From positions 62,001 through 126,000 of the IMG/VR virus record IMGVR_UViG_3300046542_000227: a stretch of 64,000 nucleotides of DNA; one strand, 5' to 3'. Every line of letters begins with the position of its first letter. Positions within the stretch are counted from its first letter, which is position 1. The translations under genes were made by a program, and so were the position numbers. Positions 1 to 64,000 of the stretch are shown here, one piece after another. The notes beneath the pieces were generated by a model, which ran no database searches, was not told where the DNA came from, and saw only the letters and a list, made by a program, of their open reading frames with translations.

Positions 1-26
1 CTGCGGGTAACGCTGGACAAGGTGGC

Positions 27-3000
27 TTGGGGATGCTCCTCAAGACACTCATGCAGAACCCTGAAGACGCCGCTGGTGGTTTGGCCGGTGATCAGATCGC
101 CAGCTTCCTGCATTCTTCTGTTATTCCCTCGATCGCACGTCGTGCACGTCCGGGCATGAAGAAGGTCTCTGACAAACTGACTGGCGGTGGCGATAGCCGC
201 ATTGCCTACCTGCTCGACAACATGGCGTCGATGTCGCAAGACTTCGCTAACGATGCCAAGAACTCGACCGGTATGAAAGGTCAGTTGCAGAAAATGGTGA
301 AGATGTTTGCCCCACAATTCCGGGTCAATGACCTGGCCAAAACGGGTACTTATCAAACCATTAACCAACCTGCGCAGTTTAACCAAATGACGCAGCGTTC
401 TATCGTCGAAGTGATCCCGGGTTATCTGGCCCGAATCCTTCAAGAAACCCGCATGATTCGTACGGGTGATGACTCGATTGGGCGTGAGGTCTTTGACATC
501 ACTCGGGGCAACTTTGTCCAAGAGAAGAAGTCGCAAGACAATCTGGCCAAACGTGTCGTGGGCGGTAACGCACGTCGTTCGGTGAAGTACTCGCTGAACT
601 CTGCGGTCGACGGTTTTACTGAAGACGGTAGCGTGCTGTCGCCTGAAGCTCGCCATGCGCTGGAAGAACGTTTGCTGCGTGATGCGATGGAAGGTAAGCA
701 CTTCGATCCAGTGACCTACGTCAAGCCTGAAGGTTATGCCCCGGGTACCAGTGCTGCGGTACTGGCTGAACTGACTGAGTTCTTTAAGAAGCAGTTCAAG
801 TTCAGTGAAGACGGTCAGCTGGCGAAGTCGACTGCGAACTTTACCAAGCGTCAGGAGTTCTCCACCAAGTTCAACGACCTGCGTGACACAGTACGTAACC
901 CAATGGCTGAGATCGAACGGATCATGGCTTCGGGTAACACGACCCAACTGCGTGACTTGGGTATTGTGCACATTGTTGAAGGTGAAGACCGTATCAACTT
1001 TGCTGTGCTGCGTGAACTCTACCGTGACCTCGGTGATCCGAGTGCTAGTGGTGAGCCACCACCGATGCCATCGCCTACTGGTCCGTTGCTCAGCAAGCTG
1101 CGTAAGCGGTTGCGTGAAGGCAACGAAGAGATCAAGAAACGTAGCGGGCGGGTGCGTGCTCGCGTTCGTGGTTTGGGTGATCGTGCTAAGGGCGCACTGA
1201 GTGACATGGAAGGTCCAGATGTTACGGCCGTCACTGAAGCTTTCAATGCCTCTAAAGCGCAAGCGCTAGTCCATGCTGACGATGTAGCCAAGCGCGCTAC
1301 CGATCTGATGATCGCAGGTAAAGAAGGTGTCGTTATTAAGGCATCGGAAATTCTGAGCGGTGAACTGATCGATGTTACTACCCAGAAAGTCATCGGTCGG
1401 GTTGAGGACATTAAAGGTGAAGTCATTGACATCACTGGACGTGTGCGTCTGACTCGGGCTGACGTGGCTCAAGGGTTGGTCAACGGTGAAGGGCGCGTGC
1501 TGGATCTGCTCAAACATCTGCCGAAGGGTATTCCCCCAAGTGTGATGTCGATGTTGCATGGTCAGCGCCAGCAGATCGGGAACCTGATCACTGCTGAGAA
1601 CGGGGCGATGTCTCGGGTTAAGGACCTTTACCTCGAAGGTGCTAACGATCCGGTCATTAAAGCTTCGGGTCTGCGTGCTGGTGAATACATCGACGTGGCC
1701 ACCAAGAAGGTTTTGGAGACCATCGATGACATCAGTGGCGCGGTAGTCCGTAAGGACCGTCCCGATGAAGTCCTGTTCACCACTGAAGAAGCTGCCGAGA
1801 AGTTGGTTGACAATTCCGGTAAGCGCTTTAAGTCGAGCAAGATTCTCAAGTATCTGGCATGGGCTACAGGCAAGAGCTTCAGCATCACCGCAGGTATGGC
1901 TTCGATCGGTTTGGCGGTTGCTCGCAAGATCGGGATGTTCGTTGCCAAGAAACTGACTGGTCTGGATGCTTACCTGCCTCCGGGTCGTGAGCCAATCCTC
2001 ACAACGTCCAAACTCAAACGTGGCGAGTACTACAACGAAGATGGTTCGGTGATCAAGTCGTTTGACGATCTCCGTGACGGTGTGTACACCGCTGATGGGA
2101 ATCTGCTGGTAGACCCAGACGACATTCCTAACCTGATCAACCGTGACGGCACTAAGCACACTGCGGCTAAACACCGTAGTAAGATTCGTAAGATCGCCAA
2201 GAAGATTGCCGGTCTGCCGATGGCTGCCGCTAAAGGCATTGGTAAGTTCTGGTGGAAACAGACCAAAGCTTACTATAAAGGCATGGGTAACATGGTTGCC
2301 AACAAGTTTGGTAAATCTAAAGCCAATGCTCAAGACTACAACGACAAGTTCATTACCCCTACCGATGGCCTGCTGGGCCAGATGCTCAACCTGCTGGACA
2401 AACGCCTACCTAAGGAAGCTGCGAAGGAAGGTAGCTGGCAAGATAAGCTCCAAGAAGCAGAAGCGGCTGCTAAGGCTAAGAAGGAAGGCACTAAAGCTGA
2501 ACGTGCTAACCGGAAGAAGGAAGCTGGGGGTGGGTTACTCGGTGGACTGGCGAAACTCTTGGGTCGGGGGAAGAAAGACGACGAGGAAGAGGAAGGCGGT
2601 GGTGACACCAACATCGATCTCGGTGGTGGCGAGGGTGGTGAAGGTAACGACCGGAAGAAGAATCGTAAGGTTCGTAAGAAGCCTCGCGGTAAGCTCGGTC
2701 GTGGCTGGGACAAACTGGCAAATACTAAACTCGGTAAGGGTGTAGGTCGCTTCGGTGGCAATGCTCTAATGCGAGGTGGTGGTACTGCAGCACGTTTGGC
2801 TGGGACTGGCGCCCGGGTGGCTGGCAGTGCGTTGCTAGGTGGTCTTGAGTTTGGTGCTTTGGGTCTGGGTGGTCTGGCTTCTGGTGCAGCCTCTATGGCT
2901 GGTACTGGCTTGGCCATGGCGGGTTCTGCTGCTGCGGCAGCGGGTACTGCGATCCTCGGTGTGTTGGCTTCGCCTGTGGTACTGGGTGCATTGGCAGTAG

Positions 3001-5897
3001 GTGCTGTAGCTGCCGGTGGTTATTGGTTGTGGAACCGGTCGAACAAAGTAAGCGGTGATTTCCGTGAACTGCGTTTGATGCAATACGGGATCGACTCCAC
3101 CAGTGACAAGCTGAAGATCCTCGAACTGGAAGCGTACTTGGAAACCTTCTCTCAGAAGGGTGCTGAGCCATCGCTGAACGTATCGGGTACCGATCCGAAG
3201 AAGATCTTTGAGATCATGGACATCGACGAAGACGAACCGGAGTCCATCGTTCGGATGGCTCGTTGGCTCGAACTGCGCTTTAAGCCAGTGTTCTTCGCTT
3301 GGTTGCGTGCCATGCACCAGCTCACCCCAACCGGTGTAGCTATCAACGAACTCGACGACAAACTTCCTGACGAAGCGAAGTATGACTTCTTCAACATCGT
3401 GAAGACGGTGCCGAATACAGTCTACGCTCAGCTGGGCAATCCGTTGGATGAAGATCCAATTGAGATTACCGCTGAGGACATCAACGCTAAAGTCACTGAA
3501 CTGATCGACAAATGGAAAGACAAGGCTAAGGCTAAAGACGAACAGAAGACGGGTGACACTACAGGGGCTACGGCGATTGTACCTCCGGGCGGTTCTAAGC
3601 CGGAAGACAAGGACAAGCCTAAAGCGGACGGCGCTGACAAACCTAAGGATGCTGAGAAGTCTAGTGCGTGGTATAGCATCAAGGCTGGCGCTAAAGGTCT
3701 GATGGGTGCGGTACCGGGTGCTGCTGCTATTGGTGGGCTGATCTCTGCTGTTAAAGAGGATTGGTTCGGCAAGATGTTCAGCGGTGCTTCGACGGCGGCC
3801 AAGATTGTAGCGACACCAGCATTGCTGGGTGGCATGGTCCTGAAGTCTGCGGTGATGATGGTTGGTGCTTTCAAGGCTGACAAACTCACCACGTTGCAAG
3901 CAGTGCGTGTACGTGCCTACGGGCGCATGCAGCTCGATGAGAAAACCATCAGTGCACTGTTTGAGTCTGAAGCCGAACTCTACAAACAAGTTCGTTACGA
4001 TACGGAAGGCCAGGCTTACTACGATGGCAACCTCGATCAGCTGATCGGCACCATGGCTAACATCTTTGGTGTGGACGTGACGGATGCAACCAGTCGCAAG
4101 GCTCAAGAGTTTACTGCTTGGATCCTGCAACGATTCATTCCTACCGGTCTGGCCTACTTTGCTGCGGTTAAGCAGAAGGGCAACGCCATTACCCCGAGCC
4201 GCGTTGAAACGGCTTTGGATGATGACGCTAAACTGTCGGTGGCCAATGCGTTGATGGTTGCTACCTACGAGATGAACGGGGAACAGATCTCTGTCTGGAA
4301 AGCCAACACGTTCTTTAATAACGGAACGTCCAGTCTGGACGCACTCAAGGCTGCGGCTGAGAAAGAGACAGCTGTCCTCAAAGAAGCGGCGGCGAAGGCT
4401 AAGTTAGCTTCTCCGGGTACTTCGGTTAAGGAACAAGAGAACCAAGAGAAGACCCAAGCGCGTACGACTGCTGAAAAGATCATGGATGGGGTTTCTAACC
4501 TCGGTGATAGCCTAAAGGAGAAATTCTCAAGCTTCGCTGACGGGGTGAAAGAATCCATCGGTGGTGCAGTCAACAGCGTTAAAGACTTCTTGGGTATGGG
4601 TCCGGGTGGCAAGAACGCTCAGACACCAGCTCCGTCTGCTTATAACACCGCGTACACCCCAGGTGGCACGTTGGAGCAGAAGGGTTCTACCTACTCGGCG
4701 TTTGCTGAGGGTAATGGTGGTGCTTGGAACAGCATCCCACTGCCTAAGTCGAACAAGTCCCGTGAAGCAGCAATGGAAACCCTGCGGGCCATTCAGGCCA
4801 TGACTGGGGTTGACGCAGAATTGCTGGCTACGTTTGCATCGATGGAGTCGAACTTTGACTACACGGTAAAAGCGGGAACGTCTTCGGCTACAGGTTGGTT
4901 CCAGTTCATCGACAAAACTTGGGACGGCATGCTTAAAGAACATGCTTCCAAATACGGCATCCCACCAGACAACAAGGACCGCTATTTGCGGAAGGACCCA
5001 CGGATCAACGGTCTGATGGGTGCTGAGTTCCTGAAGGGTAACTACAAGATTCTGGCTAAGGCATTGGGGCGTGCACCGACCGATACCGACCTGTACTTTG
5101 CTCACTTCTTGGGCCCACAGACAGCCGCTGGTTTCTTGAAGCGCGATCGGAATGCTATCGCAGCAAGTTTCTATCCAGATCAAGCTGGTGCTAACCGTAG
5201 CATCTTCTACAAGTCTACTGGTCAACCACGCACCATCGGTGAAGTCTACGACATCTTCGATGGCAAGGTACGCAAACACCGTAAGGGTGGGGGTGGTACT
5301 GATGTGGGTACAGCGACCACCGCAGTCGATCCACAGAAGGCGGCGGATGAGCAGGCCAAGGCAGTACAGGCCAGCGCAGACATCAAACCTCCAGCAGATC
5401 CAGTTACAGGTGAAGTAGGGACAAACCCGACAGGTGGTAACCCGAACGATAGCCTGAACATGACTGCAGATAAAGCAGCAGCACCAATGCGGATGGGTGA
5501 TCCATCGCAAGCCGGTCAGGGTGGTGGCGGTACAGCACCTTCTGGCGGTAGCAATCCAACTGTAGGCTCTGGGCAAGATCTGCCAGAGCGTAAGCAGGCT
5601 ATGGATGAAGCGATGCAGAAAGCCGCTGCAGGTGATAAAGCGCGTCAAGCAGCGAATCAAGAGAAGCAAGCGTTGTCGGCTACTTCGATGGATTTGATGC
5701 AAGAACAGTTGACCACTCAGCAACAGATGCGCGATTTGTTGAAGACCATTGCAGACAAACTGGGTTCCCCAGTCCAAGCAGCGCCAGCAGCACCGGCACC
5801 GGCCAGCAGCAAATCGGGTAATGATATGGGTAATCAACAAGCGCAAGCTGGGCGACAAGCGGGCAATGCCCCAACGCCAATCTCCTTCGCGCGATAA
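27..5897 (+). CDS. Large tail-associated protein with C-terminal lytic transglycosylase domain (phiKZ gp181-like); 5' end lies outside the window
   Basis: 1956-aa ORF, frame open to window start; Gly/Ala-rich hydrophobic tape-measure-like segment; SLT motifs ASMESNF, SSATGWFQFIDKTW, DLYFAHFLG. Confidence 0.85.
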   Translation: MGMLLKTLMQNPEDAAGGLAGDQIASFLHSSVIPSIARRARPGMKKVSDKLTGGGDSRIAYLLDNMASMSQDFANDAKNSTGMKGQLQKMVKMFAPQFRVNDLAKTGTYQTINQPAQFNQMTQRSIVEVIPGYLARILQETRMIRTGDDSIGREVFDITRGNFVQEKKSQDNLAKRVVGGNARRSVKYSLNSAVDGFTEDGSVLSPEARHALEERLLRDAMEGKHFDPVTYVKPEGYAPGTSAAVLAELTEFFKKQFKFSEDGQLAKSTANFTKRQEFSTKFNDLRDTVRNPMAEIERIMASGNTTQLRDLGIVHIVEGEDRINFAVLRELYRDLGDPSASGEPPPMPSPTGPLLSKLRKRLREGNEEIKKRSGRVRARVRGLGDRAKGALSDMEGPDVTAVTEAFNASKAQALVHADDVAKRATDLMIAGKEGVVIKASEILSGELIDVTTQKVIGRVEDIKGEVIDITGRVRLTRADVAQGLVNGEGRVLDLLKHLPKGIPPSVMSMLHGQRQQIGNLITAENGAMSRVKDLYLEGANDPVIKASGLRAGEYIDVATKKVLETIDDISGAVVRKDRPDEVLFTTEEAAEKLVDNSGKRFKSSKILKYLAWATGKSFSITAGMASIGLAVARKIGMFVAKKLTGLDAYLPPGREPILTTSKLKRGEYYNEDGSVIKSFDDLRDGVYTADGNLLVDPDDIPNLINRDGTKHTAAKHRSKIRKIAKKIAGLPMAAAKGIGKFWWKQTKAYYKGMGNMVANKFGKSKANAQDYNDKFITPTDGLLGQMLNLLDKRLPKEAAKEGSWQDKLQEAEAAAKAKKEGTKAERANRKKEAGGGLLGGLAKLLGRGKKDDEEEEGGGDTNIDLGGGEGGEGNDRKKNRKVRKKPRGKLGRGWDKLANTKLGKGVGRFGGNALMRGGGTAARLAGTGARVAGSALLGGLEFGALGLGGLASGAASMAGTGLAMAGSAAAAAGTAILGVLASPVVLGALAVGAVAAGGYWLWNRSNKVSGDFRELRLMQYGIDSTSDKLKILELEAYLETFSQKGAEPSLNVSGTDPKKIFEIMDIDEDEPESIVRMARWLELRFKPVFFAWLRAMHQLTPTGVAINELDDKLPDEAKYDFFNIVKTVPNTVYAQLGNPLDEDPIEITAEDINAKVTELIDKWKDKAKAKDEQKTGDTTGATAIVPPGGSKPEDKDKPKADGADKPKDAEKSSAWYSIKAGAKGLMGAVPGAAAIGGLISAVKEDWFGKMFSGASTAAKIVATPALLGGMVLKSAVMMVGAFKADKLTTLQAVRVRAYGRMQLDEKTISALFESEAELYKQVRYDTEGQAYYDGNLDQLIGTMANIFGVDVTDATSRKAQEFTAWILQRFIPTGLAYFAAVKQKGNAITPSRVETALDDDAKLSVANALMVATYEMNGEQISVWKANTFFNNGTSSLDALKAAAEKETAVLKEAAAKAKLASPGTSVKEQENQEKTQARTTAEKIMDGVSNLGDSLKEKFSSFADGVKESIGGAVNSVKDFLGMGPGGKNAQTPAPSAYNTAYTPGGTLEQKGSTYSAFAEGNGGAWNSIPLPKSNKSREAAMETLRAIQAMTGVDAELLATFASMESNFDYTVKAGTSSATGWFQFIDKTWDGMLKEHASKYGIPPDNKDRYLRKDPRINGLMGAEFLKGNYKILAKALGRAPTDTDLYFAHFLGPQTAAGFLKRDRNAIAASFYPDQAGANRSIFYKSTGQPRTIGEVYDIFDGKVRKHRKGGGGTDVGTATTAVDPQKAADEQAKAVQASADIKPPADPVTGEVGTNPTGGNPNDSLNMTADKAAAPMRMGDPSQAGQGGGGTAPSGGSNPTVGSGQDLPERKQAMDEAMQKAAAGDKARQAANQEKQALSATSMDLMQEQLTTQQQMRDLLKTIADKLGSPVQAAPAAPAPASSKSGNDMGNQQAQAGRQAGNAPTPISFAR

Positions 5898-5903
5898 GCA
5901 TAA

Positions 5904-5932
5904 GCCCTCCCCGCTTGGGGAGGGTTCTTTTT
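5904..5932 (+). terminator. Intrinsic terminator
   Basis: gccctcccc-gctt-ggggagggt hairpin plus T-run, preceded by CATAA. Confidence 0.8.
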
Positions 5933-5948
5933 CGTCCAGAGGTTTGCT

Positions 5949-7922
5949 ATGGCTGAGATTGATCGTGGTAGCATCTGGCTACGCCACGCGTTTCTTATTC
6001 CGACTGACAGTAGTGCGCTGTCGTATGGTAGTGGCACTAAACGTCGGCATGCCACATCGGCTGCGTTCAAGTTCACTAACACCTCACTGGGTGGCAACTA
6101 CGCCATCAACAACCCACCACAGTTCACTCGCTTCTGCGATATCCGCCATCCTGGTCGGGGTCGTACTAAGGAGCAAGCGAAGTATGGCATGGGGCGTTAC
6201 TACAGTGAGGCGATCGATGACACCAAAGACGTTATTCACGTCACCATGGGTGTTCCCCGTTTCTCCAGCTGGACGTCGTTCTTCACGAACTTCTATGACC
6301 GTCACGCTGCACAGTTAGCCAACACCGGTCGTGGTACCGACGTGTGGTTTGAGTTGGGTAACATCGGCGGGCACTTGGTGACCCTCCCGTTCCAACCGAT
6401 CATCATCGGGGTAACCGGTGTATCGCGGGTTATGAACTTCCTCGCGAAGTCTCAGCCCTCGAAGTGGTATTACTTCAAGCCGACCATGCACACGTATTGG
6501 TCTGCGGTAAACACCATCGCCAACGAATTCGCCATCGGCTTGGGTTTGATCCCCCGTGTCTTTGGTGGTACGCAGAAGGAACTGGAAGATCCGGGCTATG
6601 CGGTAACAGATGCCGACCGTGCTCGTTTCAACCAGATGTTCCCTGACCTGTTCCGTAAGGACGGTTCGATTGACGTAATGGCGTTGTCTCTTCGGACACA
6701 GCGTATCTCGAACGCCTCGCAAGACGCGTTTAAGAAAGTCAACGAATCGGCTACTAGTGTTAAACAGCTACGGGCCGAGGTTGAGAAGTACGTACAGGAA
6801 GTCCCTGCGGATCCAAACCCTGGGGTCGATGCCCGTAAGTTCTTCTTAGACTACATCAAAGAAGAGAAGCCTAAAGGTGGTGACTTAACCTCTAACGAAA
6901 GCTTCTCCTCGTGGGGTGAGCTGTCAGGTGTGTACGGGATGATCCGTGCTTACCAAAACGACGGTAGTCAATTCGTAACGTTCCGGGTTAACCATACTGG
7001 TACGGTATCGGAATCCTTCAGTAACCAAACTGAAGCGGTGGGTGTAGCGTCACAGTTGAACACCAAGGTTAAGGAAGGTCGTGCTGCCAGCTATGACTTC
7101 ATGGGTGGTAACATCACTGACGTAATCGGTACAGCATTCCAAGGTCTGAAGTCTGTGGCTGCGGGTGTACTGAACTCGGTGAACGCCTCGGGTGCTGCGG
7201 TACTGACCGGTGCTGCGTTTGTTGACGTACCTGAGATGTGGTCGGGTTCGACTGCCAACCTGCCTACTGCTGAATTTACGATTCCGTTGCCATGTGCTTA
7301 CGGGAACGTGATGTCACGCTTTATCAACATGTACATTCCAATCGCGATGATCCTACCGATGGGCTTACCCCTCTCGGCTGGTCGTTCTGCGTATACCTCG
7401 CCGTACATCTGTCAGGTCTTCCAGAAAGGCCGTGTGCAGAAACAGCTTTGTATCGTGGACAACATCACCATTACCCGTGGTACCGGTAATGTGGGTTGGA
7501 ACGCTGAAAAACACATGCTCGGTGCTGAAGTGTCTATTTCCTTTAAGGATTTGTCAAGCGTCATGCACATCCCGATCAAAGGTGGCTTTGCCTCGGGGAG
7601 CTGGCTGGATACCGCTGTAAAGGGTACTACTGTATTGGCTGCTGAAACACTGGGTGGTGACAAGTTGGAAGCTGTGGCACACATGGCAACCAACGGTGCC
7701 GTCTGGGATGAACAGAGCCTGTTCCAAGACTACGTCGCCTCTCTGACGTCGCAGTCATTCGCAGATACGTACTTTGTCGGTAACCGGATTAACCTGAATG
7801 TTACGCGGGCTATGCAAGACTTCACCAACTGGCGTAGTCCGTCTAACTTCCTGTCGTGGGCACTCGATGGGGATGTAGCGAGGTCACTCTCTGCGTTTGC
7901 ACAATCTACCGACCGTCTTTAA
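5949..7922 (+). CDS. Virion structural protein (phiKZ gp182-like position)
   Basis: 657-aa ORF with GAGG RBS directly after the gp181-like gene; call rests mainly on synteny. Confidence 0.6.
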
Positions 7923-7935
7923 TGGGGATGTAAAA

Positions 7936-8181
7936 ATGAAACAGATGCTTCTGAAGTTCTTCCTGCGTGGTACGCTGGCCATCGTGCTGGCCGATCGTGG
8001 TAAAGTCAAATTGGCCGTTGGCTTGGCTGAAGCCAGCTACGACGAAGGTGACAAGCCATTCACCCGCCGTGGGCGTGTGTATCGCTTCATCAAAGAGCAG
8101 GCGCCTGCCGGTACTGAGAAGTATCTGCTCGATGCTGGCACCGAAGCTGCTCAAGCTTTGGATGCGTTGTCGCGCAAATAA
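7936..8181 (+). CDS. Hypothetical protein
   Basis: ATG 7936 after GGGGA; phage-like codon usage. Confidence 0.6.
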   Translation: MKQMLLKFFLRGTLAIVLADRGKVKLAVGLAEASYDEGDKPFTRRGRVYRFIKEQAPAGTEKYLLDAGTEAAQALDALSRK

Positions 8182-8190
8182 AAACTGACT

Positions 8191-8234
8191 GAGCCGAAGG
8201 TATGGGGAAACCTGTACCTTCAGCTTTTATGTCC
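8191..8234 (+). terminator. Intrinsic terminator
   Basis: gaaggtatgg-ggaaa-cctgtaccttc hairpin, then ttttatgtcc. Confidence 0.65.
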
Positions 8235-8248
8235 TTAGGAGGATTGTC

Positions 8249-8659
8249 ATGAAAGAAGCATTGGAATGGTTAGAACAAAACGGTAAGGGACCAACCCTGG
8301 TTAATCCCAAGAACGTCACGTGGGAACGTGGTCCGATCAATCCTGAGTCGGGTGCACCGAACACTTACGTAGTCTCGGGTTTCGATCTGTCGACTAACCC
8401 TGAAGCCCAAGACGGACTGCAGTCAGAGCTGACCATCTATTTCCAGAACGGTGTGCTGCCTGAAGTTGGGGCTAACGGTGTAACGCCACAGATCCTGCTG
8501 GAACTGATGATCGATCGTTTCGAACATTACCAAGCTGGTGCTTTGGCCTGTGAAGAAAATGACCTCGCATTACAAGGTATGCGTGATGCAGTTGCGGCGA
8601 TTAAACAACGCCAAGCTGGTCGTGCTGAACGTGGTGTCTTGAACACCATGCAGAAATGA
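8249..8659 (+). CDS. tad1: Tad1/Acb2-family anti-defence nucleotide-signal sponge
   Basis: Motifs GAPNTY, TIYFQNG, NGVTPQILLELMIDRF..YQAG...CEEN and RAERGVLNT resemble Tad1 (GAYHEY, TIKFQKG, GV...LLEIVRDRL..FQAG...REN, RIERNVLGT); AGGAGG RBS. Confidence 0.75.
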   Translation: MKEALEWLEQNGKGPTLVNPKNVTWERGPINPESGAPNTYVVSGFDLSTNPEAQDGLQSELTIYFQNGVLPEVGANGVTPQILLELMIDRFEHYQAGALACEENDLALQGMRDAVAAIKQRQAGRAERGVLNTMQK

Positions 8660-8733
8660 GTGCCTACGAAGCCGCTGTCATGCACGGCTTTAAAGGTGAC
8701 TACGATGCCTGGTATCGAATCGTTACTCAATGA
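8656..8733 (+). CDS. Small peptide (25 aa) MSAYEAAVMHGFKGDYDAWYRIVTQ
   Basis: ATGA overlap with tad1 stop; AYxxA..GFxG...W motif. Confidence 0.45.
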   Translation: MSAYEAAVMHGFKGDYDAWYRIVTQ

Positions 8734-8761
8734 TAACCTCTGATTCAAAAGAATCTTAGGT

Positions 8762-8770
8762 CTATATCAC
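8762..8770 (+). promoter_or_regulatory. Putative early promoter motif CTATATCAC
   Basis: Recurrent intergenic motif resembling the phiKZ early promoter TATATTAC. Confidence 0.65.
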
Positions 8771-8782
8771 GGACATGGTAAG

Positions 8783-8935
8783 CGATAGTGAACCCAGCTG
8801 TGCTGCTGCTTTAGAAACAAACCTAAACTTTATCCGCAAGGCTAAGGTCGGCGATGGACTCCAGAATCAAGGCCTAGTGTCAATCTCTCTGGAGCAGCTA
8901 AGCAGTTGTGTAAACTATCGACCAACACTGAGGTG
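8783..8935 (+). promoter_or_regulatory. Structured 5' leader
   Basis: Helices 8783-89/8914-20, 8795-8800/8903-08, 8805-15/8888-98. Confidence 0.5.
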
Positions 8936-8940
8936 ACACA

Positions 8941-9633
8941 ATGTCCCAGTCTCTCAAAGATCTCATTGCTGCAAACTATCGCAGATTCACTTGGGCCAAC
9001 CATATGGATCCTGCGTTTGGTGAGTATGCACTAGGTGTCGCTCTCGATGTGTTCCAGAATTGGGCACGTGACGAGATCGCATCGCGAGAGCATTTGGTGT
9101 CTGGTAACATTGTGCTATCGCAGTGGTTCGACGAACAATCTGTTCCGATGGTAGCTGAGCTACTAACGGACACCAACTTTCAAACATCCGCTAACGGAAC
9201 CGATGACATGACTGACAAGAACCCTATCGCTAAAACTCTGGCCGTTGTTGAGCGTCACGATCTGGAAGCCAAGATCAAGCTCAACGAGAACAACACCATC
9301 TTCATCCCTGAAGACCTGGTGGAAACCACGGCGGCCATGGACGCTGGTCTGACCATGGACCAAGTGAAGAAGTTCGAGAAGGCTAAGGGCGAACTGCTCC
9401 CGGCCGTAACTTACGTCGCCGGCAAGCTGTCGGTAGACGCCTTCAAGGCTGACCCGAACCTGTCCGAAACCGGCTTCAGCTACAATGTCGGTAAAACGGA
9501 AAAGGTTTCCGGTGTGTTCAGTCGCGACTCCAAAGAGCATGTGGTGGTCGTGGTCGAAACCACGCATCGCAATGCCGAGTTCAATCGTGTCGCCGCTGGC
9601 CTCAACTCGATGTTCGACGACATCAACTCCTGA
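8941..9633 (+). CDS. Hypothetical protein ending in FDDINS motif (alternative start about 9208)
   Basis: GAGGTG RBS; strongly biased codons in the C-terminal 140 aa. Confidence 0.75.
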   Translation: MSQSLKDLIAANYRRFTWANHMDPAFGEYALGVALDVFQNWARDEIASREHLVSGNIVLSQWFDEQSVPMVAELLTDTNFQTSANGTDDMTDKNPIAKTLAVVERHDLEAKIKLNENNTIFIPEDLVETTAAMDAGLTMDQVKKFEKAKGELLPAVTYVAGKLSVDAFKADPNLSETGFSYNVGKTEKVSGVFSRDSKEHVVVVVETTHRNAEFNRVAAGLNSMFDDINS

Positions 9634-9650
9634 CGTCGTCTGCTGTAACT

Positions 9651-9687
9651 GAGAGGGAGCCTTCGGGCTCCTTCTATTATTCTTTTT
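9651..9687 (+). terminator. Intrinsic terminator
   Basis: agggagcc-ttcg-ggctcctt hairpin plus T-rich tail. Confidence 0.75.
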
Positions 9688-9714
9688 AAATTCTCAACCA
9701 CGCAATAAGGATCG

Positions 9715-11016
9715 ATGATGTCTGAAGTTAAATTGGGTCACATGGTAGCAATCGAAGGCAACAACGGTGTTGGTAAGTCGACTCAGGTCGAACTGGTCGC
9801 CGCACGTCTGCGTGCTGCTGGTCATGACGTTGTTGTGGTTCGTGAGCCCGGTGGTTCGGCTTTGGGTGAACACCTGCGTAGCGTGCTGAAAGATCAGCGC
9901 GACATCAAACTGAACAACACCACCGAACTGCTGCTGTTCGGCGCTCAGCGTGACGACATGTACCGCACCGTGGTACGTCCTGCTCTGGACGCCGGCAAAG
10001 TGGTCCTGGCTGATCGTAGCTACTTCTCCAGCTTCGCCTTCCAGGTTCACCCGTACATTGCACAGAACAACATTCTGCTGCAAGTATTCAACATGATCAC
10101 CTCCATGAGCATCCATCACCTGGGTGGTACTCCGGTGATCGTGTGCAACCTGGCCATGGACGAAGCACTGCGCCTGGAACGTCTGGCTGCGCTGCCGAAG
10201 CGTGAAGAAGACGCTTTCGAAGAACTGCCTGCCGATATCCAGAAACTGGTTGACGAAGCTTACGGCATGCTGGCACAACAGCCGGGCGTGACCACCTTCG
10301 ACGCTACCCGTGAAGTTGAAGAACTGGCTGACGCAATCTTCGATCAGATCCAGGTCAGCATGAACCAGCGCGTACAAGAAGCGGCCATCGCTGCTGAGCA
10401 GGCTGCTGCTCGTGCTGCACAAGCTGAAGTAGAAGATGTTGTTGATGGTGCTCCAGCAAACCCAGCTGCCGAAGCTGAAGCAGCCGCTGCTGATGCACCG
10501 GTTGACATTGCCGTGATCGAAGCTGAGATCAACGACAACATCACCCACCACATCACCAACCTGGTCGGCATGTTCCCAGGCGACTTCAGCGCTCACCAAG
10601 AGCAGTTCGATACTCACGTAGCTTCGCTGCGTAAGTGGGTTGCAATCCACATGGACGAGCTGCGTCTGCGTGAAGAGCCAATGTTCCCACAAGAAGCTCA
10701 ACACCGCACTCAGCAAATCGTCGGCAACATCGGCACCATGCTGGGCGGCTTCCTGACTCTGATCAACATCGGCGAGATGGTTGCCAATGCTGACAAGCTG
10801 GCTGCTGAACTGAAGGTTCGCCAAGAAGCCGAACTGAACGAAGTGGCACCTGAGCTGGTTGATGCACCTGCGGCAGAAGTGTCCGATGCTGAAGTTGCTG
10901 AGCGTCTGCGTGGTCAAACCCCACATGTAGCTCACGTTGACGAAGCTGGTTTCGTGGGTGACGAGTCCGACTCGGCGTACGCTGTTGAAGGTCGTAACGA
11001 AGCACCAGGTCAGTAA
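9715..11016 (+). CDS. tmk: Thymidylate kinase with long acidic C-terminal extension
   Basis: IEGNNGVGKST P-loop, REPGG, ELLLFGAQR, VLADRSYFSSFAFQ. Confidence 0.9.
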   Translation: MMSEVKLGHMVAIEGNNGVGKSTQVELVAARLRAAGHDVVVVREPGGSALGEHLRSVLKDQRDIKLNNTTELLLFGAQRDDMYRTVVRPALDAGKVVLADRSYFSSFAFQVHPYIAQNNILLQVFNMITSMSIHHLGGTPVIVCNLAMDEALRLERLAALPKREEDAFEELPADIQKLVDEAYGMLAQQPGVTTFDATREVEELADAIFDQIQVSMNQRVQEAAIAAEQAAARAAQAEVEDVVDGAPANPAAEAEAAAADAPVDIAVIEAEINDNITHHITNLVGMFPGDFSAHQEQFDTHVASLRKWVAIHMDELRLREEPMFPQEAQHRTQQIVGNIGTMLGGFLTLINIGEMVANADKLAAELKVRQEAELNEVAPELVDAPAAEVSDAEVAERLRGQTPHVAHVDEAGFVGDESDSAYAVEGRNEAPGQ

Positions 11017-11035
11017 AACGAAAAGAAACAGAGAT

Positions 11036-11044
11036 CTATATCAC
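11036..11044 (+). promoter_or_regulatory. Putative early promoter motif CTATATCAC
   Basis: Intergenic motif copy. Confidence 0.6.
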
Positions 11045-11128
11045 CGTACCGGTGGGTTGTACAACATTCGATGCCTGATTGTGTGCAACCACCCGTCGGT
11101 GGTATACCTTAGCCCTTAGGAGCAAAGC

Positions 11129-11701
11129 ATGAAATGGTTTTCCGCTGTTGTATTGACAGCACTCGCGTTGATGGTAAGTCCAGCTTGGGCTGGTTGTGAT
11201 CTGTCGCAGTCCGGTGTACCCATTGCAATACGTGGGCAACTGGAAACTCAATGCCTTCAAGCTGAAGCGAAGGTCAAAGAGCAAGCCCAGATCACTGACA
11301 CACAGAAACTCTCGGCTTATGCTGATGTAGCTACCCAACTGGCTAAGGCCGTGGGTATCGCAGCTAAAGAGCTGGGTGTGGCTGTCAACGAGTTCATCCT
11401 GACTCCAGCGGGTATCCTGACCATCGCTGTGATCCTGGTTAAGGTGTTCGGTAAACTGGCTAGCCTCATTATCGTGGCGTTCCTGCTGAACCTGATCTCG
11501 TTCAAACTGATGAAGTTACTGTGGCGTCGTGATACTGACCGCACTGTCGAAACCACTGGCTGGTTCGGTTTCTTCAAGCGCACCATCCCTGTACGTGAAA
11601 CCGTCACCTACCGTGAAGCATCGGAAGGTCAAGTGTTCTGTACTGGCTTGCTGGTCATCATCTGCTTCGGTTCCCTGATCGCTGTGCCAATCTTCAGCTA
11701 A
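11129..11701 (+). CDS. Membrane protein with signal peptide
   Basis: AGGAG RBS; signal peptide ending PAWA; 2-3 hydrophobic helices. Confidence 0.75.
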   Translation: MKWFSAVVLTALALMVSPAWAGCDLSQSGVPIAIRGQLETQCLQAEAKVKEQAQITDTQKLSAYADVATQLAKAVGIAAKELGVAVNEFILTPAGILTIAVILVKVFGKLASLIIVAFLLNLISFKLMKLLWRRDTDRTVETTGWFGFFKRTIPVRETVTYREASEGQVFCTGLLVIICFGSLIAVPIFS

Positions 11702-11793
11702 GTTCTACTTGGCGGGTATTGGTATGTGAAATCCCCTGTGCCTTGGTTCCCTACCTTAATGGTCGTGAGCAAAAAACGTGCAAGGCACGGACG

Positions 11794-11827
11794 GACATAA
11801 CCCCCGCCTTCGGGCGGGGTTTTATGC
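11794..11827 (+). terminator. Intrinsic terminator with CATAA/TTATG flanks
   Basis: ccccgcc-ttcg-ggcgggg hairpin plus ttttatg. Confidence 0.8.
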
Positions 11828-11861
11828 TGTCCATCTGAATATCTCCTGTGAGGAATAACCC

Positions 11862-12431
11862 ATGCAAGGTAACATCGAAATCGTAAACCTGAAGCAACCA
11901 GTTCGTGTAGCTACCGATGCAGAGGTCGATGCATTGCTGCGTGATCAGCCTGCACCGGATCTGATCAAACGTCGTGACCACAGCACCGCTGCGATCATGG
12001 CCCACATCGAGGCCAACCGTCTGGCCGATGGTACCTTCGCTGTGTACGACCACCAGGGCATCTACACCAAGTGGTGCCGTCACATCCGTAACACGATCGT
12101 GCCGGATGTCGATTCCAAGGTTTACGACATCCAAGTCAAGGATGCTTTCGTTTACCAAGGTCGCAATGCGGCTGGTCCATACGAGCGTGTGGTATTCCGT
12201 ACTGCATCGCGCTACGGCTTCGGCAAGGTTCTGTTCCTGGAACGCATGGGTTTCGAAGAAGACGCACCAGTCCGTTTGGCCTGTGCTGAAGGTTGGGCGA
12301 ACTTGCCTCCACTGGCTGCTGATGCTGAGGTTCCGGTGGTGATGCCGATGCTCAATGGCGTGCACACGCCAGTCTACACTGAGCCATCGAACATCGCCGC
12401 TATCCATGCTGGCGCTAACTCACTGTTGTAA
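11862..12431 (+). CDS. Hypothetical protein
   Basis: GAGGA RBS, 189 aa. Confidence 0.7.
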   Translation: MQGNIEIVNLKQPVRVATDAEVDALLRDQPAPDLIKRRDHSTAAIMAHIEANRLADGTFAVYDHQGIYTKWCRHIRNTIVPDVDSKVYDIQVKDAFVYQGRNAAGPYERVVFRTASRYGFGKVLFLERMGFEEDAPVRLACAEGWANLPPLAADAEVPVVMPMLNGVHTPVYTEPSNIAAIHAGANSLL

Positions 12432-12441
12432 GGACTGAACC

Positions 12442-12852
12442 ATGGATATGCCAACGATCCATCAATGGGATAACCCTGAGTACTACAAGCAAGTCATGCC
12501 GGCTGAACTGGCACAGTCTCATGTGTGGCAATTGGTGTACGGTGAATTCCGTGCACCTAAGTACATGGCCGTGATGCGTGAGTTCATGCGCACCTTCGAC
12601 TGGGACAATGTGAAGGAGTCCGATATTTCGAAGGCGGTGCAGCTGTTGTCGGTTTGGTCAAAGATCCCAAGCACGCGTATGCTCGAATGGCCAACCATGA
12701 ACGAAGCCCTGTACCGCTTCGCCGCACGGCTGACCAATAAGCACTTCGAACTGGTCAAGCAATATATGGCCGTGCACACCATCGACTGGATCGACAACGA
12801 AACCGTCTGGTATGCATTGGTTGAGGAACCATATGCAGCTCTTCAATTATAG
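12442..12852 (+). CDS. Hypothetical protein
   Basis: AAGGA RBS, 136 aa. Confidence 0.7.
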   Translation: MDMPTIHQWDNPEYYKQVMPAELAQSHVWQLVYGEFRAPKYMAVMREFMRTFDWDNVKESDISKAVQLLSVWSKIPSTRMLEWPTMNEALYRFAARLTNKHFELVKQYMAVHTIDWIDNETVWYALVEEPYAALQL

Positions 12853-12860
12853 AGGTGGTT

Positions 12861-13028
12861 ATGGTTCCGCGTTTTGATCTGTCGAAGCGTCGTCTGGCAA
12901 CACTGGAAGAGAAGATCGATAACCGGGCGAAGAGCCTGGAAATGGTTCGTCGCTTCAATGCGGCTCAGCGTAAGCTGGAACGCATCTGTAAAGAAAAAGG
13001 AATACCGGTGCCAGTAATGGTTTGCTAG
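12861..13028 (+). CDS. Small basic protein (55 aa), absent from the ORF track
   Basis: GAGGTGG RBS; MVPRFDLSKRRLATLEEK...PVMVC. Confidence 0.6.
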   Translation: MVPRFDLSKRRLATLEEKIDNRAKSLEMVRRFNAAQRKLERICKEKGIPVPVMVC

Positions 13029-13109
13029 TACCCTGCATCTAACATAATCACCATTCATCATTAGGAAGCCTGTCAGCTAGTGCTCAGTAAGTCGGAAGCT
13101 ACCGACCCT

Positions 13110-13183
13110 TAGCATGTAGCTCAGTTGGATAGAGCATCAGCATTTGACGCTGGATGTCGCGGGTTCGAATCCCGCCATGCTAT
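13110..13183 (+). tRNA. tRNA with UUG anticodon (Gln), atypical
   Basis: Acceptor tagcatg/catgcta, D arm gctc/gagc, anticodon loop atTTGac, T arm gcggg-ttcgaat-cccgc; no encoded CCA. Confidence 0.8.
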
Positions 13184-13203
13184 CTACTGACATGGTGAAA
13201 TGA

Positions 13204-13668
13204 ATGTTGAATGAAATTGCTGTACGTACACTGCCTGCTGCTAATCGGGTTATCCGTTCGATAGAACTGAAAGAGGTTTCCGTTAACTCTAAAGAGATAA
13301 CGTGGCGGTCTCCTGATCAGCGGCAAGCGTTGGTGATTGTGTTAGAATCTGGATGGTCTTTGGTGCTGGTGGATGCGTGCGGGCAGTGCTGCTGCGAAGA
13401 ACGCTACATGAGCACTGAAGATGATCTGGAATCCCTGGTGGGTGAAACACTGATGGGCATCCGTCACGGCGGCACTTCTGAAAAGGAGGCTGACTATGGT
13501 GTGGTTGAGGCAGAGTTTGTGCACATCCAAACCGATCGTGACTCCGTTTGTATCGGGACGTACAATGAGAACAATGGCTACTACGGTGGCTTAGACCTTG
13601 TTGTGACGATACTCGATCCAGAGGGTAATGTGGTTGTTTATCAGAAGAGCTTAACCGGGGAGGATTAA
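13204..13668 (+). CDS. Hypothetical phage protein (NGYYGG motif)
   Basis: 154-aa ORF; CCCE and NENNGYYGG motifs. Confidence 0.65.
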   Translation: MLNEIAVRTLPAANRVIRSIELKEVSVNSKEITWRSPDQRQALVIVLESGWSLVLVDACGQCCCEERYMSTEDDLESLVGETLMGIRHGGTSEKEADYGVVEAEFVHIQTDRDSVCIGTYNENNGYYGGLDLVVTILDPEGNVVVYQKSLTGED

Positions 13669-13729
13669 GTCGGGGGACTTCGGTCCCCCTGCTATTCCGC
13701 CTATCCCTTTTATTTTTTGTAGGATACTT

Positions 13730-14293
13730 ATGGAAACTGTCAACCGCTTCAAAGAGAAACAAGAGATCGATGAAGCCACTAAAGCCCAAGTCGATCTGGC
13801 TGGGTTCTTCGGTTCACTGGTCGGCGATCCAACAGAGCCACCACTCTGGATGTTGGTTACAGCCCTGCAATCGGAGCTGGCTAAGACCGAGCACCGTAAG
13901 CAGCATCTGGGTTACATCGTCAACGTCTCTAAAGAAGAGAACTCGGTGGCTGTGTTGTGGCAATCCCAAGTACGCGGTGCTCCACAAACCTTCCTGTCGG
14001 TTCAAGCGACCAAGCGCGACATCCCTGTCCTGCATGAGATCATTCCGTCTGAGATCCTTGACGAATACCTCGCGATGATCCAGGACATCAACAGCAACGA
14101 TACGGGTGTTGCTAGTGGTCTGGTGCAGATGGCTATCGATGGTTTCAAAGAACATCTGGTGACTTGCTTGGATGGTGATCCTGAGCAGAACCACTACTTG
14201 CTCCAGGCTTACACCAAAGACCGCAAGTGGCTCTTGGACATCCAAGTCTACTACGACGTAATCCAAGACGACCTTCAGCACCAAAGCCAGTAA
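13730..14293 (+). CDS. Hypothetical protein
   Basis: AGGA RBS, 187 aa. Confidence 0.7.
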   Translation: METVNRFKEKQEIDEATKAQVDLAGFFGSLVGDPTEPPLWMLVTALQSELAKTEHRKQHLGYIVNVSKEENSVAVLWQSQVRGAPQTFLSVQATKRDIPVLHEIIPSEILDEYLAMIQDINSNDTGVASGLVQMAIDGFKEHLVTCLDGDPEQNHYLLQAYTKDRKWLLDIQVYYDVIQDDLQHQSQ

Positions 14294-14379
14294 ACACTGG
14301 GGGTCTTCGGACCTCCACTTCTTTTATGCCACCCTGGGTATTCAATGGTTTGTGTATGCAATTAATTCAGGGACCGGTT

Positions 14380-15105
14380 ATGTTAGAAGCCATGTTGTTA
14401 ACAAAGAAGGAGGTACCTATACCTCCTACTGGGGCAACCTTTCTATGGGATCCGGTGCTCCAACAGGATCTTTATGGTAGTGGTGCCACGATCGCTTATA
14501 TTGGTGGCGGTACGGCCAACACAGATTATCTCATCGACGGTCAGGGTACTTTTAACCTCCCTACTACATCTTCAGGGTTTACCATTACATTGGCCAGCCC
14601 GTTGGACTTATCCGGTGGCGACTGGACCGTTGAATGGTCAACGCTCAACACGGTCAACAATGGTAACTACGGTACGGATATAGCGATTGATTCGGGATTC
14701 CCAGGGTCGGCTAAAGGCGTCCAAGCACGCTGGAGCGATACAGGTTTTGGTAACCGAGTACAGTTCTCCACCATCTTTCAACAGGTAACAGATTGCTGGA
14801 ATGCCTCCTTGACGAAGGTAACTTCGTTGAACACACTGCAACGTTTCGCAATGGTGTGCAAGAATGGGCAAGTCAGTGTGTTTATAAATGGTGTGAAGCA
14901 AATGTTGGCGAATGGAACCGGTGGTACCTATACGGCGGCATCATTCGCAGCTGCGCCAGCGAACTTGAAAGATCTCAAGTCCATCAAGATTGGTTGGCAG
15001 AATAGTACGGTTCAAGCGATGATCAGTCGTCATGGTCGTATCCGGATTACCCAGAGTGCACTGTATACCACCGACTACACGCCCGGTCCATTAGAGATGG
15101 TGTAA
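14380..15105 (+). CDS. Putative virion protein with ConA/LamG-like lectin fold
   Basis: MLEAMLL start; DWTVEW, FAMV.KNGQVSVFING and IRITQSALYT motifs; upstream TATG. Confidence 0.6.
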   Translation: MLEAMLLTKKEVPIPPTGATFLWDPVLQQDLYGSGATIAYIGGGTANTDYLIDGQGTFNLPTTSSGFTITLASPLDLSGGDWTVEWSTLNTVNNGNYGTDIAIDSGFPGSAKGVQARWSDTGFGNRVQFSTIFQQVTDCWNASLTKVTSLNTLQRFAMVCKNGQVSVFINGVKQMLANGTGGTYTAASFAAAPANLKDLKSIKIGWQNSTVQAMISRHGRIRITQSALYTTDYTPGPLEMV

Positions 15106-15149
15106 AGTTCTACGCCATGAGTAATACTATACGGACATAGCGCCGTAGT

Positions 15150-15234
15150 GGGTAGGTTCCCGAGCGGCCAAAGGGATCAGACTGTAAATCTGACGTCTAC
15201 GACTTCGAAGGTTCGAATCCTTCTCTGCCCACCA
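15150..15234 (+). tRNA. tRNA-Tyr (GTA)
   Basis: Canonical type II cloverleaf, loop ctGTAaa, ends ACCA. Confidence 0.95.
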
Positions 15235-15235
15235 T

Positions 15236-15311
15236 TCCAGCATAGCTCAGTCGGTAGAGCAGCAGACTGTTAATCTGTTGGTCCCTGGTTCGAATCCAGG
15301 TGCTGGAGCCA
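15236..15311 (+). tRNA. tRNA-Asn (GTT)
   Basis: tccagca/tgctgga acceptor, loop ctGTTaa, ends GCCA. Confidence 0.95.
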
Positions 15312-15359
15312 TTTCCATCATTATAGACTGCAGGCTTCGGTCTGCGGTTTATTCCCTAC

Positions 15360-15436
15360 GCCGGCTAACTTGGTAACGTCGCAATGCGCAAGGGGGCGAC
15401 GCCCTAACAGTGGTGTGAACCCACATAGCCGGCACC
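15360..15436 (+). ncRNA. tRNA-like element
   Basis: gccggcta/tagccggc stem plus ACC, cgtcgc/gcgacg arm, gtgg-TGTGAAC-ccac T-like arm. Confidence 0.5.
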
Positions 15437-15510
15437 TATTCGTAACGGCATAAGCATATCGCCAGGGGTAACCCTGGCTTTATGTCATCTTTCACTATAA
15501 AGGAAACACC

Positions 15511-15849
15511 ATGACGCTTCGTGTTAAGACTGTGGTCCTCATGGCTACGCACAGTAAAGGACATACTCGCTATCGTCGTACTCGTACGCGAATCGTGTCT
15601 GCGGGGATTACAACCAAGCAGGTGCGTAACGATGACTTCTCGATTGACCTGCATGTGGATATCCAGTCCCGTCAGTTCACCGGAAAGATTCAAGGTCGTA
15701 TGGATCGGGCCACAGGTGACGTCAAGTTCGAAATCTTGGAACAGGCTGCCACCAGCTACCTGAAGAAGCATCACTTCAAGATCATCGGCTACACCCTCGA
15801 AGCCCGGATGATCAACACCAACCCGCGTGGCAATGGGAAAGCAGCATGA
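15511..15849 (+). CDS. Hypothetical basic protein
   Basis: AAGGA RBS. Confidence 0.65.
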   Translation: MTLRVKTVVLMATHSKGHTRYRRTRTRIVSAGITTKQVRNDDFSIDLHVDIQSRQFTGKIQGRMDRATGDVKFEILEQAATSYLKKHHFKIIGYTLEARMINTNPRGNGKAA

Positions 15850-16148
15850 ACGACAATCCATTTAAAACCTACTCGTGCCGGTTTGAGTTCACCCATGACT
15901 TTACGGCATTTATCATCGCTGCCGATAAACAAGGGGTGCAGATCAACACCAGTGAACTCCATCACCGTAAGCATGAGGGTGATAAGTACCCTGCTCCTGA
16001 CGTCTATGTCGAGTTCAAGGCTGAGGTGTCGTTGGAGACACTGCAGGCTGTTTTGAGGCAAGGTACGGATCTGCATGTGGGCCTTCAGACACTCAGGCCT
16101 GTATCCCTCGAAGACAATTCTTTGGAACGTGATTACAGCCTCATTTGA
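15846..16148 (+). CDS. Hypothetical protein
   Basis: ATGA overlap with upstream gene. Confidence 0.65.
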   Translation: MNDNPFKTYSCRFEFTHDFTAFIIAADKQGVQINTSELHHRKHEGDKYPAPDVYVEFKAEVSLETLQAVLRQGTDLHVGLQTLRPVSLEDNSLERDYSLI

Positions 16149-16169
16149 GCAACCCAAGGAAGTGTAATA

Positions 16170-16364
16170 ATGTTTGAAGAGTGGATGCGCAAGTACCGGG
16201 AAGAACAAACTGGGGAAGACAAGCTCCGTGAGCTCTGTGGTCCTCAATGGGGTGGTGCCTTTAAAGGTCAGATGAAGTCTGACCATGGCGAACGTACTAA
16301 CCCTAAACTCAACGACCAACCGTTCTACTATCGCGCTAGCAACAAGAAGATGAAGCGCTTCTAA
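16170..16364 (+). CDS. Small hypothetical protein
   Basis: AAGGAAG RBS. Confidence 0.6.
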   Translation: MFEEWMRKYREEQTGEDKLRELCGPQWGGAFKGQMKSDHGERTNPKLNDQPFYYRASNKKMKRF

Positions 16365-16385
16365 TATCTACTTAAGGGGAATACC

Positions 16386-16817
16386 ATGGCTAAGACTACA
16401 CCAGTACAGTACAACGTTCAATTCAACAAGCTCCAAGGTGAGGTTGCTCTGGAACTCAAAGCCACCCTGATCGAAATTGATCTGGAAGGTAAGGATGCTC
16501 GTCCTTTCTTCCACATCGAACGTAAGGGTAATCGCTGGTTGCTGATGCATGGTGGTGGCGCCTTGGGTTCGACGTTCCCTAATGCGATCGATCTGGAGAT
16601 CATCCGGATGGCTGACGATCGCTGGCTGCGTAACATGGCAACCAAGAAGGACTATCCAATCAAAGGTCTGACTAAACTCAATGTCAAACCACCCCTGTTC
16701 CACTTCGACGCCATTGGTGAGCCCAGTGAAGACAGTTGGCGCATGACGTTCTCTGATGGCATGTTCGACACTACAGCAGTGCTGACCTCTATTTCTTTCA
16801 GTCGTTGTGCTGGCTAA
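16386..16817 (+). CDS. Hypothetical protein
   Basis: GGGGA RBS. Confidence 0.7.
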   Translation: MAKTTPVQYNVQFNKLQGEVALELKATLIEIDLEGKDARPFFHIERKGNRWLLMHGGGALGSTFPNAIDLEIIRMADDRWLRNMATKKDYPIKGLTKLNVKPPLFHFDAIGEPSEDSWRMTFSDGMFDTTAVLTSISFSRCAG

Positions 16818-16829
16818 GAAAGAAACTAC

Positions 16830-17303
16830 CGGTGTGTCCCTCATATGCGGGTATAGCCTTTGGGGGCGTCTTCGTCGGTGTCCACACTCTCGGAGGCTGT
16901 ACTCGCTCTCTACTTAAACGGAATTTCAAGAGCCAAGCATCCCGCTTGGATTATGTCCGTCCAGGAGTTTTCGTGTTAGATCGACTCGACCTTGATGACG
17001 CTGAAATCCAACGCCTTGGGACTATCCAACGGCGATCCATAACGGAACCTACGATCCTCTGGTACACACCGCACCAGACACCTAAAGACAAACAGGGTAA
17101 TAGTCAATTATGCAAAACACCCAAAGCTTCGAACTGCCGAAGAAACAACGGGCATTGAGTTCCTCTGCCCCTCTCCAGTTCAAATATCACTGGCGTAAAG
17201 TCAGACTAATCGTCCCTGGCCCACAGGAGAAGTCTGCCGCCTAACCGAGTGCGTACCGAACTTTACGGTGGGGAGCCGTTCCCCCAGCCCCACCGTCTTT
17301 TTT
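16830..17303 (+). ncRNA. Candidate large structured ncRNA (about 470 nt) ending in a terminator
   Basis: Multiple helices with G-U pairs on + strand, possible pseudoknot 16830-37/17064-71, terminator 17265-17303; no credible ORF. Confidence 0.6.
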
Positions 17304-17384
17304 GATTGCACATAAACTGAAACCTATATAGCCTTAGTGAATTGAGAGCATAAAGCTCCGAACCCTCCTTTTAAGGAAGAAGCA

Positions 17385-17846
17385 ATGTTTAATACAAAAG
17401 GCAACACTTGGGTAATTCCTGATCTAGGGCTACTGGACATTCCGGATCACTTGATTCGTATGCGTGATGCGTGGGCTATCGAAACCGATGTGGATACTTG
17501 GTGGGCATGGCGTGACGCGGATCACGGTTGGAACTACATGGACTCGCTGAAACAAGCAGCCGTGTTCGCTGTAACTATCGGCAGCCTTGAAACTGAAGAG
17601 GCCCGTGAGTACAACAAGCTCTATCGCAACGATCGCCTAACGCCTACTGGGGTGATCGGTGTGTTCTTCCGTTCGGGTCTGCGTCAAGCATACCACGTCA
17701 TCCTAGACGGTAAGGTTACGATCTTCCCGTATAACGATGGCAAAGGCTTCTGTAAGGCCGCTGCGGCGTCGGTAAAGCTTATGTCCGATAAGACTAAGGC
17801 TTTCATCAAGCGCGTCGAGGCTGACGCTACACTGCGTCTACCATAA
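17385..17846 (+). CDS. Hypothetical protein
   Basis: AAGGA RBS; downstream of CTATATAGC promoter variant (17324). Confidence 0.7.
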   Translation: MFNTKGNTWVIPDLGLLDIPDHLIRMRDAWAIETDVDTWWAWRDADHGWNYMDSLKQAAVFAVTIGSLETEEAREYNKLYRNDRLTPTGVIGVFFRSGLRQAYHVILDGKVTIFPYNDGKGFCKAAAASVKLMSDKTKAFIKRVEADATLRLP

Positions 17847-17898
17847 TGAAATACTGTCCCTCCCTATTGGGAGGGACTTATGCCCTGACCTTAGGAGA

Positions 17899-18084
17899 AT
17901 GCTTGTGCGGGTAGTGATTGGATTTTTTGAATTGGTTGGGGTGATTGTTGTAGTAGGTGGCCTACTGTGGTGGTGGATTAAGTCGAAGCTTGCTGCACGT
18001 CGTGAGCGTCGTCTTAAAGAACAGTTGGATCTCGCACGACAAGCGCAGGGTCCTACGGGTATGGCGGGTCGGGCAGGTAAATAA
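17899..18084 (+). CDS. Small membrane protein
   Basis: AGGAG RBS; N-terminal TM helix. Confidence 0.6.
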   Translation: MLVRVVIGFFELVGVIVVVGGLLWWWIKSKLAARRERRLKEQLDLARQAQGPTGMAGRAGK

Positions 18085-18172
18085 GCAAAGGGTCCTTCGG
18101 GACCCTTATGCTGTCTTTTATTTTTTACTTAGAATGTTAAGCTATGTGTAATCTTACATCTAAGGAACCAGC

Positions 18173-18604
18173 ATGAACTGCTTCATCGATTGTGAATTCA
18201 ATGGTGGTCATGGTGAGTTGATCTCCATGGCTATTATCAGCCAAGACGGTCAGCGTGTGTTCTATGAAGTCGTTGAACATACCCAACCTACTGTAGAGTG
18301 GGTTGCTGAGAACGTTATGCCCATCCTGAACAAAGCGCCGGTATCGATGGCAGTGTTCAAGGAACGGCTGAAGAAGTTCTTGGATGCCTTCCCTCGCCTG
18401 ACTCTGATCGCCGACCACATGGCCGATCTGTTCTACTTTGCCCAGAAAGTAATCGGGGCTGAAGGCTGGATGATGATGGACTACCCAGTCGATCTGCGGT
18501 TCGATCCGTTCATCTCTGCGAAAAAATCCACACAGAAACACAATGCTTTAGAAGACGCCAAAGCGGTGCGACTCTCCTGGCTCCAAACTAACGGTTTCAT
18601 TTAA
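18173..18604 (+). CDS. DEDDh 3'-5' exonuclease family protein
   Basis: FIDCEF, ELISMAI and HNALEDA motifs. Confidence 0.8.
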   Translation: MNCFIDCEFNGGHGELISMAIISQDGQRVFYEVVEHTQPTVEWVAENVMPILNKAPVSMAVFKERLKKFLDAFPRLTLIADHMADLFYFAQKVIGAEGWMMMDYPVDLRFDPFISAKKSTQKHNALEDAKAVRLSWLQTNGFI

Positions 18605-18630
18605 CTTTCGAACTCAAGGAATAGATCCTC

Positions 18631-19341
18631 ATGTCTGCTACCAAGAAGAAGCCTAAAAGCGGTAACACCCAACGTGCTGCGGATATCATTCGCGAGAACC
18701 CAACCCGCCGCTCGCGCGCTGAACGGGCCCTGGTTCAACTGACTACCACCAGCTACCCGCACTACCTGATCGGTAACATCGTTGCTGGTCTGCACGCCGG
18801 TGAAGAAAACGTTTCCAAGCAGGCTCTCGACATCGAGAACAAGTTCGGCATCCTCGACTTCGTTCGTGAGCTGACCCTGACTGCTGGCGAGACCACCGTT
18901 GCTTTCGACGTTGGTACCATCCGCATCGACCAGAACACCACCCGCGTTGATAACCAACTGGCCGGTGAACTGATCAAGCACGCTACCTTCACCTCGCCAG
19001 TGGCTGGCGTTGCGAACCTCGCCAAAGACGAGACCTTCGCCCGCAATCTGATCGACGTGTTCCACCGTAACCAGGTCCGCGGCATGACCCGCGTCCACGC
19101 TATCACCAATCCACACTGGAAGCTGGTCGAGAAGCGTCTGACTACTGGCAATGACAATGGCTTCGGTGGCCTGGGTCGTAGCGAGACCGTGTTCGAGATC
19201 ACCAGCGACGACGCTGCTGCACTGATCCGCAAAACGCTCGGTGGTGCATTGTTCAGCCTGATCCTGGGTGCTGACATCATCACCATCGTGGAAGGTGAAG
19301 TCACCAAGGAAATCACCTTCGTGGTACCGCCACGTAAGTGA
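18631..19341 (+). CDS. Hypothetical protein
   Basis: 236 aa, highly biased codons. Confidence 0.75.
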   Translation: MSATKKKPKSGNTQRAADIIRENPTRRSRAERALVQLTTTSYPHYLIGNIVAGLHAGEENVSKQALDIENKFGILDFVRELTLTAGETTVAFDVGTIRIDQNTTRVDNQLAGELIKHATFTSPVAGVANLAKDETFARNLIDVFHRNQVRGMTRVHAITNPHWKLVEKRLTTGNDNGFGGLGRSETVFEITSDDAAALIRKTLGGALFSLILGADIITIVEGEVTKEITFVVPPRK

Positions 19342-19346
19342 TAGCC

Positions 19347-19386
19347 GGACATAAGCCCCTGCCCGTAGGCAGGGGTTTTATGCCGT
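19347..19386. terminator. Terminator between convergent genes
   Basis: cataa-gcccctgcc-cgta-ggcaggggt-tttatgccg. Confidence 0.75.
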
Positions 19387-22380
19387 CTAGATCACACTGA
19401 TGGTTGTGCCATCAGCGTTTAACCGGTAACGTTTGAATCCTTCAATCGCATTGATCACCCGAGGGTAACCAAAGGCCTGATGGATGGTTACGCCAGGCGC
19501 TAACGCCCAAGCGCCATTCATATACCGGTAGACACGGTTGTTGAGGACGTCCAGGATAATGTCCCGACGATAACCGTCTGCGAACACGATGTTGTTGAAC
19601 GTAGCGAGTGGTTGAGACATTGCACCAAACCCGATTGGGGATGGTCCTTTGAACTTCGCCAGCTCTGGTATGTCGTTAAGGTTAAAGCTCATGTTGTAAG
19701 CAGGGTCGTAAGTAGCACCCGACCAAGCCGTAGCTTGAATCGTGAACTGATCACCACGACGCAGAATCTTCACTCGCTTAAAGGCACCCGACCAGCCACC
19801 AACGTCAGGACCTTGTACGACAGAGAGTTCCTTGTAGCGACCGTTTTGAGCCACCCAAGTATTCTTGTACTGGAAGTCTGTGCACAACACTTGGCTAGGC
19901 CAAATCGGACGGTTCTCGTAGTTACGAGCACCACGGGTGAGCACCAGATCCAATGTATGGTTTTGCCCTGCGACATCGTCCCGTACGAAACCTAGGACAA
20001 CCCCAATGAAGTCATCGTCACCGTTGGTAGACTTGAGGGTTACTTCCAAGTCATAGTCGAGTACCGAGTAGTCTGAGATAAAGCCTGTCCAGCCACCCGT
20101 GTTGTTTGGCTGTACTGCCGAACCTAAGACATCGTCCCAATACCAAGCCGCAGCATCCGCCGTTGGTGTGGTCCCTTTAGGGAACCAAGCATCTGCGTTG
20201 AAGCGACTCCAGTTATCGAAGATCTGTTTCGGGGTAGGTGGTACGAGACGTGCCAGTGCATCAATCACGCCGGCGTTAGTATCGTAGGCAAACGCGTTAA
20301 CATCACTGAGGGCAATGTTACCCTCCATGTAGTTACGCAGTTGGTAGATGTTCTTGGCGTGAGCAGGACTGTAGACCATCGGATAGAAAGCACCGACTTC
20401 AGCCATGGCCTTCTCTACCGCACGCACCCGGTAAGTTCCCGGAGCACTCGGAGCGATCAGACCAACCACGTTAGCCAAAGCGTTCAGGTCGTTGATGTCA
20501 GGTTGAATCCGGTTGACGTTGAGTGTACGACTGTAGGTGAACGGAGATTCGATCGCTGCTCGGATGGTGTCACCGTGGTTAACCCGCACAGCTTCACCCG
20601 AGTACCACAGTTCATTCGACCCGTTGGTTTCATCGTAGGATACTTCACCCACTTTTATCCCATTGCGGTAGATAGAGCCTGCCAGTGACCCTAGACCGGC
20701 ACCAATCAATTTCACCACAGGCTTAGCCCGGAAGTTCCATCCTACATCCACCGACGTCAGGTTGTTGCCCTGAGCGTCTTTGAACTCGATGATCTCACCG
20801 GTAGCGACGTTGTACACGAAGGTATACGTCTGGATGCTCCCGTCAGCCATCTTCAGTAGGAAGTAGATCTTGTTGGCGCCAGTGCCCACCGTAGTGTTAG
20901 GCATGGCCCCTGGTGCAATCAGGGTGGCTGTGGTAACAATCACCTTCGACTCTGAACCACCAGCAATGATAGACTCATCGTTATCCAAACCGTCGTAGAG
21001 CGGATGATCGCCGTAGGTTGACCGGAGGAATCCCACATTGACCGGGAAGCGGTCGTAGTTACCGGTAAAGAAAGCACCGAACTGTACGGCGATACGGTTA
21101 GCCGTACCATAGAAGCCTGCACCCAACGGACCAGTCACCTGAGCGATATCGGTCTGCACGTTGCTACCATGGTCAGTGATCAGTGCGATCCCATTACCCT
21201 GGGCCCGATACGTGGCAAAGTCAGTTACCGAACCCGGGGTGATCCGGGCGACGTTGCTTATATCGTACGCTGTGGAGAACACCACCACCGCACAGTACTG
21301 ATTCAGTTCTGCAAGGTTAGTGGCGATCGTACCGCCGTAGTCAGTGTGGTCTTTGATCGTTGGGATAAACCCAGCTGCCGCACAGATGCGATTGATACTG
21401 ACAGCGAACCCGTACATGTCCGTGTTCTTGATGCTGTAGTTGATCCCTTCACCGGCTTGGTCACCGATGAACAGGATCTTCTTGTTACCCGCTGCTACCT
21501 TAGCCGGGTTAGCAATAAACCGCAGGCAGTTGAACAAGTACTTAAACGAACCGGTCAAACGCGAACGTGGGTCGTAGATGTACTTGGACGTACCACTGTA
21601 ACCAGAAGCACCGGCTTCAGTGGATGTCGAGTTAGGGAGCTTGATCTTGTCTTTAAACAAGACGGCTTTGATCGAGCCAGCCGAGTCCAGGATGTAGACT
21701 TCCTTAAAGCGGGTGTAGAACACACCCGGAATCTCACCCTCGTAAGCCAGGCTCCACTTAATGAACGTATAACCAGCAGCCGGCGACAAGTCAATGACAC
21801 GGTGATACCATTGACCAACGGCTAAGGTACCGAGATCAGACGCTGGATGTGCCGCGAGACCGTTCTGGTCTTTCATTACACCCGGACCTGCACCGCCCCA
21901 ATCACGAATGGAGTAATGTGTCGCATCAATAGCAGGGTTTGCTGCAGTGATCGCATCAATACCCACACGCGCATCGATACTGTTGGTCAACATGTCGTAC
22001 ACTAACTTGTCACCGGGGGCGATAGTTACTTGCACGTCGGTGAAGGCGTCGTAGTAATACGTGTTGCCAGTGGCCCCAGCATCACGGGTACCTTTGTACT
22101 CCATACTGAACAGGGAATCGATCCCGGCTTCTGGAGCATAGGTGTTGTAGAACTTAGGGAAGCCGCCGTCGTACACCACATTCCCCGTACCATCCTGCGT
22201 TACCGCAATAAATGGGTTTGGTGGGGTCAGTGTGTCGTAGGCGATGTATTGCGACAAAGAAGGTGGTAGTCCATTCACCGAGTAGGCTACTTGTACCACA
22301 GCCGGGTCAAACGTCCAATGGACCGTTTGCGCACTAGGGAGACCCCCCGGTGGAATGCTAGGCGTGACTGAGTTAGCCAT
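19387..22380 (-). CDS. Virion tail/receptor-binding protein with lectin-like domains
   Basis: 997 aa, Gly/Thr/aromatic-rich; DDDFIGVVLGF lectin-like segment. Confidence 0.6.
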   Translation of the reverse strand: MANSVTPSIPPGGLPSAQTVHWTFDPAVVQVAYSVNGLPPSLSQYIAYDTLTPPNPFIAVTQDGTGNVVYDGGFPKFYNTYAPEAGIDSLFSMEYKGTRDAGATGNTYYYDAFTDVQVTIAPGDKLVYDMLTNSIDARVGIDAITAANPAIDATHYSIRDWGGAGPGVMKDQNGLAAHPASDLGTLAVGQWYHRVIDLSPAAGYTFIKWSLAYEGEIPGVFYTRFKEVYILDSAGSIKAVLFKDKIKLPNSTSTEAGASGYSGTSKYIYDPRSRLTGSFKYLFNCLRFIANPAKVAAGNKKILFIGDQAGEGINYSIKNTDMYGFAVSINRICAAAGFIPTIKDHTDYGGTIATNLAELNQYCAVVVFSTAYDISNVARITPGSVTDFATYRAQGNGIALITDHGSNVQTDIAQVTGPLGAGFYGTANRIAVQFGAFFTGNYDRFPVNVGFLRSTYGDHPLYDGLDNDESIIAGGSESKVIVTTATLIAPGAMPNTTVGTGANKIYFLLKMADGSIQTYTFVYNVATGEIIEFKDAQGNNLTSVDVGWNFRAKPVVKLIGAGLGSLAGSIYRNGIKVGEVSYDETNGSNELWYSGEAVRVNHGDTIRAAIESPFTYSRTLNVNRIQPDINDLNALANVVGLIAPSAPGTYRVRAVEKAMAEVGAFYPMVYSPAHAKNIYQLRNYMEGNIALSDVNAFAYDTNAGVIDALARLVPPTPKQIFDNWSRFNADAWFPKGTTPTADAAAWYWDDVLGSAVQPNNTGGWTGFISDYSVLDYDLEVTLKSTNGDDDFIGVVLGFVRDDVAGQNHTLDLVLTRGARNYENRPIWPSQVLCTDFQYKNTWVAQNGRYKELSVVQGPDVGGWSGAFKRVKILRRGDQFTIQATAWSGATYDPAYNMSFNLNDIPELAKFKGPSPIGFGAMSQPLATFNNIVFADGYRRDIILDVLNNRVYRYMNGAWALAPGVTIHQAFGYPRVINAIEGFKRYRLNADGTTISVI

Positions 22381-22388
22381 GGGTCACC

Positions 22389-22760
22389 TTATGGCAGGCG
22401 TTTGAACGGGCGGTCGATACGCACCAGTACAGTAGCGGCAGTACCGCGGTACAAACGGATACGGATAGCACCGTTGGTTTTGATACCACCGGACACAGTC
22501 GATTCAGCGTCGATGAAATAACCGTTGGTGTCAGAACCCACTTGGTCATCGAGCAGCTTGACCGAGATACGCGCCGACGACAAATCGAACTGGGCGTTAT
22601 CAGTTGGCATCAACGTAACCAGGCTGTAGTCCTTGGTGCCGTTAGCGGGGATAGTGACCTGTTCGAAGACCAACGGCTTACCACCTGCCTTGGCGAAGTG
22701 CAGCAGCTTCTGGACCATGGCGGTGAACTTTGTAACGAAGGCAGCGGATTTCGTAGTCAT
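22389..22760 (-). CDS. Small virion-associated protein
   Basis: Co-oriented upstream of tail protein; GAGG RBS on minus strand. Confidence 0.6.
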   Translation of the reverse strand: MTTKSAAFVTKFTAMVQKLLHFAKAGGKPLVFEQVTIPANGTKDYSLVTLMPTDNAQFDLSSARISVKLLDDQVGSDTNGYFIDAESTVSGGIKTNGAIRIRLYRGTAATVLVRIDRPFKRLP

Positions 22761-22793
22761 GAATATACCTCTTTGCTTGAATTTACTTGGGGT

Positions 22794-22802
22794 CTATATC
22801 AT
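22794..22802 (+). promoter_or_regulatory. Early promoter motif variant CTATATCAT
   Basis: Directly upstream of the GIY-YIG gene. Confidence 0.5.
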
Positions 22803-22829
22803 TTCGCTGAAGGAACACTGGAGATAGCC

Positions 22830-23621
22830 GTGAACCCAAGAACCAATATCGCTGGGACCTATCCAGCCGACATCGCAACATACATACTGACCAATAAAGC
22901 GACTGGTCAATTCTACATGGGTTCGACGAATAATCTAGCCCGCCGTCTCAATCGTCACCGTAACGATCTTGAGAAAGGCACCCATCATTCCGACAAGTTA
23001 CAGTCTCAATTCTTCGGTTGGGAACACATCGAAATTGAATACACGATACATGCAGATCACGAGGCTGCTCTGCAAGCGGAACAGTGTCAGATCGATGAGC
23101 TCTATCTAGACCCGCTTTGCTGTAATGTTTCAACATGGTCACATGGTTTCTGGGGCGGTGCTTACGGTAAGCCTCAGGAGGTTAGGGATCGTGCTGCAAA
23201 TAAACTGAGAGGTTATAAACACACGGACGAGTTCAAGGAGAAGTGTCGGCAACGTATGCTCGGTTCGGTAATGTCCGCCGATCAAAAGGAGAAGATATCT
23301 GAGGCACTGTTAGGTCGTGTTGTCAGTGATCAGACACGCCAGCGGATTAGTGCTGCGCAAAAGGGTCGTGTCGACCCCAGTAAGTTTGGTCCGACTAGGG
23401 CATTAAAGGCAGTTGAAACGAAACGACTTAATGGAACGATGGGACACACAGAGGCATCTAAAGCCAAGATCGCTGCGGCTAACTTTAAATCCGTCGTGAT
23501 TGAGGGGGTAACCTATCCTTCACTTCAAGATGCCGGAGAGATACTCGGTTATGGTCGTCAGACGGTGGCCTATCGACTTAATTCTCCTAGTCGCAAATTT
23601 AAGGATTGGAATTGGGCTTAA
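22830..23621 (+). CDS. Free-standing GIY-YIG homing endonuclease with NUMOD3-like repeats
   Basis: ATYILTN...FYMGST.NLARRL..H; repeats HTDEFKEK, SDQTRQRIS, HTEASKAKI; C-terminal IEGVTYPSLQDA; GTG start after GGAG. Confidence 0.85.
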   Translation: MNPRTNIAGTYPADIATYILTNKATGQFYMGSTNNLARRLNRHRNDLEKGTHHSDKLQSQFFGWEHIEIEYTIHADHEAALQAEQCQIDELYLDPLCCNVSTWSHGFWGGAYGKPQEVRDRAANKLRGYKHTDEFKEKCRQRMLGSVMSADQKEKISEALLGRVVSDQTRQRISAAQKGRVDPSKFGPTRALKAVETKRLNGTMGHTEASKAKIAAANFKSVVIEGVTYPSLQDAGEILGYGRQTVAYRLNSPSRKFKDWNWA

Positions 23622-23662
23622 CGGCATAGAGGGTGGCATTGCCACCCTCAGCCTTTTTCTTT

Positions 23663-25849
23663 TTACCAGCCAACAAACCCAGAGGATTGTGTTGAGTGTT
23701 TCGGAAGATCCCCTGCGAGATCGATACCGTAGTTGTTGAAGTGGGAACCCAATACTGCGTTGAATGCACCAGTATCGTCGTAGCCTGTTTGGTTGGCTAT
23801 TTCAACATCAAAATCCTCTAGTGATTCAGTAATGGCAAAGGGTGATTTGATTCCCATGATCTGCTCCACTTGCGACATGCTCCACTGGAGTATGTCCGAA
23901 GAGCGGGTAGAGATGTTAGCCTCTTCACCGGTATCCAAGTGGCACTGGTAAACAGTGGTCTGGGTGTCAGCACCGATACGGTGGATACGCGAGATTGCCT
24001 GTTCCTGAATGTAAGCACGGAACGGGGCATTGATCATGATCATGGTATCCGCCATCACCAGCGGTACAGCAGTCGACAACGAGTTGTACGTAGCGATCAA
24101 CGGATTGAGGGCTTCGTCTTGTTCGAACTTCTTGACGATCAGAGCGAGTTCATTGTTAGTCTTGCCGTATACTACCAGCGGACTCAGGTCAACGGACTTA
24201 CACTGTTCAGAAGCAGCTACCAGCGCTTCAACGAACGAGGTGAATACCAGCGTCTTCTTCATGGTAGTGTCAGCGATAGCCACGAAGTCGATGTGTTTAA
24301 CCATCTCAACGTGACACTCGATACGCTTACGTCCAAGCACACGGCCCAGACATTCACCCTGGATCTTCAGCTTGGTGTACTTGATCACCGACTTGATATC
24401 ACGGAACTCCTTCACCATCTCCTTAGGCAGGGATGGCTCGAAGTAGCGTTTCTCGTAAAGGTTAGTATACGCAATCTCTTCGCCGATGTAACGCGGGTCA
24501 GGGTTAGCGATTACCGTCTTCAACGTTTCACGGTACTTCTTGTATTCCATCTTCTGCGCTGCTGCACGCAACGTGTCTTCATGGAGTACCAAGCAGCGTT
24601 CCCAGAAACGTTCGTCATCCTTACGTCGTTTCTTGTAATACTCAACCCGTTCTTGGATAAATGCATCCATCACAGTACGGATCGCCGACAGGGTGTACAA
24701 CTTAGCCGTAGGCATCTTGACAGCAATGGTCTTCATGATCGGCTTGTCGAGCTTCAACGCCGACTTCTCGATCTTGTACGAGATCAGACCCATGCGGTTC
24801 TTCAGGATGTCCAGACCTTTGTTGCCGTCCTTACCGAAGATCTTACGGAAGCGCTCTTGCACTTGATCCGTGAACAATGGATCGAGGGTGATCAGCAACG
24901 GGATCAGTTCAGCACCCATGGCTTTAACCGGCGTACCCGAAGCTGGGATGATGTTCTTGCACTCAAGCTTCTTGCAGACTTCAATGAACTGCTGAGTCCG
25001 CATCGATTTGATCTCGTTGAGGTTGTGCGACTCATCGAGGATAATCACCGAGTTGTTAGCAGCCAATGCGCCATTGTTGATCAGGGTCAACAGCTTATCG
25101 AGGGCCTCGTAATGAACGATAACAATCCGCTCATTGTTGTAAGGCTTACCGAACTCAGCAACCCAGTAGGACTGCTGCTCTTTGTATTCCTCAACGACGG
25201 TCTTTTGCCATACGCGCTGGGTGGCGTTCTTCGGACAGATCACAATGATCTTGTCAGCATCTACACCTTCGGCTACGTACAGGGCGCCCATGGTCTTACC
25301 GGAACCTGCTGCACCGGCTAGCAGATAACCATTGAGACCGTACTGATCGACGACAGTATCGTAAGTATCGAGGAACCCATATTGGTGATCGAGTGGGGTC
25401 TTGTAGAAGCGCTTGTAGTTCGCCTTGTTCAAACGACCTACTGGATCGACAGTCGGCAGGGTCTTACCGATCCACGTCTTCTCGAACAGTTCCTTACGGA
25501 TGTTGTTGAGGACACGAACCGAAGTACCAGTTCGAGACTGGATCAACAAGTCGAGCATATAGACAACGTCAGTCGCAAAGAACTTATAGAAGCTGAAGCT
25601 ACTACGACCGAAGGTGTTGAACATGTGCATGGCGATCTTGGACGTTTTCCAGACCTTGGCCATGTCACGTTGCATGACGTCAGCAGGAACCCCTTCCACG
25701 ATAATCTCAGTGGCGGTTTCCTTTACGTTGATAGCACCGAAGGCTCGACGAAAACCTGCGAACATTTCCATGCTGGGTTGTTCGATCATAAATGCCGGAT
25801 TGAAGTGTGGCTGCCGGCCTAGCTGTGGCTCAGATAGTTGATGCTGCAT
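23663..25849 (-). CDS. SF2 (SNF2/DEAD-like) helicase
   Basis: AAGSGKT, ILDESH, ASGTP, QAISRIHRIG. Confidence 0.9.
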   Translation of the reverse strand: MQHQLSEPQLGRQPHFNPAFMIEQPSMEMFAGFRRAFGAINVKETATEIIVEGVPADVMQRDMAKVWKTSKIAMHMFNTFGRSSFSFYKFFATDVVYMLDLLIQSRTGTSVRVLNNIRKELFEKTWIGKTLPTVDPVGRLNKANYKRFYKTPLDHQYGFLDTYDTVVDQYGLNGYLLAGAAGSGKTMGALYVAEGVDADKIIVICPKNATQRVWQKTVVEEYKEQQSYWVAEFGKPYNNERIVIVHYEALDKLLTLINNGALAANNSVIILDESHNLNEIKSMRTQQFIEVCKKLECKNIIPASGTPVKAMGAELIPLLITLDPLFTDQVQERFRKIFGKDGNKGLDILKNRMGLISYKIEKSALKLDKPIMKTIAVKMPTAKLYTLSAIRTVMDAFIQERVEYYKKRRKDDERFWERCLVLHEDTLRAAAQKMEYKKYRETLKTVIANPDPRYIGEEIAYTNLYEKRYFEPSLPKEMVKEFRDIKSVIKYTKLKIQGECLGRVLGRKRIECHVEMVKHIDFVAIADTTMKKTLVFTSFVEALVAASEQCKSVDLSPLVVYGKTNNELALIVKKFEQDEALNPLIATYNSLSTAVPLVMADTMIMINAPFRAYIQEQAISRIHRIGADTQTTVYQCHLDTGEEANISTRSSDILQWSMSQVEQIMGIKSPFAITESLEDFDVEIANQTGYDDTGAFNAVLGSHFNNYGIDLAGDLPKHSTQSSGFVGW

Positions 25850-25916
25850 GGGGTGCCCTATGTTCTAAGGTAGTTAGACTATAAAATTAGCTTCTTTTGC
25901 CTAGCATGTATTGTAT

Positions 25917-26038
25917 GTACGAGGTTTCGACAGAAACCTGAGTAGGAGGTGATCCAGCTCTCGCGGTAATCGTATCCCCCGAATCACTGATGGCATTGCT
26001 GTGAAGCTGACGCCGGGCGATTCACAGGCACCTTGTAC
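25917..26038 (+). ncRNA. Candidate sRNA containing a 16S rRNA 3'-end complement
   Basis: Closing stem 25917-25/26030-38, internal hairpins, AGGAGGTGATCCAGC at 25944-58, downstream terminator. Confidence 0.5.
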
Positions 26039-26045
26039 GGTATAG

Positions 26046-26078
26046 AGCCAGCCCGGGCCCTGGGCTGGTTTTATGCCG
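26046..26078 (+). terminator. Intrinsic terminator
   Basis: agccagcccgg-gc-cctgggctggtt plus ttatgccg. Confidence 0.7.
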
Positions 26079-26086
26079 TTTAAAGC

Positions 26087-26095
26087 CTATATCAC
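26087..26095 (+). promoter_or_regulatory. Putative early promoter motif CTATATCAC
   Basis: Motif copy heading a long operon. Confidence 0.65.
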
Positions 26096-26160
26096 GAAAG
26101 GGAACATCTACTCAGCACCCTAAGTCTATATGGGGTCTGTCTCCTGTAATAGAGGCTTTT

Positions 26161-26562
26161 ATGTTAATCGATCAAATTCTAATGCACATGGCTTTAGTAC
26201 GTGGTTTACGTCTGTGCCGTGTGAGTACGCAACGCTTCGATTTGAAGACTGCTTTAGATAGCGACAAGCCAGTGATCTTCTGGCACACCAGTAATGGTAT
26301 CGACTATCTGGGCTATGAACTGCTCACCACCGATCGGTTCAATAGTCATGTGCCATTCGGTCACTTGCACAGTAAGATCGAATGCTACCACGGTGGCTAT
26401 CGTGTCCACGGTATCTGTGGTAGCTTCTTTCTGGAATATGGAGGGGTGTTGGTAAAGGCTACCGAGATATGGCCAGTTGACTTAATCGCGTATCTCGGTG
26501 ATGGCTTGGTGGATCGTTACCGAGTTGGTATATCGATGGAGCACAAACAGGTGCCGCAATGA
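26161..26562 (+). CDS. Hypothetical protein
   Basis: GAGG RBS. Confidence 0.6.
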   Translation: MLIDQILMHMALVRGLRLCRVSTQRFDLKTALDSDKPVIFWHTSNGIDYLGYELLTTDRFNSHVPFGHLHSKIECYHGGYRVHGICGSFFLEYGGVLVKATEIWPVDLIAYLGDGLVDRYRVGISMEHKQVPQ

Positions 26563-27227
26563 ATGGGAAAGACTTCTTCGATCTAGCAGGACCATGGGCT
26601 GGCATTGGTAGCCGTGAGGCACCGATGCCGGTACAGGTTCTTATGACCCGTTACGCTCGTACCGTCTACGACTTAAAGATGGGTCCATTGCACAGTGGCG
26701 ACGCTATCGCTTCTGACTTTGCGTTCTGGGTAGGCGCACGGCTGTCCAAGAACTTCTTTGAGCTCGGCGCCAAGATCTTCCTTTATAAGAACGGCTATCA
26801 AAACCGTTGGCATGATGATCAACTGGGTTTCATTAACGTCAAGACCTTTGACCCTGAGATCCGTGCAGAAGCAGAAGAACTCGCCCGGGTAGCTCGTAAT
26901 GGTTTCTGGGGTTTGGGTGCTGGCGGTATTGGTTTGGTCTCACGTAACCCATTTCAGTTGCTGGATGTGGATCTAAAACACCCGGTGGCTAAATGTTTGT
27001 ATTGGGGTATCCCACAGGGCAAGACAGAGAAAGTCCGGGGTGGTACTAACGTCGGTCTGCAGATCGCCATTCGCTTTAACATTCCTCGGATGAATTTGTA
27101 CTATGAAGAAAACCAAGCGCTCCTTCAAACGTGGCTCGAAGAAAAAGAAACCGCAGAAGGATACCCGGCCGATCTTACTCGAATTATCGATTCCCGCCGA
27201 GACGACTATCCATACCCAGGCTTCTAA
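26559..27227 (+). CDS. DprA/SLOG-like Rossmann-fold protein
   Basis: AGIGSRE, HSGDA..SD.AF, RN..QLL and GGT motifs. Confidence 0.65.
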   Translation: MNGKDFFDLAGPWAGIGSREAPMPVQVLMTRYARTVYDLKMGPLHSGDAIASDFAFWVGARLSKNFFELGAKIFLYKNGYQNRWHDDQLGFINVKTFDPEIRAEAEELARVARNGFWGLGAGGIGLVSRNPFQLLDVDLKHPVAKCLYWGIPQGKTEKVRGGTNVGLQIAIRFNIPRMNLYYEENQALLQTWLEEKETAEGYPADLTRIIDSRRDDYPYPGF

Positions 27228-27456
27228 GATCGAGCTGATCAAAACCCATGCCGACCAGATCGCTGGCGACATGTTGTTCACTCGGGACAATCTGGTTAAC
27301 TCGATTGATCCTGAACAAGTCTATACCGCCGAACAAGTCACTGACTATATTGACGAAGGCATTCAAGGCGTACTCGGGGTTCTGCACAAACAAGTAGAAC
27401 CTTGGAGCATGACCATTGACATCTGCCAATCCTATTTCGACAAGATCAATAACTGA
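27103..27456 (+). CDS. DIN-motif family protein (ends YFDKINN); start uncertain
   Basis: Resembles 54646 ORF (LFTRDNLVN vs LSFNRDKAVN). Confidence 0.55.
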   Translation: MKKTKRSFKRGSKKKKPQKDTRPILLELSIPAETTIHTQASKIELIKTHADQIAGDMLFTRDNLVNSIDPEQVYTAEQVTDYIDEGIQGVLGVLHKQVEPWSMTIDICQSYFDKINN

Positions 27457-27464
27457 GTGCGGAT

Positions 27465-27935
27465 ATGCAAAAGATCCCTAATCTCTCGGCGAGTCTATTT
27501 GCCAAGAGCTTCAGCAGCGGTATTGAAAAGAGCGTGTGTGAGTCGCTGAAGCGTTGCTACTCGATGTACGAAGTGCTGGACTTGGAAGCCCTCGTGCACA
27601 AGTCCACCACCCCACGCGAACATAAACCATTGCCCAACGGCATGGCTCCAGTGTTGGTAGTATTATCTATCCGTGATACCCTGGTACCGACGGTGCGTAA
27701 GTTCATCGATCGAGTGCTGCAGCTGCACGGGTTGGCTAAACAAGGTCCTTTGGATATGGCCACCGCAGAGCCAATGGTAACTGAGCTCTGCAAAGAGGCT
27801 GGTTACGAGGTGCGCTTCGTGGATATCCCGATCCACTTCCACATGCATGAAGTGATCTGTGAGATCCAAAAGACCAGGGTGATTGCCGGGGTGACGGTAA
27901 GCGAGGTGGATAATGTTGCCAGTGCAGCACTTTAA
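27465..27935 (+). CDS. Hypothetical protein
   Basis: Operon context. Confidence 0.65.
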   Translation: MQKIPNLSASLFAKSFSSGIEKSVCESLKRCYSMYEVLDLEALVHKSTTPREHKPLPNGMAPVLVVLSIRDTLVPTVRKFIDRVLQLHGLAKQGPLDMATAEPMVTELCKEAGYEVRFVDIPIHFHMHEVICEIQKTRVIAGVTVSEVDNVASAAL

Positions 27936-28410
27936 AGCAATGCAAGGACAAAAGCGAGAGCAGCGGCTGGCGCAGTTGGCTTCATATTGCCCTAGTGCAA
28001 CGATCATGAAACTGGCTGATCTCGTACGACGGGGAACCACCGGTACTCGGGTGTGCCAATATCCTGACCGTACTCGGCCTGCGTTGTTCTACTTCACTGA
28101 AGACCTCGAACCCGGTGAAGCACTGTTGCATCTGCTACGTGAGTTCAACGTACAGAACGGACACGGGGCAATCAGCGAATCCAACTACGAGGAGCACGTT
28201 ACTCGCTTCTTTGAAACCTTTACGTCATTGGGTTGGGAAATCTACTATGGCGGGTGCTATGAGGCACAGAGTATTTACGAGCAGGTTTTAAAACACGAAC
28301 TGGACCGTGGCCGCGTCGTTGGCATTGCATGGTCAGCATTAGAGGATGATGGTGATGTCCACAGTAGCTATCGAACACCGCTTGAAAGAAACAGTAGCGA
28401 CACCAACTGA
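27913..28410 (+). CDS. Hypothetical protein
   Basis: GAGGTGG RBS. Confidence 0.65.
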   Translation: MLPVQHFKAMQGQKREQRLAQLASYCPSATIMKLADLVRRGTTGTRVCQYPDRTRPALFYFTEDLEPGEALLHLLREFNVQNGHGAISESNYEEHVTRFFETFTSLGWEIYYGGCYEAQSIYEQVLKHELDRGRVVGIAWSALEDDGDVHSSYRTPLERNSSDTN

Positions 28411-29053
28411 TCTGCTGAAGGCGTTGCATGTTGATCATCCGTACTACATGTGGGATGACGAGATGACCCGTTACGATGGTATCGGTGCATTCCTCGAATA
28501 CTGGCGCGCCTACGACATCGATCTCAACCGGGTTATCCGTTGGGATATTCATGCGGTATCGGAGAACTACCCCGATGCCAGTGAGATGACTGAGGAGGAC
28601 ATCAAGTACTACGGTCCACATGGTTCGCAGTATGCCGATATCTACTTCTTGGCTCCGCGTAAGGGTAACTTGTTTACTCACCGGATTCAGAACCTTAAGC
28701 CCGGCGACACCCCACGGTTGTTTACGTTCCTTAAGCGTCACTGGGAACACACCAAGCTGTTGTGGGAACCACTACCCAACCTAGAGTACTGTCCGCCTAC
28801 CACGCCGCGCAGTCGCTTCTTGGATGAGGTCCAAGCGATTACCGATCGTCGTCTGGAGATGGAGCCTAATGTCGCACGGCATATCACTGACTACGTACAT
28901 GAACGGGTCAAGGGCGCCGTGGGCGATGTACTGAGTCTGGTGGACCGTGGGTACCTGTTGTTCGAGAAACCCAAGTCGGAAGATCAACCACTCGACATTA
29001 ATCTCAGCATCGCTGGTGAGCTGGGCAACCTATTCAACGAGATCAACTCATGA
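28346..29053 (+). CDS. Hypothetical protein with C-terminal DIN-family domain (ends FNEINS)
   Basis: VKGAVGDVLSLVDRGYLL...SIAGELGNLFNEINS. Confidence 0.7.
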   Translation: MMVMSTVAIEHRLKETVATPTDLLKALHVDHPYYMWDDEMTRYDGIGAFLEYWRAYDIDLNRVIRWDIHAVSENYPDASEMTEEDIKYYGPHGSQYADIYFLAPRKGNLFTHRIQNLKPGDTPRLFTFLKRHWEHTKLLWEPLPNLEYCPPTTPRSRFLDEVQAITDRRLEMEPNVARHITDYVHERVKGAVGDVLSLVDRGYLLFEKPKSEDQPLDINLSIAGELGNLFNEINS

Positions 29054-29655
29054 ACCCACCCATCAAACTCCCGCAACTTGAACACGTCGTGGCTATGATC
29101 CATGCGTTGGTTGAGTACGACGCTGTCATACGCGACCTCGGTTGGGTTGATCCCAACCAAGAGTTCGATGGTCGTGATCTGTTGACGATCTACATGCGTC
29201 GTATGGGTGGGTTGTTCGGTGGTGTCACCGTAGTCCCCGCACTGGTCGCCCTGGATGGACTGCATACCGATCCACTGTTGACCACCGTAGCTGACACCTT
29301 TGTCTTAACGCGTATTGGGGAAGACATTGATCAGGTACTGATCGATACGTACGCTATTCTTCGCGCTGGGTTTCTGGAGCGGTCTATTACTCAAGAGACC
29401 GACGAGAGTCGGCTGTCGTACTGGCTACAGGTAGACCGAAAGCTTAACCAGCACATCCGCAAATACATGAACCGTCGTGCATTCCTCGGTCAGAATGATG
29501 AGTGGCTGCACACTAAGCTGCGGGAACAAGCCGCTAGCGTCGATCACCGTCGTGATTTCTTTAACCAATGGACCGCCAGTGACGAAGGCCGGGTATTCAA
29601 ACCCGAAGACCTACCTAACCTGTGTCCTGAACTCCCTTACAAGGAAAGACCTTAA
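29050..29655 (+). CDS. Hypothetical protein
   Basis: ATGA overlap. Confidence 0.65.
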   Translation: MNPPIKLPQLEHVVAMIHALVEYDAVIRDLGWVDPNQEFDGRDLLTIYMRRMGGLFGGVTVVPALVALDGLHTDPLLTTVADTFVLTRIGEDIDQVLIDTYAILRAGFLERSITQETDESRLSYWLQVDRKLNQHIRKYMNRRAFLGQNDEWLHTKLREQAASVDHRRDFFNQWTASDEGRVFKPEDLPNLCPELPYKERP

Positions 29656-30399
29656 ATGTCGATTATGAATGACGAGTGGATCATCACTCAATCTACACCA
29701 CCTACCCACCTGGTCTTCCACGCAGAACCAGGTCGTCAGAACGCACCGGCTTGGCTGGGTATTACCCACTCCGAAGATCAGCTCAAGGGTTGGGTTGCTC
29801 GTAACCATGCGATGGTCATGACTGACCGTGTACTTAAAGAAGAACTCGAATGGGAACCGATGATCACCCCATTCGAAGCTAAGCTGGTTCGTCAGGTCGA
29901 GGAGAAGAAAGTTATCTCCTACGGCGTGTCGAGCTATGGCTACGACGTAACGCTGGCTGAAGAGTTCAAGATCTTCACCAACGCTAATGGTGGCATCATC
30001 GATCCTAAGCGTTTCGATGAAGACCTGCTGTTAATCGACGGTACTGTACGTACTGACGAATGGGGTGATCGCTATGTGATCCTGCCCCCGAACAGCTACC
30101 TGCTCGGTCGTACCAACGAGTACTTCATCATCCCTCGTGATGTGATGGTGGTGTGTTTGGGCAAATCGACCTATGCCCGTACTGGCGCCATCGTTAACGT
30201 AACGCCAATCGAAGCGGACTTCCGCGGTAACGTGGTGATCGAGATTTCTAACTCGACTACCCTGCCGATGAAGATCTACGCCAACGAAGGTATCTCGCAG
30301 TTCCTGTTCTTCAAAGGTAACGCCCCGTGCCGCGTCTCTTACGCTGACCGTGGTGGCAAGTACCAAAACCAAACGGGTATCACTCACGCTAAGGTGTAA
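29656..30399 (+). CDS. dcd: dCTP deaminase
   Basis: [50 protein letters not shown]. Confidence 0.92.
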
Positions 30400-30400
30400 C

Positions 30401-30751
30401 ATGAGCGAAGAAACCGTAAGGCTTGAAAACCTTAAAGAGATCCTCGAATACGTCATCGTGCGTAACGTCGGGATGGGTCAGGATCTTACCGAGCGTATCT
30501 TGCGTCGTTGTGACGAACTACGGGCTAAGTATCCTGAAGATACCAAGTTCGGTTTTGTGTTGTCCAATGACCACTCGCTGGTTAACCTGCCAGAAAGTGG
30601 TGCGCGTCCGGCTAGCGAACAACTGTACTTCCACTGCTTCACACTGGGGCCTGATGGTCGTACCAGTACTGAAGTCAACACGTTCTATCTGGTCAGCTTT
30701 AAGCTGGGTATGATCGACGATCAAACTAACAACATCTATACGGTGCATTAA
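30401..30751 (+). CDS. Hypothetical protein
   Basis: ATG right after dcd stop. Confidence 0.65.
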   Translation: MSEETVRLENLKEILEYVIVRNVGMGQDLTERILRRCDELRAKYPEDTKFGFVLSNDHSLVNLPESGARPASEQLYFHCFTLGPDGRTSTEVNTFYLVSFKLGMIDDQTNNIYTVH

Positions 30752-30759
30752 GGAATACC

Positions 30760-31743
30760 ATGACTGAATATGTAGTGCTGTATCACCGTGGTTGTAATGA
30801 TGGGATTGCAGCAGCATGGGCTACCCGCAATGCACTGGGTGACGAAGCGATTTATATCTCTCACCAATACGGTGACCCACTGCCGGCTGCTGTAGATGGT
30901 CGTCACTTGATCTTGGTAGACCTGAGCCTGACCAAGGCACAGATCGCTGAGGTCTGGCCTGACCGGGTTAAGTCGGTGATGATCATCGACCACCACAAGT
31001 CGGCACTGGAGGAACTGGTTGACGTTCCTTCGATCCACACCTTTGCTGTTTATAAGGAAGCGCTGAAGAGTGATCGTCCTGGGGTGTACAAGTCGTTCGA
31101 CATGGGTCGTGCTGGAGCTGTGTTGGCGTGGGCGTTCTTCAACAACATCAACGTTGAGACCGAGCCGTACGAAGAATGGCAAGATCGCATGCCTGAGGTT
31201 CTGGTCTTCATTGAGGACTATGATCTCTGGCGTCATCGCTACCCGGAGTCCAAGGCGGTTAATGCTTGGTTGATCAACGGTGGTTTGTTGATGGACCGTG
31301 TTGGTCAGATGATCGATTCACATGGGCAGATCCATGAAGACGTGTTGTCGATCGGCAATGCCATGCTGGCGTATGACGAGAACATCGCCAAATCGGTGAT
31401 CGCTAACTACGTGGAAGAATATCCGTACGGCACTGGCAAGATCGCTATGGTCAATGCCCCGCATCACCTGCGCAACATTATCGGTGATCTGCTGTCGTCG
31501 AAGTATGTCTTCGTGGTTTGCTACACCCGTCGTAAAAAGAAGACGGTGTTCAGCCTGCGTTCCAATGGCTTCGACACTTCGGCAATCTCTACGCGTCATG
31601 GTGGTGGTGGTCATGCGAAGTCTTCTTCGTTCACCATCCCTAACGGCCCTAATCAGAACCTGCTGGCGCTGATGGTCAAACCAACATTCATGGCTCGTCT
31701 GCGCATGGCGTGGATGGTCCTGTTCCCGAAGAAGGTGAAATGA
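30760..31743 (+). CDS. DHH/DHHA1 phosphoesterase
   Basis: YH.GCNDG, VDLS, IIDHH, SLRS, GGGGH. Confidence 0.85.
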   Translation: MTEYVVLYHRGCNDGIAAAWATRNALGDEAIYISHQYGDPLPAAVDGRHLILVDLSLTKAQIAEVWPDRVKSVMIIDHHKSALEELVDVPSIHTFAVYKEALKSDRPGVYKSFDMGRAGAVLAWAFFNNINVETEPYEEWQDRMPEVLVFIEDYDLWRHRYPESKAVNAWLINGGLLMDRVGQMIDSHGQIHEDVLSIGNAMLAYDENIAKSVIANYVEEYPYGTGKIAMVNAPHHLRNIIGDLLSSKYVFVVCYTRRKKKTVFSLRSNGFDTSAISTRHGGGGHAKSSSFTIPNGPNQNLLALMVKPTFMARLRMAWMVLFPKKVK

Positions 31744-31943
31744 TGCGACAAGCACCTGGTCAATTCAATGCTACCCAGTTGATCCGTAATGGCTGGCCTG
31801 CCAGTCGTGAGATTGACGTCGAAGGACAGAAGGTTGTAGTGCCCGGTCGTCCACTGGGGCTGGATACCATCCCTAACCGCTTCAAGCAAGCCTGGGCGGT
31901 GTTTACCGGTAAAGCTGACGCTCTGTACTGGGACGGTCAGTAA
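31740..31943 (+). CDS. Small hypothetical phage protein
   Basis: ATGA overlap; VPGRP...RFKQAWAVFTGKADAL. Confidence 0.65.
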   Translation: MMRQAPGQFNATQLIRNGWPASREIDVEGQKVVVPGRPLGLDTIPNRFKQAWAVFTGKADALYWDGQ

Positions 31944-31998
31944 ACGGCATAAGGGGCTCCTGCGGGAGCCCTGACTTTATTCCCAGTTGTGTAGAGGC

Positions 31999-32007
31999 CT
32001 ATATCAC
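31999..32007 (+). promoter_or_regulatory. Putative early promoter motif CTATATCAC
   Basis: Motif copy after terminator at 31946-31980. Confidence 0.65.
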
Positions 32008-32091
32008 CAGAGTGTATTAATAGAAACACCTACAGTCACACGCGGCGTAGTCGCAAACACCCTCCTATCTACAGCAATAAGGATTTACCCA

Positions 32092-32478
32092 ATGATCGCA
32101 CGTTACGAAAACGACAGTGTCTTCTTCAAACTGAACGGTGAAAAGGAAGACCTGCGTCTTGACCTGCACCCACGTAAGGCTGCACTGGATCTTGACTTGG
32201 TTATTACCGCGGTGGTGATCTCCAACCTCGAAGATGAAACCAGTGACATCCAGCATGGCCACTTCCGTGCCAACCTGTTGCAAGACGACGGCACCTGGAA
32301 AGAAATGCATGGCAACGATTTCACCTACGAATTTCAGCGTAAGCTGCAGCCGCTGTTGGAACAGGCCGGGCGTGAAACCTCGGGTGATATGCCCTGCATG
32401 ATGCACAGTGAGTTCAAGTACGCTCACATCCCACTACATCACTCGCGCATGTTGCACGCTGACCTGTTCAAAGACTGA
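32092..32478 (+). CDS. Hypothetical protein
   Basis: TAAGGA RBS. Confidence 0.65.
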   Translation: MIARYENDSVFFKLNGEKEDLRLDLHPRKAALDLDLVITAVVISNLEDETSDIQHGHFRANLLQDDGTWKEMHGNDFTYEFQRKLQPLLEQAGRETSGDMPCMMHSEFKYAHIPLHHSRMLHADLFKD

Positions 32479-32525
32479 TCATCAACCGGTACGGGGTTCG
32501 CCCCGTACCACTTTAGGAGTAGGAC

Positions 32526-33281
32526 ATGAAAGGCACTCTCTTTGGCTGGTTACGTACATCGCCACCACTTGTTGCAGCTACATCGATCCGTACCCGCATC
32601 CGTGAGCTGGTCGAACGCCAAGGCTTTGCCCGTGTCGAGATTCGCCACACCACTGGGGCGAAGTTGAACGAATTGGTTTATGTATTGGCGATCGATGATA
32701 CCTCGATCAATGGCCACAGTATCCCAGCCATGATCAGTCCAGAAGTGGGCCGTCGTGTATGGCGCTTTGAACACATCGAATTGAACAGTGCGTTAGATCC
32801 AGGTGGTTTCCCGTTGGTTAACGATACGCTACCGGGTCCATTAGAACAGCACATGCAGTATCTAGCACGTGAGCTCCAGTACGACGAGCGTTACTGCATC
32901 TACGAATCCAGGTTCGGTGAACGCTTCTATGTTAATGGTGGCTTTAATAACCACAAGGCTGGCTTCACCGCACTTAAGCTTTACCCAACAGAATACAATC
33001 CGAACGGTAACTGCGCCTCCTTCTTTGACTACGTGCTAACGCCGTTCTATGAAGGTAAGTTCATTCTGGATGGGGTCTCTGAACCTATCCCTAACTTCAT
33101 CTACTACGACTGGATGGGTAACCGGGTCCGTGATAAGTCCCACATCAAAGCGAAGCAGATGCTAGCGCGTGGTACCGCTGTCGAAACCCTCGAAAGCATG
33201 CTTGAAGTACAGCGGACACAAACCCGCAATATGGAACACCTCCTCAACAAACTGAAACAGGCGCAGATCGATGTACACTGA
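32526..33281 (+). CDS. Hypothetical protein
   Basis: AGGAG RBS. Confidence 0.65.
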   Translation: MKGTLFGWLRTSPPLVAATSIRTRIRELVERQGFARVEIRHTTGAKLNELVYVLAIDDTSINGHSIPAMISPEVGRRVWRFEHIELNSALDPGGFPLVNDTLPGPLEQHMQYLARELQYDERYCIYESRFGERFYVNGGFNNHKAGFTALKLYPTEYNPNGNCASFFDYVLTPFYEGKFILDGVSEPIPNFIYYDWMGNRVRDKSHIKAKQMLARGTAVETLESMLEVQRTQTRNMEHLLNKLKQAQIDVH

Positions 33282-33750
33282 TAACATCACCATTTGGCTC
33301 GGTCTTCTACTTGTAGCTAATCAACCGAACAAAGTTGTCAAAGAGCAAGTCAAGCACCTGATGCGTAATGCCCACCCCGGTGCTCGGGATGGTGTCCTTA
33401 GCCGTATTCTTAAATCACGGCTGATGGGCAAAGAGATCGTCAAGGCCGTACAAGAACTTGATGGTCCTGATCAAGAGATCAAAAGCTACCTGCGTGACGG
33501 TAAGGATGGTTTCGTCCAGATCGTCTACGGTGGTATGCCAGTGTTGTTCCCGATTGATGTTGCTTACGGGGATGACAAAGATAAGGCGTGGATGCTGAAG
33601 AACGAGAGCGCTGTTATGTTGGCGGTGGCTCAGGTATTGCGGGAGCGTTTGGAAGTACCGCAAATGACTGCACGTGTGTTCTTGTTCTCTGAAGCCGGGT
33701 GGTCTGGTAACAGTGAAATCGTTACTGTAATGAAGCCACCCAAGGCGTAG
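33271..33750 (+). CDS. Hypothetical protein
   Basis: Overlapping start. Confidence 0.6.
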   Translation: MYTDNITIWLGLLLVANQPNKVVKEQVKHLMRNAHPGARDGVLSRILKSRLMGKEIVKAVQELDGPDQEIKSYLRDGKDGFVQIVYGGMPVLFPIDVAYGDDKDKAWMLKNESAVMLAVAQVLRERLEVPQMTARVFLFSEAGWSGNSEIVTVMKPPKA

Positions 33751-33803
33751 AGTTTTACTAGGTTTGGGTATTATTTGTTATTACCCAACCAAAGGAAGAC
33801 TTC

Positions 33804-34529
33804 ATGTCTCACAAAGAACACATTCTGGCGTTCATCGGTTCTGAACTCACCGTGATCCGCTCTAACGGTGAGGGCACGCCAGAAGCTTTCCGTCACAATG
33901 CTTTTACCCCACGTAGCGATTACGTCGACAACGTTCTGTTCAACCACATGCAGTACGCGACCGAGATCACTTGGCGCGATACCGCTGAGTTCTGGCCAGA
34001 AACCGCTAACCCACTGGTCGACAGCCCAGCACGTCACCGTCAGATCCTGCCGTATGCCCCACTGACCCAGATCGCTGAAGGCATCAAGCGTTACGCTGTA
34101 TACCAGCGCGTTAAAGGCATCGGTGAATCGCGTCTGCTGCGTGGTCACTCCATCGGCTTCGGCGGTCACCTGACCGGCAAGTATGCACAGTACGACGACC
34201 ACGGCGGTATCGTGTTCCAGACCAGTGTACATGCTGGCCTGAAAGCTGAGATGGGTGAAGAGTGCCACGTCGATATCGACGCGCCAGGTGTTCAGGTAAT
34301 CCCGTGGGGTTATATCAACTCGGTCATGTCGCCAGTTGATGCCCTGCACTTCTCTTACGTCATCGAAGTTCAAGTTCCCGCTGACTACCCTGTACTGGTT
34401 AACGAGAAAGGCCTGAACTTCAAAGGTTTCTTCACCAAAGAAGAGATCATCCAGATGCATGAAGAACTGCCAAAAGAGATCGGCTTCGAAAGCTGGTCGC
34501 GCATGCTGATCGAACACGGCCTGCAGTAA
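33804..34529 (+). CDS. NUDIX-like phosphoesterase
   Basis: RQILPY, YQR..G.GESRL..HSIGFGGH, E..EE. Confidence 0.65.
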   Translation: MSHKEHILAFIGSELTVIRSNGEGTPEAFRHNAFTPRSDYVDNVLFNHMQYATEITWRDTAEFWPETANPLVDSPARHRQILPYAPLTQIAEGIKRYAVYQRVKGIGESRLLRGHSIGFGGHLTGKYAQYDDHGGIVFQTSVHAGLKAEMGEECHVDIDAPGVQVIPWGYINSVMSPVDALHFSYVIEVQVPADYPVLVNEKGLNFKGFFTKEEIIQMHEELPKEIGFESWSRMLIEHGLQ

Positions 34530-34603
34530 TACCCCAAAGATCAGAGCTGGGGCAACTCAGCTCTCTTCTGCCCTCTATCTCGAATGCTAGGAGTACCTGT
34601 AAC

Positions 34604-35068
34604 ATGGATTTTAAGCAATACAACCGTAAAGTCATGGATCACTTGATGGGCCTGCTCGAAGCATCCGAGATGGACCATTGGAACATGATCTTCGATCCGG
34701 CACACCTCGACCCGCAACAAGGCTTGCACAAGTACGCACAGCCCGATGGCATGCTGGTGTTGAACTTCAATCCGATGGCCTGCCGTGAGTTTCATTTGGG
34801 TGAAGAACACATCACATGCAACATGTCTCTGCGGGGGCATAAGACTCACCTCGTACTGCCGTTCTATGCGGTGCGTGGTATTCAACTCGAAATCCAAGGC
34901 GTGCCAATTGTAGTCCCGGCGGACATGGCTGTCCTTATTATCGACCAAGGCGTTGCTCCTGATCAGGAGCGTCGTGCTGAACCAGAGCCGATGCCATTGA
35001 CTGGCGTCGCTGGTAAAGTAGTTCCCCTGTTTGGCAACCGTAACCCATCCTCAACGAAAGAGTCCTAG
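34604..35068 (+). CDS. sspB: SspB-like ClpXP adaptor
   Basis: DGMLVLNFNP.A......E.ITCNMSL.G....VLPF.AV.GI resembles the SspB core; flexible tail. Confidence 0.7.
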   Translation: MDFKQYNRKVMDHLMGLLEASEMDHWNMIFDPAHLDPQQGLHKYAQPDGMLVLNFNPMACREFHLGEEHITCNMSLRGHKTHLVLPFYAVRGIQLEIQGVPIVVPADMAVLIIDQGVAPDQERRAEPEPMPLTGVAGKVVPLFGNRNPSSTKES

Positions 35069-35074
35069 TCGTTT

Positions 35075-35578
35075 ATGTCTGCCTTTATAAGTCTAGCGGG
35101 ACAACGCTTCGGTAAATGGACCGTACTTGGCCGCTGCGCTAATAAAGGCACGTGTGTTAAATGGTCCTGTCGATGCGACTGTGGTAATGAGGTATCGGTG
35201 CACGGTACCAGCCTCCGAAGAGGGATATCGACGCAATGTCAACGGTGTGCTTCTACCATTCACGGCATGGCCGGTCAGAACACGATGAATAACACCAGTC
35301 CTGAATACACGGCATGGTGGAATGCTAAACGTCGATGTACTAGTCCAAGGGACCCCAAATGGAAAGACTATGGTGGTCGTGGTATTACCATGGACACCCT
35401 ATGGCTTATCTCGTTTGATGCCTTCTATAAACACATTGGTCCCCGTCCGGATGGGCATATTCTGGACAGGGAAGATAACGATAAAGGCTATATTCCTGGG
35501 AATGTCCGCTGGGTAACTTATGCTGTATCTAACCTCAATCGAAGAAACAAAAGGAAATTAAATGCGTCAGTATCTTGA
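35075..35578 (+). CDS. Free-standing HNH homing endonuclease
   Basis: GQRFGKWTV, W.CRCDCG, RC......YGGRGI, LDREDNDKGYIPGNVRW...N..N; overlaps thyA start. Confidence 0.85.
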   Translation: MSAFISLAGQRFGKWTVLGRCANKGTCVKWSCRCDCGNEVSVHGTSLRRGISTQCQRCASTIHGMAGQNTMNNTSPEYTAWWNAKRRCTSPRDPKWKDYGGRGITMDTLWLISFDAFYKHIGPRPDGHILDREDNDKGYIPGNVRWVTYAVSNLNRRNKRKLNASVS

Positions 35579-36965
35579 CTTTCTGCAACACATTCTTGAT
35601 CACGGTGAGCAGAAAGATGATCGTACACAGACAGGAACTCTTTCTGTTTTCGGATTCCAAATGCGTTTCAGCATCGAGGGTTATGACTGCCCTTGGATCA
35701 CCACCAAGCTGAGCCACCCGAAGAGCATCATTCGTGAACTGAAGATGTTCACCATGGGCACTGGTGAGATTGACTACCTCGCCGAGCATGACGTGACCAT
35801 CTGGGACGAATGGGTTAAGGCCGGTACTCGTGTCTACAACACCCTGACCGTGGGTGAGCGCATGGAGCGTGTGCGCAAGAATAAAGAAGAGGTCAATGCG
35901 GCGTTCGATGTGTATCGCGAAAGCCTCTACTCGGTTGATGAAGTTGAAGGCTGGGAGTTCATGCCGCTGTCTGGCAAGTACCGTGCTCCGGACATCAACG
36001 AACTGTTGCATGCGTGGATCGATGCTAACACCAAGATCGGTCGTCAGAAACTGACCAAGGGCGACTTGGGTCCGATCTACGGTGTGCAATGGCGTAAGTG
36101 GCCACTGTCCAAAGAAACCCGTCCGTTGTCGCGCCGTAGCGCTGCTCGTGCGGTGGAAGCGATTGGTAAGTTCGATGAACTGAAAGCCAAGTTCGCTGAC
36201 GAGTTCGCTCTGGACCTGTGGCTGATGAAAGCCGGCGGTACTGAACCGTTCTCCACTGAGAACGCGGATGACTCGGTTGTGTCGGCATGGTTGGCTGATC
36301 ATGGCCATGCATTGACTGAAGAAGTCACTGTGCGCTCCATCGACCAGATCGCTCGGGCTATTCACAAGCTGAAGACTGATCCGAACAGCCGTAGCATCAT
36401 CGTCTCGGCCTGGAACCCTGCTGAGCTGGCTGACATGGCCTTGGAGCCATGCCACACCATGTTCCAGTTCTACAGTCGCTACCTGAATCACCGTCAACTG
36501 GTCGGCGTAATCAAACGCAGTCCTCTGCTGCGTGTGGCTATGCAAACACTGGTGCCTGCTGATGCTGAAGAGTCGGCGTTGTATGATGTAGACCGTGATG
36601 AGCTGTACGCATTCTGCGTCAAGTACGAACTGCCAACCCGTGGTCTGAGCTGCCAACTGTATCAAAGATCAGCTGACGCACTTTTGGGCGTTCCCTTCAA
36701 TATCTCCAGCTATGCACTGCTGACCAAGATGTTTGCTCAGGTTGTGGGTATGGAGCCGATCGAGTTCATCTGGACCGGCGGCGACTGTCACATCTACAAC
36801 AACCACATGGACCAGGTCAAAGAGCAGCTTTCCCGTGAGCCGTTCGAAGGCCCTAAGGTTGTGCTCAATGCGGAAGTCACTGACATCGACCAGTTCGAGT
36901 TCAAGGACATCCAGTTGATCGATTACAAGCATCACCCGGCCATCCCTGCACCTAAAGCGGTGTAA
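35562..36965 (+). CDS. thyA: Thymidylate synthase with large insertions
   Basis: DDRTQTGT, IWDEW, GDLGPIYGVQWR, SAWNP, MALEPCH, LYQRSAD.LLGVPFN, GDCHIYNNH. Confidence 0.95.
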   Translation: MRQYLDFLQHILDHGEQKDDRTQTGTLSVFGFQMRFSIEGYDCPWITTKLSHPKSIIRELKMFTMGTGEIDYLAEHDVTIWDEWVKAGTRVYNTLTVGERMERVRKNKEEVNAAFDVYRESLYSVDEVEGWEFMPLSGKYRAPDINELLHAWIDANTKIGRQKLTKGDLGPIYGVQWRKWPLSKETRPLSRRSAARAVEAIGKFDELKAKFADEFALDLWLMKAGGTEPFSTENADDSVVSAWLADHGHALTEEVTVRSIDQIARAIHKLKTDPNSRSIIVSAWNPAELADMALEPCHTMFQFYSRYLNHRQLVGVIKRSPLLRVAMQTLVPADAEESALYDVDRDELYAFCVKYELPTRGLSCQLYQRSADALLGVPFNISSYALLTKMFAQVVGMEPIEFIWTGGDCHIYNNHMDQVKEQLSREPFEGPKVVLNAEVTDIDQFEFKDIQLIDYKHHPAIPAPKAV

Positions 36966-36967
36966 GG

Positions 36968-37014
36968 CGGCATAAGCGTCGGGCCTTCGGGCCTGACGTT
37001 TTTCTTTTATGTCC
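36968..37014 (+). terminator. Intrinsic terminator
   Basis: cgtcgggcc-ttcg-ggcctgacg plus T-run. Confidence 0.8.
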
Positions 37015-37029
37015 CTGAGGTGAACTACA

Positions 37030-37350
37030 ATGGATATTTCTATTAAGTTGCCTGACCCTCTGCAGATTGCCAAAGAAGGGTTGTTGGAAGAGGTCATGGC
37101 TTCCGCTCGTTACAATGCTGATTGGACCATGGAGAAGCGGGATCTGACCGATGAAGTCCGTGAGTTGGTGCACTACGCTGCTCGTAACGTGGCTTGCGGC
37201 ATCATGGACATCCTCGATGGCAATACCGATCAGGGTCAGTATGTTCTGCTGCCACTGTCTGTAGTCACAGGTTTTACCGATGAACTCCCGACTATGGCTG
37301 GGGATCTGTCGGAACAACTCCAAGACCTTTACGAAACGATCAACGACTGA
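37030..37350 (+). CDS. DIN-motif family protein (ends YETIND)
   Basis: GAGGTG RBS; tandem paralog 1. Confidence 0.75.
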   Translation: MDISIKLPDPLQIAKEGLLEEVMASARYNADWTMEKRDLTDEVRELVHYAARNVACGIMDILDGNTDQGQYVLLPLSVVTGFTDELPTMAGDLSEQLQDLYETIND

Positions 37351-37358
37351 GGTGTGGC

Positions 37359-37718
37359 ATGAACGCTGACAAAGATTCACCGCTGGGTAAGGCTATTAAT
37401 AGCGCAGTGGCCCGAGCTACCGCCGGTAAGCCTGATGAACCACGGTTGGTTCACCACATGCTACACCAACCCCGCGTTGACTTCATTGAGAAGGTACTGG
37501 ATGCGCGTGACGACGCCTATGAAGACGTCATGGTGCAACTTCCGCCTGAGTTCCACGAACCGGTCCATAAGGCCATTACAGCAGCCGTGGTGAAAACATT
37601 GGGTGCTCTCGATGAGGGCTATGTATTATTGCCTAATCCCGACCCCGATGATGCCTTCAACCTAGCTGGTGATCTGGCTGTTATCTTCAGTACCATCTAC
37701 GACGATGTCAATACCTGA
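37359..37718 (+). CDS. DIN-motif family protein (ends YDDVNT)
   Basis: GAGGTG RBS; LDEGYVLLP...NLAGDL. Confidence 0.75.
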   Translation: MNADKDSPLGKAINSAVARATAGKPDEPRLVHHMLHQPRVDFIEKVLDARDDAYEDVMVQLPPEFHEPVHKAITAAVVKTLGALDEGYVLLPNPDPDDAFNLAGDLAVIFSTIYDDVNT

Positions 37719-37725
37719 GGTGGCT

Positions 37726-38046
37726 ATGAATCTGGAATTGATTTTGCCGGATCCCATGAAGGAAGCCAAGCAAATCTTCCTGAGTGACGTGGTGAATATG
37801 CGTGAAGCCGCTATCTTGCTACATGCCACCAATCGTGAAGACCCCTTCGAAGGTCCTGTGGCTAATGCCGTTAATTACCTAACTGGTAATTTCTTGGAAT
37901 ACCTCGACGGTGGGGAGAAATGCAACGCGGGCTATACGGTGCTACCCAACCGGATGCTGCGCGGTGGTACTGAAGGTACGTTACCCAATATCGCGGGTGA
38001 GCTGTACTTGGACTACGCTGCTTTGTTCGAAGATATCAACGACTGA
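37726..38046 (+). CDS. DIN-motif family protein (ends FEDIND)
   Basis: GAGGTG RBS; LPDP N-terminus shared with 37030; LDG...GYTVLP...NIAGEL. Confidence 0.75.
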   Translation: MNLELILPDPMKEAKQIFLSDVVNMREAAILLHATNREDPFEGPVANAVNYLTGNFLEYLDGGEKCNAGYTVLPNRMLRGGTEGTLPNIAGELYLDYAALFEDIND

Positions 38047-38110
38047 GCATAAGCCTACCCTTCGGGGTAGGTCATATGTCCTTTTTCTTTTCTGCACTTG
38101 CTTTAACATT

Positions 38111-38118
38111 TATATTAC
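38111..38118 (+). promoter_or_regulatory. Early promoter TATATTAC
   Basis: Matches the phiKZ early promoter consensus, intergenic. Confidence 0.65.
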
Positions 38119-38145
38119 CCTTACGATAATCACTGGAGTATCAAC

Positions 38146-38736
38146 ATGTCTTCTGTTTCTGAAATGCGTGAACACCTGATCGGTAAGATGGGTGCTGTGT
38201 ATCGCTGTAATGATCTTGCTCATCAGATCGGTCACTTCAATGCTGTTGAGGTGTGTGGTAATGAAATCAACAATCGATTGAAATTGGGTTATGATCCAAA
38301 AATGATCATGTTGGTTGCCTATCTTCACGACATGTTTGCGTGGAGTCGAGTGAATCACCACATCTTGAGTTGGCAGTTTGTGCTGGGTTCAGACATGGAT
38401 CTACTGAACTCGCTGGATGAAACACAGCGGGAAATGGTAGCATTGGCCTGTAAGGAACATCGCGCTTCCTTTAAAGGTGATTTCAGCTGTATGTTCTCTG
38501 AGTTGATGAACGCTGCTGATCGTGAATTACCGGGGAATGTGCCCGCCATGTTGGAACGTGCGATTCAGTATCGTATCGATAACGAATACATGACACGGGA
38601 AGAAGCTACCCCGGGCGCCATCGCACACATCAAAGAAAAGTTTGGCGATGGTGGGTATGCTCGCTACCCTGGAATGTACCTGCGTTGCTTTGCCCCAGAG
38701 CTGGAACAACAGCGTATCGATATCGCCAACCTGTAA
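38146..38736 (+). CDS. HD-domain phosphohydrolase
   Basis: AHQIGH, AYLHD, EHRAS, AAD. Confidence 0.8.
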   Translation: MSSVSEMREHLIGKMGAVYRCNDLAHQIGHFNAVEVCGNEINNRLKLGYDPKMIMLVAYLHDMFAWSRVNHHILSWQFVLGSDMDLLNSLDETQREMVALACKEHRASFKGDFSCMFSELMNAADRELPGNVPAMLERAIQYRIDNEYMTREEATPGAIAHIKEKFGDGGYARYPGMYLRCFAPELEQQRIDIANL

Positions 38737-38746
38737 AGAGGGATCC

Positions 38747-39112
38747 ATGGGTACTATTACTTTCTCGACATTGCAAGTAACCGCCCCTATGGGCGAACGT
38801 GACAGCATGAAGATGGTGGCCGCTCGTGCTACTGAGCTGGGTCTGGTACACACCGGTGTTCATACGCTGCCACACAACAGCTGGCTTTACTTGAGTGTGC
38901 TGCCTTCGGGTAGCAAGGCTGACTGGCCTGAGGAGCAGCAACATCTGGATGCCCTGCATGTGTTGTTCCGGACCATCGAGGCGTACAACCGGGATCAAGG
39001 CGGTATCTTCCTCACAGCAGTACAGTTGCGTGTCCAAGACAATCCCTGCACTGGTGATCCTGTTGCCAACATCACCTATCAATCAACTCGTACTGTGGAG
39101 ATGGATCAATGA
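38747..39112 (+). CDS. Hypothetical protein
   Basis: GAGGGA RBS. Confidence 0.65.
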   Translation: MGTITFSTLQVTAPMGERDSMKMVAARATELGLVHTGVHTLPHNSWLYLSVLPSGSKADWPEEQQHLDALHVLFRTIEAYNRDQGGIFLTAVQLRVQDNPCTGDPVANITYQSTRTVEMDQ

Positions 39113-40056
39113 CTCGCCCTAATCCTGAGCTGAACAAGCTGCATCGTGAAAACCCACAGCCAGGGGACTGGTGGCAAGAGCACATGTGTTTTTACCATGT
39201 CGTGCTCAAGGTCTTCGAAGATGGTAGCGTTGTGATCGCCAAGCGTGACCGTAAGGTTACTGATGGTCAGCGTCCTGATCTGGCTGAAGCACATGTGGTG
39301 ACCAAGGTCCAGCATATGCAGAGCACCCAGGGTGCTGACGTGGTAACCGATAACGAGATGGGTCGTTACTGGTTGTCGGAGTGGGTTGACTGCTATGGCT
39401 CCAAGTACAAAGAGCTGCCGGTACCGATCATCCCACCGTTTATTTACAACGATGACGTACACATCGTGGGTTCGGCTGAGTTTGAGCTAGCTAAGTTGGG
39501 GCGTGATCGTCGGGCTGCCTACCAGAAGGTCCACGAGACGCTTGACGCCTACTTAAGCAATACGACCATTGAGACGTACAACGAACTAGCGGTTGTCCTC
39601 CACCACGCTCTGGGGCAGTTCCTCGCTCAATGCAAGCCGGTGAACTTTGCTGGCCTGCAGCTTGAAGTGGACTCTAACCAAGATCTGGATCTCGTGGTGT
39701 TCAGCACGTTCCAGTTCGGTAAGGAGCCTCGTGCCTTCTTCACCATGATCCGCGAGAAGGGTGTGGTGCCGTCGGCTGTCCCTGCAGATGTACATGGCTC
39801 GTTGGAGACCTACCTCAAGGACTTCGCTAACGATATCTCCCGTATGGCTTACCTGCCACTATCAGCGGTTCGGGTGATGTCGGAGCTAGGTATCGAGCTT
39901 GTGGGTATCACTGGTACCGATGGTACAGACATTACCGAGTTCCAGCTGACTTACCAATGGGCTGGTAGCACAATCCTCCTGCAGGTTAATCTCAAGCCGT
40001 TGATGGAAGACTGTGAGGCCATGAAAGAAATCCTCGCTGGACTGCATGACGTCTGA
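39109..40056 (+). CDS. Hypothetical protein; N-terminal module shared with 57783
   Basis: H..NPQPGDWWQEH.C. Confidence 0.7.
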   Translation: MTRPNPELNKLHRENPQPGDWWQEHMCFYHVVLKVFEDGSVVIAKRDRKVTDGQRPDLAEAHVVTKVQHMQSTQGADVVTDNEMGRYWLSEWVDCYGSKYKELPVPIIPPFIYNDDVHIVGSAEFELAKLGRDRRAAYQKVHETLDAYLSNTTIETYNELAVVLHHALGQFLAQCKPVNFAGLQLEVDSNQDLDLVVFSTFQFGKEPRAFFTMIREKGVVPSAVPADVHGSLETYLKDFANDISRMAYLPLSAVRVMSELGIELVGITGTDGTDITEFQLTYQWAGSTILLQVNLKPLMEDCEAMKEILAGLHDV

Positions 40057-40195
40057 ATAAGCCTACTTGGGTGCTTTATACGGTGTTGGACCTTCGGGTC
40101 TGACACCTATTTCTTTTTTGCTGGATTCTAGACTAACTAAGACCTATATAACGGGGTTGATGTAGCTTATTCAATCTCGTCGTAAGGAGTCTCAA

Positions 40196-40462
40196 ATGCG
40201 TCAACCTCCAGAGCCGTCCCGTTGGTATCTCGTGATCTCCACGCTGACCATCGCTTTGATCATTGGACTGGCCTACTACAAACGCCCGTTGGGTATGACT
40301 GAGGTAGAACGTTGGAAAGCTTCCCCAGCTGCTGAGAAGCGTCAAGCTTGGGCCGCCAACTGCATTATCGAAAGTCAAGACAATGAGCCTGCCAGTTTAG
40401 TGGTAGACCAGTGCATGAGTGATGCACAAAAACTTTATCCAGACGTAATCGAACAGGAGTAA
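40196..40462 (+). CDS. Small membrane-anchored protein
   Basis: TAAGGAG RBS; TM helix; promoter variant CTATATAAC at 40144. Confidence 0.65.
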   Translation: MRQPPEPSRWYLVISTLTIALIIGLAYYKRPLGMTEVERWKASPAAEKRQAWAANCIIESQDNEPASLVVDQCMSDAQKLYPDVIEQE

Positions 40463-40466
40463 CCCC

Positions 40467-41699
40467 ATGGAAGTAGAACACGGAGATTACTCCACCACCC
40501 CTAAAGCTGAACACTTGGGTAGCTTGGCGCTCAACCCATTCACTACGGTCGAGCGTCAATCGCCTGTTCGTAGTGCGGGAGAATCGGAAACCCGGCATAG
40601 TGGTGTTACCTTTCGCAATGCCCTCGGTGAGTTGATTAAACCAGAGCAGATGAATCAGGTATTGATGCCACGTGGTTTGATCAGTGACATCGATTCAGAC
40701 ATCTTCGCCGCTCCGACCATCAATCGGACGAACTATGGTAGTTTGCTGGAGCAGTATGTAGCCAGTACCCTGGGTCCGGATCAACAGGCTATGATCAAAC
40801 CTAACGAAGACGGTAGTTACGAAGTCATCAAAGTCGGTGACGAACCGACCAGTGCACAGAAAGCCCTGCTTTACAACCGGCAACAGTTGCGTGAAGGCAA
40901 CGCAGAGCACAACCGCCAGTTGAGCGATTCAGAGTACTTCAATCGTAAGCTGTTGTTGAATGCCAGCAATGCTGACTTTGATGGTAATGCACTGCAAGGT
41001 GCGGCGCCACGTCCTCTGGTTAAGTTCATCTTCGAACCTAACACCGTAATGCGTTTGACCATGGCCAAGGCTAAGCAAGAAGTTCGTATTCCATTCGGGG
41101 AATGCCTGTTCATCTTCAACAGTCTGGTGCCTGGTGGTGAGATGCAGGTCTTGGCTAAAGAGATCTCTACCACCAAGTTCTTCTTCTGGATGACCATCGC
41201 TCGGATGGAAGTCATGGTTCAGGTCAATCAGTTCCGTGACAAGAAGAAAGGCAAGGTCTACTACAAAGCGTTCTTGGCTGAAGGTATCGGCAAGGTGCTG
41301 AGTCCGGATCATCCTGCGAATGAGTACAAGGATGAAGCCGAGTGTCTGCTCGATCCGATCTTTGGTTTCTTGGATGCACGGGCTCGTGGTGTTTATGCTG
41401 TCGAGTGCAATGGTGACTACTATCCATCGAACCAGATTCCAGGGGAAGCAAAAGAGGGCGACGTCTACAAGATCCTCAAGATGATTCCGAAACGTGATCC
41501 GAAAGCACGGGTATGGAAAGGTGGTACTCACGCCTCACCGCGTGAACATGAACGTCAGGATCACTGGCGTACATTGCGTAACGGGGAACGTCGTCACTTC
41601 CCTGCTGTAACTGTCAACAAGGGCAAGACGAAAGGCAAAGTCATCAAAGACTACCAGATCGTCGAACACAATAACCATGGGGAAACTGCTTTATCATGA
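40467..41699 (+). CDS. Hypothetical phage protein
   Basis: AGGAG RBS; C-terminal HASPREH.R..HWR motif. Confidence 0.7.
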   Translation: MEVEHGDYSTTPKAEHLGSLALNPFTTVERQSPVRSAGESETRHSGVTFRNALGELIKPEQMNQVLMPRGLISDIDSDIFAAPTINRTNYGSLLEQYVASTLGPDQQAMIKPNEDGSYEVIKVGDEPTSAQKALLYNRQQLREGNAEHNRQLSDSEYFNRKLLLNASNADFDGNALQGAAPRPLVKFIFEPNTVMRLTMAKAKQEVRIPFGECLFIFNSLVPGGEMQVLAKEISTTKFFFWMTIARMEVMVQVNQFRDKKKGKVYYKAFLAEGIGKVLSPDHPANEYKDEAECLLDPIFGFLDARARGVYAVECNGDYYPSNQIPGEAKEGDVYKILKMIPKRDPKARVWKGGTHASPREHERQDHWRTLRNGERRHFPAVTVNKGKTKGKVIKDYQIVEHNNHGETALS

Positions 41700-42196
41700 A
41701 GTCAGCGTTGATGTTGTTTGGTGGTGTGGCACTGGCGGCAGTTGCTACATTCGGTATGTTGGGTAGTGCCCATGCTCGGGGTGGGGGTCACTCTAGCGGG
41801 CATAGCAGTGGCCACTCCAGTGGCCACAGTTCTGGGCATAGCTCAGGGCATTCGGTAGGGGCGCATTCGACGGCTACGTCGCACAGCTCTTCTAACAACC
41901 TACCACTGTACTTGATGATGGCGTCACACCCACATCACGCTCATGCCGGTAGTTCGTCGATCGTAACGGCAGAAGGTACTGTTGAAGTAGCAACCCCATT
42001 GTTGACCATCTGTAACCAAGAGCAACTGCAACAAGCTCAGGTTTGGCAACAGGACTGTAAGGAGCTGAGTGACATCAGCTACCACATGTGCCCGATCATG
42101 TCGTACTTTCGTTACTGTACGGCGGCTACGCCAGAACAAGTCGCTGGACTGTCACCAGTCAAGCCACTGTATCACAACGTCTATCTACAGCCGTAA
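41696..42196 (+). CDS. Secreted protein with GHSS repeats and Cys-rich C-terminus
   Basis: Signal peptide ending AHA; five GHSS repeats; four Cys. Confidence 0.7.
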   Translation: MKSALMLFGGVALAAVATFGMLGSAHARGGGHSSGHSSGHSSGHSSGHSSGHSVGAHSTATSHSSSNNLPLYLMMASHPHHAHAGSSSIVTAEGTVEVATPLLTICNQEQLQQAQVWQQDCKELSDISYHMCPIMSYFRYCTAATPEQVAGLSPVKPLYHNVYLQP

Positions 42197-42236
42197 CACA
42201 CGGGGCTTCGGCCCCTTTCTCTTTTGGGGAATAACA

Positions 42237-42629
42237 ATGACATTGGAAGAGTTGTTGGCTCGGGGCATCCATAGTAGCACCGACGGTTGCTTCTTGCGTT
42301 CTGCCCCTAAACCACTGGACGCGGATACCTTCGATATACTGCGGACGTTCGTGGCAAACCCCCTCTCGACGCACATCGCTTGGGTGGTGGGCCGTGAGGT
42401 CCGTCAACGTTTGCTTAACCGTAAGGTCTTGGGTTCTCCTAAAGAGTTCAAGCTCAATGGTCACGTTGATCACACGGGCGTTATCGGTCAGTTGCGCTAT
42501 GGCAATGTCTATGGCTTTACTGATGATACCTTGGTTGCTGCAGATAGCTTGATCGCAATCGCAGTTGATAAGAACAACAACGTTTTGGAATATACTGGTG
42601 TCCGTATTGACACCGACCGGGAGTATTGA
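42237..42629 (+). CDS. Hypothetical protein
   Basis: GGGGA RBS. Confidence 0.6.
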   Translation: MTLEELLARGIHSSTDGCFLRSAPKPLDADTFDILRTFVANPLSTHIAWVVGREVRQRLLNRKVLGSPKEFKLNGHVDHTGVIGQLRYGNVYGFTDDTLVAADSLIAIAVDKNNNVLEYTGVRIDTDREY

Positions 42630-43022
42630 ATGGGTACCCAAGCTTTAATAGAACAACTCACCTTCGTTCGTTACGCTGAGGATAAAGAGATCCCTCCTCG
42701 CTTTGACCTGCTGGAACGGATGTGGGTTTGCATGGACACTGACCAGTACCCGATTGAGCCGAGTCTGGCTGACGGGTATGTCTGCCTGATGGCGGATGAT
42801 CGTCAAGTCGGTGTGTGGTACTACAAACTGATCGATGGGTTGTTCGGTCCGAAGCGTACGTATCTGCTCGACATGCCTCAGCTGTTTCGTGAACTGCGTG
42901 ACACGCTGCAACCTTACGCTGCAGAACACTTTACCCTGGGTGCTGTACGGATGCGGGCACAGTACGTACCGCATTTGTCAATGACACCAGAAACCCCTAA
43001 CGATGTAGTCACCCTCTGCTGA
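42630..43022 (+). CDS. Hypothetical protein
   Basis: GGAG RBS. Confidence 0.6.
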   Translation: MGTQALIEQLTFVRYAEDKEIPPRFDLLERMWVCMDTDQYPIEPSLADGYVCLMADDRQVGVWYYKLIDGLFGPKRTYLLDMPQLFRELRDTLQPYAAEHFTLGAVRMRAQYVPHLSMTPETPNDVVTLC

Positions 43023-43030
43023 GGTGTCCT

Positions 43031-43792
43031 ATGCAAATTGAAAAGGATCCAGTAACCGATGGTCCGTTGATACGGGTGCGTTTTCAAGTGCCGGGTAGTA
43101 CTAGTCCGGTGAATTGGCCGATTCCGTATCCTTCATGGTGTTCTGGTAGCAACAGTCAGGGTAACTATGTTGTTGCCTATGTTAAAGACACCGAGACCCT
43201 GTTGAAGAACTGGCCTGACGCATTCGACATCGATGTCTTTGAAGAAGGGTTACAAGAGGTCACTTATACCGACCGCTTCCCACGGCCAGTACACATGACT
43301 CCTGAAGGGATGGCTAAGGCTCTAGAGGACTACAAGGGGTATCCCGTCTACGGAGAAACTGGTGCCTTTGCGTATACGAAAGATGGCTATGATCAGGCAT
43401 GTCGTGCTATCCGGAAGTTTCCGAAGGTATGGTCACCTGCTGACGATCTTGACCTTGATGCTAATCTCCGGATCCATCAGGCTAATGCCGCGGTATGGGG
43501 TAAGCCGGTTGAACTGCAAGAGGCGATGATCAATGCCCCGGTAGATCCTGCACTGTGGGCAACTCGCCAGCTCTATTGGGAACTGTCTAAGGGTATCCAT
43601 GACACCATCGAACTTACATGTGGTCTAGACTACAAAGAGTCTCAATATGTCACCGGAAAGGTTATGGCACATATCGGCAGGACCCTACAGGGCGATGGCG
43701 TTGATGACGGTTACTTTGTAGCGCATCGTTGTGAGCCAGACGTAGACCTTAGTCTGCACATGGCTTCTTATTTTGATGACATTAATACCTAG
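43031..43792 (+). CDS. Hypothetical protein with C-terminal DIN-family domain (ends YFDDINT)
   Basis: GAGGTG RBS; DDGYFV...DLSLHMASYFDDINT. Confidence 0.7.
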   Translation: MQIEKDPVTDGPLIRVRFQVPGSTSPVNWPIPYPSWCSGSNSQGNYVVAYVKDTETLLKNWPDAFDIDVFEEGLQEVTYTDRFPRPVHMTPEGMAKALEDYKGYPVYGETGAFAYTKDGYDQACRAIRKFPKVWSPADDLDLDANLRIHQANAAVWGKPVELQEAMINAPVDPALWATRQLYWELSKGIHDTIELTCGLDYKESQYVTGKVMAHIGRTLQGDGVDDGYFVAHRCEPDVDLSLHMASYFDDINT

Positions 43793-43801
43793 GGAGTAGG
43801 T

Positions 43802-44143
43802 ATGCATACGCGTCGTGTTGGAACAATCGGTCATCTGCCTTATCGTGATCCGGACTATATCAGCAATGCCGAACGTCGTGAGATGATCGCTAAAGCTGAA
43901 GCAGACCCGGTTAAGCATCACACCATCGGGGTTTATAACAACGACAGTTATAAAGAGAACTGTGTACCTTCCAGTGAACTGCAACAGCATGTGGATTACA
44001 ACACGTCGTCTCGCCCAGGACGTGCGTTGTTCGTAGATGGTAAGTGTGTACACCGTGGGTATTTGTCGGAAGAACGGGCAGCCGAATGGGAAGAGAAGAT
44101 CCGTGGTTGGCCAATGCCTGCCATTAACTATCCTCGTCACTGA
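43802..44143 (+). CDS. Hypothetical protein
   Basis: GGAG RBS. Confidence 0.65.
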   Translation: MHTRRVGTIGHLPYRDPDYISNAERREMIAKAEADPVKHHTIGVYNNDSYKENCVPSSELQQHVDYNTSSRPGRALFVDGKCVHRGYLSEERAAEWEEKIRGWPMPAINYPRH

Positions 44144-44151
44144 GGTGCATC

Positions 44152-44388
44152 ATGTCTAACGAACTTAAGGCTACCCCAGAGCAACTGGCTGAGGTAGCGA
44201 CACTTATGCCACGAATCGCTACGCGGATTGATCCGGAACATCTCGACGTCATTGCCTGTAACCTTGACTTGGTTTTGTTTCGTGATCACACCGTGCGTGC
44301 TGAGCTACCTTACATGACCCGTGTTGCACGGGCTACCAGATACGATCTAATCGCACTGGTACAACGAATCAACAAACTACGCCCTTGA
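44152..44388 (+). CDS. Hypothetical protein, paralog of the N-terminus of the next gene
   Basis: AT..QLAE.....PRI..R.....LD..A.NLDL. Confidence 0.65.
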   Translation: MSNELKATPEQLAEVATLMPRIATRIDPEHLDVIACNLDLVLFRDHTVRAELPYMTRVARATRYDLIALVQRINKLRP

Positions 44389-44396
44389 GGTGAATC

Positions 44397-45116
44397 ATGT
44401 CGATGGTCAATACGGCAACCGCAGCACAGTTGGCTGAACTCAAACTTTCTGTTCCTCGTATTGGGGATCGTCTGAATGAAGATCAGCTCGACACACTGGC
44501 TACTAACTTGGACCTAATTATCCGGGTTAGTGTCACCGATACTGAAGTCAAGGAATACGCGCTGCGTGACTTGCTGCGTAAGATGGTTGCCGATGAAGCC
44601 GACAGCTATAACAACCTGATCGACTTGGTGCGCCACATCAACTTCAAGTCGCTCGGTCCCATGATCGATAAGCAGATCGAGATGGCGATTGCATTGGCAG
44701 GTTTTGCTATACAGCCGGTCTTTGCTATGGGTGATGGTACACCGTCGTATGCGTACACCATGGGTCTGAACTTCCGTGCGGGTATTGAGCTATTAGCCGT
44801 GGCTGGTGAAGACGCGCGTCTGTTGCAATACGTGGTTGGTCGCTATGCCAAGTTGGCTTTGGCCAAGGAAGACCTGCTCAAGGAACGCAATGATGTTCTG
44901 AAGATGTCGACGCATGTTGGGTATGGTGTGCGAACTAAATGTGTTCCTGTTGCTGCGAGCTTTGCATTAGAGAACTACATGCATGGCAAGCGCGGCGAGG
45001 TCACTCAGGTTTACCAGATTATCATTGCGGATAAGAACAATCTCTTTCCTGATGAATCTGGATATGACGTGGGTTGGAACCAACCACGATTACCAAGAGT
45101 TAAAGCTGAGGGTTAA
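44397..45116 (+). CDS. DUF4262-like protein with extra N-terminal domain
   Basis: GFAIQPV.....PSYAYTMGL...EL, QII.AD.N..FP...GY...QP.L. Confidence 0.6.
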   Translation: MSMVNTATAAQLAELKLSVPRIGDRLNEDQLDTLATNLDLIIRVSVTDTEVKEYALRDLLRKMVADEADSYNNLIDLVRHINFKSLGPMIDKQIEMAIALAGFAIQPVFAMGDGTPSYAYTMGLNFRAGIELLAVAGEDARLLQYVVGRYAKLALAKEDLLKERNDVLKMSTHVGYGVRTKCVPVAASFALENYMHGKRGEVTQVYQIIIADKNNLFPDESGYDVGWNQPRLPRVKAEG

Positions 45117-45118
45117 AG

Positions 45119-45634
45119 ATGTCAACGCATCGCATTGCTGGGTACGATATCGATGGCTGCACCATTGACGTGCTACATAAGCTGTATTTCCGTGGGGCAC
45201 AGGAGTCGGGTGATCTACCATCCAAAGGCGGTATGTCCAGCCTGATCTCCTTGGGTTGGGCTCAGACCGACTGGGATCAACACCAGCCACACAGTCTCAC
45301 CAGTGCCGGCAAGATCATTGCCCAGCTGTATTACGAAGAGAAGGCTAAGCGTGCAGCCGACGTACTCAGTACTCCTTACCTGTCTCAAGGTGATCTGACT
45401 AAAGCGATTGCCGACGGTAACATCCGTTGGATGGGTCGTGGTAAGCCAGACATCCGTGAATGGGTGCCGGCTGATACCGCGTACAAGCTGGACGATATCA
45501 AACACGATATCGGTTTCTCGACCAAGACCTTCCGTGGTCAGCACCCCGAGTCTGGGGATCACATCTGCCTCACCTTCACCGTCGCGCCATCTGGCACCGA
45601 TTGCAAAGTTATTATCGTTGGGGAATCTGTTTAA
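45119..45634 (+). CDS. Hypothetical protein
   Basis: Operon context. Confidence 0.6.
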   Translation: MSTHRIAGYDIDGCTIDVLHKLYFRGAQESGDLPSKGGMSSLISLGWAQTDWDQHQPHSLTSAGKIIAQLYYEEKAKRAADVLSTPYLSQGDLTKAIADGNIRWMGRGKPDIREWVPADTAYKLDDIKHDIGFSTKTFRGQHPESGDHICLTFTVAPSGTDCKVIIVGESV

Positions 45635-45919
45635 GTGAAGTTGCCACTCTTTATTGCTGCAATGTTGTTGGGTAGTATTGCACAAGCGGCTGAGCCGGTT
45701 GGTGCTGTAAAGGCTGAAGTCATCAGCGCCAACTGTGTCGCCAAGAAAGTCGTTGGTATTAGTGCACTGTTTAGCAGTGGTGCTACTTATCAATGCCGAC
45801 TGTGGATCGAATCCGAACACGGTCAGGAACACATCAATCTCAACATCGACCATGAGGTTAAGCGTGGGGACAAGTTCCTCCTCGTACAAACCAACGATGG
45901 TTCCCACACTCTACTCTAA
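45635..45919 (+). CDS. Small secreted protein
   Basis: Signal peptide ending AQA. Confidence 0.6.
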   Translation: MKLPLFIAAMLLGSIAQAAEPVGAVKAEVISANCVAKKVVGISALFSSGATYQCRLWIESEHGQEHINLNIDHEVKRGDKFLLVQTNDGSHTLL

Positions 45920-45927
45920 GGTGATCT

Positions 45928-46374
45928 ATGAGCCTCCACTTTACCGTTGTTGGTTTCGGCAAGCAACCTACCATTACCAGTGATACGCTGTTGCAGTACA
46001 TGGCGTACGATCCCGAAGTAGCGAACCGGGTTGTTGAAGGTAAGCTTGAGTACTTCGAGGTGCGTACCAAGGTGGAGGGTGTTCAGGTGATGCACATCGC
46101 TGTGCGTGATTCGAACATCAACTCTGAGAACCTGTGTCTGGTGTTCGAGCAGCCGTTCCCGGCTGAGCGTGCTGAAGATGCGGCGTGGATCGATGCCCGT
46201 ACTTACACGATGGGTATCCTCCTCGGCGAAACCATCTCCCGTTGTGGTGGTGAACTCCATGGGGTTGAAGGGTTGCTGGAAGACAAGTTCGGCAATGCCG
46301 GCTATTGCATCTCCGGTGTAGGTGAACGACTCGAAGCCGACCTAGCTAAGGCGCAGGTATTCCTGCAGGGGTGA
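45928..46374 (+). CDS. Hypothetical protein, tandem paralog
   Basis: MS...TVV.F...P; EV.T.V.G..V.H...RD shared with next gene. Confidence 0.7.
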   Translation: MSLHFTVVGFGKQPTITSDTLLQYMAYDPEVANRVVEGKLEYFEVRTKVEGVQVMHIAVRDSNINSENLCLVFEQPFPAERAEDAAWIDARTYTMGILLGETISRCGGELHGVEGLLEDKFGNAGYCISGVGERLEADLAKAQVFLQG

Positions 46375-46377
46375 GTC

Positions 46378-46842
46378 ATGAGCTTCAACATTACAGTTGT
46401 TGCTTTTGATCGGGAGCCTAACCTCGACGATGTACTCTTAATGGAGTATCGGGGTTTCGATGGAGATCTGGTTGGCAAGGAGACCCTGTGTACTCTGCAT
46501 TTCTACGAGGTGAAAACTGACGTAGCGGGTGCACGGGTTATCCATGTCCAGTTCCGTGATCAGTTGGTTAGCTCAGACAACATGGTGTTGGTCTTTGAAG
46601 ACATCATCCCTGAAGGCACCACCACAGCCGCCGATATTCCGGTTGAAACAACGGAGCGGGTTCAAGGCGTGCTGGCGGAAACGGTACAACGGTTAGAGTG
46701 CTTTGATCTCAGCCGGGTTCAGCACGGTTATAGCTACGGGCGGTCGATGGTCTTCTGCTTTCTTGGTGTTAAGAAGGTCATTGATGAAGACATCGCCATG
46801 GGTAATCGTAAAACGTTTAAGGTCATAAAAGACGAGGGGTAA
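46378..46842 (+). CDS. Hypothetical protein, tandem paralog
   Basis: Similar to 45928 ORF. Confidence 0.7.
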   Translation: MSFNITVVAFDREPNLDDVLLMEYRGFDGDLVGKETLCTLHFYEVKTDVAGARVIHVQFRDQLVSSDNMVLVFEDIIPEGTTTAADIPVETTERVQGVLAETVQRLECFDLSRVQHGYSYGRSMVFCFLGVKKVIDEDIAMGNRKTFKVIKDEG

Positions 46843-46872
46843 TACCCTCGTCTATGTCCAGTAGGAGTTATA

Positions 46873-47112
46873 ATGAAATCGATTCTTTTGGTATCGTCTG
46901 TTATTTCAGCAGTGGGTAATGGTGGACATGCCCTGTCTGAAAGCACGGTGGAGTACGCCAGTCAAAAAGCCTGTGCTCAAGCGGTAGAAATCCGCACTGG
47001 TAAAACCATGACTCCAACTAACGGTGGTCTGCGTCTGGAGATCCCGGTCGGGGTAGGTAACGGCAAGACTGTGTTCGTGTGCAGTCCATATGGGTCAGCA
47101 GCTGATGAGTAA
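46873..47112 (+). CDS. Small secreted protein
   Basis: AGGAG RBS; two Cys. Confidence 0.6.
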   Translation: MKSILLVSSVISAVGNGGHALSESTVEYASQKACAQAVEIRTGKTMTPTNGGLRLEIPVGVGNGKTVFVCSPYGSAADE

Positions 47113-47392
47113 TAATCCTGAATCCTTCGGTCCTTTAACGCCAGCTGAAGACAAGGAACTTATGGCTATTGTCTTCCATGATGATTCCATCTACGAGCTG
47201 GAGAAAGCCAGTAAGTGGTATCAGCGAGTGATCAATGGTTTGCTGGATGGCGATATCGCTAAGCCCCGGTTTGAATCGGAGCTGAAACAGATCACTCGTT
47301 GTCTTGATCTTAAGCGCCGTAAAGATGAGTGGGGTGTCGCTGAAGTTATCACCCTCACTGAAATTCATACCCAAGGAGTAACGCATGCTTGA
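47105..47392 (+). CDS. Hypothetical protein
   Basis: Overlapping start. Confidence 0.55.
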   Translation: MSNNPESFGPLTPAEDKELMAIVFHDDSIYELEKASKWYQRVINGLLDGDIAKPRFESELKQITRCLDLKRRKDEWGVAEVITLTEIHTQGVTHA

Positions 47393-48071
47393 TGCACTGT
47401 TAAAAGAGATCATTTCGTATCTCAAGCAATACAACCCCAACCCAATGGCGCCGTACCACTGCAACGAACACATGGAAGGCGTGTGGCATATCGCCAAAGA
47501 GATCTGGGACGTTGAGAAACTTGACCCTCAGTATGCTCTGCCGGATGCTGAAGAGGTCATGGCTATTCAGCTGATGCTGGCGTGCATGTTCCACGACTTC
47601 GGCCACACTGGCGGTATGATGAATGATCGTGAGAACATTCGTCGTGCGGTTAAGGCACTCAAGCGTTTCGTGTTGGTTGACTCCAAGGTCATCAACAAGA
47701 AGGTTGCCAAGAAGTACAAGGACAGCCTAGGGTTCATGCTCTGGGGTGCCATTGCACTGATCGACGTGACCGAGTATCCATTCGTGAAGACTCCGGTTAA
47801 TAAGCTGGAATTCATTATCCGTGACGCCGACCTGCTCTACACGACTGTTCGTGGTGAGCCAGAGATCGTGATGGATAAGCTGCGTATGGAGATCGAACGT
47901 AGCCAAGGCCGCACTATCACCCACGCCGAAATGGCTGAAGGTCAGCAAGCATTCATGTCCAGCGCACAGCTCTTCACCCCAACCGGGAAGAAGATCTGGG
48001 ACGAGAAGGCTACTGCGTTCTTCACCAAACTCAACGACTTCGCTGCTGAGCAAGCGGCAGCCACAGCCTAA
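47385..48071 (+). CDS. HD-domain phosphohydrolase
   Basis: PYHCNEH, ACMFHDFGH, IIRDADL. Confidence 0.85.
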   Translation: MLDALLKEIISYLKQYNPNPMAPYHCNEHMEGVWHIAKEIWDVEKLDPQYALPDAEEVMAIQLMLACMFHDFGHTGGMMNDRENIRRAVKALKRFVLVDSKVINKKVAKKYKDSLGFMLWGAIALIDVTEYPFVKTPVNKLEFIIRDADLLYTTVRGEPEIVMDKLRMEIERSQGRTITHAEMAEGQQAFMSSAQLFTPTGKKIWDEKATAFFTKLNDFAAEQAAATA

Positions 48072-48086
48072 CTGAGGATACTACCC

Positions 48087-48770
48087 ATGGCCACCAACAT
48101 TCTGTCGCTGGATGCGTTCATCAAGAACCGGTCTGAGCAAGGTGCACAAGAGTTTCGTACGTGGTTGCTGGAATTCGCTAAACGCATAGCGACGGCCTCG
48201 TACGATCCGCTCTGTCCGTACCCATTGTCCTTTCAGGTAATCTGTGCCGGTTGGGCACTCTACCTTGAGAACGACAAGATAACAGATTGGTGGGTGGCTG
48301 GGGTAGTGCCTATTGTAGAGAAGTGTGCTGACACCGTGAAGATACGGTTCGTCAGTGGGCTTGCTGATAAAGTAGAGGGCGAGTACCAAACGGTTGCTGA
48401 GATCGATTTGGCTCGCCATCTACGCACCGAGCGTCAGGACACCGATTTGGTGATGGCCTTCGGTCAGGCTTTGAACAGTTACGAAGGGCCGTCTGTATTA
48501 ATGCAGGCGTTGCCCTTTGTCAATATGCTCAAATTCGCTGTACGCGACATGGACTTCAGCTACCACTCGTTAACACAAGAGGGTGACTTGATCACACTGG
48601 TCATGGTTGGTTTAACCGAACAGTTCACCCTGCGGTTTCATTTCGAGCACGCTCGGCTGAGCCTAGAACGGTTGAAAGAAGACATGGCGCGACAAGAGCG
48701 ACGTACTGGAGAGCCATTGAACGTCGATTGGAATATCTTTAACAGGGCTGTGGATTGGGATAAGGAGTAA
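48087..48770 (+). CDS. Hypothetical protein
   Basis: GAGGA RBS. Confidence 0.65.
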   Translation: MATNILSLDAFIKNRSEQGAQEFRTWLLEFAKRIATASYDPLCPYPLSFQVICAGWALYLENDKITDWWVAGVVPIVEKCADTVKIRFVSGLADKVEGEYQTVAEIDLARHLRTERQDTDLVMAFGQALNSYEGPSVLMQALPFVNMLKFAVRDMDFSYHSLTQEGDLITLVMVGLTEQFTLRFHFEHARLSLERLKEDMARQERRTGEPLNVDWNIFNRAVDWDKE

Positions 48771-48774
48771 TACA

Positions 48775-49302
48775 ATGCTTAACCGGTTTCTCTACTGGTT
48801 ATTCCATCGCCGACTAACGTTTCTGTTAATCGGTCGAGCGTTAGATGCACAGTACCCTAGTGTACTGGTAAAGCTTAAGGGCATGACTGAGGACTATCAC
48901 ATCGTGGCCCTCACAAAAGGCAGTGTCCTGTTTCTACTGAACGACCATCGACTGGCTAGTGAACCACGGTCTAAGTTGGTTGCTTTCACGTTTCAAGAAT
49001 ACCTGCAACTGCAAGAACGTATCGAGAACTGGAAGACCAGTGAACCCTACCAGAAGATTCTACGGGGTATCTCTAAGATACGGGATATGTCTGCTCAACG
49101 TGAGTCGGTCCATGTCCATCTGAACATACCCGGTAAGGACAGCGCATATAGCTGCACTGCCTATTTCCTCAACTGTCAGTCGTTTATGCGAGGAGTAATG
49201 CAATGCACCCACACACTGTGGTTGGTTGTATTCGCTGAACTGACAACAACCGAAGCATACCTGCCTCACGAAGTAAAGATACGTTTACCGAGTAAGGCAT
49301 AA
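48775..49302 (+). CDS. Hypothetical protein
   Basis: TAAGGAG RBS. Confidence 0.6.
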   Translation: MLNRFLYWLFHRRLTFLLIGRALDAQYPSVLVKLKGMTEDYHIVALTKGSVLFLLNDHRLASEPRSKLVAFTFQEYLQLQERIENWKTSEPYQKILRGISKIRDMSAQRESVHVHLNIPGKDSAYSCTAYFLNCQSFMRGVMQCTHTLWLVVFAELTTTEAYLPHEVKIRLPSKA

Positions 49303-49362
49303 CGCCGAAAGGCACAAAGGTCACCAACCATCGACGGTGACATTAATGAAGGAGCCCACACT

Positions 49363-49992
49363 GTGGCTGAGCAATACCTACAATACGCACCTCAAATTCT
49401 GGCCATCCTGACACGTCAGGCTTGCGCCAAACAACCGATCACTTATGGCGATATCGCTGAGGAGATCGGTATTGCCCGTAAGGGTAATCACATGGTCAAC
49501 GTGATGAACTCGGCGTTGTCGCGTCTGTTCTTCTGGTGTCAGCACAACGGCTTGCCACACTTGACCTCACTGGCCGTACGTACTACTGAACAAGTACCCG
49601 GTGTTGGCTTCTGGGGTTTGATCGGTCAGCGTAGTTTGTCGCTTGCTGACAAACGGGCATTCCTGCGGATCATCCAGGAAGAAGTTTATCGTTACTATGA
49701 TCCAGTGTCTCGGATTGGGACACAGGCTATTCTACCATTCCTCGATTCCATCGAGTACACGTTCGGTAAAGAGCCTGGCGTCAACCATTGCGATTGTCGG
49801 GTGCATTTCCCCGGTGGTAGTGCCACACGTCGGGTGCACCATATACACACCGATCGTCATAAAGCCATGGCTGATGCTCTGGAAAGTACTCTGGAGTTCG
49901 TGGTCAAATCCATTTCACACAGTACGGCAACCACGCTGGAAGCCGCCAGCTTCAACAAACTTCGTACGCTGGTCATGGGAGAAGCACAATGA
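49363..49992 (+). CDS. Hypothetical protein with HTH-like N-terminus
   Basis: AAGGAG RBS, GTG start; ITYGDIAEEIG, LP.LTSL.V, PG.GF. Confidence 0.6.
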   Translation: MAEQYLQYAPQILAILTRQACAKQPITYGDIAEEIGIARKGNHMVNVMNSALSRLFFWCQHNGLPHLTSLAVRTTEQVPGVGFWGLIGQRSLSLADKRAFLRIIQEEVYRYYDPVSRIGTQAILPFLDSIEYTFGKEPGVNHCDCRVHFPGGSATRRVHHIHTDRHKAMADALESTLEFVVKSISHSTATTLEAASFNKLRTLVMGEAQ

Positions 49993-50657
49993 GTAATCGT
50001 TACGGTATCTACGACGTAAAGTGCAACAGCAATGTTTTCAGTAACGCATTGCTGGAGCAGTCGGGCATGGCCACTGGGGTGGCTGGTGACAATGACATTA
50101 CTTACATGGCGGGTGGTTTCCACACCTACGCCAAAACCGACATGGGTGTCTGGATGGATGCGGTGCGCCATCACGTAGATGCGCTGCAAGAGATCCGCGA
50201 CTCGATGGCGGGTGACGATCCATGGAGTGGTGGTCATGGCACTCAGAAGGAGTATTACATCACCTCCTGTGTTGGCTTCGAACCACGTGATGACGAAGAA
50301 CGTGACGCTCTTCTCCACGATGCAACAATGATTCTGCGTGAAGAGAAGGCCATTCTCAATTCGATCGTAAATGGCCTCGTGATCACACCCATCGAAATCC
50401 TCAGTGAAGCAGACGGTGCTGTGGTCGATGAAGCACTTGAATTGCTGAGTACGGCTCAAGTGGTTCAAGCGGCGTTGATTCAGAAGAATGGTCGTGAAGG
50501 CGATGCTTTGTACATGTCGAAGATCAAGCGTCTGCGTCGTGTACTGCCTGCACGTATGAAGAAAGGTATTCCAGGTGAAACGGGTTCCTATGTACAGGAT
50601 GAACTCGCGGCACTGGTAAAAGAAATCAAGCCTTTCTTGGCTAACCCACCAGCATAA
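49989..50657 (+). CDS. Hypothetical protein
   Basis: ATGA overlap. Confidence 0.65.
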   Translation: MSNRYGIYDVKCNSNVFSNALLEQSGMATGVAGDNDITYMAGGFHTYAKTDMGVWMDAVRHHVDALQEIRDSMAGDDPWSGGHGTQKEYYITSCVGFEPRDDEERDALLHDATMILREEKAILNSIVNGLVITPIEILSEADGAVVDEALELLSTAQVVQAALIQKNGREGDALYMSKIKRLRRVLPARMKKGIPGETGSYVQDELAALVKEIKPFLANPPA

Positions 50658-50700
50658 CGGCATATGGTCCACGGGCTACCCGTGGACCTTTATAAGGAGT

Positions 50701-51231
50701 ATGACTATGACCATTTCTCGTGAGTTCCATCATGACTTCGGTATGTGGGAATCGTGGTTTGCCGGTCTGAAGGATCACCCGTTGTATGACGCTGACATCG
50801 TAGCCAAGGGGCTCGCCCTTTATGCCTTCTACTACTGTGATCATGCTGGTCACCGTACCTTGTCGGCTAGCGAATATGCTGCGGCTATCGAAGCAGTAAT
50901 CCCCAACTCGTCGGTGAACTTCAACATCCTGCTGCTGGAAGGCGAGTGGGTTCGTTGGTCGGCTACGTGGGCTGGGTTGTTCATCAAGCATGCTATCGGT
51001 CGTCACCGCGGTATCAACCGGATGATGTCAATCATCGAACATCGGCGGATTGACCCGATTACTCCTCGGGCTTTTATGATCGCACTTATTGGTGGCTGTC
51101 GTGTCTTCGATGCTTTGCAAGACGGTAGCGTCGAAGCAGAAGACATTCCAAAGCTATCTGATGAGATCATGGCTAACATCGAACTGGCCCACCATGAGGC
51201 TGACGTTACATGGTCTCCCACTAAACGATAA
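50701..51231 (+). CDS. Hypothetical protein
   Basis: TAAGGAG RBS. Confidence 0.65.
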   Translation: MTMTISREFHHDFGMWESWFAGLKDHPLYDADIVAKGLALYAFYYCDHAGHRTLSASEYAAAIEAVIPNSSVNFNILLLEGEWVRWSATWAGLFIKHAIGRHRGINRMMSIIEHRRIDPITPRAFMIALIGGCRVFDALQDGSVEAEDIPKLSDEIMANIELAHHEADVTWSPTKR

Positions 51232-51256
51232 TCACTGAGTGAACCGATACTGAGGT

Positions 51257-51265
51257 CTATATCAC
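51257..51265 (+). promoter_or_regulatory. Putative early promoter motif CTATATCAC
   Basis: Motif copy within an inverted repeat (ctgaggtct...aggcctcag). Confidence 0.6.
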
Positions 51266-51310
51266 AGACTTGTATAGAGGCCTCAGTTTACCGCAAAAGG
51301 AAACTTGTTT

Positions 51311-52000
51311 ATGAAGCGCATTAACCTACTGTTGTGGGTGGCTGCATCGCTAATCAGTCTAACGGCGCATGCCAAGGAGTATGCGTTCTATGAACGTCCC
51401 TCGTTCATGGCTGAAAGTATGCCCAAGAAGATCAACTGCATACTGAAGTCTGAGTACTACGGTACCTGCTTAGGTGACTACACATCCACCGCCGATGTGC
51501 CGGTCAAGATCAGTACCGGGGAAGGAACCCCTGTCCAAGTTAAGTATGTCAATCCGCTGGTTTCGGTTAGTTGTCAACAAGGTGTTTGTGTTAACGACTT
51601 CAACGATACTCCGGTGGGCGACCTGCACATGGAGCATCTGCCGGCGAGCTACACGATCAACTGGACTATCATTGATGGCTACTACATCTACCATGATACC
51701 CAGAAAGGCGTGTTCGCTTACAAACGTGGCTTCGGTCCGTTAGCGGATAAATACCCGCCGTACCAGATCATCACTGAACCCGTACAGCGGATGTCGACTC
51801 TGGTCGATACCACTGGAACTTATGACGTGGTGTGTTTACCACAGTCTGATGATTGCCGCTTTGGTGATCGTCGTATTCCACGCTCTGATCTTTCGAAGTA
51901 CATTCCAAAGAAGTCCAGTGAGTGGTGTGACCAGGTCTTCTGCTACAGCAACGAATTTGCCGAAGGGGTAGTTGGTTTAAATCCTGAAGGCATGTATTAA
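51311..52000 (+). CDS. Secreted Cys-rich protein
   Basis: Signal peptide ending AHA; eight Cys. Confidence 0.7.
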   Translation: MKRINLLLWVAASLISLTAHAKEYAFYERPSFMAESMPKKINCILKSEYYGTCLGDYTSTADVPVKISTGEGTPVQVKYVNPLVSVSCQQGVCVNDFNDTPVGDLHMEHLPASYTINWTIIDGYYIYHDTQKGVFAYKRGFGPLADKYPPYQIITEPVQRMSTLVDTTGTYDVVCLPQSDDCRFGDRRIPRSDLSKYIPKKSSEWCDQVFCYSNEFAEGVVGLNPEGMY

Positions 52001-52040
52001 ACCCAACGGGTACTTCGATGCCCTTGCCCTAGAGGTATAA

Positions 52041-52343
52041 ATGGAAACCTTTCTCTTTCTACTAGGTATTGTGATCTGGTGGCGTAGCGGTGGTTTGATC
52101 GCTCGTCTACTTGGTGATAAAGCCGACGCCTTAATTAAAGCCATGCATGCACATTACTTCTTAGGACCACGTTCCGGTATCATCTGTTTGTTTGATGGTG
52201 CTATTCGTGGTTGCTTAATTGGTTTTGCTGTAGTGCACGGCGAGTTCTTCATTGCTAAGGCAATCATCATTCAAACATGCATCATACTGGCTGGTGTTAC
52301 AACCGGTATGCAGCGTATGCGTAAAGAATTACGTCAGGAATAA
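52041..52343 (+). CDS. Small membrane protein
   Basis: GAGGT RBS; three hydrophobic segments. Confidence 0.6.
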   Translation: METFLFLLGIVIWWRSGGLIARLLGDKADALIKAMHAHYFLGPRSGIICLFDGAIRGCLIGFAVVHGEFFIAKAIIIQTCIILAGVTTGMQRMRKELRQE

Positions 52344-52990
52344 ATAGTTTGCGATGATGGCGTGGTGCCATCTAGTGATAAAGGAATTCCTGATGCTGCT
52401 CAGCCCGATGCTCGCGCTTCTGGTTCAGCTGTCAGCTCAGTGCCTTTGCGAAGAGCCTAGGTTCGATGGGGTCACTTACGCATACGCAGACGGGGTGGAT
52501 CGGCATGTTGCCCGTTCGCCTTACGTACCCCCGCCCTCTAGTGCCCTGGCCATAGTAGCCCGGGCCCGTCTATGGGTGGGTCTTTCTGTGTATGCGAGTG
52601 CTACGCCTCACGAACTGCCGATAGGACTGAGACACACGCTTAAGGTGCGTGTAAGTCAAATGTTCCCTGTCGGCATTTCAGAGGAGTGACGTATGTTCTC
52701 CATTGGGCTTCTTTCGCATTGGGCGTTGTCTGATCGTTGTTTTGCTGCTCTCCGGCTTGCGTTCCGGATAAGCCGCTCCATTAGCCATATACGACGACTG
52801 CTCCATCGCACTGCAATCCCCTTCCGCAGGGAAGAGACTATTAATGTATCCAGGCCGATAAACCAAAACCGCGCACCTGTGCTGCACTCGGCTAAGGGCC
52901 GGGCTCGCACCCATAGAGGCGCTGCCTGGGAGCAATAGATCTCCCCTGATGGAAATAGTAAAGCGCCCGCCTACTGAGGTTGGGCGCTTT
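52344..52990 (+). ncRNA. Candidate large structured ncRNA (about 500-650 nt)
   Basis: Nested long-range helices with G-U pairs on + strand; ends at terminator 52960-52990; overlapping ORFs are not phage-like. Confidence 0.65.
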
Positions 52991-53032
52991 ATGCCCCTTT
53001 TATGCCGTCGGCCTCTTTAGGAGTTTATTTAC

Positions 53033-53893
53033 ATGGTCACTAAGTTAATGAGAATGGTCGCTCGGTTTCGTAATCGGCACAGCGTCGAATTACAGATCCG
53101 TTTGAAGTCAAGTGAATCGCAACCACCAGCTGTGGATCAACACATGCATGCCATCCCGTACGCCATTCGCATGGGTGAACTGTTTCCTAACTACAAACCA
53201 ACTGACACGGATCTTGAGATCCTCGCCAACTATCCAATGAACCATAGTGAAGCAGACCTTCCGGTATTGGTCCGCACGATCTATAGTTTCGACAAACACT
53301 ACACCTACTCCGATGTCGCTAGTACCTTGCGTTTCGGTGATCAGGTGGTCGCTACGATCAAAGCCGGTTTGGCCAAGATCGATGATCTCCAAGCGCGCCA
53401 GCTGTTGTCGCGTAACTGGTATGCTGATGACCGCAGTGAAATGGTAGATGCCTATCCATGGCTCGCTACCCACGGTCGTGCTACGGCCTTCACGTCACTG
53501 GTCACCAGCGGTGTACTGCCTGAGAAAGCGTCGACCTACGTCGGGGTAATCAATGGCCTGCGTGACTTGATCGCGACGATCTACCTGCGTACTAATACCT
53601 GTGGGCAACTGCTGGTATGGGGCAGCGATTACGACCGGGCTCGGTATTATGCCCGCTATCGTAATAACAAGATGTTCCACGGTGTAGCTTTACCTTCCGA
53701 TCTTTATACACGGGTGGATCAGCTCGCCGATTACATCGGTGGTCGGGAACTTAAAGAAGCCCTAGTCTTGGGTAAGTCCGAGTACTCGATTGTGCGTCAA
53801 CCGCTGATGCGGGACGACTGCCTTTACACCATCCATCGTTTCGACACCCCAATGATCAGCTTCTTCGTAGCCGGTCAACCTGTATCTAACTAA
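53033..53893 (+). CDS. Hypothetical protein
   Basis: AGGAG RBS, 286 aa. Confidence 0.65.
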   Translation: MVTKLMRMVARFRNRHSVELQIRLKSSESQPPAVDQHMHAIPYAIRMGELFPNYKPTDTDLEILANYPMNHSEADLPVLVRTIYSFDKHYTYSDVASTLRFGDQVVATIKAGLAKIDDLQARQLLSRNWYADDRSEMVDAYPWLATHGRATAFTSLVTSGVLPEKASTYVGVINGLRDLIATIYLRTNTCGQLLVWGSDYDRARYYARYRNNKMFHGVALPSDLYTRVDQLADYIGGRELKEALVLGKSEYSIVRQPLMRDDCLYTIHRFDTPMISFFVAGQPVSN

Positions 53894-53905
53894 GAGGTTC
53901 CACCC

Positions 53906-54406
53906 ATGTACGCACAAAACGCTCTCACTATCGATCAGAACGCACCATCCGTAGTGCAAACTGCCAAGGTAGCCATGCACCAACTGATCGGTGGTCAGAT
54001 TATCGACAAGCGTGCCATTGCTGTATCGCCGGAACGTCTGGGTCGTGCGATCGCTACCGTCAACCCGGTAGTGGCTGACTCGATCATCACCAAAGGTGAG
54101 TTCACCATCATGTTCGGCGCAGTCCAGTTGGCTGATGTGGTGGATGCCGAGCGGACCATGAGCCTCAACATCAACGAAAGCAGTTATGGTGGTGGCCGTA
54201 TGATGTCGGGTATGAACCCACACATGCTTTCGCCGCAATACAGCTATGTTGTTTTCGGTGACGACCTGAGCAATGGCGTTATGCTGACGGTAAACCAGTG
54301 TCTGATGCAACACGCCAATAGCTACGGCCAAGGTGCGTTGATCAACGTCGTGCTGTCGCACATGCTCAAAGAAGAAGCCAACATCGGCCTCGGCTTTGGC
54401 AACTAA
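53906..54406 (+). CDS. Hypothetical protein
   Basis: GAGG RBS. Confidence 0.7.
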   Translation: MYAQNALTIDQNAPSVVQTAKVAMHQLIGGQIIDKRAIAVSPERLGRAIATVNPVVADSIITKGEFTIMFGAVQLADVVDAERTMSLNINESSYGGGRMMSGMNPHMLSPQYSYVVFGDDLSNGVMLTVNQCLMQHANSYGQGALINVVLSHMLKEEANIGLGFGN

Positions 54407-54417
54407 GTAACACTGAG

Positions 54418-54460
54418 AAAAGGGGACCTTCGGGTCCCTCTTTCTTTTTTCTTTTATGCC
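54418..54460 (+). terminator. Intrinsic terminator
   Basis: ggggacc-ttcg-ggtccct plus long T-run. Confidence 0.8.
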
Positions 54461-54645
54461 GTCTGCAAGATTCTACCGGTGTGCCCTCTATACAGACGTA
54501 TAGCCGTGGTGGAGCATTCCCGCAGTATAGATCCAAATGTCGCTTATGCCATCTTGAGGTTCGCTATACGGAACGCCATTGTACAATGGCACTCGTTATA
54601 CCCTTTAAGACTGCAACGCGCCCTAGCGCTTTATAGGAGGCTTTA

Positions 54646-54945
54646 ATGGCTAAGAAGACAGCACAGACATCCGTAGAAGAACTCGAAGAAGTCATGACCA
54701 TGATTGCTGATAGTTTCTATACGGTGTTGAGCTTTAATCGAGATAAGGCGGTTAACCTACTGACTGAAGAGGGGATGTCAGAAGCTAGACGAGATCTGGT
54801 GAGTCAAGCGGTGAATGCTGGCGTGCGTGCCACACTGTCTACGGTTGAGGAACTCAATGGTGAAGTACGGTTCAAGACACGTGGTGTCACTGCGATCCTT
54901 TCAGGGGATCTGGTTAGAGGGATGTTTGATGAGATCAACAACTGA
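54646..54945 (+). CDS. DIN-motif family protein (ends FDEINN)
   Basis: AGGAGG RBS; AGVRATLSTVEELN. Confidence 0.75.
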   Translation: MAKKTAQTSVEELEEVMTMIADSFYTVLSFNRDKAVNLLTEEGMSEARRDLVSQAVNAGVRATLSTVEELNGEVRFKTRGVTAILSGDLVRGMFDEINN

Positions 54946-55025
54946 TGTAAATAAATACTGATTGGTTTAATAGAAAGGGGGAACCTAGCCGTTAGGCGAC
55001 GGAGGGGGATAGATATGTCGTGTGA

Positions 55026-55176
55026 GGGATTTGTTAAAATCCCGATCCATCCTTTCTCTGTTAAAAGGCCTATTGGGGTTGGGGACCCAATAGGCTTGCT
55101 CTGTCTGGATAGAAAGTCCAAAGCTCTATCTTGGACTTTTGTTAAATAACAGTGAGTGGGTAGGGCCCCCACTCAC
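55026..55176. repeat. Cluster of perfect inverted repeats
   Basis: 55026-32/55037-43, 55068-77/55086-95, 55113-21/55131-39, 55152-60/55168-76. Confidence 0.7.
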
Positions 55177-55320
55177 ACGCCTTTTGCTTTTATAGCGATA
55201 GCCTCCAGCTTACGGAGGGCATAAGAGAGACCCACCAAGGTCTCTCCGTTTATGTCGTTTCTATCCATTTAGAGAACTACATCATGCGATTGATCTTACC
55301 CAACCTTTAAGGTACTGAAA

Positions 55321-56196
55321 ATGCAACAATCCCTGTTTAGTCGCGATGATCTGCGTCATGCCCTCAACCACGTACAAGGCTACGAAGTCCTGTACACCTA
55401 TACCCTGGCCGGTATGTTGAACGAACACATCAAGCGCAATACCCTGTCCATCGAGGTGGGTGACCGTGGCCTGTCCCGTGCTGTCTCGATCGTACGTTTC
55501 GATGTAGGTCGTAGTGGTACTGACAGTAAAGTACCTGACCTGCTGTTGGAGATGGTTATCGAAGACCCGAACTTCCACGCCGAACGTGTTACGGTGGAAC
55601 GTCGTGCGGCAGATAACTTCCGCTGTACCGTGCGTAACATCGGCTGGGTTAAACCAGAACCAGTGGAACCCCCTAAAGACGATGATAACAATCGCCGTAA
55701 CAGCTGGGACCGTCACACCAGCGCTGAAGGCGTTGGTCGGGTAGAGCTACCTAGCGATGTATGGCGGGTCATTGTACAGCATCAGATCTACATGATGCGG
55801 ACCTGGATGGAAACGTTTGAAGAACGCGTTAAGGAAACCAAACACCTCAGCAAGAACCAAACTGTGGTGTGGGTACGTGAACTGCAGATCGAACGCTTCC
55901 CGAATATCCCGATGTTCAAAGTTGTGGCCATGGTTGAGCCCCGCATCAACGTAAACAAAAATGGTTACACCGAAGGCCTGGCGGATGTGATCATTGTTCC
56001 TATTGGTTTCAACCATCGGGGTTACACTGAGTTCTACGCCCATAGCAGTGATCTGTTGACGCTCGATGAATACGAACGTCGACTGTTGGATGATGGTCGG
56101 GGTAATAGCGACTGCTACCAACGACATGACTTCAAACTGAGTAGCTTCATGGTTGAAGAAGTCATCAACAAGATCCCTGCTGGCGATCGTCGCTAA
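55321..56196 (+). CDS. Hypothetical protein, paralog of 56510
   Basis: Shared HSSDLLT..EY motif. Confidence 0.7.
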   Translation: MQQSLFSRDDLRHALNHVQGYEVLYTYTLAGMLNEHIKRNTLSIEVGDRGLSRAVSIVRFDVGRSGTDSKVPDLLLEMVIEDPNFHAERVTVERRAADNFRCTVRNIGWVKPEPVEPPKDDDNNRRNSWDRHTSAEGVGRVELPSDVWRVIVQHQIYMMRTWMETFEERVKETKHLSKNQTVVWVRELQIERFPNIPMFKVVAMVEPRINVNKNGYTEGLADVIIVPIGFNHRGYTEFYAHSSDLLTLDEYERRLLDDGRGNSDCYQRHDFKLSSFMVEEVINKIPAGDRR

Positions 56197-56207
56197 GGAC
56201 AGCTGCT

Positions 56208-56480
56208 ATGTCGTGCCTCAATATCTACCGGATCTACAGTCGCACCCGCCCTCAAGGCTACCGCGATCACGTAGGTCAAGCTGTGGTGATTGCCGCCAGT
56301 GAAGCTGAAGCCCGTATTGCGCTGGCTGAATCCTGCTCGGACAAGGACTATGAGTTCTTGGATGACGGTATCTACGCCTGCGTTGAACTCGGTGCTGCTT
56401 ATAACACCGTGGTTCCTGGTGTGGTCACTGCTGACTATGATGGTGAGACCATCTCGTTCGAATACATCCCACTAAACTAA
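56208..56480 (+). CDS. Small hypothetical protein
   Basis: AVVIAASEAEAR motif; TAAGGA RBS. Confidence 0.65.
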   Translation: MSCLNIYRIYSRTRPQGYRDHVGQAVVIAASEAEARIALAESCSDKDYEFLDDGIYACVELGAAYNTVVPGVVTADYDGETISFEYIPLN

Positions 56481-56509
56481 TCTACTTCGCCTGTTAAGGA
56501 TAATGACCC

Positions 56510-57316
56510 ATGATCAAACTTCTCTTCACCCCTAACGAACTGCGTACTTTCCTGTTCAACACCCCGGACCATCAAGTGGCTAGCTGCTACGTAATGGCAG
56601 CCCTGCTCAACGACCTCGTAAAGAATGACGGTCTGGCCCTGGAAGTATCCACCCGTAAAGGTGCCTTCACTACTCCGGTAACCGGTGTCGTGGCAACGCA
56701 GCTGTCGGATAGCTTCAATGTCCGCAATGTTATTCACAGCCTGCAGTTCGAGTACAACGTCCCTGAACATGAGGCCAAGTACTGCCATATACAGCCGTCT
56801 TCTCGGCAGATGTTGCGTCTTGCCGATGCTCACAACGTGGCCAGACGTGAACCACTCAGCGCTGAAGACGTACACAACGGTCGGGCAATCGAAGGGCGTT
56901 GCAAACTGTCCGATACCAGCTGGGACTTGGTGCGTGAAGTCTACGCCATGTACATGGATATCTTCATCCAGGCGGTTAACCATCCGTTCAGCAAACACAC
57001 GAAGGTGTTCTACCCCCAAGCCATCGTGTTCGATAAGAAAGATGAGACGTTCCCTACGGCGAATCTGCTGCGTGTGGTCTCGCAGTCGGCACCGTTCATT
57101 CATGAACGGGAACTGGTCGATACCATCGTAGAACGTTTGGACCACGGTCATGGGTTCAAGTATGTGCACAGCAGTGATCTACTGACACAATCGGAATACA
57201 ACGACAGCTTCAGCCCATTAACTGCTATTACTGGGCAGTCCTACCACGGCGAGAAGAACGAGTGGTTGTATGCGGTCTACGAGTCAATGCCAGTCGACTA
57301 TCGTCGCGGCGTCTAA
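56510..57316 (+). CDS. Hypothetical protein, paralog of 55321
   Basis: LF...ELR..L and HSSDLLT motifs. Confidence 0.7.
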   Translation: MIKLLFTPNELRTFLFNTPDHQVASCYVMAALLNDLVKNDGLALEVSTRKGAFTTPVTGVVATQLSDSFNVRNVIHSLQFEYNVPEHEAKYCHIQPSSRQMLRLADAHNVARREPLSAEDVHNGRAIEGRCKLSDTSWDLVREVYAMYMDIFIQAVNHPFSKHTKVFYPQAIVFDKKDETFPTANLLRVVSQSAPFIHERELVDTIVERLDHGHGFKYVHSSDLLTQSEYNDSFSPLTAITGQSYHGEKNEWLYAVYESMPVDYRRGV

Positions 57317-57344
57317 CAACAAACAGCAACAGACGGGGTGCGCA

Positions 57345-57626
57345 ATGATCGTAATTAACGGACGTGAGAATCCTCAAAAGCTTACTCGTGATGACATCAT
57401 GGTCATGGTGGCGGAAGAACCCTTCCAGATTGATCCACTGCCGATCATGCAGTTCGAAGCGGATTTCGAACTGGAACTGGTTGAGGTTAAACCAGGTCGT
57501 TTGATTTACGAGGGGGAAGTTGAAGAACGTCAGGTGAAGGTGGATGTTATCCGGATCCCTGACAATCGCTTTACCGTAGATGTCATCGTTGACAATCCGT
57601 CTGGTGTTGACTTCGGTACACTCTAA
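57345..57626 (+). CDS. Small acidic hypothetical protein
   Basis: GGGGTG RBS. Confidence 0.6.
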   Translation: MIVINGRENPQKLTRDDIMVMVAEEPFQIDPLPIMQFEADFELELVEVKPGRLIYEGEVEERQVKVDVIRIPDNRFTVDVIVDNPSGVDFGTL

Positions 57627-57782
57627 CAATAAGAAAGTAATAGTTCCGACGTACAGTGACGTATGTGGATTCGGAACGCTTGACCAGGAGTAAGGCTGTG
57701 CATGCCTTGTAAACACGAGAGGGGCTCTACGGTGTAACCTAGAGCACTCATTGTAGTTAACCTGAAAAAGAAGAGCACTCTA

Positions 57783-58655
57783 ATGCCACATACTCCACGC
57801 TTCGGAACTGTTGCCCTTAACCAAGAGCACGCCGATAACCCGCAAATTGGCGATGGCTGGCAGGAACATTTCTGCTATCACTTTATCATCGTTGACGTAA
57901 AAGAAAATGGTAACGTGGTGATCGTCCCGGTCTTCCGGGTTGATCAAGGCCAAGTCGCGCAATACGAAAAGGCCTATGAGATAACAAAGGCACAGTTGCA
58001 AGACGAGGTGCATTATCGCCATGGTAGCATGCGCGATGCGTTTCTCCTCGACGTAGTACCAGGCCATCACGATATCGTGAACATCTGGAAGCAGCAATTT
58101 AACGGGGCATACCTAGCTAAGGCTACACCGTCCATCAAGACATTGTTCATCTGTGGTTTCCGTGGTATTGGAAAGTCGCAGGTGATAGAGATGTGTCAAG
58201 GTGGTAAACGGGTGATGGAAGTATCACCCGGCGGTGACATGGACTACTACGTGCGATTGGTGACTAAGCCCCCTGCAGGCTTGGACATCATGTTGTTGCC
58301 GTCGGATCCGATCGTACATGCCGCGTTGTCTAGTGCTGGGGTGAAGTACCACATGGTCTATCCCCACCCTAGTTTGTGCAGTGCTTATCTGCGTAGAATC
58401 CATCGCCGTGGTGCGAAGACCGCAGATGTACATCGCTTCAAATCGGAATGGGTGGATGCAATCCATGATTGCCATTTCCAACCCGGTTGTATCCACTGGC
58501 AACTCCACGACAAACAGTACCTGATCGACGTGTTACCCAAGATCATTCACATGGAACATCTCGATGACCACGTGTGGGACGCACTCGAAAAGAAGGCAAT
58601 GGCCATGGCGACATCAGTGGATTTAGAAAAACCACTGGCCACTGCTACGGTATGA
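57783..58655 (+). CDS. Two-domain protein: module shared with 39109 plus P-loop kinase-like domain
   Basis: NPQIGDGWQEH; ICGFRGIGKS; MVYP......Y..R...RG. Confidence 0.6.
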   Translation: MPHTPRFGTVALNQEHADNPQIGDGWQEHFCYHFIIVDVKENGNVVIVPVFRVDQGQVAQYEKAYEITKAQLQDEVHYRHGSMRDAFLLDVVPGHHDIVNIWKQQFNGAYLAKATPSIKTLFICGFRGIGKSQVIEMCQGGKRVMEVSPGGDMDYYVRLVTKPPAGLDIMLLPSDPIVHAALSSAGVKYHMVYPHPSLCSAYLRRIHRRGAKTADVHRFKSEWVDAIHDCHFQPGCIHWQLHDKQYLIDVLPKIIHMEHLDDHVWDALEKKAMAMATSVDLEKPLATATV

Positions 58656-58690
58656 ATAAAACCCCTATCTTACTAAGGATTTAAGGAATC

Positions 58691-58993
58691 ATGACTTCAG
58701 CGAAACGTACCTTCAACGATCTTCAACATCCTCCGCACAGCAACCGCACCGGCCAGCGTGTGTATATTCGTGACCTCGATCCGGAAGCTTTCCCGAAAGC
58801 TCCTGAACCGGTGTTCAATAACACCGAACTGAACGCACGGTATTCCACTACCCGCTTGGGTAAGAAAACATATGTGTGGTTGGTTGATATCAAGAAGGAC
58901 AAGGTGAAGCTGAAACGCTGCCTTGAGGCCAAGGATAGCTTCGGTGAAAGTCGGGCACACTTCGAGCGCTACTACGTGCTCGATAAGGAGTAA
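58691..58993 (+). CDS. Hypothetical protein
   Basis: TAAGGA RBS. Confidence 0.65.
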   Translation: MTSAKRTFNDLQHPPHSNRTGQRVYIRDLDPEAFPKAPEPVFNNTELNARYSTTRLGKKTYVWLVDIKKDKVKLKRCLEAKDSFGESRAHFERYYVLDKE

Positions 58994-58997
58994 GTGA

Positions 58998-59240
58998 GTG
59001 GGGGTAGTAGGGAAGTACCGCCGTCTTAAGGAACGGATGCTTAACCGCTGGAAATACTGGCGCCTGCTGACTGAGATCGAGAAGGCAGGCTTCAGTGTTA
59101 ACAGAAGTGGTACCGTTACCTGCACTAAGTGTGAACCCGAGGAGGCATGTTGTCCGGGCCATCACTGCGTGCATTCCACCGCCATGCAGCAGTACATGTG
59201 GCGGCTGAGACAGTTGCAGAACGAATACCGGCGGATTTAA
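58998..59240 (+). CDS. Small Cys-rich protein
   Basis: CTKC...CC..HHC. Confidence 0.5.
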   Translation: MGVVGKYRRLKERMLNRWKYWRLLTEIEKAGFSVNRSGTVTCTKCEPEEACCPGHHCVHSTAMQQYMWRLRQLQNEYRRI

Positions 59241-59259
59241 TAACCAGTGGAGCAATCCC

Positions 59260-59655
59260 ATGCAAGACGATGACGATGCAGTAGTTGTAGATCCGGAACT
59301 CGAAATGGAGGACCGTGAGGAAGAGGACGATGAGGAAACCACTGAAGCAGATCGCACGATCGAAGAGCAACAGCGCGAACTGATCGAAGGCATTCAGCAC
59401 ATCATCGAACCTCTGATCGAAGCCAACCCGGAACACCGGCCGTCCATCGAGTCAACTGCTGAGGGTATCCTCGGGTTGATCGAGGGTAATGGTCGTGACG
59501 AGGGCTACATTCTCGTTAAGCGTACCGACGCCGACATGGCCGTAGTGCCGTGTACCCGTGCTGTTTACGAAGAACATTTGCGTGACTTCGTAACCCCGGA
59601 AGGCCTGGACATCTCGGTAGGTCTGTTGTCGATCTTCGACGACGTCAATAGCTAA
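59260..59655 (+). CDS. DIN-motif family protein with acidic N-terminus (ends FDDVNS)
   Basis: GGAG RBS; GILGLIEG...EGYILV...DISVGL. Confidence 0.75.
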   Translation: MQDDDDAVVVDPELEMEDREEEDDEETTEADRTIEEQQRELIEGIQHIIEPLIEANPEHRPSIESTAEGILGLIEGNGRDEGYILVKRTDADMAVVPCTRAVYEEHLRDFVTPEGLDISVGLLSIFDDVNS

Positions 59656-59658
59656 GCC

Positions 59659-59695
59659 GGCATAAGCCCTCCCCTTCGGGGGAGGGACTATGTCC
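59659..59695 (+). terminator. Terminator-like hairpin with CATAA/TATG flanks
   Basis: ccctcccc-ttcg-ggggaggg. Confidence 0.7.
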
Positions 59696-59710
59696 TTTTA
59701 AGGAAAAAAG

Positions 59711-60322
59711 ATGAGCACTAGTGTATATCCCGTAGTGGGACGACTCAAGAATCGGTCAATGCGCCTTGAGTATAAACAGGAGGGCGATGTACTTGGCCTG
59801 ACTGGGTTGGCACCAGATGCCTTTGAATTCATGTACCCTGACTCGCATGGCCCTAAAGATGATACTAACATCTTTACCCATGTGTACGACAACTACCCGC
59901 TGTTCGCATGGCTGGCTGATGTTCGTGGTGATAGTCAACCAACCGCTGGTCTGAAAGAACGACATGAGCGTACACTGCAGTTCATTGACTGGATTGGTAA
60001 TGACCCGGGGGTTAGTTACGTTGATCCGACTCAGAACAAGAACCCCAAAGAAAGCATGTACGAGCATTACTTCGAGGGTTGGCGCAATCTGGTCATGTAT
60101 ACCGTCGATGAATTACTTGCCTTCAACTACGACGCCGTGGCATACGTCCAAAAAGGGTATGACGAACAGCACAACCATACCTACGCGCCACACCCGGAAT
60201 TATTAACGTGGCGTGAATGTTTCGAAGGACGTAACGATAACGGCTGTACCAAAGGCTACTTCGAGTTCTTGGCTGAAACAAAGGCTAAGGGTTGGGACTT
60301 CATCATCTTCGCATTTGACTGA
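59711..60322 (+). CDS. Hypothetical phage protein
   Basis: NY.LFA.LADVR and ELLAFNYD motifs. Confidence 0.7.
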   Translation: MSTSVYPVVGRLKNRSMRLEYKQEGDVLGLTGLAPDAFEFMYPDSHGPKDDTNIFTHVYDNYPLFAWLADVRGDSQPTAGLKERHERTLQFIDWIGNDPGVSYVDPTQNKNPKESMYEHYFEGWRNLVMYTVDELLAFNYDAVAYVQKGYDEQHNHTYAPHPELLTWRECFEGRNDNGCTKGYFEFLAETKAKGWDFIIFAFD

Positions 60323-60331
60323 GTAGACAAC

Positions 60332-60901
60332 ATGAACCGCGACACCATTTACATTGTAATCACTACCAACATGTACATTCATCGTAAACTGTTGGCTATG
60401 TTTACCCGAGCACTTAAACCGTTTGAACTGGAAGTCGAGGCCGCCCGTACGCCGCAAATACCGACCTACGCCAGCAGCTACTTCAACCGTGACACGCTGA
60501 AGGTCGTGATCAGCGAACACATGTCGCAATATCCGCTCCGTATGGAACCGGATCACCCACAACCGGCGCATCGGATTATCCCTCCGGTACCTGATACCCC
60601 TTTTACCGACCACGTAAACATTGCCGTAATCGGTAGTGTGCACAGCGGCAAGACCTCGGTACAGGAACTGTTGCAAAATACCCTGCTGGCTAATGGTATC
60701 CCTGTCGACAATATCCTTCTGCATAGCCTGGATCACGGTATCGGGCCACGACTGTTGTCACTGGAAGAACAAGCCGACTGTATTCGCAAGATGCCAGCAC
60801 GCAAGATCATGTTCCTGTTCCAGAGCCCAAAACGGGCTACCGATGCTTCGGCATTGATGGAACGTTGTGGTGTACGTAAGACCGTACCAGAACAAACCTG
60901 A
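60332..60901 (+). CDS. Protein with P-loop-like motif
   Basis: IAVIGSVHSGKTS. Confidence 0.6.
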   Translation: MNRDTIYIVITTNMYIHRKLLAMFTRALKPFELEVEAARTPQIPTYASSYFNRDTLKVVISEHMSQYPLRMEPDHPQPAHRIIPPVPDTPFTDHVNIAVIGSVHSGKTSVQELLQNTLLANGIPVDNILLHSLDHGIGPRLLSLEEQADCIRKMPARKIMFLFQSPKRATDASALMERCGVRKTVPEQT

Positions 60902-60904
60902 CAT

Positions 60905-60913
60905 CTATATCAC
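60905..60913 (+). promoter_or_regulatory. Putative early promoter motif CTATATCAC
   Basis: Intergenic motif copy. Confidence 0.6.
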
Positions 60914-60942
60914 CCAATTGAATTCTAACGAGTAAAACACAC

Positions 60943-61233
60943 ATGGCACGCCAAACTAACAATGAGCTGGTCCGTATGCCCGGCTTCTTCTACTACCCTT
61001 CTGACAAAGAAGGTCTCGAATTCCTGACCATGGAACAACGTATTGAGATCATGGCTAACCAAGGTAACTACACCATGGTTGGTATGTTGGTCCCACACGA
61101 ATCCAGTCCGTTCTACGTGGACCTCCACTGCAACCTCGACAATGGTCGCATCCCAACTCACCGTCGCCCTGACGCCGTTATCCCGTCTTACGGTAACGTA
61201 CCCTTCGATCTACGTGAGGTTCTCGCTACATGA
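60943..61233 (+). CDS. Hypothetical protein
   Basis: Phage-like codons. Confidence 0.65.
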   Translation: MARQTNNELVRMPGFFYYPSDKEGLEFLTMEQRIEIMANQGNYTMVGMLVPHESSPFYVDLHCNLDNGRIPTHRRPDAVIPSYGNVPFDLREVLAT

Positions 61234-61640
61234 GAAAGCAGAAGTTCTATTTCGGTAAGCGCAAGGTTAATCACATCGATGGCAAGATCGCCAGTCAGTG
61301 GGCGGTGCCTACACTGTTGCGTGAATACTTCATCCTGCGTCAGCGTCTGCGCATGATGTTCTTCAGCATGAAGATCGCCATGAACTCTCGTGTCGGTCTG
61401 GGTACCAACACCAATGCCACGTACGGCATGATGGGTGGTGCTAGAAAGATCCTCACTCCAGCGGAAGCTGAGGTGATTCCGGACGAGTCGAAAGACTACT
61501 ACACCGGTTGCATGCTCCACCGACGTAAGATCGCCAAGGCGTTGGACCGTCGTACTACTTACTCGTTCCAGCGTTTGCGGGCGGTCTTCACTGACGCCAA
61601 ATATTTCATGGATCCTCAAGTTCAGGAAGCAACAGCATGA
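61230..61640 (+). CDS. Hypothetical basic protein
   Basis: ATGA overlap. Confidence 0.65.
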   Translation: MRKQKFYFGKRKVNHIDGKIASQWAVPTLLREYFILRQRLRMMFFSMKIAMNSRVGLGTNTNATYGMMGGARKILTPAEAEVIPDESKDYYTGCMLHRRKIAKALDRRTTYSFQRLRAVFTDAKYFMDPQVQEATA

Positions 61641-62245
61641 CAACGATTGCATTTGATGGTGTAACCCTGGCAGCAGACAGTCAGTCCACGCGCCAACTCC
61701 CCAGTAAAGACAAATGCATGTCGTGCGATGTTGAACTGACCGGCACCAAGCGTGACGTCACCAAGGTCAACTACTACCCACGGCTGACCATCACCTTTCA
61801 AGGCGAACCTGTTATTGCCTGGGCTGGTGCCGGTAATGCTCCGCTGATCGAGATGTTCAGTGAAGGGTTGCGCCAAGGTGTCGAGATCAAAGCGATCGGC
61901 AAGATGGCCGCTAAGGTCAATGCTGAACGTATGACCCAGCCGACTATGACCATGTTGGTTGTAACTGCATTTACCTGCTACGAAGTCCAGTACCATTTCC
62001 GGATGGGTGCGCAGGTGAAAGAAATCACCAAGTTTCCCTATTCCATAGGGTCAGGTTCGAAGGCAGCACTATTGGCAATGAAGCGCTTGGGCTTTACTGC
62101 CCCAGCCGCTGTTGCTTGTGGCATAGACGTAGACCCGCACTCTGGCGGAGAAGTGTGCTATGTAAACTGCCGCGGTAAGGCGAAGGAACGCGAGCTATTG
62201 CGTTATACCTACAGTCCTGCCGATATAGACGAATTGTTCGAATAA
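61637..62245 (+). CDS. HslV/proteasome-like Ntn peptidase
   Basis: N-terminal MTTIA..G..LAADS, AGAG, SIGSGS..A, D..SGG. Confidence 0.75.
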   Translation: MTTIAFDGVTLAADSQSTRQLPSKDKCMSCDVELTGTKRDVTKVNYYPRLTITFQGEPVIAWAGAGNAPLIEMFSEGLRQGVEIKAIGKMAAKVNAERMTQPTMTMLVVTAFTCYEVQYHFRMGAQVKEITKFPYSIGSGSKAALLAMKRLGFTAPAAVACGIDVDPHSGGEVCYVNCRGKAKERELLRYTYSPADIDELFE

Positions 62246-62305
62246 CCCTACCCCTCCCGCCGTTGGGAGGGGTTTATTCCGTCATCTCCTTATAAGGAAA
62301 AACCC

Positions 62306-63109
62306 ATGAATACGCAAGCAGCTGCCTTCCTCGGTACCTACGGTTCTTACTATCAATCCGTGTGTGACGACGTGCAGATCGCGTTGGGTAATGTGAACGC
62401 CCAAGCCCTGTTCGATTCCATCGTTGTTAAAGAATGCCTGACCAGTACTGAGCTGGATGCGGCCATCCATAGCCTGCGTGATCTGGTACCGGGTCTGGGT
62501 TATAGCCAGGGTCAGAATCACATCTTCCGTGTCCTGGGCTACCGTAGCTGTGGTCTGGCTTTCGAGATCCGTAAGGTCTGGTCGTCGGTCTGGCAACACA
62601 AGGAGCTGTCCCACCCTAACCTGTGGCATCAGTTCCTTTACGTCAACATGACCGATTCGGTATTCGGTTCCCGTGACTACAGCAAAGACCAGTGGAGCCT
62701 GCACTACATCGAGTTCCTGTTTGAACCGTTGTTGCGTGGGTTGATCCAGTACGAAGACCAAGTCCCTGAGGTATTGGCCAATACGTTCCTGACCATGCTG
62801 AACATCTCGCAACAGAAGACAATGAGCATGCCTATGGTGCGCACTCTGGCCGATCAGATCGAACATGAGATGAACGGTACCGTTCGGCACACCACGGCCA
62901 TGAACCTCGTTGCAGTGGCTCTGGGCTACAAGACCTGGCCTGCGATGTTGGAATGCTGCCATGACTCCACCATCAACAACCGTCGTCACCCAAGTCGCTT
63001 CGGCATTGCCCGCTGGATCGTAGAACCACCACTGAACGGTGACCTCTCTGCGTTGAAAGCAGCTGGCATGATCGACGCTATTGGTAGTTACCCAACTGCC
63101 CGCGAGTGA
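62306..63109 (+). CDS. Hypothetical protein
   Basis: TAAGGA RBS; H..A.NLVA.ALGY.TW motif. Confidence 0.7.
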   Translation: MNTQAAAFLGTYGSYYQSVCDDVQIALGNVNAQALFDSIVVKECLTSTELDAAIHSLRDLVPGLGYSQGQNHIFRVLGYRSCGLAFEIRKVWSSVWQHKELSHPNLWHQFLYVNMTDSVFGSRDYSKDQWSLHYIEFLFEPLLRGLIQYEDQVPEVLANTFLTMLNISQQKTMSMPMVRTLADQIEHEMNGTVRHTTAMNLVAVALGYKTWPAMLECCHDSTINNRRHPSRFGIARWIVEPPLNGDLSALKAAGMIDAIGSYPTARE

Positions 63110-63188
63110 AAGAAATACCCCCCAAGGTATAGTGTGTAGAAATACCACTTCCCAATAAAACCCCAACCAAAAGAAAAAGGATTACCCC

Positions 63189-63458
63189 ATGACCATCTCC
63201 GCCATCGCATCCAGCATCAAAGCCTCCGTAGCCGCAGAACTGGCTAACGTACAACTCCCGGAAGGCGTTGAAGTATCGGCCGAAGTGCAACAGTCCATCG
63301 CCGACGCTGGTGTTCGCGGTACTCTGAACGCCATCGGCGAACTGAACAATGCCAATGTCGTCTACATCAGCGGTTCGGTTGAAGAAGGCAACGACGACGT
63401 CGCCAGCTTCTCCCCATCCGAAATCCTGGGCGAGCTGTTCGGTTCCGTGAACTCGTAA
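63189..63458 (+). CDS. DIN-motif family protein (ends FGSVNS)
   Basis: AGVRGTLNAIGELN resembles 54646. Confidence 0.75.
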   Translation: MTISAIASSIKASVAAELANVQLPEGVEVSAEVQQSIADAGVRGTLNAIGELNNANVVYISGSVEEGNDDVASFSPSEILGELFGSVNS

Positions 63459-63607
63459 TACCTGCTCGGCCTGCGCCAGACTAGAGGAGCCTTCGGGCTC
63501 CTCTATGTCCGTCTACTGGTTTTATTTTTTACCTGCTGGAATGAGTGTACATGTACAATCCGGTAAACATTACTCGTGATAAACCACAAACCACCGTAGG
63601 TGATCAA

Positions 63608-64000
63608 ATGGATACGACGACTACTGCAGCACAAACCGAAGAACATACCGCCACTCCAGGCGATGTCAATAACAACTGGAACCTGCGTGACGTGTTTGTC
63701 AACATGACCGTTGACGACTATGACGCAGCTTTCAAGAAGGGTTTCAAAGGGACTCAGGAAGAATGGGTTGAGTTCCTCGAAGGGATCACCCATCCGGTAG
63801 ACCCAGAAGCTATCGCAGCCTCGATTCCAGCCATGGAAGAGCTGCCGACACAAGTCAGTGACCGTGCGGTAGAGAAAGCGGCTACAAAGGCCGCTAAGGC
63901 CGCCGTGCAATATCGGACCGGTCCGTTCATCCGACTGATCATGTACATGACTGCAGCTTTCATGTTCCTGGTAACGGCAATGGGTGGGGCTGTGGCTTAC
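63608..64000 (+). CDS. Membrane protein, truncated by window end
   Basis: AGGTG RBS; YDAAFKKGFKGTQEEW motif; hydrophobic helix; no stop in window. Confidence 0.65.
   Translation, partial: MDTTTTAAQTEEHTATPGDVNNNWNLRDVFVNMTVDDYDAAFKKGFKGTQEEWVEFLEGITHPVDPEAIAASIPAMEELPTQVSDRAVEKAATKAAKAAVQYRTGPFIRLIMYMTAAFMFLVTAMGGAVAY

What the first reader, a model, noticed from the sequence alone, without database searches (positions are those of the whole stretch)
8249..8659. Tad1-like immune-signal sponge in a jumbo phage
Seen: Tad1-like motif order along the whole protein. Known: Tad1 and Acb2 sequester gcADPR and cyclic oligonucleotides of Thoeris and CBASS. Some positions differ from Tad1 as I recall it (NTY for HEY, EEN for REN), so ligand specificity may differ. 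Inference: protection against signalling defences that a phage nucleus does not block.
Basis: partly seen in the sequence, partly recalled or inferred. Interest (0 to 1): 0.6.

Follow-up and report, generated by a model that had tools for sequence, protein, structure and literature searches.

The report
Short Tad1 immune-signal sponge, jumbo phage
This 136-residue gene of a nucleus-forming jumbo phage is a member of the known Tad1 family of phage proteins that soak up bacterial immune signals. It is the positional counterpart of the phiKZ Tad1 (gp184) but lacks gp184's capsid-packaging extension, so it is a sound but largely expected finding.

Summary
The ORF at 8249-8659 (+) is real: 136 aa, with AGGAGG 6 nt upstream. 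It belongs to the Tad1 family. The window protein matches CbTad1 structures at E 6e-8 and phiKZ gp184 at E 5e-24. A family profile finds only gp184 and Tad1 in the whole PDB (E 2e-45 to 4e-22). The AF2 model matches only Tad1 over its full length (Foldseek E 2e-6; VIA Z 8.3-9.6).

The adenine/diphosphate pocket is kept (Y94, N104, R121, R125, R90, G68). The cyclic-trinucleotide pair is lost (R90 to E102, T97 to Q109), as is the hexamer Met-Trp patch (A116, A117).

The genome is a 267-kb phage that encodes chimallin. The gene sits between the gp182 homologue and thymidylate kinase, as phiKZ gp184 does. Papers already name gp184 as Tad1, packaged in the capsid and injected.

The six other Pseudomonas chimallivirus lineages I examined carry a 193-231-aa form. 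The Noxifer-like clade, including this window, carries a 134-136-aa form without the packaging insert. A conserved hairpin plus TATG precedes the gene.

Verdict: new member of a known kind; binding and anti-defence activity are untested.

The parts
8249..8659 (+). Tad1-family gene, 136 aa (P0001); the only copy in the 267-kb genome
   Evidence: ORF list and translation. PDB phmmer: Tad1 E 6e-8, gp184 E 5e-24. PHROG 2428 E 6e-26. One match in the genome.
8252..8308 (+). N-terminal appendage (residues 2-20): a short helix (2-10) with invariant W7, then a low-confidence linker. The LxW motif is shared with the extreme N-terminus of the long capsid-packaged forms. It is absent from the non-jumbo Tad1 homologues in alignment A2.
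   Evidence: AF2 model: helix 2-10, pLDDT about 50. Alignments A1 and A4. Not in the predicted dimer interface.
8318..8443 (+). Antiparallel beta-sheet part of the Tad1 fold (strands 24-27, 38-43, 60-65). It includes N38, the counterpart of CbTad1 H29.
   Evidence: residue map.
8486..8632 (+). C-terminal two-helix hairpin (helices 80-96 and 102-128). It carries pocket residues R90, Y94, L99, N104, R121 and R125. It also carries the changed trinucleotide/hexamer positions E102, Q109, A116 and A117.
   Evidence: pLDDT 84-94. N104, R121 and R125 are invariant in 23 sequences. Residue roles are taken from papers.
8633..8656 (+). C-terminal tail (GVLNTMQK), the counterpart of the CbTad1 lid (residues 116-122) that closes over the ligand
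   Evidence: Alignment; lid described.
8237..8242 (+). Shine-Dalgarno AGGAGG, 6 nt before the ATG
   Evidence: Sequence.
8196..8221 (+). Terminator-like hairpin after the upstream 81-aa gene (11 pairs, loop of 4). It is conserved in the Noxifer-like clade, with compensatory changes in the outer stem.
   Evidence: (z -2.7).
8227..8231 (+). Invariant TTATG directly after the hairpin, 18 nt before the start codon. It matches the phiKZ late-promoter core TATG, whose G is the transcription start. Its function here is inferred, not shown.
   Evidence: Invariant in 4 genomes while the flanks vary. phiKZ consensus from PMC4666361. A like module lies upstream of the window genes at 37030 and 53033.

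Best explanation
The gene encodes a free-standing Tad1-family sponge. Inferred mechanism: the protein forms at least homodimers. The pocket at the dimer interface stacks an adenine between Y94 and R121, reads it with N104, and holds the phosphates with R121 and R125. The C-terminal tail closes as a lid. In this way the protein would sequester the gcADPR signal of type I Thoeris, and possibly some cyclic dinucleotides, before these reach their effectors in the cytoplasm. The phage nucleus gives no protection there. Two predicted differences from canonical CbTad1/CmTad1 are the loss of the cyclic-trinucleotide site and possibly of the hexamer that forms it. The difference from phiKZ gp184 is that this copy has no capsid-targeting or protease-released extension. 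It is therefore most likely made after infection rather than delivered preloaded, possibly from its own TATG-type promoter. Shown here: homology, fold, conserved residues, synteny and architecture. Inferred: ligand, oligomeric state, timing of expression and anti-defence effect.
For: Sequence: Tad1 E 6e-8; gp184 E 5e-24; profile: gp184 2e-45, CbTad1 2e-25, CmTad1 4e-22, nothing else in the PDB. Fold: the 20 hits at E <= 0.001 are all Tad1; the next fold is at E 0.1; Z 8.3-9.6 over residues 17-136. Pocket: CbTad1 F82/N92/R109/R113/R78/G55 map to Y94/N104/R121/R125/R90/G68 (alignment; roles). N104, R121, R125 and G68 are invariant in 23 sequences. Self-association: homodimer score 0.86 against a best control of 0.00. 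That mark was reached by 20 of 30 proteins solved as pairs of one chain and 1 of 23 solved as single chains. The runs agree in at least 90% of contacts and the partner pLDDT is at least 75. The interface includes residues 94, 104 and 121. Context: chimallin is present, and the order gp182 homologue, Tad1, thymidylate kinase matches phiKZ and Noxifer. gp184 is named Tad1, injected and anti-Thoeris/CBASS. No packaging extension: 136 aa against 193-231 aa, and nothing in the genome matches gp184 residues 1-117. Trinucleotide site: E102 and Q109. phiKZ lacking nlp1 stays sensitive to cA3-NucC CBASS and needs Acb2 for rescue. This fits a jumbo-phage Tad1 that does not absorb cA3.
Against: No binding or infection data exist for this protein. 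Four of the 11 gcADPR contacts of CbTad1 differ: H29 to N38, R57 to L70, G120 to N132 (a backbone contact) and N122 to M134. A fifth is a conservative change (F87 to L99). The model is of moderate quality (mean pLDDT 70.7; loops and the N-terminus are poor). The dimer pass may come from the model's memory of solved Tad1 complexes. The local Pfam scan did not detect PF24729, although the precomputed annotation of the homologues lists it. The terminator-like hairpin leaves only about 27 nt for a promoter, and TATG is a 4-nt motif. The conserved N-terminal LxW helix has no explained role and could still mediate packaging.
Confidence: 0.8

Rival explanations
1. It is a Tad1-fold sponge, but its natural ligand is not gcADPR. 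It could be a cyclic dinucleotide only, or another ADP-ribose-derived or adenine-containing signal used by Pseudomonas defences.
For: The residues that read the ribose-ribose linkage in CbTad1 are changed (H29 to N38, N122 to M134, R57 to L70). Position 38 varies within the clade (N, H, S or A). The window's subclade also has L99 and Q109 where its sisters have F and T/S. Sponge families are known to shift specificity.
Against: The adenine and phosphate contacts and R90/G68 are conserved. In a published test of 20 diverse Tad1 homologues, family members inhibited type I Thoeris and CBASS.
Confidence: 0.15
2. It is mainly a virion (minor capsid) protein like phiKZ gp184, and its sponge activity is secondary or lost.
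For: gp184 is a modelled component of the phiKZ capsid vertex complex. 201phi2-1 gp280 was found by mass spectrometry. Several Bacillus phage homologues are annotated 'structural protein'. The gene lies next to tail and structural genes. The N-terminal LxW motif is shared with the packaged forms.
Against: The window protein matches only the C-terminal Tad1 domain of gp184 (residues 114-226). A preprint describes that domain as cleaved off and injected, with the N-terminus being the part wedged in the capsid. The capsid-bound, beta-rich and acidic insert is absent here. gp184 is dispensable for phiKZ growth.
Confidence: 0.04
3. It is a decaying or inactive remnant of a longer gp184-like gene that lost its packaging module.
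For: It is shorter than the forms in the six other Pseudomonas chimallivirus lineages examined.
Against: The frame is intact with a strong ribosome-binding site. The 134-136-aa form is kept across a clade at 57-97% identity with invariant pocket residues. The short clade is well supported as sister to the long clade (100/98). Non-jumbo Tad1 proteins have the same short architecture.
Confidence: 0.02

Closest known systems
phiKZ gp184 (Tad1 of Pseudomonas phage phiKZ; PDB 8y6v chain I)
   Same: It is the best database match: 46% identity over residues 26-133, E 5e-24. It occupies the same genomic position between the gp182 homologue and thymidylate kinase, in a chimallin-encoding phage. It has the same 'CEEN' in place of the trinucleotide-binding Arg. 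Both share the N-terminal LxW motif.
   Different: gp184 has 230 aa. About 95 extra residues (an acidic linker and a beta-rich segment) lie between the N-terminal motif and the Tad1 core. These tie it to the capsid vertex complex and are cut by the head protease, so that the Tad1 domain is injected. The window protein lacks all of this. The window protein keeps the counterpart of CbTad1 R78 (R90), which is Leu in gp184, and has a CbTad1-like C-terminal lid (VLNT), which gp184 does not.
CbTad1 / CmTad1 (PDB 7uav, 7uaw, 8smd, 8kbb-8kbh)
   Same: Same fold (Z 8.3-9.6) and about the same length. The adenine/phosphate pocket residues are conserved, as is the C-terminal lid motif.
   Different: Identity is only 19-32% in the structural alignments. 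The trinucleotide pair R90/T97 becomes E102/Q109. The hexamer Met-Trp patch becomes Ala-Ala. H29, R57 and N122 are changed. There is an extra N-terminal helix.
Pseudomonas phage Noxifer gp200 (NOXIFER_200, annotated hypothetical protein)
   Same: 65% identity over the full length, the same short architecture, the same neighbours, and the same conserved hairpin-TTATG upstream.
   Different: Noxifer has Ser/Ala at position 38, Phe at 99 and Thr at 109, where the window has Asn, Leu and Gln.
Acb2 (T4 Vs.4, PDB 7uq2)
   Same: It shares only the two-helix hairpin (Z 6.0 over residues 79-136). Pfam groups the two as Acb2_Tad1_hairpin.
   Different: There is no sequence match to Acb2 at E <= 10 or with the profile at E <= 1. 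Acb2 lacks the beta-sheet half.

Membership tests
Tad1 (Thoeris anti-defence 1) sponge family | Significant sequence homology to experimentally characterised Tad1 proteins | tested here: met
   Single sequence: E 6e-8 to CbTad1, 1e-5 to CmTad1, 5e-24 to phiKZ gp184. Profile: 2e-25, 4e-22 and 2e-45, with no other PDB family at E <= 1.
Tad1 (Thoeris anti-defence 1) sponge family | Fold: N-terminal antiparallel beta-sheet plus C-terminal two-helix hairpin | tested here: met
   The AF2 model has strands 24-27, 38-43 and 60-65 and helices 80-96 and 102-128. The Foldseek hits at E <= 0.001 are all Tad1. VIA gives Z 8.3-9.6 with 106-115 residues aligned and rmsd 4.3-5.5. The model is only moderate (pLDDT 70.7).
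Tad1 (Thoeris anti-defence 1) sponge family | gcADPR/cyclic-dinucleotide pocket residues whose mutation abolishes binding (CbTad1 F82, N92, R109, R113) | tested here: met
   Y94, N104, R121 and R125 by alignment. N104, R121 and R125 are invariant and position 94 is always F or Y in 23 sequences.
Tad1 (Thoeris anti-defence 1) sponge family | Contacts that read the ribose-ribose linkage and seal the pocket (CbTad1 H29, G55, R57, R78, F87, G120, N122) | tested here: inconclusive
   Kept: G68, R90, and L99 (hydrophobic in place of F87). Changed: N38, L70, N132, M134. Loop alignment is uncertain.
Tad1 (Thoeris anti-defence 1) sponge family | Cyclic-trinucleotide site at the trimer-of-dimers interface (CbTad1 R90, T97), a feature of the characterised hexamers | tested here: not met
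   E102 and Q109. Glu or Pro stands at this position in all jumbo-phage forms. The hexamer Met-Trp patch is Ala-Ala. This lowers the expectation of cA3 binding, not family membership.
Tad1 (Thoeris anti-defence 1) sponge family | Homo-oligomer with pockets at the dimer interface | tested here: met
   Prediction only. The two-copy complex scored 0.86 against a best control of 0.00. The mark was reached by 20 of 30 proteins solved as pairs and 1 of 23 solved as single chains. Runs agree in at least 90% of contacts, with partner pLDDT at least 75. The result may reflect memory of solved Tad1 complexes. The hexamer could not be tested.
Tad1 (Thoeris anti-defence 1) sponge family | Binds gcADPR and rescues phage from Thoeris | not testable with these tools
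   Needs ITC or native-gel assays and plaque assays.
Tad1 (Thoeris anti-defence 1) sponge family | Match to Pfam PF24729 (Acb2_Tad1_hairpin) | tested here: inconclusive
   There is no hit in the local Pfam scan at E <= 10 or in the genome search with PF24729.2. The precomputed annotation of all 9 homologues at 57-97% identity lists PF24729.3.
Capsid-packaged, injected Tad1 of the phiKZ gp184 type | N-terminal extension that binds the capsid vertex complex and is removed by the head protease | tested here: not met
   136 aa against 193-231 aa. The insert is absent, and nothing in the genome matches gp184 residues 1-117.
Capsid-packaged, injected Tad1 of the phiKZ gp184 type | Syntenic position downstream of the gp181/gp182 homologues and upstream of thymidylate kinase in a chimallin-encoding phage | tested here: met
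Acb2 | Sequence or whole-fold similarity to Acb2 | tested here: not met
   There is no Acb2 chain. Only the helical hairpin aligns (Z 6.0, 54 residues).

The most novel reading that the evidence does not exclude
Nucleus-forming phages may use two delivery modes for the same sponge. phiKZ-like, 201phi2-1-like, Phabio-like and PS119XW-like phages preload Tad1 into the capsid through an inserted packaging module. The Noxifer-like clade, including this window, makes a minimal form after infection from its own TATG-type promoter. That form would be dimer-only and restricted to gcADPR or cyclic dinucleotides. A bolder alternative: the roughly 10-residue LxW N-terminal helix, conserved in both forms and absent from the non-jumbo Tad1s in alignment A2, is itself a minimal capsid-targeting peptide. 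In that case even the short form would be packaged, uncleaved.
Probability: 0.25. Interest if true: 0.45.

Novelty: new member of a known kind. Interest (0 to 1): 0.25.

Why it matters
The result adds a diverged Tad1 (46% identical to phiKZ Tad1, about 30% to the crystallised ones) from an uncultivated 267-kb Pseudomonas-type chimallivirus. It shows that the Noxifer-like clade keeps the sponge at the ancestral locus but without the capsid-packaging module. Comparing the short and long forms could help define what makes a jumbo-phage protein packaged and injected. It could also show whether sponge timing (preloaded or newly made) matters against Thoeris. The shared loss of the trinucleotide-binding Arg/Thr pair and of the hexamer patch in all jumbo-phage forms is a testable prediction about their ligand range. 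None of this changes the current picture of Tad1.

Tried and rejected
- Pfam, NCBIfam and PADLOC scans of the protein gave nothing useful. The only Pfam hit was DUF240 at E 0.11, which I take as chance.
- PF24729 did not register in the genome.
- The final Nature version of Li et al. 2024 (PMC12159963) is not held. Its 2023 preprint does not mention phiKZ. What phiKZ Tad1 binds therefore rests on secondary statements.
- I considered whether the upstream 94-aa ORF (7897-8181) is a split-off N-terminal half of gp184, since 94 + 136 = 230. I rejected this. Its likely product of 81 aa (from the ATG at 7936) is 75% identical to Noxifer gp199 and has no similarity to gp183. tblastn with the whole of gp184 matched the genome only through residues 118-226, at the Tad1 gene.
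- No sigma-70-like promoter lies nearby.
- The tree cannot say whether the insert was gained in the long clade or lost in the short one, because the two are sister clades.
- No Tad2-like gene is present in the genome.

Full report
**1. The observation**

The frame 8249-8659 (+) is open from an ATG to a TGA and encodes 136 residues. AGGAGG lies at 8237-8242, 6 nt before the start.

phmmer against all PDB chain sequences gives eight matches:
- phiKZ gp184 (8y6v chain I, 230 aa): E 5e-24, covering residues 22-133 of the query and 114-226 of the chain.
- Six distinct Tad1 sequences: CbTad1 in 7uav, 8kbe, 8kbg and 8kbh at E about 6e-8 over residues 33-134, and CmTad1 in 8kbb at E 1e-5.
- One chance-level hit.

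In the printed alignment the CbTad1 letters HEY and REN lie opposite N38-T39-Y40 and E102-E103-N104.

PHROG 2428 (function unknown in that library) covers residues 2-136 at E 6e-26. Two longer PHROGs match only through their C-terminal halves. Pfam, NCBIfam and PADLOC gave nothing.

**2. Relatives and profile**

The word search found nine proteins of 134-136 aa at 57-97% identity. One is from a compost metagenome. All carry a precomputed PF24729 label, which is Acb2_Tad1_hairpin.

tblastn against phage records found 200 records:
- Noxifer: 65% identity over the full length.
- phiKZ-like phages: 44-46% over residues 26-133.
- Many Bacillus phages, one of which (SPG24) annotates the hit as Tad1.

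A scan of IMG/VR gave 14 loci.

A profile of 23 sequences (A2) finds only two things in the whole PDB: gp184 (2e-45) and Tad1 chains (2e-25 to 4e-22). The match to CbTad1 runs over nearly its whole length. No Acb2 chain appears.

**3. Fold**

The AlphaFold2 model built on A2 has mean pLDDT 70.7. The helical hairpin scores 84-94, while the N-terminus and loops are poor. Its elements are a helix at 2-10, three strands, and helices at 80-96 and 102-128.

Foldseek against the PDB returns 20 hits at E <= 0.001, all of them CbTad1 or CmTad1 (best E 2e-6, TM 0.57-0.66). The next fold comes at E 0.1.

VIA-align gives Z 8.3-9.6 for the eight Tad1 entries, over residues 17-136, with 106-115 residues aligned and rmsd 4.3-5.5. 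Every other row covers only the hairpin at 79-136. That includes T4 Vs.4/Acb2 at Z 6.0.

**4. Residues**

I counted the alignment against the residue numbers used in the papers. All eight residues I checked agree with an offset of +1 for chain 8kbh_I.

| CbTad1 residue | Role | Window residue | Status |
|---|---|---|---|
| F82 | adenine stack | Y94 | kept (aromatic) |
| R109 | adenine stack, phosphates | R121 | kept |
| N92 | reads adenine | N104 | kept |
| R113 | phosphates | R125 | kept |
| R78 | ribose OH | R90 | kept |
| G55 | backbone NH | G68 | kept |
| F87 | adenosine ribose | L99 | conservative change |
| H29 | ribose-ribose linkage | N38 | changed |
| R57 | phosphates, sealing loop | L70 | changed |
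| G120 | backbone contact | N132 | changed |
| N122 | ribose-ribose linkage | M134 | changed |
| R90 | cyclic-trinucleotide phosphate | E102 | changed |
| T97 | cyclic-trinucleotide phosphate | Q109 | changed |
| M104, W105 | hexamer contact | A116, A117 | changed |

N104, R121, R125 and G68 are invariant in all 23 sequences of A2. Every jumbo-phage form has Glu, or once Pro, at the R90 position and lacks the Trp. The non-jumbo relatives L009-L012 and L016 keep Lys, Thr and Trp.

From sequence alone I therefore predict that the gcADPR/dinucleotide pocket is kept and the trinucleotide site is lost. One indirect published observation fits. phiKZ lacking nlp1 is sensitive to the cA3-dependent NucC CBASS and is rescued by adding Acb2, so the phage's own Tad1 does not absorb that signal.

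**5. Self-association**

A two-copy complex prediction scored 0.86, against 0.00 for the best of three controls. That mark was reached by 20 of 30 proteins solved as pairs of one chain, and by 1 of 23 proteins solved as single chains. The runs agree in at least 90% of contacts, and the partner pLDDT is at least 75.

The interface includes residues 94, 104 and 121. Because Tad1 complexes are solved, the pass may come from the model's memory. It shows likeness, not binding. The hexamer could not be tested.

**6. Genome and neighbourhood**

The window is bases 62001-126000 of a 267,320-bp virus record with direct terminal repeats, which CheckV rates as complete. The genome encodes a homologue of phiKZ gp54, chimallin (39% identity, E 2e-107). 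It is therefore a nucleus-forming jumbo phage. Its nearest named relatives are the Pseudomonas fluorescens phages Noxifer and Phabio.

The gene order in the window is:
- a very long tail-gene ORF, open at the window's 5' end and ending at 5897;
- a 657-aa gp182 homologue (5949-7922; 60% identity; PHROG 3181);
- an 81-aa gene (7936-8181; 75% identical to Noxifer gp199; no similarity to gp183);
- the Tad1 gene;
- a 230-aa protein whose C-terminal part resembles gp186;
- thymidylate kinase (9715-11016).

This is the same order as in phiKZ (gp181 to gp188) and in Noxifer. The Tad1 gene is the only copy in the genome, and there is no Tad2-like gene.

**7. What is already known**

phiKZ gp184 was modelled on the inner face of the phiKZ capsid vertex, as a mostly beta-stranded piece. 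It is cut by the head protease gp175 (PMC11297242).

A 2025 preprint calls gp184 Tad1. It says the gene is dispensable. [quoted passage not shown] It adds that Tad1 is so far the only anti-defence protein described in jumbo phages, citing Li et al., Nature 2024. I could not read that paper.

A Tad1-like sponge in a jumbo phage is thus an established fact, not a discovery.

**8. What is particular here**

The six other Pseudomonas chimallivirus lineages I looked at carry a long form at this locus:

| Phage or locus | Length (aa) |
|---|---|
| phiKZ | 230 |
| L006 | 231 |
| Phabio | 203 |
| Viktualia | 202 |
| 201phi2-1 gp280 (detected by mass spectrometry) | 199 |
| PS119XW | 193 |

The Noxifer-like clade has 134-136 aa. 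It comprises Noxifer, L003, L005, the window and the metagenomic relatives P0002-P0010.

The alignment shows the extreme N-terminus (M-x-x-x-L-x-W, with W7 invariant) shared by both forms. The long forms hold a 60-95-residue acidic insert between it and the Tad1 core. In phiKZ and L006 the insert also has a beta-rich part. Nothing in the window's genome matches gp184 residues 1-117.

On a tree of the shared columns, the jumbo forms make one clade (support 100/99). It splits into a long clade (98/91) and a short clade (100/98). One change of architecture therefore suffices, but its direction is open.

The short clade keeps R90 and a CbTad1-like C-terminal lid (VLNT). The long clade has lost both.

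**9. Upstream element**

An 11-pair hairpin (8196-8221) followed by AGCTTTTATG lies between the 81-aa gene and the Tad1 gene. In the four genomes of the clade the inner stem is nearly invariant. The outer stem changes in a compensatory way. TTATG is invariant while its flanks vary.

phiKZ late promoters have the core TATG, with the G as the transcription start, read by the non-virion RNA polymerase (PMC4666361). A like 'hairpin, then TTTTATG(T/C)CC' module precedes the window genes at 37030 and 53033. TATG is two to three times enriched 30-50 nt before start codons in this genome.

I read this as a terminator followed by a TATG-type promoter. That is inference from a 4-nt motif.

**10. Conclusion**

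The finding is correct and ordinary: a new, diverged member of the Tad1 family, orthologous by position to phiKZ Tad1. Its own points of interest are three:
- the missing packaging module;
- the predicted loss of the trinucleotide site and hexamer patch, shared with all the jumbo-phage forms;
- the unexplained conserved N-terminal helix.

Ligand binding, oligomeric state, timing of expression and anti-defence activity remain untested.

Noticed in passing
window 8196-8231; also upstream of the genes at 37030 and 53033: A recurring intergenic module: a GC-rich hairpin followed at once by TTTTATG(T/C)CC and a ribosome-binding site. It may be a terminator plus a phiKZ-type TATG late promoter. In the Tad1 spacer it is conserved across the Noxifer-like clade, with compensatory stem changes.
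   Followed up: partly
window 8249-8278 (residues 1-10); L002:3650-3680; L006:4632-4660: The N-terminal motif M-x-x-x-L-x-W-(L/M/A) is shared by the short and the long (capsid-packaged) jumbo-phage Tad1 forms. It is absent from the non-jumbo Tad1 homologues in alignment A2. Its role is unknown; it could be a targeting or partner-binding peptide.
   Followed up: partly
phage records (Bacillus phages Bcp1, BCP8-2, BC-T25, BCP01, vB_BanH_McCartney; Lactococcus phage 1706): Several non-jumbo phage records annotate the region matching the Tad1 hairpin as a 'structural protein'. This hints that virion association of Tad1-like domains may not be limited to phiKZ-like phages.
   Followed up: no
window 9715-11016: The thymidylate kinase is 433 aa. 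The Pfam kinase domain covers only residues 13-208. The rest is a long Ala/Glu-rich C-terminal extension that does not align with phiKZ gp188, where tblastn matched only gp188 residues 3-206.
   Followed up: no
window 8941-9633: A 230-aa protein whose residues 97-230 match PHROG 16459 and phiKZ gp186 (134 aa). Its first 96 or so residues are an extra N-terminal part with no match.
   Followed up: no
window 3-5897: A very long ORF, at least 1,956 aa and open at the window's 5' end. It occupies the position of phiKZ gp181 (tail-associated endolysin) and NOXIFER_197 ('tail fiber protein').
   Followed up: no
P0001 and its homologues P0002-P0010: The precomputed annotation lists PF24729.3 for all close homologues. 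The local Pfam-A scan and the genome search with PF24729.2 give no hit at all for this protein. This is probably a difference between model versions.
   Followed up: partly
window residues 38, 99 and 109 (8360-8362, 8543-8545, 8573-8575): The window's own subclade (P0001-P0003) differs from its sister subclades at three ligand-related positions at once. It has N where others have H, S or A; L where others have F; and Q where others have T, S or V. This could mean a shift in specificity or relaxed constraint.
   Followed up: no

What the first reader, a model, noticed from the sequence alone, without database searches (positions are those of the whole stretch)
8941..63458. Ten dispersed proteins share a terminal [FY]xx[IV]N[STDN]-stop motif: candidate tagging or docking system
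Seen: C-termini are MFDDINS (9633), YFDKINN (27456), LFNEINS (29053), LYETIND (37350), IYDDVNT (37718), LFEDIND (38046), YFDDINT (43792), MFDEINN (54945), IFDDVNS (59655) and LFGSVNS (63458). Asn is always the penultimate residue. Nine also show parts of an upstream pattern (helix 'AV/GV..vL..lD/E', 'GY.L.P', '[ND][IL][AS]G.L'). The domain stands alone (90-130 aa), forms a tandem triplet (37030-38046), or is fused behind unrelated domains (28346, 43031). The 8941 protein appears to share only the tail. Inference: fixed spacing to the free carboxylate in otherwise diverged proteins suggests a peptide that docks into one receptor. Candidates are phage-nucleus or virion sorting machinery, a protease adaptor (an SspB-like and an HslV-like gene are in this window), or a host hub; the motif loosely resembles the acidic SSB tail FDDDIPF.
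Basis: partly seen in the sequence, partly recalled or inferred. Interest (0 to 1): 0.88.

Follow-up and report, generated by a model that had tools for sequence, protein, structure and literature searches.

The report
Shared C-terminal tail on jumbo-phage proteins
Ten small proteins of a nucleus-forming Pseudomonas jumbo phage end in the same seven-residue tail: nine are copies of one new protein family and the tenth is an unrelated protein that phage phiKZ needs for normal growth, so the tail probably plugs all of them into one still-unknown partner.

Summary
All ten genes end in [FY]xx[IV]N[STDN]-stop. About 0.01 such ends are expected by chance, and the motif is not enriched inside proteins.

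The window comes from a relative of Pseudomonas phage Noxifer, a nucleus-forming jumbo phage. Noxifer carries 10 strict tails plus 2 near-tails, all in the syntenic block.

Nine of the ten proteins are paralogs of one new C-terminal domain of about 90 residues. It has no Pfam match and no PDB fold match. It always sits at the protein's end, and twice it follows an unrelated N-terminal domain.

The tenth protein (8941) belongs to the phiKZ gp186 family. It shares only the tail with the other nine.

About 80 homologs end at the motif; two carry 2-4 extra acidic residues. AlphaFold2 places the tail in the last turns of an amphipathic helix.

My best reading is a docking helix that needs a free end and brings varied N-terminal parts to one shared partner, possibly associated with the phage nucleus (confidence about 0.45). 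No partner was identified. A purely structural or oligomerisation role is the main rival. The proposed links to the HslV-like gene, the SspB-like gene and SSB tails are unsupported.

The parts
8941..9633 (+). 230-aa protein of the phiKZ gp186 family (tail MFDDINS). The C-terminal 133 aa (9232-9630) is the conserved gp186-like part. It shares only the tail with the other nine.
   Evidence: phrog_16459 at E 5.6e-33. tblastn finds 68 records, all Pseudomonas phages, including phiKZ-like, PhiPA3 and PA1C. Fourteen metagenome homologs all end in [LM]F..[IV]N[SN]. hhalign result. AF2 model.
27103..27456 (+). Short member of the tail-domain family (tail YFDKINN). The start is uncertain: 27103 overlaps the DprA-like gene by 125 nt, and 27271 would give 61 aa, matching the Noxifer annotation.
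   Evidence: The Noxifer ortholog is annotated at 61 aa.
28346..29053 (+). Fusion protein. The N-terminal domain (about aa 1-145) also occurs in KVP40-like Vibrio phages, where only that part aligns. The tail domain follows at 28766-29050 (tail LFNEINS).
   Evidence: phrog_7880 at E 2e-43. The tblastn hits in Vibrio phages cover aa 24-143 only. Domain HMM hit at aa 150-235.
37030..37350 (+). Tandem copy 1, 106 aa, stand-alone tail domain (tail LYETIND).
   Evidence: phrog_18616 at E 1e-30. AF2 gives pLDDT 81.7 with helices at 10-36, 41-62, 76-80 and 93-105.
37359..37718 (+). Tandem copy 2, 119 aa (tail IYDDVNT).
   Evidence: phrog_18616 at E 1.3e-20.
37726..38046 (+). Tandem copy 3, 106 aa (tail LFEDIND). 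The ORF opens at 37669, but the ATG at 37726 has a GAGG ribosome-binding site and matches the Noxifer gene length.
   Evidence: phrog_18616 at E 3e-33.
43031..43792 (+). Fusion protein. The N-terminal domain (aa about 7-86) is shared with PaBG, RsoM2USA, crAss-like and Klebsiella phages. The tail domain follows at about 43490-43789 (tail YFDDINT). The Noxifer protein with the nearest tail (gp285), taken here as its counterpart, has a different N-terminal part.
   Evidence: domain HMM hit at aa 166-253; 19% identity to Noxifer gp285 outside the tail.
54646..54945 (+). Stand-alone tail domain, 99 aa (tail MFDEINN).
59260..59655 (+). Tail domain with a very acidic N-terminal extension, 131 aa (tail IFDDVNS).
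   Evidence: About 20 orthologs all end in F[DN]D[IV]N[SNT].
63189..63458 (+). Smallest member, 89 aa (tail LFGSVNS), about 1 kb downstream of the HslV-like gene.
34604..35068 (+). Context only: a possible SspB-like protein. No link to the tails was shown.
   Evidence: Pfam SspB at E 3.3e-4 and 21.2 bits, below the 27-bit cut-off. The top PDB hits are all SspB, but with E 0.14-0.8. The 201phi2-1 homolog is annotated as an SspB domain protein.
61637..62245 (+). Context only: an HslV-family (Ntn) peptidase-like protein beginning MTTIAFDG. No link to the tails was shown.
   Evidence: phrog_1040 at E 1.7e-21; sequence. Among isolated phages only Noxifer has it. The 26 loci around more distant relatives carry no real tail gene.

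Best explanation
Shown:
- The window is part of a Noxifer-like, nucleus-forming (chimallivirus) Pseudomonas jumbo phage.
- It encodes a lineage-specific, expanding family of small proteins. The family is defined by a C-terminal module of about 90 residues: a helical hairpin, a GY.L.P segment, then a final capped amphipathic helix.
- That helix always ends in hydrophobic-[FY]-[DE]-[DE]-[IV]-N-[STDN] followed by the free carboxyl end.
- The same end is carried by the otherwise unrelated phiKZ gp186 family.

Inferred:
- The last two turns of this helix act as a docking element that needs a free C-terminus.
- It brings different N-terminal parts (variable helices, an acidic stretch, two borrowed domains) to one shared partner in the infected cell.
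- That partner is most likely a phage or host protein found in infections by all the Pseudomonas chimalliviruses that carry gp186, and it may be at or inside the phage nucleus.

The partner itself is unknown.
For: 1. Terminal enrichment: 10 observed against 0.01 expected, with no internal enrichment.
2. Whole-genome check in Noxifer: 10 real genes with the strict tail plus 2 near-tails, all within 193-256 kb, the block syntenic to the window.
3. Conservation: in 41 non-redundant members N(-2), [FY](-6) and [IV](-3) are invariant. About 80 homologs end at the motif. Only two extend, by DD and by GEEE.
4. Position of the domain: every confident match from a search of 1.84 billion representative proteins ends at the protein's last residues, including the four longer fusion proteins.
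5. An independent fold carries the same end: the gp186 family matches the domain family only through the tail. It keeps the tail across phiKZ-like, PA1C and Psa21 phages and distant contigs.
6. Census of 2.9 million viral contigs. For F-D-D-[IV]-N-x-stop in GC-rich codons, all 6 hits are real tail genes in chimallivirus-like jumbo contigs. For F-D-E-I-N-x-stop, the 3 real gene ends are all in the Noxifer clade, and the other 9 hits are chance matches in non-genes.
7. Biology of the gp186 family. phiKZ186 is an early transcript whose antisense knockdown strongly reduced plaques (bioRxiv 10.1101/2024.07.31.605949). PhiPA3 gp222 was labelled by both nuclear-shell (ChmA) and intranuclear (RecA) proximity baits (PMC10643120).
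8. Family dynamics: tandem copy number differs (3 here, 5 in Noxifer), a different N-terminal domain sits before the tail domain in the 43031 protein and its nearest Noxifer counterpart gp285, and 3 tailed genes lie side by side in a distant contig.
Against: - Nine of the ten are paralogs, so common descent alone explains most of the sharing.
- AlphaFold2 models place the tail in a helix with pLDDT about 80. The helix could pack inside the monomer or in a homo-oligomer. I could not read coordinates to measure burial.
- No receptor was identified.
- Two members tolerate short extensions.
- Two gp186 lineages have Ser instead of Asn at -2 (PhiPA3 and locus L047).
- In the 150 kb of phiKZ that I scanned, only gp186 has the tail. 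A hub with many clients is therefore specific to the Noxifer clade.
- The proximity-labelling evidence is weak: gp222 was detected in 1-2 of 3 trials.
Confidence: 0.45

Rival explanations
1. Structural or oligomerisation element. The terminal helix is simply the last core element of the fold, or it forms homo- or hetero-oligomers among the paralogs and gp186. The invariant Asn is a helix C-cap. There is no outside receptor, and the variable N-terminal parts do the real work.
For: - AF2 predicts a helix up to the penultimate residue with moderate-to-good confidence in both families.
- The conserved positions -14, -10, -7, -6 and -3 form one hydrophobic face.
- A conserved [DN][IL]SG.L motif at the start of this helix and Asn at the end look like capping motifs (the reading as helix caps is my own inference).
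- The tail is never found apart from its domain, except in the gp186 family.
Against: - Ordinary domains do not keep an exact end point across paralogs of about 15-30% identity, nor across every fusion.
- An unrelated fold, gp186, carries the same seven residues.
- The tail is more conserved than the rest of each protein.
Confidence: 0.3
2. Degradation tag. The tail marks these early proteins for timed removal by a protease, either the phage HslV-like peptidase (perhaps working with host HslU) or host Clp/Lon, possibly through the SspB-like protein.
For: - An HslV-family gene whose product begins with the Met-Thr expected of an N-terminal-nucleophile peptidase lies in the window, 1 kb upstream of one tail gene.
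- Among isolated phages that gene occurs only in Noxifer, the one isolate with the expanded family.
- A sub-threshold SspB-like gene is present.
- C-terminal degrons are a common bacterial device (my knowledge).
Against: - The 26 viral loci with more distant HslV-like genes have no real tail gene within 10 kb.
- No HslV-like gene is annotated in the 150 kb of phiKZ read, and tblastn found one only in Noxifer, yet phiKZ gp186 keeps the tail.
- The tail does not resemble the ssrA end (my knowledge).
- The tail is predicted to be helical, not unstructured.
- The SspB match is below Pfam's cut-off.
Confidence: 0.1
3. Sorting signal. The tail directs proteins to a compartment: the phage nucleus, the early infection vesicle, or the capsid.
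For: - PhiPA3 gp222 was labelled by nuclear-shell and intranuclear baits (PMC10643120).
- C-terminal targeting signals with fixed spacing to the end are known elsewhere, such as the peroxisomal PTS1 (my knowledge).
Against: - The review PMC12908238 states that cargo is targeted to the phage nucleus through surface residues of the folded protein, not a terminal signal.
- The phiKZ record marks structural proteins but not gp186.
- Known nuclear proteins of these phages lack the tail: no other tail was found in the Noxifer genome.
Confidence: 0.1
4. Chance, or a nucleic-acid signal that overlaps the gene ends.
For: None beyond the shortness of the motif.
Against: - The statistics.
- Synonymous codon variation and all three stop codons.
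- Conservation across phages that share only about 25-40% protein identity in their other shared genes.
- Chance matches in viral contigs fall in non-genes.
Confidence: 0.01

Closest known systems
phiKZ gp186 / PhiPA3 gp222 / 201phi2-1 gp283 family (phrog_16459)
   Same: The 8941 protein is a member. Its C-terminal 133 aa align end to end with these proteins, and the tail is conserved.
   Different: The window protein has an extra N-terminal part of about 97 aa, shared with Noxifer-like phages. The family has no assigned function. The other nine proteins are not members.
PHROG families phrog_18616 and phrog_7880 (unknown function)
   Same: The tandem triplet matches phrog_18616 and the 28346 protein matches phrog_7880.
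   Different: PHROGs splits the family into separate groups, and no other member matched any PHROG family with significance. The unifying C-terminal domain and tail are not captured by any Pfam or PHROG model.
Bacterial SSB C-terminal tail (hub-docking peptide)
   Same: Both are acidic-plus-hydrophobic C-terminal ends that must be terminal, and the inferred logic of one motif with one partner surface is the same (my knowledge).
   Different: The SSB tail ends in an aromatic residue whose side chain and carboxylate are both bound, and it hangs on a disordered linker (my knowledge). Here the last residue is small and polar, the penultimate residue is an invariant Asn, and the segment is predicted helical.
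HslU C-terminal tails and proteasome-activator HbYX motifs docking into HslV or proteasome rings
   Same: Both are C-terminal motifs with fixed spacing to the free carboxylate, and an HslV-family gene is present in the window (motif features from my knowledge).
   Different: HbYX needs a penultimate Tyr; here that residue is Asn. No co-occurrence with HslV-like genes was found beyond the Noxifer clade.
C-terminal polymerase peptides that bind sliding clamps or clamp-like processivity factors (T4/RB69 type; herpesvirus polymerase with UL42)
   Same: Both are short acidic-hydrophobic C-terminal segments, partly helical, that dock onto a replication hub (my knowledge). Chimalliviruses have a clamp-derived protein, Rhc (bioRxiv 10.64898/2026.09.30.755723). 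A gp186-family protein was labelled by an intranuclear RecA bait.
   Different: Nothing was tested here. The Rhc papers report no such peptide interaction. The tail families were found only in Pseudomonas-type phages, whereas Rhc is described in both phiKZ and the E. coli phage Goslar.

Membership tests
phiKZ gp186 family (phrog_16459) | Full-length sequence similarity to family members | tested here: met
   For the 8941 protein only: phrog_16459 at E 5.6e-33 and tblastn to 68 Pseudomonas phage records. The other nine are not members.
New tail-domain family (phrog_18616 and relatives) | A domain match that holds once the tail is removed | tested here: met
   A tail-trimmed HMM retrieves the nine window proteins and their Noxifer counterparts, and nothing else among about 2400 ORFs. 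The window sequences were in the seed, so this is partly circular. An independent seed built from the triplet only reached the 28346 protein and weakly the Noxifer ortholog of 59260.
SSB-Ct-like hub tail | Terminal aromatic or hydrophobic residue at the very end | tested here: not met
   The last residue is S, N, T or D in 40 of 41 non-redundant members and K in one.
SSB-Ct-like hub tail | Tail carried on a disordered linker | tested here: not met
   AF2 predicts a helix at 93-105 of 106 residues and at 115-132 of 133 residues.
ssrA/SspB-type degron | Non-polar C-terminal end (the ssrA type ends in two alanines) and an SspB-binding segment | tested here: not met
   The tails end in N-[STDN]. 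The SspB-like gene itself is below Pfam's cut-off.
HbYX / HslU-tail activators | Hydrophobic residue, then Tyr, then any residue, at the C-terminus | tested here: not met
   The penultimate residue is an invariant Asn.
HbYX / HslU-tail activators | Binding to an HslV or proteasome ring | not testable with these tools
   No complex prediction was available. The neighbourhood test was negative outside the Noxifer clade.
Clamp-binding C-terminal peptide | Binding to a clamp or clamp-like protein | not testable with these tools
   Rhc is known only from the literature.
RsgI-type Asn-Pro autocleavage site | Pro directly after the Asn | tested here: not met
   A profile of the tail hits RsgI (8her_B) exactly at its cleavage-site sequence, but with E 0.12, which is not significant. 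RsgI cleavage requires the Pro (PMC10328401). Here the next residue is S, T, N or D, followed by the stop.
Terminal nuclear-import signal of chimalliviruses | Existence of such a signal | not tested
   The literature states that cargo targeting to the phage nucleus relies on folded surfaces, not a terminal signal (PMC12908238).

The most novel reading that the evidence does not exclude
The tail is a true C-terminal address or coupling tag of nucleus-forming phages. One version: the terminal helix is read by a dedicated phage receptor that places a changing set of early proteins, including the important gp186, at the nuclear shell, the replication machinery or the phage's own HslV-like peptidase. 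A second version: the invariant penultimate Asn takes part in chemistry, such as loss of the last residue or an Asn-Lys cross-link, that attaches the protein to its target.
Probability: 0.12. Interest if true: 0.85.

Novelty: new variant of a known kind. Interest (0 to 1): 0.6.

Why it matters
Nucleus-forming jumbo phages carry hundreds of small early genes of unknown function. Finding what groups them is the main obstacle to studying them.

This finding defines one such group by a simple, testable rule: a seven-residue C-terminal signature. It ties an expanding, fast-changing gene family in Noxifer-like phages to phiKZ gp186, whose knockdown strongly reduced plaque formation.

If the tail is a docking element, one pull-down with a tail peptide could identify a hub used by a dozen phage proteins at once. 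The tail could also serve as a portable handle for sending test proteins to that site.

If it is only structural, the result is still a new, narrowly distributed protein family with a well-defined boundary.

Tried and rejected
- Database searches on the ten proteins gave nothing: no Pfam match and no PADLOC match.
- Foldseek of both AF2 models against the PDB gave nothing with E < 0.08. Against viral models only Noxifer paralogs matched.
- Sequence searches of the two fused N-terminal domains against the PDB gave nothing.
- Remote homology between gp186 and the domain family was rejected, because the match disappears without the tail.
- Mimicry of the chimallin or PhuZ C-termini was rejected, because their ends are unlike the tail.
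- Link to HslV-like peptidases: 26 loci around distant relatives carry no real tail gene.
- The SspB-like gene also has a weak homolog in 201phi2-1 (tblastn E 3e-3), an isolate in which no member of the expanded family was seen, so there is no matching phyletic pattern.
- A tail profile against the PDB hit the RsgI autocleavage site (LFDDVN followed by Pro). E is 0.12, and about 2 such hexamers are expected by chance in the PDB (my estimate). It is kept only as a curiosity.
- The 13730-14293 protein contains an internal MIQDINS and gave a weak hit in one HMM round (E 1e-3). The hit was not reproduced.
- A DNA- or RNA-level explanation was rejected because of synonymous variation.
- One literature search ('KZ186' matched anywhere in a word) returned only DOI fragments.

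Limits:
- AF2 coordinates and predicted-error maps were not available, so burial of the tail could not be measured.
- Only 150 of the 280 kb of phiKZ were scanned.
- The 119-ORF gene set used for the statistics is crude.

Full report
**Observation**

In the six-frame translation of the window the pattern [FY]xx[IV]N[STDN] occurs 11 times on the + strand, and 10 of these sit directly before a stop. On the - strand it occurs once and never at an end.

With the amino-acid composition of a crude set of 119 ORFs, 0.010 terminal matches are expected and 10 are seen. Internal matches number 1 against 1.7 expected. In 2000 residue shuffles no run gave more than one terminal match.

The conserved codons vary synonymously and all three stop codons are used. 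Selection therefore acts on the protein, not on a nucleic-acid signal.

**What genome this is**

The window is positions 62,001-126,000 of IMG/VR contig IMGVR_UViG_3300046542_000227, which is 267 kb long. Its nearest isolated relative is Pseudomonas phage Noxifer (278 kb). Noxifer encodes the nuclear shell protein, PhuZ tubulin and split RNA polymerases, so it is a nucleus-forming chimallivirus.

A six-frame scan of the whole Noxifer genome found 10 real genes ending in the strict motif. All lie between 193 and 256 kb, the block syntenic to the window. Two near-misses are also present: gp285 ends in MFDEING, and gp293 ends in MFLTINE followed by two Asp residues. Orthologs keep the tail better than the rest of the protein, at 76% against 57% identity.

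**Nine of the ten are one protein family**

Alignments show a common C-terminal module of about 90 residues. It has two long helices, a conserved L..[LI][DE]G turn, a GY.L.P segment, and a last helix that opens with [DN][IL][SA]G.L and closes with the tail.

An HMM seeded only from the tandem copies, with the last 8 residues removed from both seed and database, still finds the 28346 protein and weakly finds the Noxifer ortholog of the 59260 protein. A tail-trimmed HMM of the wider family retrieves exactly the tailed proteins of the window and Noxifer, plus gp293 and gp285. It retrieves nothing else among about 2400 ORFs. This second test is partly circular for the window sequences, because they were in the seed.

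The family has no Pfam model, and PHROGs splits it into separate groups of unknown function. AlphaFold2 on the 106-aa copy gives pLDDT 81.7, with helices at 10-36, 41-62, 76-80 and 93-105. No PDB structure resembles it, and among viral models only Noxifer paralogs match.

**How wide the family is, and whether the end is fixed**

A word-indexed search of 5.8 billion proteins returned 38 homologs, all ending in the motif with nothing after it.

A full HMMER scan of 1.84 billion representative proteins returned only 28 hits at E < 1e-3. Every confident match runs to the last residues of the protein, including four longer proteins in which the domain follows another domain. The distant members also end in F..[IV]N[STDNK], and one carries four extra residues (GEEE).

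Among 41 non-redundant members Asn at -2, Phe/Tyr at -6 and Ile/Val at -3 are invariant. Positions -7, -10 and -14 are mostly Leu, which together give one hydrophobic face of a helix.

A distant 27-kb contig has three tailed genes side by side, while its other shared genes are only 25-40% identical to Noxifer's.

Exact DNA patterns for the tail were scanned in 2.9 million viral contigs:
- For F-D-D-[IV]-N-x-stop in GC-rich codons, all 6 hits are real tail genes in jumbo-phage contigs.
- For F-D-E-I-N-x-stop, 3 hits are real gene ends in the Noxifer clade and 9 are chance matches in non-genes.

The 26 unrelated viral loci fetched for another purpose contain no real tail gene.

**The tenth protein**

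The 8941 protein belongs to the phiKZ gp186 family (PhiPA3 gp222, 201phi2-1 gp283). All 68 tblastn hits are Pseudomonas phages. Family members end in FFEDVNS (the phiKZ-like phage PA7, and phiKZ itself), LFEEVNT (PA1C), LFDEISN (PhiPA3) and EIANINS (Psa21). Fourteen metagenome homologs end in [LM]F..[IV]N[SN].

Its predicted fold is different: helices, then a three-stranded sheet, then the terminal helix (pLDDT 73). Profile comparison with the nine-member family gives 80% probability over the last 41 columns, and 0.1% once the last 8 columns are cut from both.

In one distant contig a gp186-like gene and a small family member are adjacent. In the 150 kb of phiKZ that I scanned, which includes the syntenic block, gp186 is the only tailed gene.

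**What is known about gp186**

An antisense screen describes phiKZ186 as an early transcript whose knockdown strongly reduced plaque counts (bioRxiv 10.1101/2024.07.31.605949). The protein appears in the supplementary protein tables of a co-fractionation proteomics study of phiKZ-infected cells (PMC10449902 supplement). PhiPA3 gp222, which has the same accession as the homolog I fetched, appears in proximity-labelling lists for both the nuclear-shell bait ChmA and the intranuclear bait RecA (PMC10643120). A recent review states that cargo is targeted to the phage nucleus through residues on the folded surface, not through a terminal signal (PMC12908238).

**Interpretation**

Five facts argue that the tail has a job of its own that needs a free end:
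- The end point is exact across paralogs of about 15-30% identity.
- The domain is C-terminal in every fusion.
- The tail is more conserved than the rest of each protein.
- The same seven residues appear on an unrelated fold.
- Different N-terminal parts sit in front of it, and a different N-terminal domain precedes it in the 43031 protein and its nearest Noxifer counterpart.

My best reading is a docking helix that brings varied front ends to one partner (confidence 0.45).

The main rival (0.3) is that the helix is a core or oligomerisation element and the Asn is a helix cap. The AlphaFold2 models, which place the tail in a confident helix, fit this rival equally well, and I could not inspect coordinates.

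A degradation tag (0.1) is suggested by the HslV-family gene at 61637-62245 (phrog_1040 at E 1.7e-21; its product begins with Met-Thr) and by a sub-threshold SspB-like gene at 34604-35068. No co-occurrence beyond the Noxifer clade was found.

A sorting signal (0.1) fits the proximity-labelling data but runs against the published view of import.

**Comparison with known systems**

The tail behaves like other C-terminal docking motifs, such as the SSB tail, HslU or HbYX tails, and clamp-binding polymerase ends. It fails the defining residue rule of each: it has no terminal aromatic residue, no penultimate Tyr and no non-polar ssrA-type end. It is therefore not a member of any of them.

A profile of the tail hits the RsgI anti-sigma factor exactly at its Asn-Pro self-cleavage site, but the match is not significant (E 0.12) and the required Pro is absent here.

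**Verdict**

The feature is real, lineage-specific and under strong selection. It defines a new protein family and links that family to a functionally important phiKZ gene. The mechanism remains inferred.

Noticed in passing
window 61637-62245 (+): An HslV-family (N-terminal nucleophile) peptidase-like gene. Its product starts MTTIAFDG and has conserved Cys pairs. It has no Pfam hit, and among about 50,000 phage records tblastn finds it only in Noxifer.
   Followed up: partly
window 34604-35068 (+): A possible SspB-like protein. Pfam SspB gives E 3.3e-4, below the cut-off. The top PDB hits are all SspB but are not significant. The 201phi2-1 homolog is annotated as an SspB domain protein.
   Followed up: partly
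window 13110-13184, 15150-15234, 15236-15311 (+): Three tRNA genes: Gln (ttg), Tyr (gta) and Asn (gtt). Noxifer has a tRNA cluster at the matching place.
   Followed up: no
window 37030-38046 versus Noxifer 223389-225116: The tandem array has 3 copies here and 5 in Noxifer. The fifth Noxifer copy (gp293) has the motif followed by two extra Asp residues.
   Followed up: partly
window 43031-43792 versus Noxifer gp285 (228714-229244): Both proteins end in the same C-terminal tail domain but carry different N-terminal parts. The window's N-terminal 80 aa is shared with PaBG, RsoM2USA, a crAss-like phage and a Klebsiella phage, and tblastn found no Noxifer match for the whole 43031 protein. Treating the two as counterparts rests on tail similarity and gene order, not on a synteny test.
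   Followed up: partly
window 59260-59655 (+): This family member has a very acidic N-terminal stretch of about 35 residues (runs of D and E) and an insert containing a conserved Cys. Both features are conserved in about 20 orthologs.
   Followed up: no
window 13730-14293 (+): A 187-aa protein with an internal MIQDINS and a domain-like LDGD...HYLL segment. It gave a weak HMM hit in one round that was not reproduced. It may be a decayed family member.
   Followed up: partly
window 13204-13668 (+): Pfam DUF7448 at E 1e-13, above the cut-off.
   Followed up: no
window 26559-27456 (+): The long form of the 27456-ending gene overlaps the DprA-like gene by 125 nt. Noxifer annotates only a 61-aa product, so the true start is unclear.
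   Followed up: partly
L047 4716-5120: In a distant contig, a gene with a precomputed Pfam Acb2/Tad1 hairpin hit (a family of anti-defence sponge proteins, from my knowledge) lies about 1.6 kb upstream of the gp186-like gene. The window protein in the corresponding position (8249-8659) has no such Pfam hit.
   Followed up: no
PDB 8her_B residues 76-93: The RsgI anti-sigma factor has LFDDVN immediately before its Asn-Pro self-cleavage site. This is a non-significant but curious match to the tail.
   Followed up: yes

What the first reader, a model, noticed from the sequence alone, without database searches (positions are those of the whole stretch)
16830..17303. Second large structured RNA candidate with a long-range pseudoknot
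Seen: 13-bp helix 16847-59/16894-906 with two G-U pairs; hairpins at 16933-49, 17058-78, 17127-42, 17150-70 and 17175-93; multiloop 17194-201/17260-67 enclosing 17202-07/17231-36; strong terminator 17265-303. The loop of hairpin 17058-78 (acacaccg) is perfectly complementary to cggtgtgt at 16830-37. The last helix overlaps the 5' arm of the terminator by 3 nt, which could allow switching. Inference: an unannotated ncRNA of about 470 nt.
Basis: partly seen in the sequence, partly recalled or inferred. Interest (0 to 1): 0.75.

Follow-up and report, generated by a model that had tools for sequence, protein, structure and literature searches.

The report
Two small genes, structured leader
The proposed 470-base non-coding RNA is really a short phage messenger carrying two conserved small protein genes, preceded by a conserved folded leader of about 110 bases and ended by an ordinary terminator.

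Summary
The window comes from a 267-kb jumbo phage related to Pseudomonas phage Noxifer. The reading as one ~470-nt ncRNA with a long-range pseudoknot does not hold.

- **Coding:** 16973-17244 encodes two small proteins. ORF A starts at GTG 16973 and runs to 17158 (61 aa). ORF B runs 17110-17244 (44 aa). They match Noxifer gp223 and gp224, are intact in all 17 loci examined (the window and 16 relatives), have ribosome-binding sites, and show dN/dS of 0.12-0.42.
- **Pseudoknot and internal hairpins:** the pseudoknot is absent even from the nearest relatives and is at chance level. The hairpins inside the ORFs are not conserved beyond the nearest clade.
- **Leader:** 16847-16961 is a conserved RNA structure. 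It has a long hairpin H1 and a short hairpin H2 closed by a second helix. 93% of pair cells are kept against 32-48% in slid controls, with compensatory changes.
- **Terminator:** the intrinsic terminator at 17265-17303 is conserved.
- **Inferred, not shown:** a promoter-like block, present three times in the genome, may start transcription at G16847. H2 resembles the tail of the phiKZ-type terminator motif and may terminate prematurely.

No RNA data were available.

The parts
16820..16847 (+). Promoter-like block AAGAAACTAC-N14-TATG. It starts at the stop codon of the variable upstream gene, and G16847 is the putative +1.
   Evidence: Conserved in the relatives from just after the upstream stop codon. 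Paralogous copies lie at 15105-15132, 19 nt before tRNA-Tyr, and at 54467-54493. Calling it a promoter is inference, by analogy with phiKZ T(-3)ATG(+1) and the AT-rich -24 motif (PMC7598289).
16847..16906 (+). Hairpin H1. The outer 13-bp stem is 16847-59/16894-906 and encloses a clade-specific branched insert. The 5' arm is sequence-conserved.
   Evidence: The seven basal pairs are 95.5% paired in 17 distinct sequences. Three pairs carry changes on both sides, and there are many G-C/G-U switches. The loop ranges from a few nt to the 34-nt branched insert of the window clade.
16916..16924 (+). Conserved linker AAACGGAAT. ACGGA (16918-22) can pair with TCCGT (16956-60).
   Evidence: AACGGA is invariant except for a C-to-T change in the L007 clade, which keeps a U-G pair.
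16933..16949 (+). Hairpin H2 (CCAAGC/GCTTGG). In the window it is closed by ACGGA/TCCGT; in the other clades by GGAC/GUCC.
   Evidence: A-U/A-U pairs in the window clade correspond to G-C/G-C elsewhere (two pairs with changes on both sides). The closing helix shows GGAC/GUCC changing to GGGC/GCCC in L012.
16951..16961 (+). TTATGTCCGTC, which resembles the tail of the phiKZ-type conserved terminator motif (YTTATKYYGT).
   Evidence: Nearly invariant in the relatives. About 50 canonical hairpin-plus-TTATGYCG elements occur in intergenic regions of this genome. The phiKZ motif is quoted from PMC10914365.
16963..16967 (+). Shine-Dalgarno AGGAG of ORF A.
   Evidence: GGAG is invariant, 5-8 nt before the start codon, in all relatives.
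16973..17158 (+). ORF A: 61 aa, GTG start, acidic N-terminus. Homologue of Noxifer gp223.
   Evidence: - blastp E = 5e-6 against gp223.
- Profile matches of E 1e-18 to 1e-34 in an open frame in all 17 loci.
- Seven representative clusters of 64-86 aa in 1.84 billion proteins.
- dN/dS 0.25-0.42 in close pairs.
17110..17244 (+). ORF B: 44 aa, basic. Homologue of Noxifer gp224. It overlaps ORF A by 49 nt in the window clade only.
   Evidence: - blastp E = 1e-8 against gp224.
- Intact in all 17 loci.
- Five clusters in the 5.8-billion-protein set.
- dN/dS 0.12-0.20.
- Substitutions at codon positions 1/2/3 are 13/9/35 in three independent close pairs.
17265..17303 (+). Intrinsic terminator: 9-bp GC-rich stem followed by six U.
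   Evidence: Every one of 11 relatives has a GC-rich hairpin (-16 to -27 kcal/mol) followed by a U run at this place, although the stem sequences differ.
17302..17349 (+). Promoter-like element of the next gene (TTGATT-N17-TATATA, then GTGAATTGAGAGC). It overlaps the terminator's T run.
   Evidence: Seven + strand copies of TTGAYW-N17-TATAWW that also share a (C/T)TGA(G/A)A spacer core (9 raw pattern matches); four of the seven are followed by GTGAAT. Conserved in the 11 relatives aligned here.

Best explanation
The interval is a compact bicistronic transcription unit of a phiKZ-like jumbo phage, not one large ncRNA.

**Shown**
- Two small proteins are encoded: ORF A (61 aa, acidic N-terminus) and ORF B (44 aa, basic). 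Both are conserved across the Noxifer-like phages and their function is unknown.
- They are preceded by a conserved structured leader, H1-linker-H2, with covariation.
- They are followed by a conserved intrinsic terminator.

**Inferred**
- Transcription starts at G16847, from the three-copy block AAGWWCTAC-N12-14-TATR.
- H1 would then sit flush at the 5' end of the RNA and protect it from 5'-end-dependent decay.
- H2 with its TTATGTCCGT tail is a weak variant of the phage's phiKZ-type terminators. It would stop part of the transcripts just before the ribosome-binding site. That would yield a leader RNA of about 110 nt and set how much ORF A/B message is made. Read-through transcripts would end at 17265-17303.
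For: **Coding**
- pairwise E = 5e-6 and 1e-8 to Noxifer gp223 and gp224.
- the same 64-74-aa and 35-46-aa genes are called in syntenic relatives.
- ribosome-binding sites.
- dN/dS 0.12-0.42. Third-position excess is 35/31/61 for ORF A and 13/9/35 for ORF B. By my chi-square on those counts, p is about 0.002 and 3e-5.
- both frames are open in all 17 loci.
- small families of proteins of matching length.

**Leader**
- a covariance model built without the window's clade finds 16844-16975 over the full model length (31 bits, E = 6e-6).
- a single copy in the genome.
- 93% of cells paired against 32-48% when slid; six pairs with double changes; 0 of 500 shuffles reach the covariation score.
- The G-U pairs in H1 fit the + strand RNA only.

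**Terminator**
-.

**Promoter inference**
- three copies, one directly upstream of tRNA-Tyr.
- the phage has its own beta and beta' RNAP-like genes.
- PMC7598289.

**Attenuator inference**
- about 50 hairpin-plus-TTATGYCG elements.
- PMC10914365: the phiKZ motif BCCYCCCCHWWDGGGRRGGBYTTATKYYGT.
- PMC11512511: 5'-UTR-derived sRNAs from premature termination in 201phi2-1.
Against: - No RNA-seq run was listed, so the 5' and 3' ends are unmeasured.
- Four relatives (L011, L012, L027, L028) have TATA rather than TATG at the putative start. In phiKZ all four bases are required (PMC7598289).
- H2 is short (4-6 bp) and lacks the CCYCCCC stem of canonical terminators, so it may not terminate at all.
- ORF A in the window clade starts with GTG, has a divergent C-terminus and shows the weakest constraint (dN/dS 0.42).
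- Neither protein matches any Pfam or PHROG family.
- The alignment used for the pair counts was fitted to the model's structure, which favours that structure.
Confidence: 0.8

Rival explanations
1. One reading: one unannotated ncRNA of about 470 nt (16830-17303), folded into many helices and tied together by a long-range pseudoknot, possibly switching with its terminator.
For: All the pairings exist. The stretch folds slightly better than shuffles (z = -2.3). H1, H2 and the terminator are real.
Against: - Two conserved protein genes under purifying selection fill 16973-17244.
- The pseudoknot is absent in all relatives and expected by chance in 45% of shuffles.
- The internal hairpins are not conserved.
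- No Rfam match.
Confidence: 0.03
2. There is no promoter at 16820-16847. The unit is read through from the upstream genes as part of a longer polycistronic mRNA. H1 and H2 are intercistronic signals: nuclease processing or protection sites, or insulators between cistrons.
For: - No sigma-70-like promoter was found on the + strand.
- There is no terminator between the upstream 143-aa gene and the leader.
- The upstream genes are co-oriented and tightly packed.
- The conserved block starts exactly at the upstream stop codon.
Against: - The upstream gene differs between relatives while the block is kept.
- The same block precedes a tRNA cluster and a third locus.
- H1 is only 7-13 bp in most relatives, too short for a classical RNase III site.
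Confidence: 0.25
3. The leader (about 16847-16960) is above all a trans-acting small RNA gene. H1 is a 5' stem-loop, AAACGGAAU(AUUGA) is a single-stranded seed, and H2 is its terminator. The two ORFs are expressed only by read-through.
For: - The architecture fits: a 5' hairpin, a conserved unpaired stretch, then a hairpin with a U-rich tail.
- 5'-UTR-derived sRNAs arise this way in 201phi2-1, and one is conserved among giant phages (PMC11512511).
Against: - No RNA data, and no target was searched for or identified.
- H2 is a weak terminator.
- The linker can pair within the leader (ACGGA/UCCGU).
Confidence: 0.15
4. H1 acts at the DNA level, as an inverted-repeat operator or cruciform bound by a protein, rather than as an RNA hairpin.
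For: The 5' arm is strongly sequence-conserved. Part of it (GTATAGCC) recurs after the second copy of the promoter-like block at 54498-54505.
Against: - Frequent G-U pairs in H1 (12 of the 112 pair cells in 16 sequences) would be C-A mismatches on the other strand and in a DNA palindrome.
- Arm spacing varies from about 6 to 34 nt.
- The 3' arm is free in sequence as long as it pairs.
Confidence: 0.05

Closest known systems
Noxifer genes NOXIFER_223 and NOXIFER_224 (hypothetical proteins, 64 and 44 aa) and their upstream intergenic region in Pseudomonas phage Noxifer MF063068
   Same: - Same synteny in front of the conserved 153-aa gene.
- Protein similarity E = 5e-6 and 1e-8.
- Same leader, matched by the covariance model.
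- Same terminator-plus-promoter arrangement downstream.
   Different: - In the window clade ORF A starts with GTG, has a different C-terminus and overlaps ORF B by 49 nt.
- H1 carries a 34-nt branched insert.
- The upstream neighbour gene is different.
5'-UTR-derived small RNAs made by premature termination in giant Pseudomonas phages 201phi2-1 and phiKZ (PMC11512511)
   Same: A putative start site is followed within about 110 nt by a terminator-like hairpin just upstream of a coding sequence. The sequence and fold are conserved among related jumbo phages.
   Different: No transcript ends have been measured here. The sequence is unrelated to the published sRNA005 locus, which lies upstream of a tail gene. 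H2 is much weaker than the validated terminators.
phiKZ-type conserved intrinsic terminator motif 5'-BCCYCCCCHWWDGGGRRGGBYTTATKYYGT-3' (PMC10914365)
   Same: About 50 canonical copies occur in this genome. The leader's H2 is a hairpin followed by TTATGTCCGT, which matches the tail apart from one extra C.
   Different: The H2 stem is CCAAGC/GCTTGG (CCGG/CCGG in Noxifer), not the CCYCCCC/GGGRRGG stem. The real terminator of the unit (17265-17303) is a plain hairpin plus U run without the TTAT tail.
5'-terminal stem-loops that stabilise bacterial and phage mRNAs (the E. coli ompA 5' UTR hairpin is the textbook case; from my own knowledge)
   Same: If transcription starts at G16847, H1 begins at +1 with no single-stranded 5' overhang. 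This holds in all relatives folded except L012, where pairing starts at +2.
   Different: The start site is inferred. The strong sequence conservation of the 5' arm suggests a further role, for example in promoter recognition.

Membership tests
Any described RNA family (Rfam 15) | A match to a covariance model at the gathering score | tested here: not met
   Only three tRNAs are found elsewhere in the window. Nothing in 16300-17800 matches, even at E <= 10, except a meaningless Xist fragment.
Protein-coding gene (ORF A, ORF B) | The reading frame is kept open across diverged relatives | tested here: met
   Both profiles match an uninterrupted frame in all 17 loci. The neighbouring protein is 62-91% identical across them.
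Protein-coding gene (ORF A, ORF B) | Purifying selection on the protein (dN/dS below 1, excess of third-position changes) | tested here: met
   dN/dS is 0.25-0.42 for ORF A and 0.12-0.20 for ORF B in close pairs. Substitution counts by codon position are 35/31/61 and 13/9/35.
Protein-coding gene (ORF A, ORF B) | A ribosome-binding site and a start codon at a conserved place | tested here: met
   GGAG lies 5-8 nt before the ORF A start in all relatives. GAGAG precedes ORF B in most; it is weaker (AGGG) in the window clade.
Protein-coding gene (ORF A, ORF B) | The product is detected | not testable with these tools
   No RNA or proteome data. No RNA run was listed.
Conserved structured RNA element (leader H1/P2/H2) | Base pairs are kept across relatives with compensatory changes, above controls | tested here: met
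   93.1% of cells are paired against 31.6-47.6% when slid. Six of 15 pairs have double changes. 0 of 500 shuffles reach the covariation score. Caveat: the alignment was fitted to the model.
H-type or long-range pseudoknot (16830-37/17064-71) | The pairing is conserved or covaries in relatives | tested here: not met
   It is perfect only in the window. The best complements in relatives are 6-7 of 8 at unrelated positions. 45% of shuffles give a perfect 8-mer.
Intrinsic (Rho-independent) terminator, 17265-17303 | A GC-rich hairpin directly followed by a U run, at the end of a transcription unit | tested here: met
   A 9-bp stem (-16 kcal/mol) plus six U. Present in all 11 relatives although the stem sequences differ.
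phiKZ-type conserved terminator (motif of PMC10914365), for H2 | A CCYCCCC...GGGRRGG stem followed by YTTATKYYGT | tested here: not met
   The tail TTATGTCCGT is present with one extra C. The stem is short and of a different sequence. H2 resembles the family but is not a canonical member.
phiKZ late promoter | T(-3)ATG(+1) overlapping the start site, all four bases required | tested here: inconclusive
   TATG lies at 16844-47 and in most relatives. It is TATA in L011, L012, L027 and L028, and in the two paralogous copies. The start site itself is not measurable here.
Riboswitch or translational switch | Alternative structures that consistently hide or expose the ribosome-binding site | tested here: inconclusive
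   The predicted unpaired probability of the SD is 0.08-0.20 in the window clade and 0.41-0.73 elsewhere. No conserved anti-SD pairing was seen. These are predictions only, and ligand binding is not testable here.

The most novel reading that the evidence does not exclude
The leader (about 16847-16960; about 75 nt in Noxifer) is a new, family-specific regulatory RNA of Noxifer-like jumbo phages. It would be made from its own phage-polymerase promoter, capped by a 5' hairpin and ended by a weak phiKZ-type terminator. It would act both as an attenuator of the two small-protein genes and as a stable small RNA with a conserved single-stranded AAACGGAAU seed.
Probability: 0.15. Interest if true: 0.55.

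Novelty: new member of a known kind. Interest (0 to 1): 0.3.

Why it matters
- **Annotation:** the result corrects a gap. Gene callers left about 570 nt empty in this phage and in its closest relative, although two conserved small genes lie there.
- **A testable leader:** it defines a covarying leader structure that is absent from Rfam. Noxifer grows on P. fluorescens SBW25, so the structure can be tested in the laboratory.
- **Transcription signals:** three kinds of signal could help map transcription in this little-studied branch of RNAP-encoding jumbo phages. They are a three-copy promoter-like block, a seven-copy promoter-like family and about 50 phiKZ-type terminators.

It is not a new class of RNA.

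Tried and rejected
- **Rfam** at the gathering score and at E <= 10 gave nothing.
- **tblastn of the two small proteins against GenBank phages** gave nothing usable at database scale. The homology to Noxifer was seen only in the direct pairwise comparison.
- **A single-protein scan of IMG/VR** found no relatives. A scan with a two-sequence alignment, and look-ups by identity, did.
- **MAFFT alignments of the leader** misplaced the 3' arm of H1. RNAalifold on them was therefore uninformative, and I used a covariance-model alignment instead.
- **PHROGs, Pfam and the ESM Atlas** give no function for ORF A or ORF B.
- **The ORF A + ORF B complex prediction** gave no answer. It is not evidence either way.
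- **RNA sequencing runs:** none was listed.
- **A sigma-70 promoter in the leader:** none convincing (plus inspection).
- **RNase III site for H1:** rejected, because most relatives have only 7-13 bp.
- **Type I toxin:** rejected, because neither peptide is hydrophobic.
- **H1 as a tRNA remnant:** the 5' arm GCGGGUA-UA-GCC looks like a tRNA 5' end, but ARAGORN and the Rfam tRNA model find nothing.
- **TTATG after H2 as a phiKZ-type late promoter:** considered first, then set aside. The same tail follows hairpins between convergent genes, as at 19348/19378, and it matches the published phiKZ terminator motif.

Full report
**Context.** The window is bases 62001-126000 of a 267,320-bp virus record with direct terminal repeats. 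Its nearest named relative is Pseudomonas phage Noxifer, 278 kb, genus Noxifervirus. The genome carries beta- and beta'-like RNA polymerase genes. A review of jumbo-phage RNA polymerases cites the Noxifer genome paper (PMC7598289). The finding lies in a 567-nt stretch between a 143-aa ORF (16386-16817) and a conserved 153-aa ORF (17385-17846).

**Observation.**
- The 493-nt stretch folds modestly better than shuffles (z = -2.3).
- No Rfam family matches.

**Two small genes.** In Noxifer the syntenic interval carries two annotated small genes, gp223 (64 aa) and gp224 (44 aa).
- The window has counterparts. ORF A runs from GTG 16973 to 17158 (61 aa; blastp E = 5e-6). ORF B runs from ATG 17110 to 17244 (44 aa; E = 1e-8).
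- I collected 16 further loci from IMG/VR, JGI, ENA, Logan and GenBank. Their neighbouring 153-aa protein is 62-91% identical to the window's.
- Both frames are open and match the family profiles over their full length in all 17 loci (E 1e-18 to 1e-34).
- Gene callers call both genes in most relatives. They call neither in the window's nearest relative, L007. The GTG start and the 49-nt overlap probably explain that.
- A GGAG box lies 5-8 nt before each ORF A start.
- In three independent close pairs, dN/dS is 0.25-0.42 for ORF A and 0.12-0.20 for ORF B. Substitutions at codon positions 1/2/3 sum to 35/31/61 and 13/9/35. By my chi-square on those counts, p is about 0.002 and 3e-5.
- The families are small and confined to this phage group: seven representative clusters for ORF A among 1.84 billion proteins and five for ORF B.
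- Neither protein has a Pfam or PHROG match.
- The longer ORF from TTG 16805 is not coding upstream of 16973. H1 is 60 nt in the window and 62 nt in L007, so that frame is not preserved.

- The pseudoknot strand CGGTGTGT reads CGGCCTGT or CGGTCTGT in the nearest relatives, and its partner region is different there. None of the nine relatives compared has the pairing. A perfect 8-mer complement between leader and downstream part arises in 45% of shuffles.
- In a codon-guided alignment, hairpins 17058-78, 17127-42, 17175-93 and helix 17202-07/17231-36 drop to random levels outside the window's own clade.
- Hairpin 17150-70 keeps pairing through two double changes within that clade only.
- Helix 17194-201/17260-67 has only a broken counterpart in the nearest relatives.

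**The leader is a real structure.** Upstream of ORF A, all relatives share the following elements, in order.
- A conserved block that begins at the stop codon of an otherwise variable upstream gene.
- Hairpin H1. Its 5' arm is nearly invariant in sequence. Its 3' arm and loop differ between clades: the stem is 7 bp in Noxifer, 12-13 bp in L011 and L027, and 13 bp around a 34-nt branched insert in the window.
- An unpaired AAACGGAAU stretch.
- A short hairpin H2, closed by a second helix. That helix is GGAC/GUCC in most relatives, GGGC/GCCC in L012, and ACGGA/UCCGU in the window clade.
- TTATGTCCGTC, then the ribosome-binding site.

A covariance model built from seven relatives without the window's clade finds window 16844-16975 over its full length (31 bits, E = 6e-6). 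It finds nothing else in the genome.

On the 17 distinct aligned sequences, 93.1% of pair cells are standard pairs, against 31.6-47.6% with the partner slid by 1-3 columns. Six of 15 pairs show changes on both sides, and no shuffle of 500 reaches the covariation score. This alignment was fitted to the model, which favours the structure. The variable arm spacing and the G-U pairs (12 of the 112 H1 pair cells) nevertheless argue independently for an RNA hairpin on the + strand.

**Signals around it.**
- The terminator at 17265-17303 is matched in all 11 relatives by a GC-rich hairpin plus U run of different sequence.
- Its T run overlaps TTGATT-N17-TATATA. The pattern matches nine places in the genome; seven + strand copies, including this one, also share a (C/T)TGA(G/A)A spacer core.
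- The genome also holds about 50 intergenic copies of a GC-rich hairpin followed by (C/T)TTATG(C/T)CG. That is the conserved phiKZ terminator motif BCCYCCCCHWWDGGGRRGGBYTTATKYYGT (PMC10914365).
- H2 plus TTATGTCCGT looks like a weak, non-canonical copy of that motif.
- The block before H1 (AAGAAACTAC-N14-TATG, 16820-16847) has two paralogues. One is at 15105-15132, starting at a stop codon and lying 19 nt before tRNA-Tyr. The other is at 54467-54493, which is also conserved in Noxifer.

**Mechanism (inferred).**
- Two published phiKZ features guide the inference: late promoters are marked by T(-3)ATG(+1), and middle promoters by an AT-rich element near -24 (PMC7598289). By analogy, I infer that the block is a phage-polymerase promoter starting at G16847.
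- H1 would then be flush with the 5' end of the RNA. This holds in all relatives folded except L012, where pairing starts at +2. That arrangement is known to slow 5'-end-dependent decay (my own knowledge).
- In 201phi2-1, a start site followed closely by a termination site gives 5'-UTR-derived sRNAs (PMC11512511). H2 could act in the same way as a leaky stop before the ribosome-binding site.
- Predicted accessibility of the ribosome-binding site shows no consistent pattern.
- None of these steps is measured, because no RNA run was listed.

**Verdict.**
- The finding as interpreted is not supported. The region is mostly coding.
- A smaller claim survives: a conserved leader RNA of about 110 nt that is not in Rfam.
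- I rate this as a new member of a known kind, with modest interest.

Noticed in passing
Whole genome. In the window, for example 8227(+), 15447(-)/15480(+), 17878(+), 19348(-)/19378(+), 26071(+), 31946(-), 52989 and 53000(+), 54454(+), 55218(-)/55250(+), 59659(-): About 50 intergenic copies of G(G/A)CATA(A/G)-GC-rich hairpin (often CCCCTCCC-N4-GGGAGGGG)-(C/T)TTATG(C/T)CG, often as palindromic pairs on both strands. This matches the conserved phiKZ intrinsic terminator motif (PMC10914365).
   Followed up: partly
Window 17302-17349, plus six other + strand places in the genome (genome coordinates 28957, 45737, 46190, 150889, 243535, 246131): A repeated promoter-like element, TTGAYT-N8-10-(C/T)TGAGAACTATATT. 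In four of the seven copies GTGAAT follows about 6 nt later. It is probably a promoter class of this phage. Which polymerase uses it is unknown.
   Followed up: partly
Window 15105-15132, 16820-16847 and 54467-54493: Three copies of AAG(A/T)(A/T)(A/T)CTAC-N12-14-TAT(G/A)C. The first and second begin at the stop codon of the preceding gene, and the third lies 3 nt after a terminator tail. The first lies 19 nt upstream of tRNA-Tyr/tRNA-Asn. The third is conserved in Noxifer at 244803-244874.
   Followed up: partly
Window 54489-54645: The untranslated stretch after the third block, upstream of a 99-aa ORF, has a loosely similar layout. GTATAGC (54498-54504) pairs with GCTATAC (54564-54570), followed by ACGGAA, a hairpin GCCATTG/CAATGGC, and GCGC-CCTA-GCGC plus TTTAT before the ribosome-binding site. 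The fold is not better than shuffles (z = 0.49), and the leader model does not match it.
   Followed up: partly
Window 15312-15510: About 200 nt without a convincing ORF lie after tRNA-Asn. They contain hairpins (for example AGACTGCAGGCTTCGGTCTGCGG) and a palindromic terminator pair at 15447/15480.
   Followed up: no
Window 17150-17170: The hairpin GGGCA/TGCCC, whose loop holds the ORF A stop codon, keeps pairing in the nearest relatives through two double changes that are non-synonymous in ORF B (GGGTA/TACTC, GAGTA/TACTC). It is not conserved in other clades.
   Followed up: partly
Window 17110-17158 and L007 2731-2779: ORF A and ORF B overlap by 49 nt only in the window's clade, where ORF A has a different C-terminal tail. 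In all other relatives the two genes are separated by 9-20 nt.
   Followed up: yes
Window 16847-16860: The conserved 5' arm of H1, GCGGGUA-UA-GCC, looks like the 5' end of a tRNA (acceptor strand, U8-A9, start of the D stem), and tRNA genes lie nearby. ARAGORN and the Rfam tRNA model find no tRNA there.
   Followed up: partly
Window 16386-16817 compared with L003 2651-3484, L011 1905-2393 and L012 2127-2387: The gene directly upstream of the conserved unit differs between relatives: 143, 277, 162 and 86 aa with no evident similarity. This junction looks like a hot spot for gene replacement.
   Followed up: no
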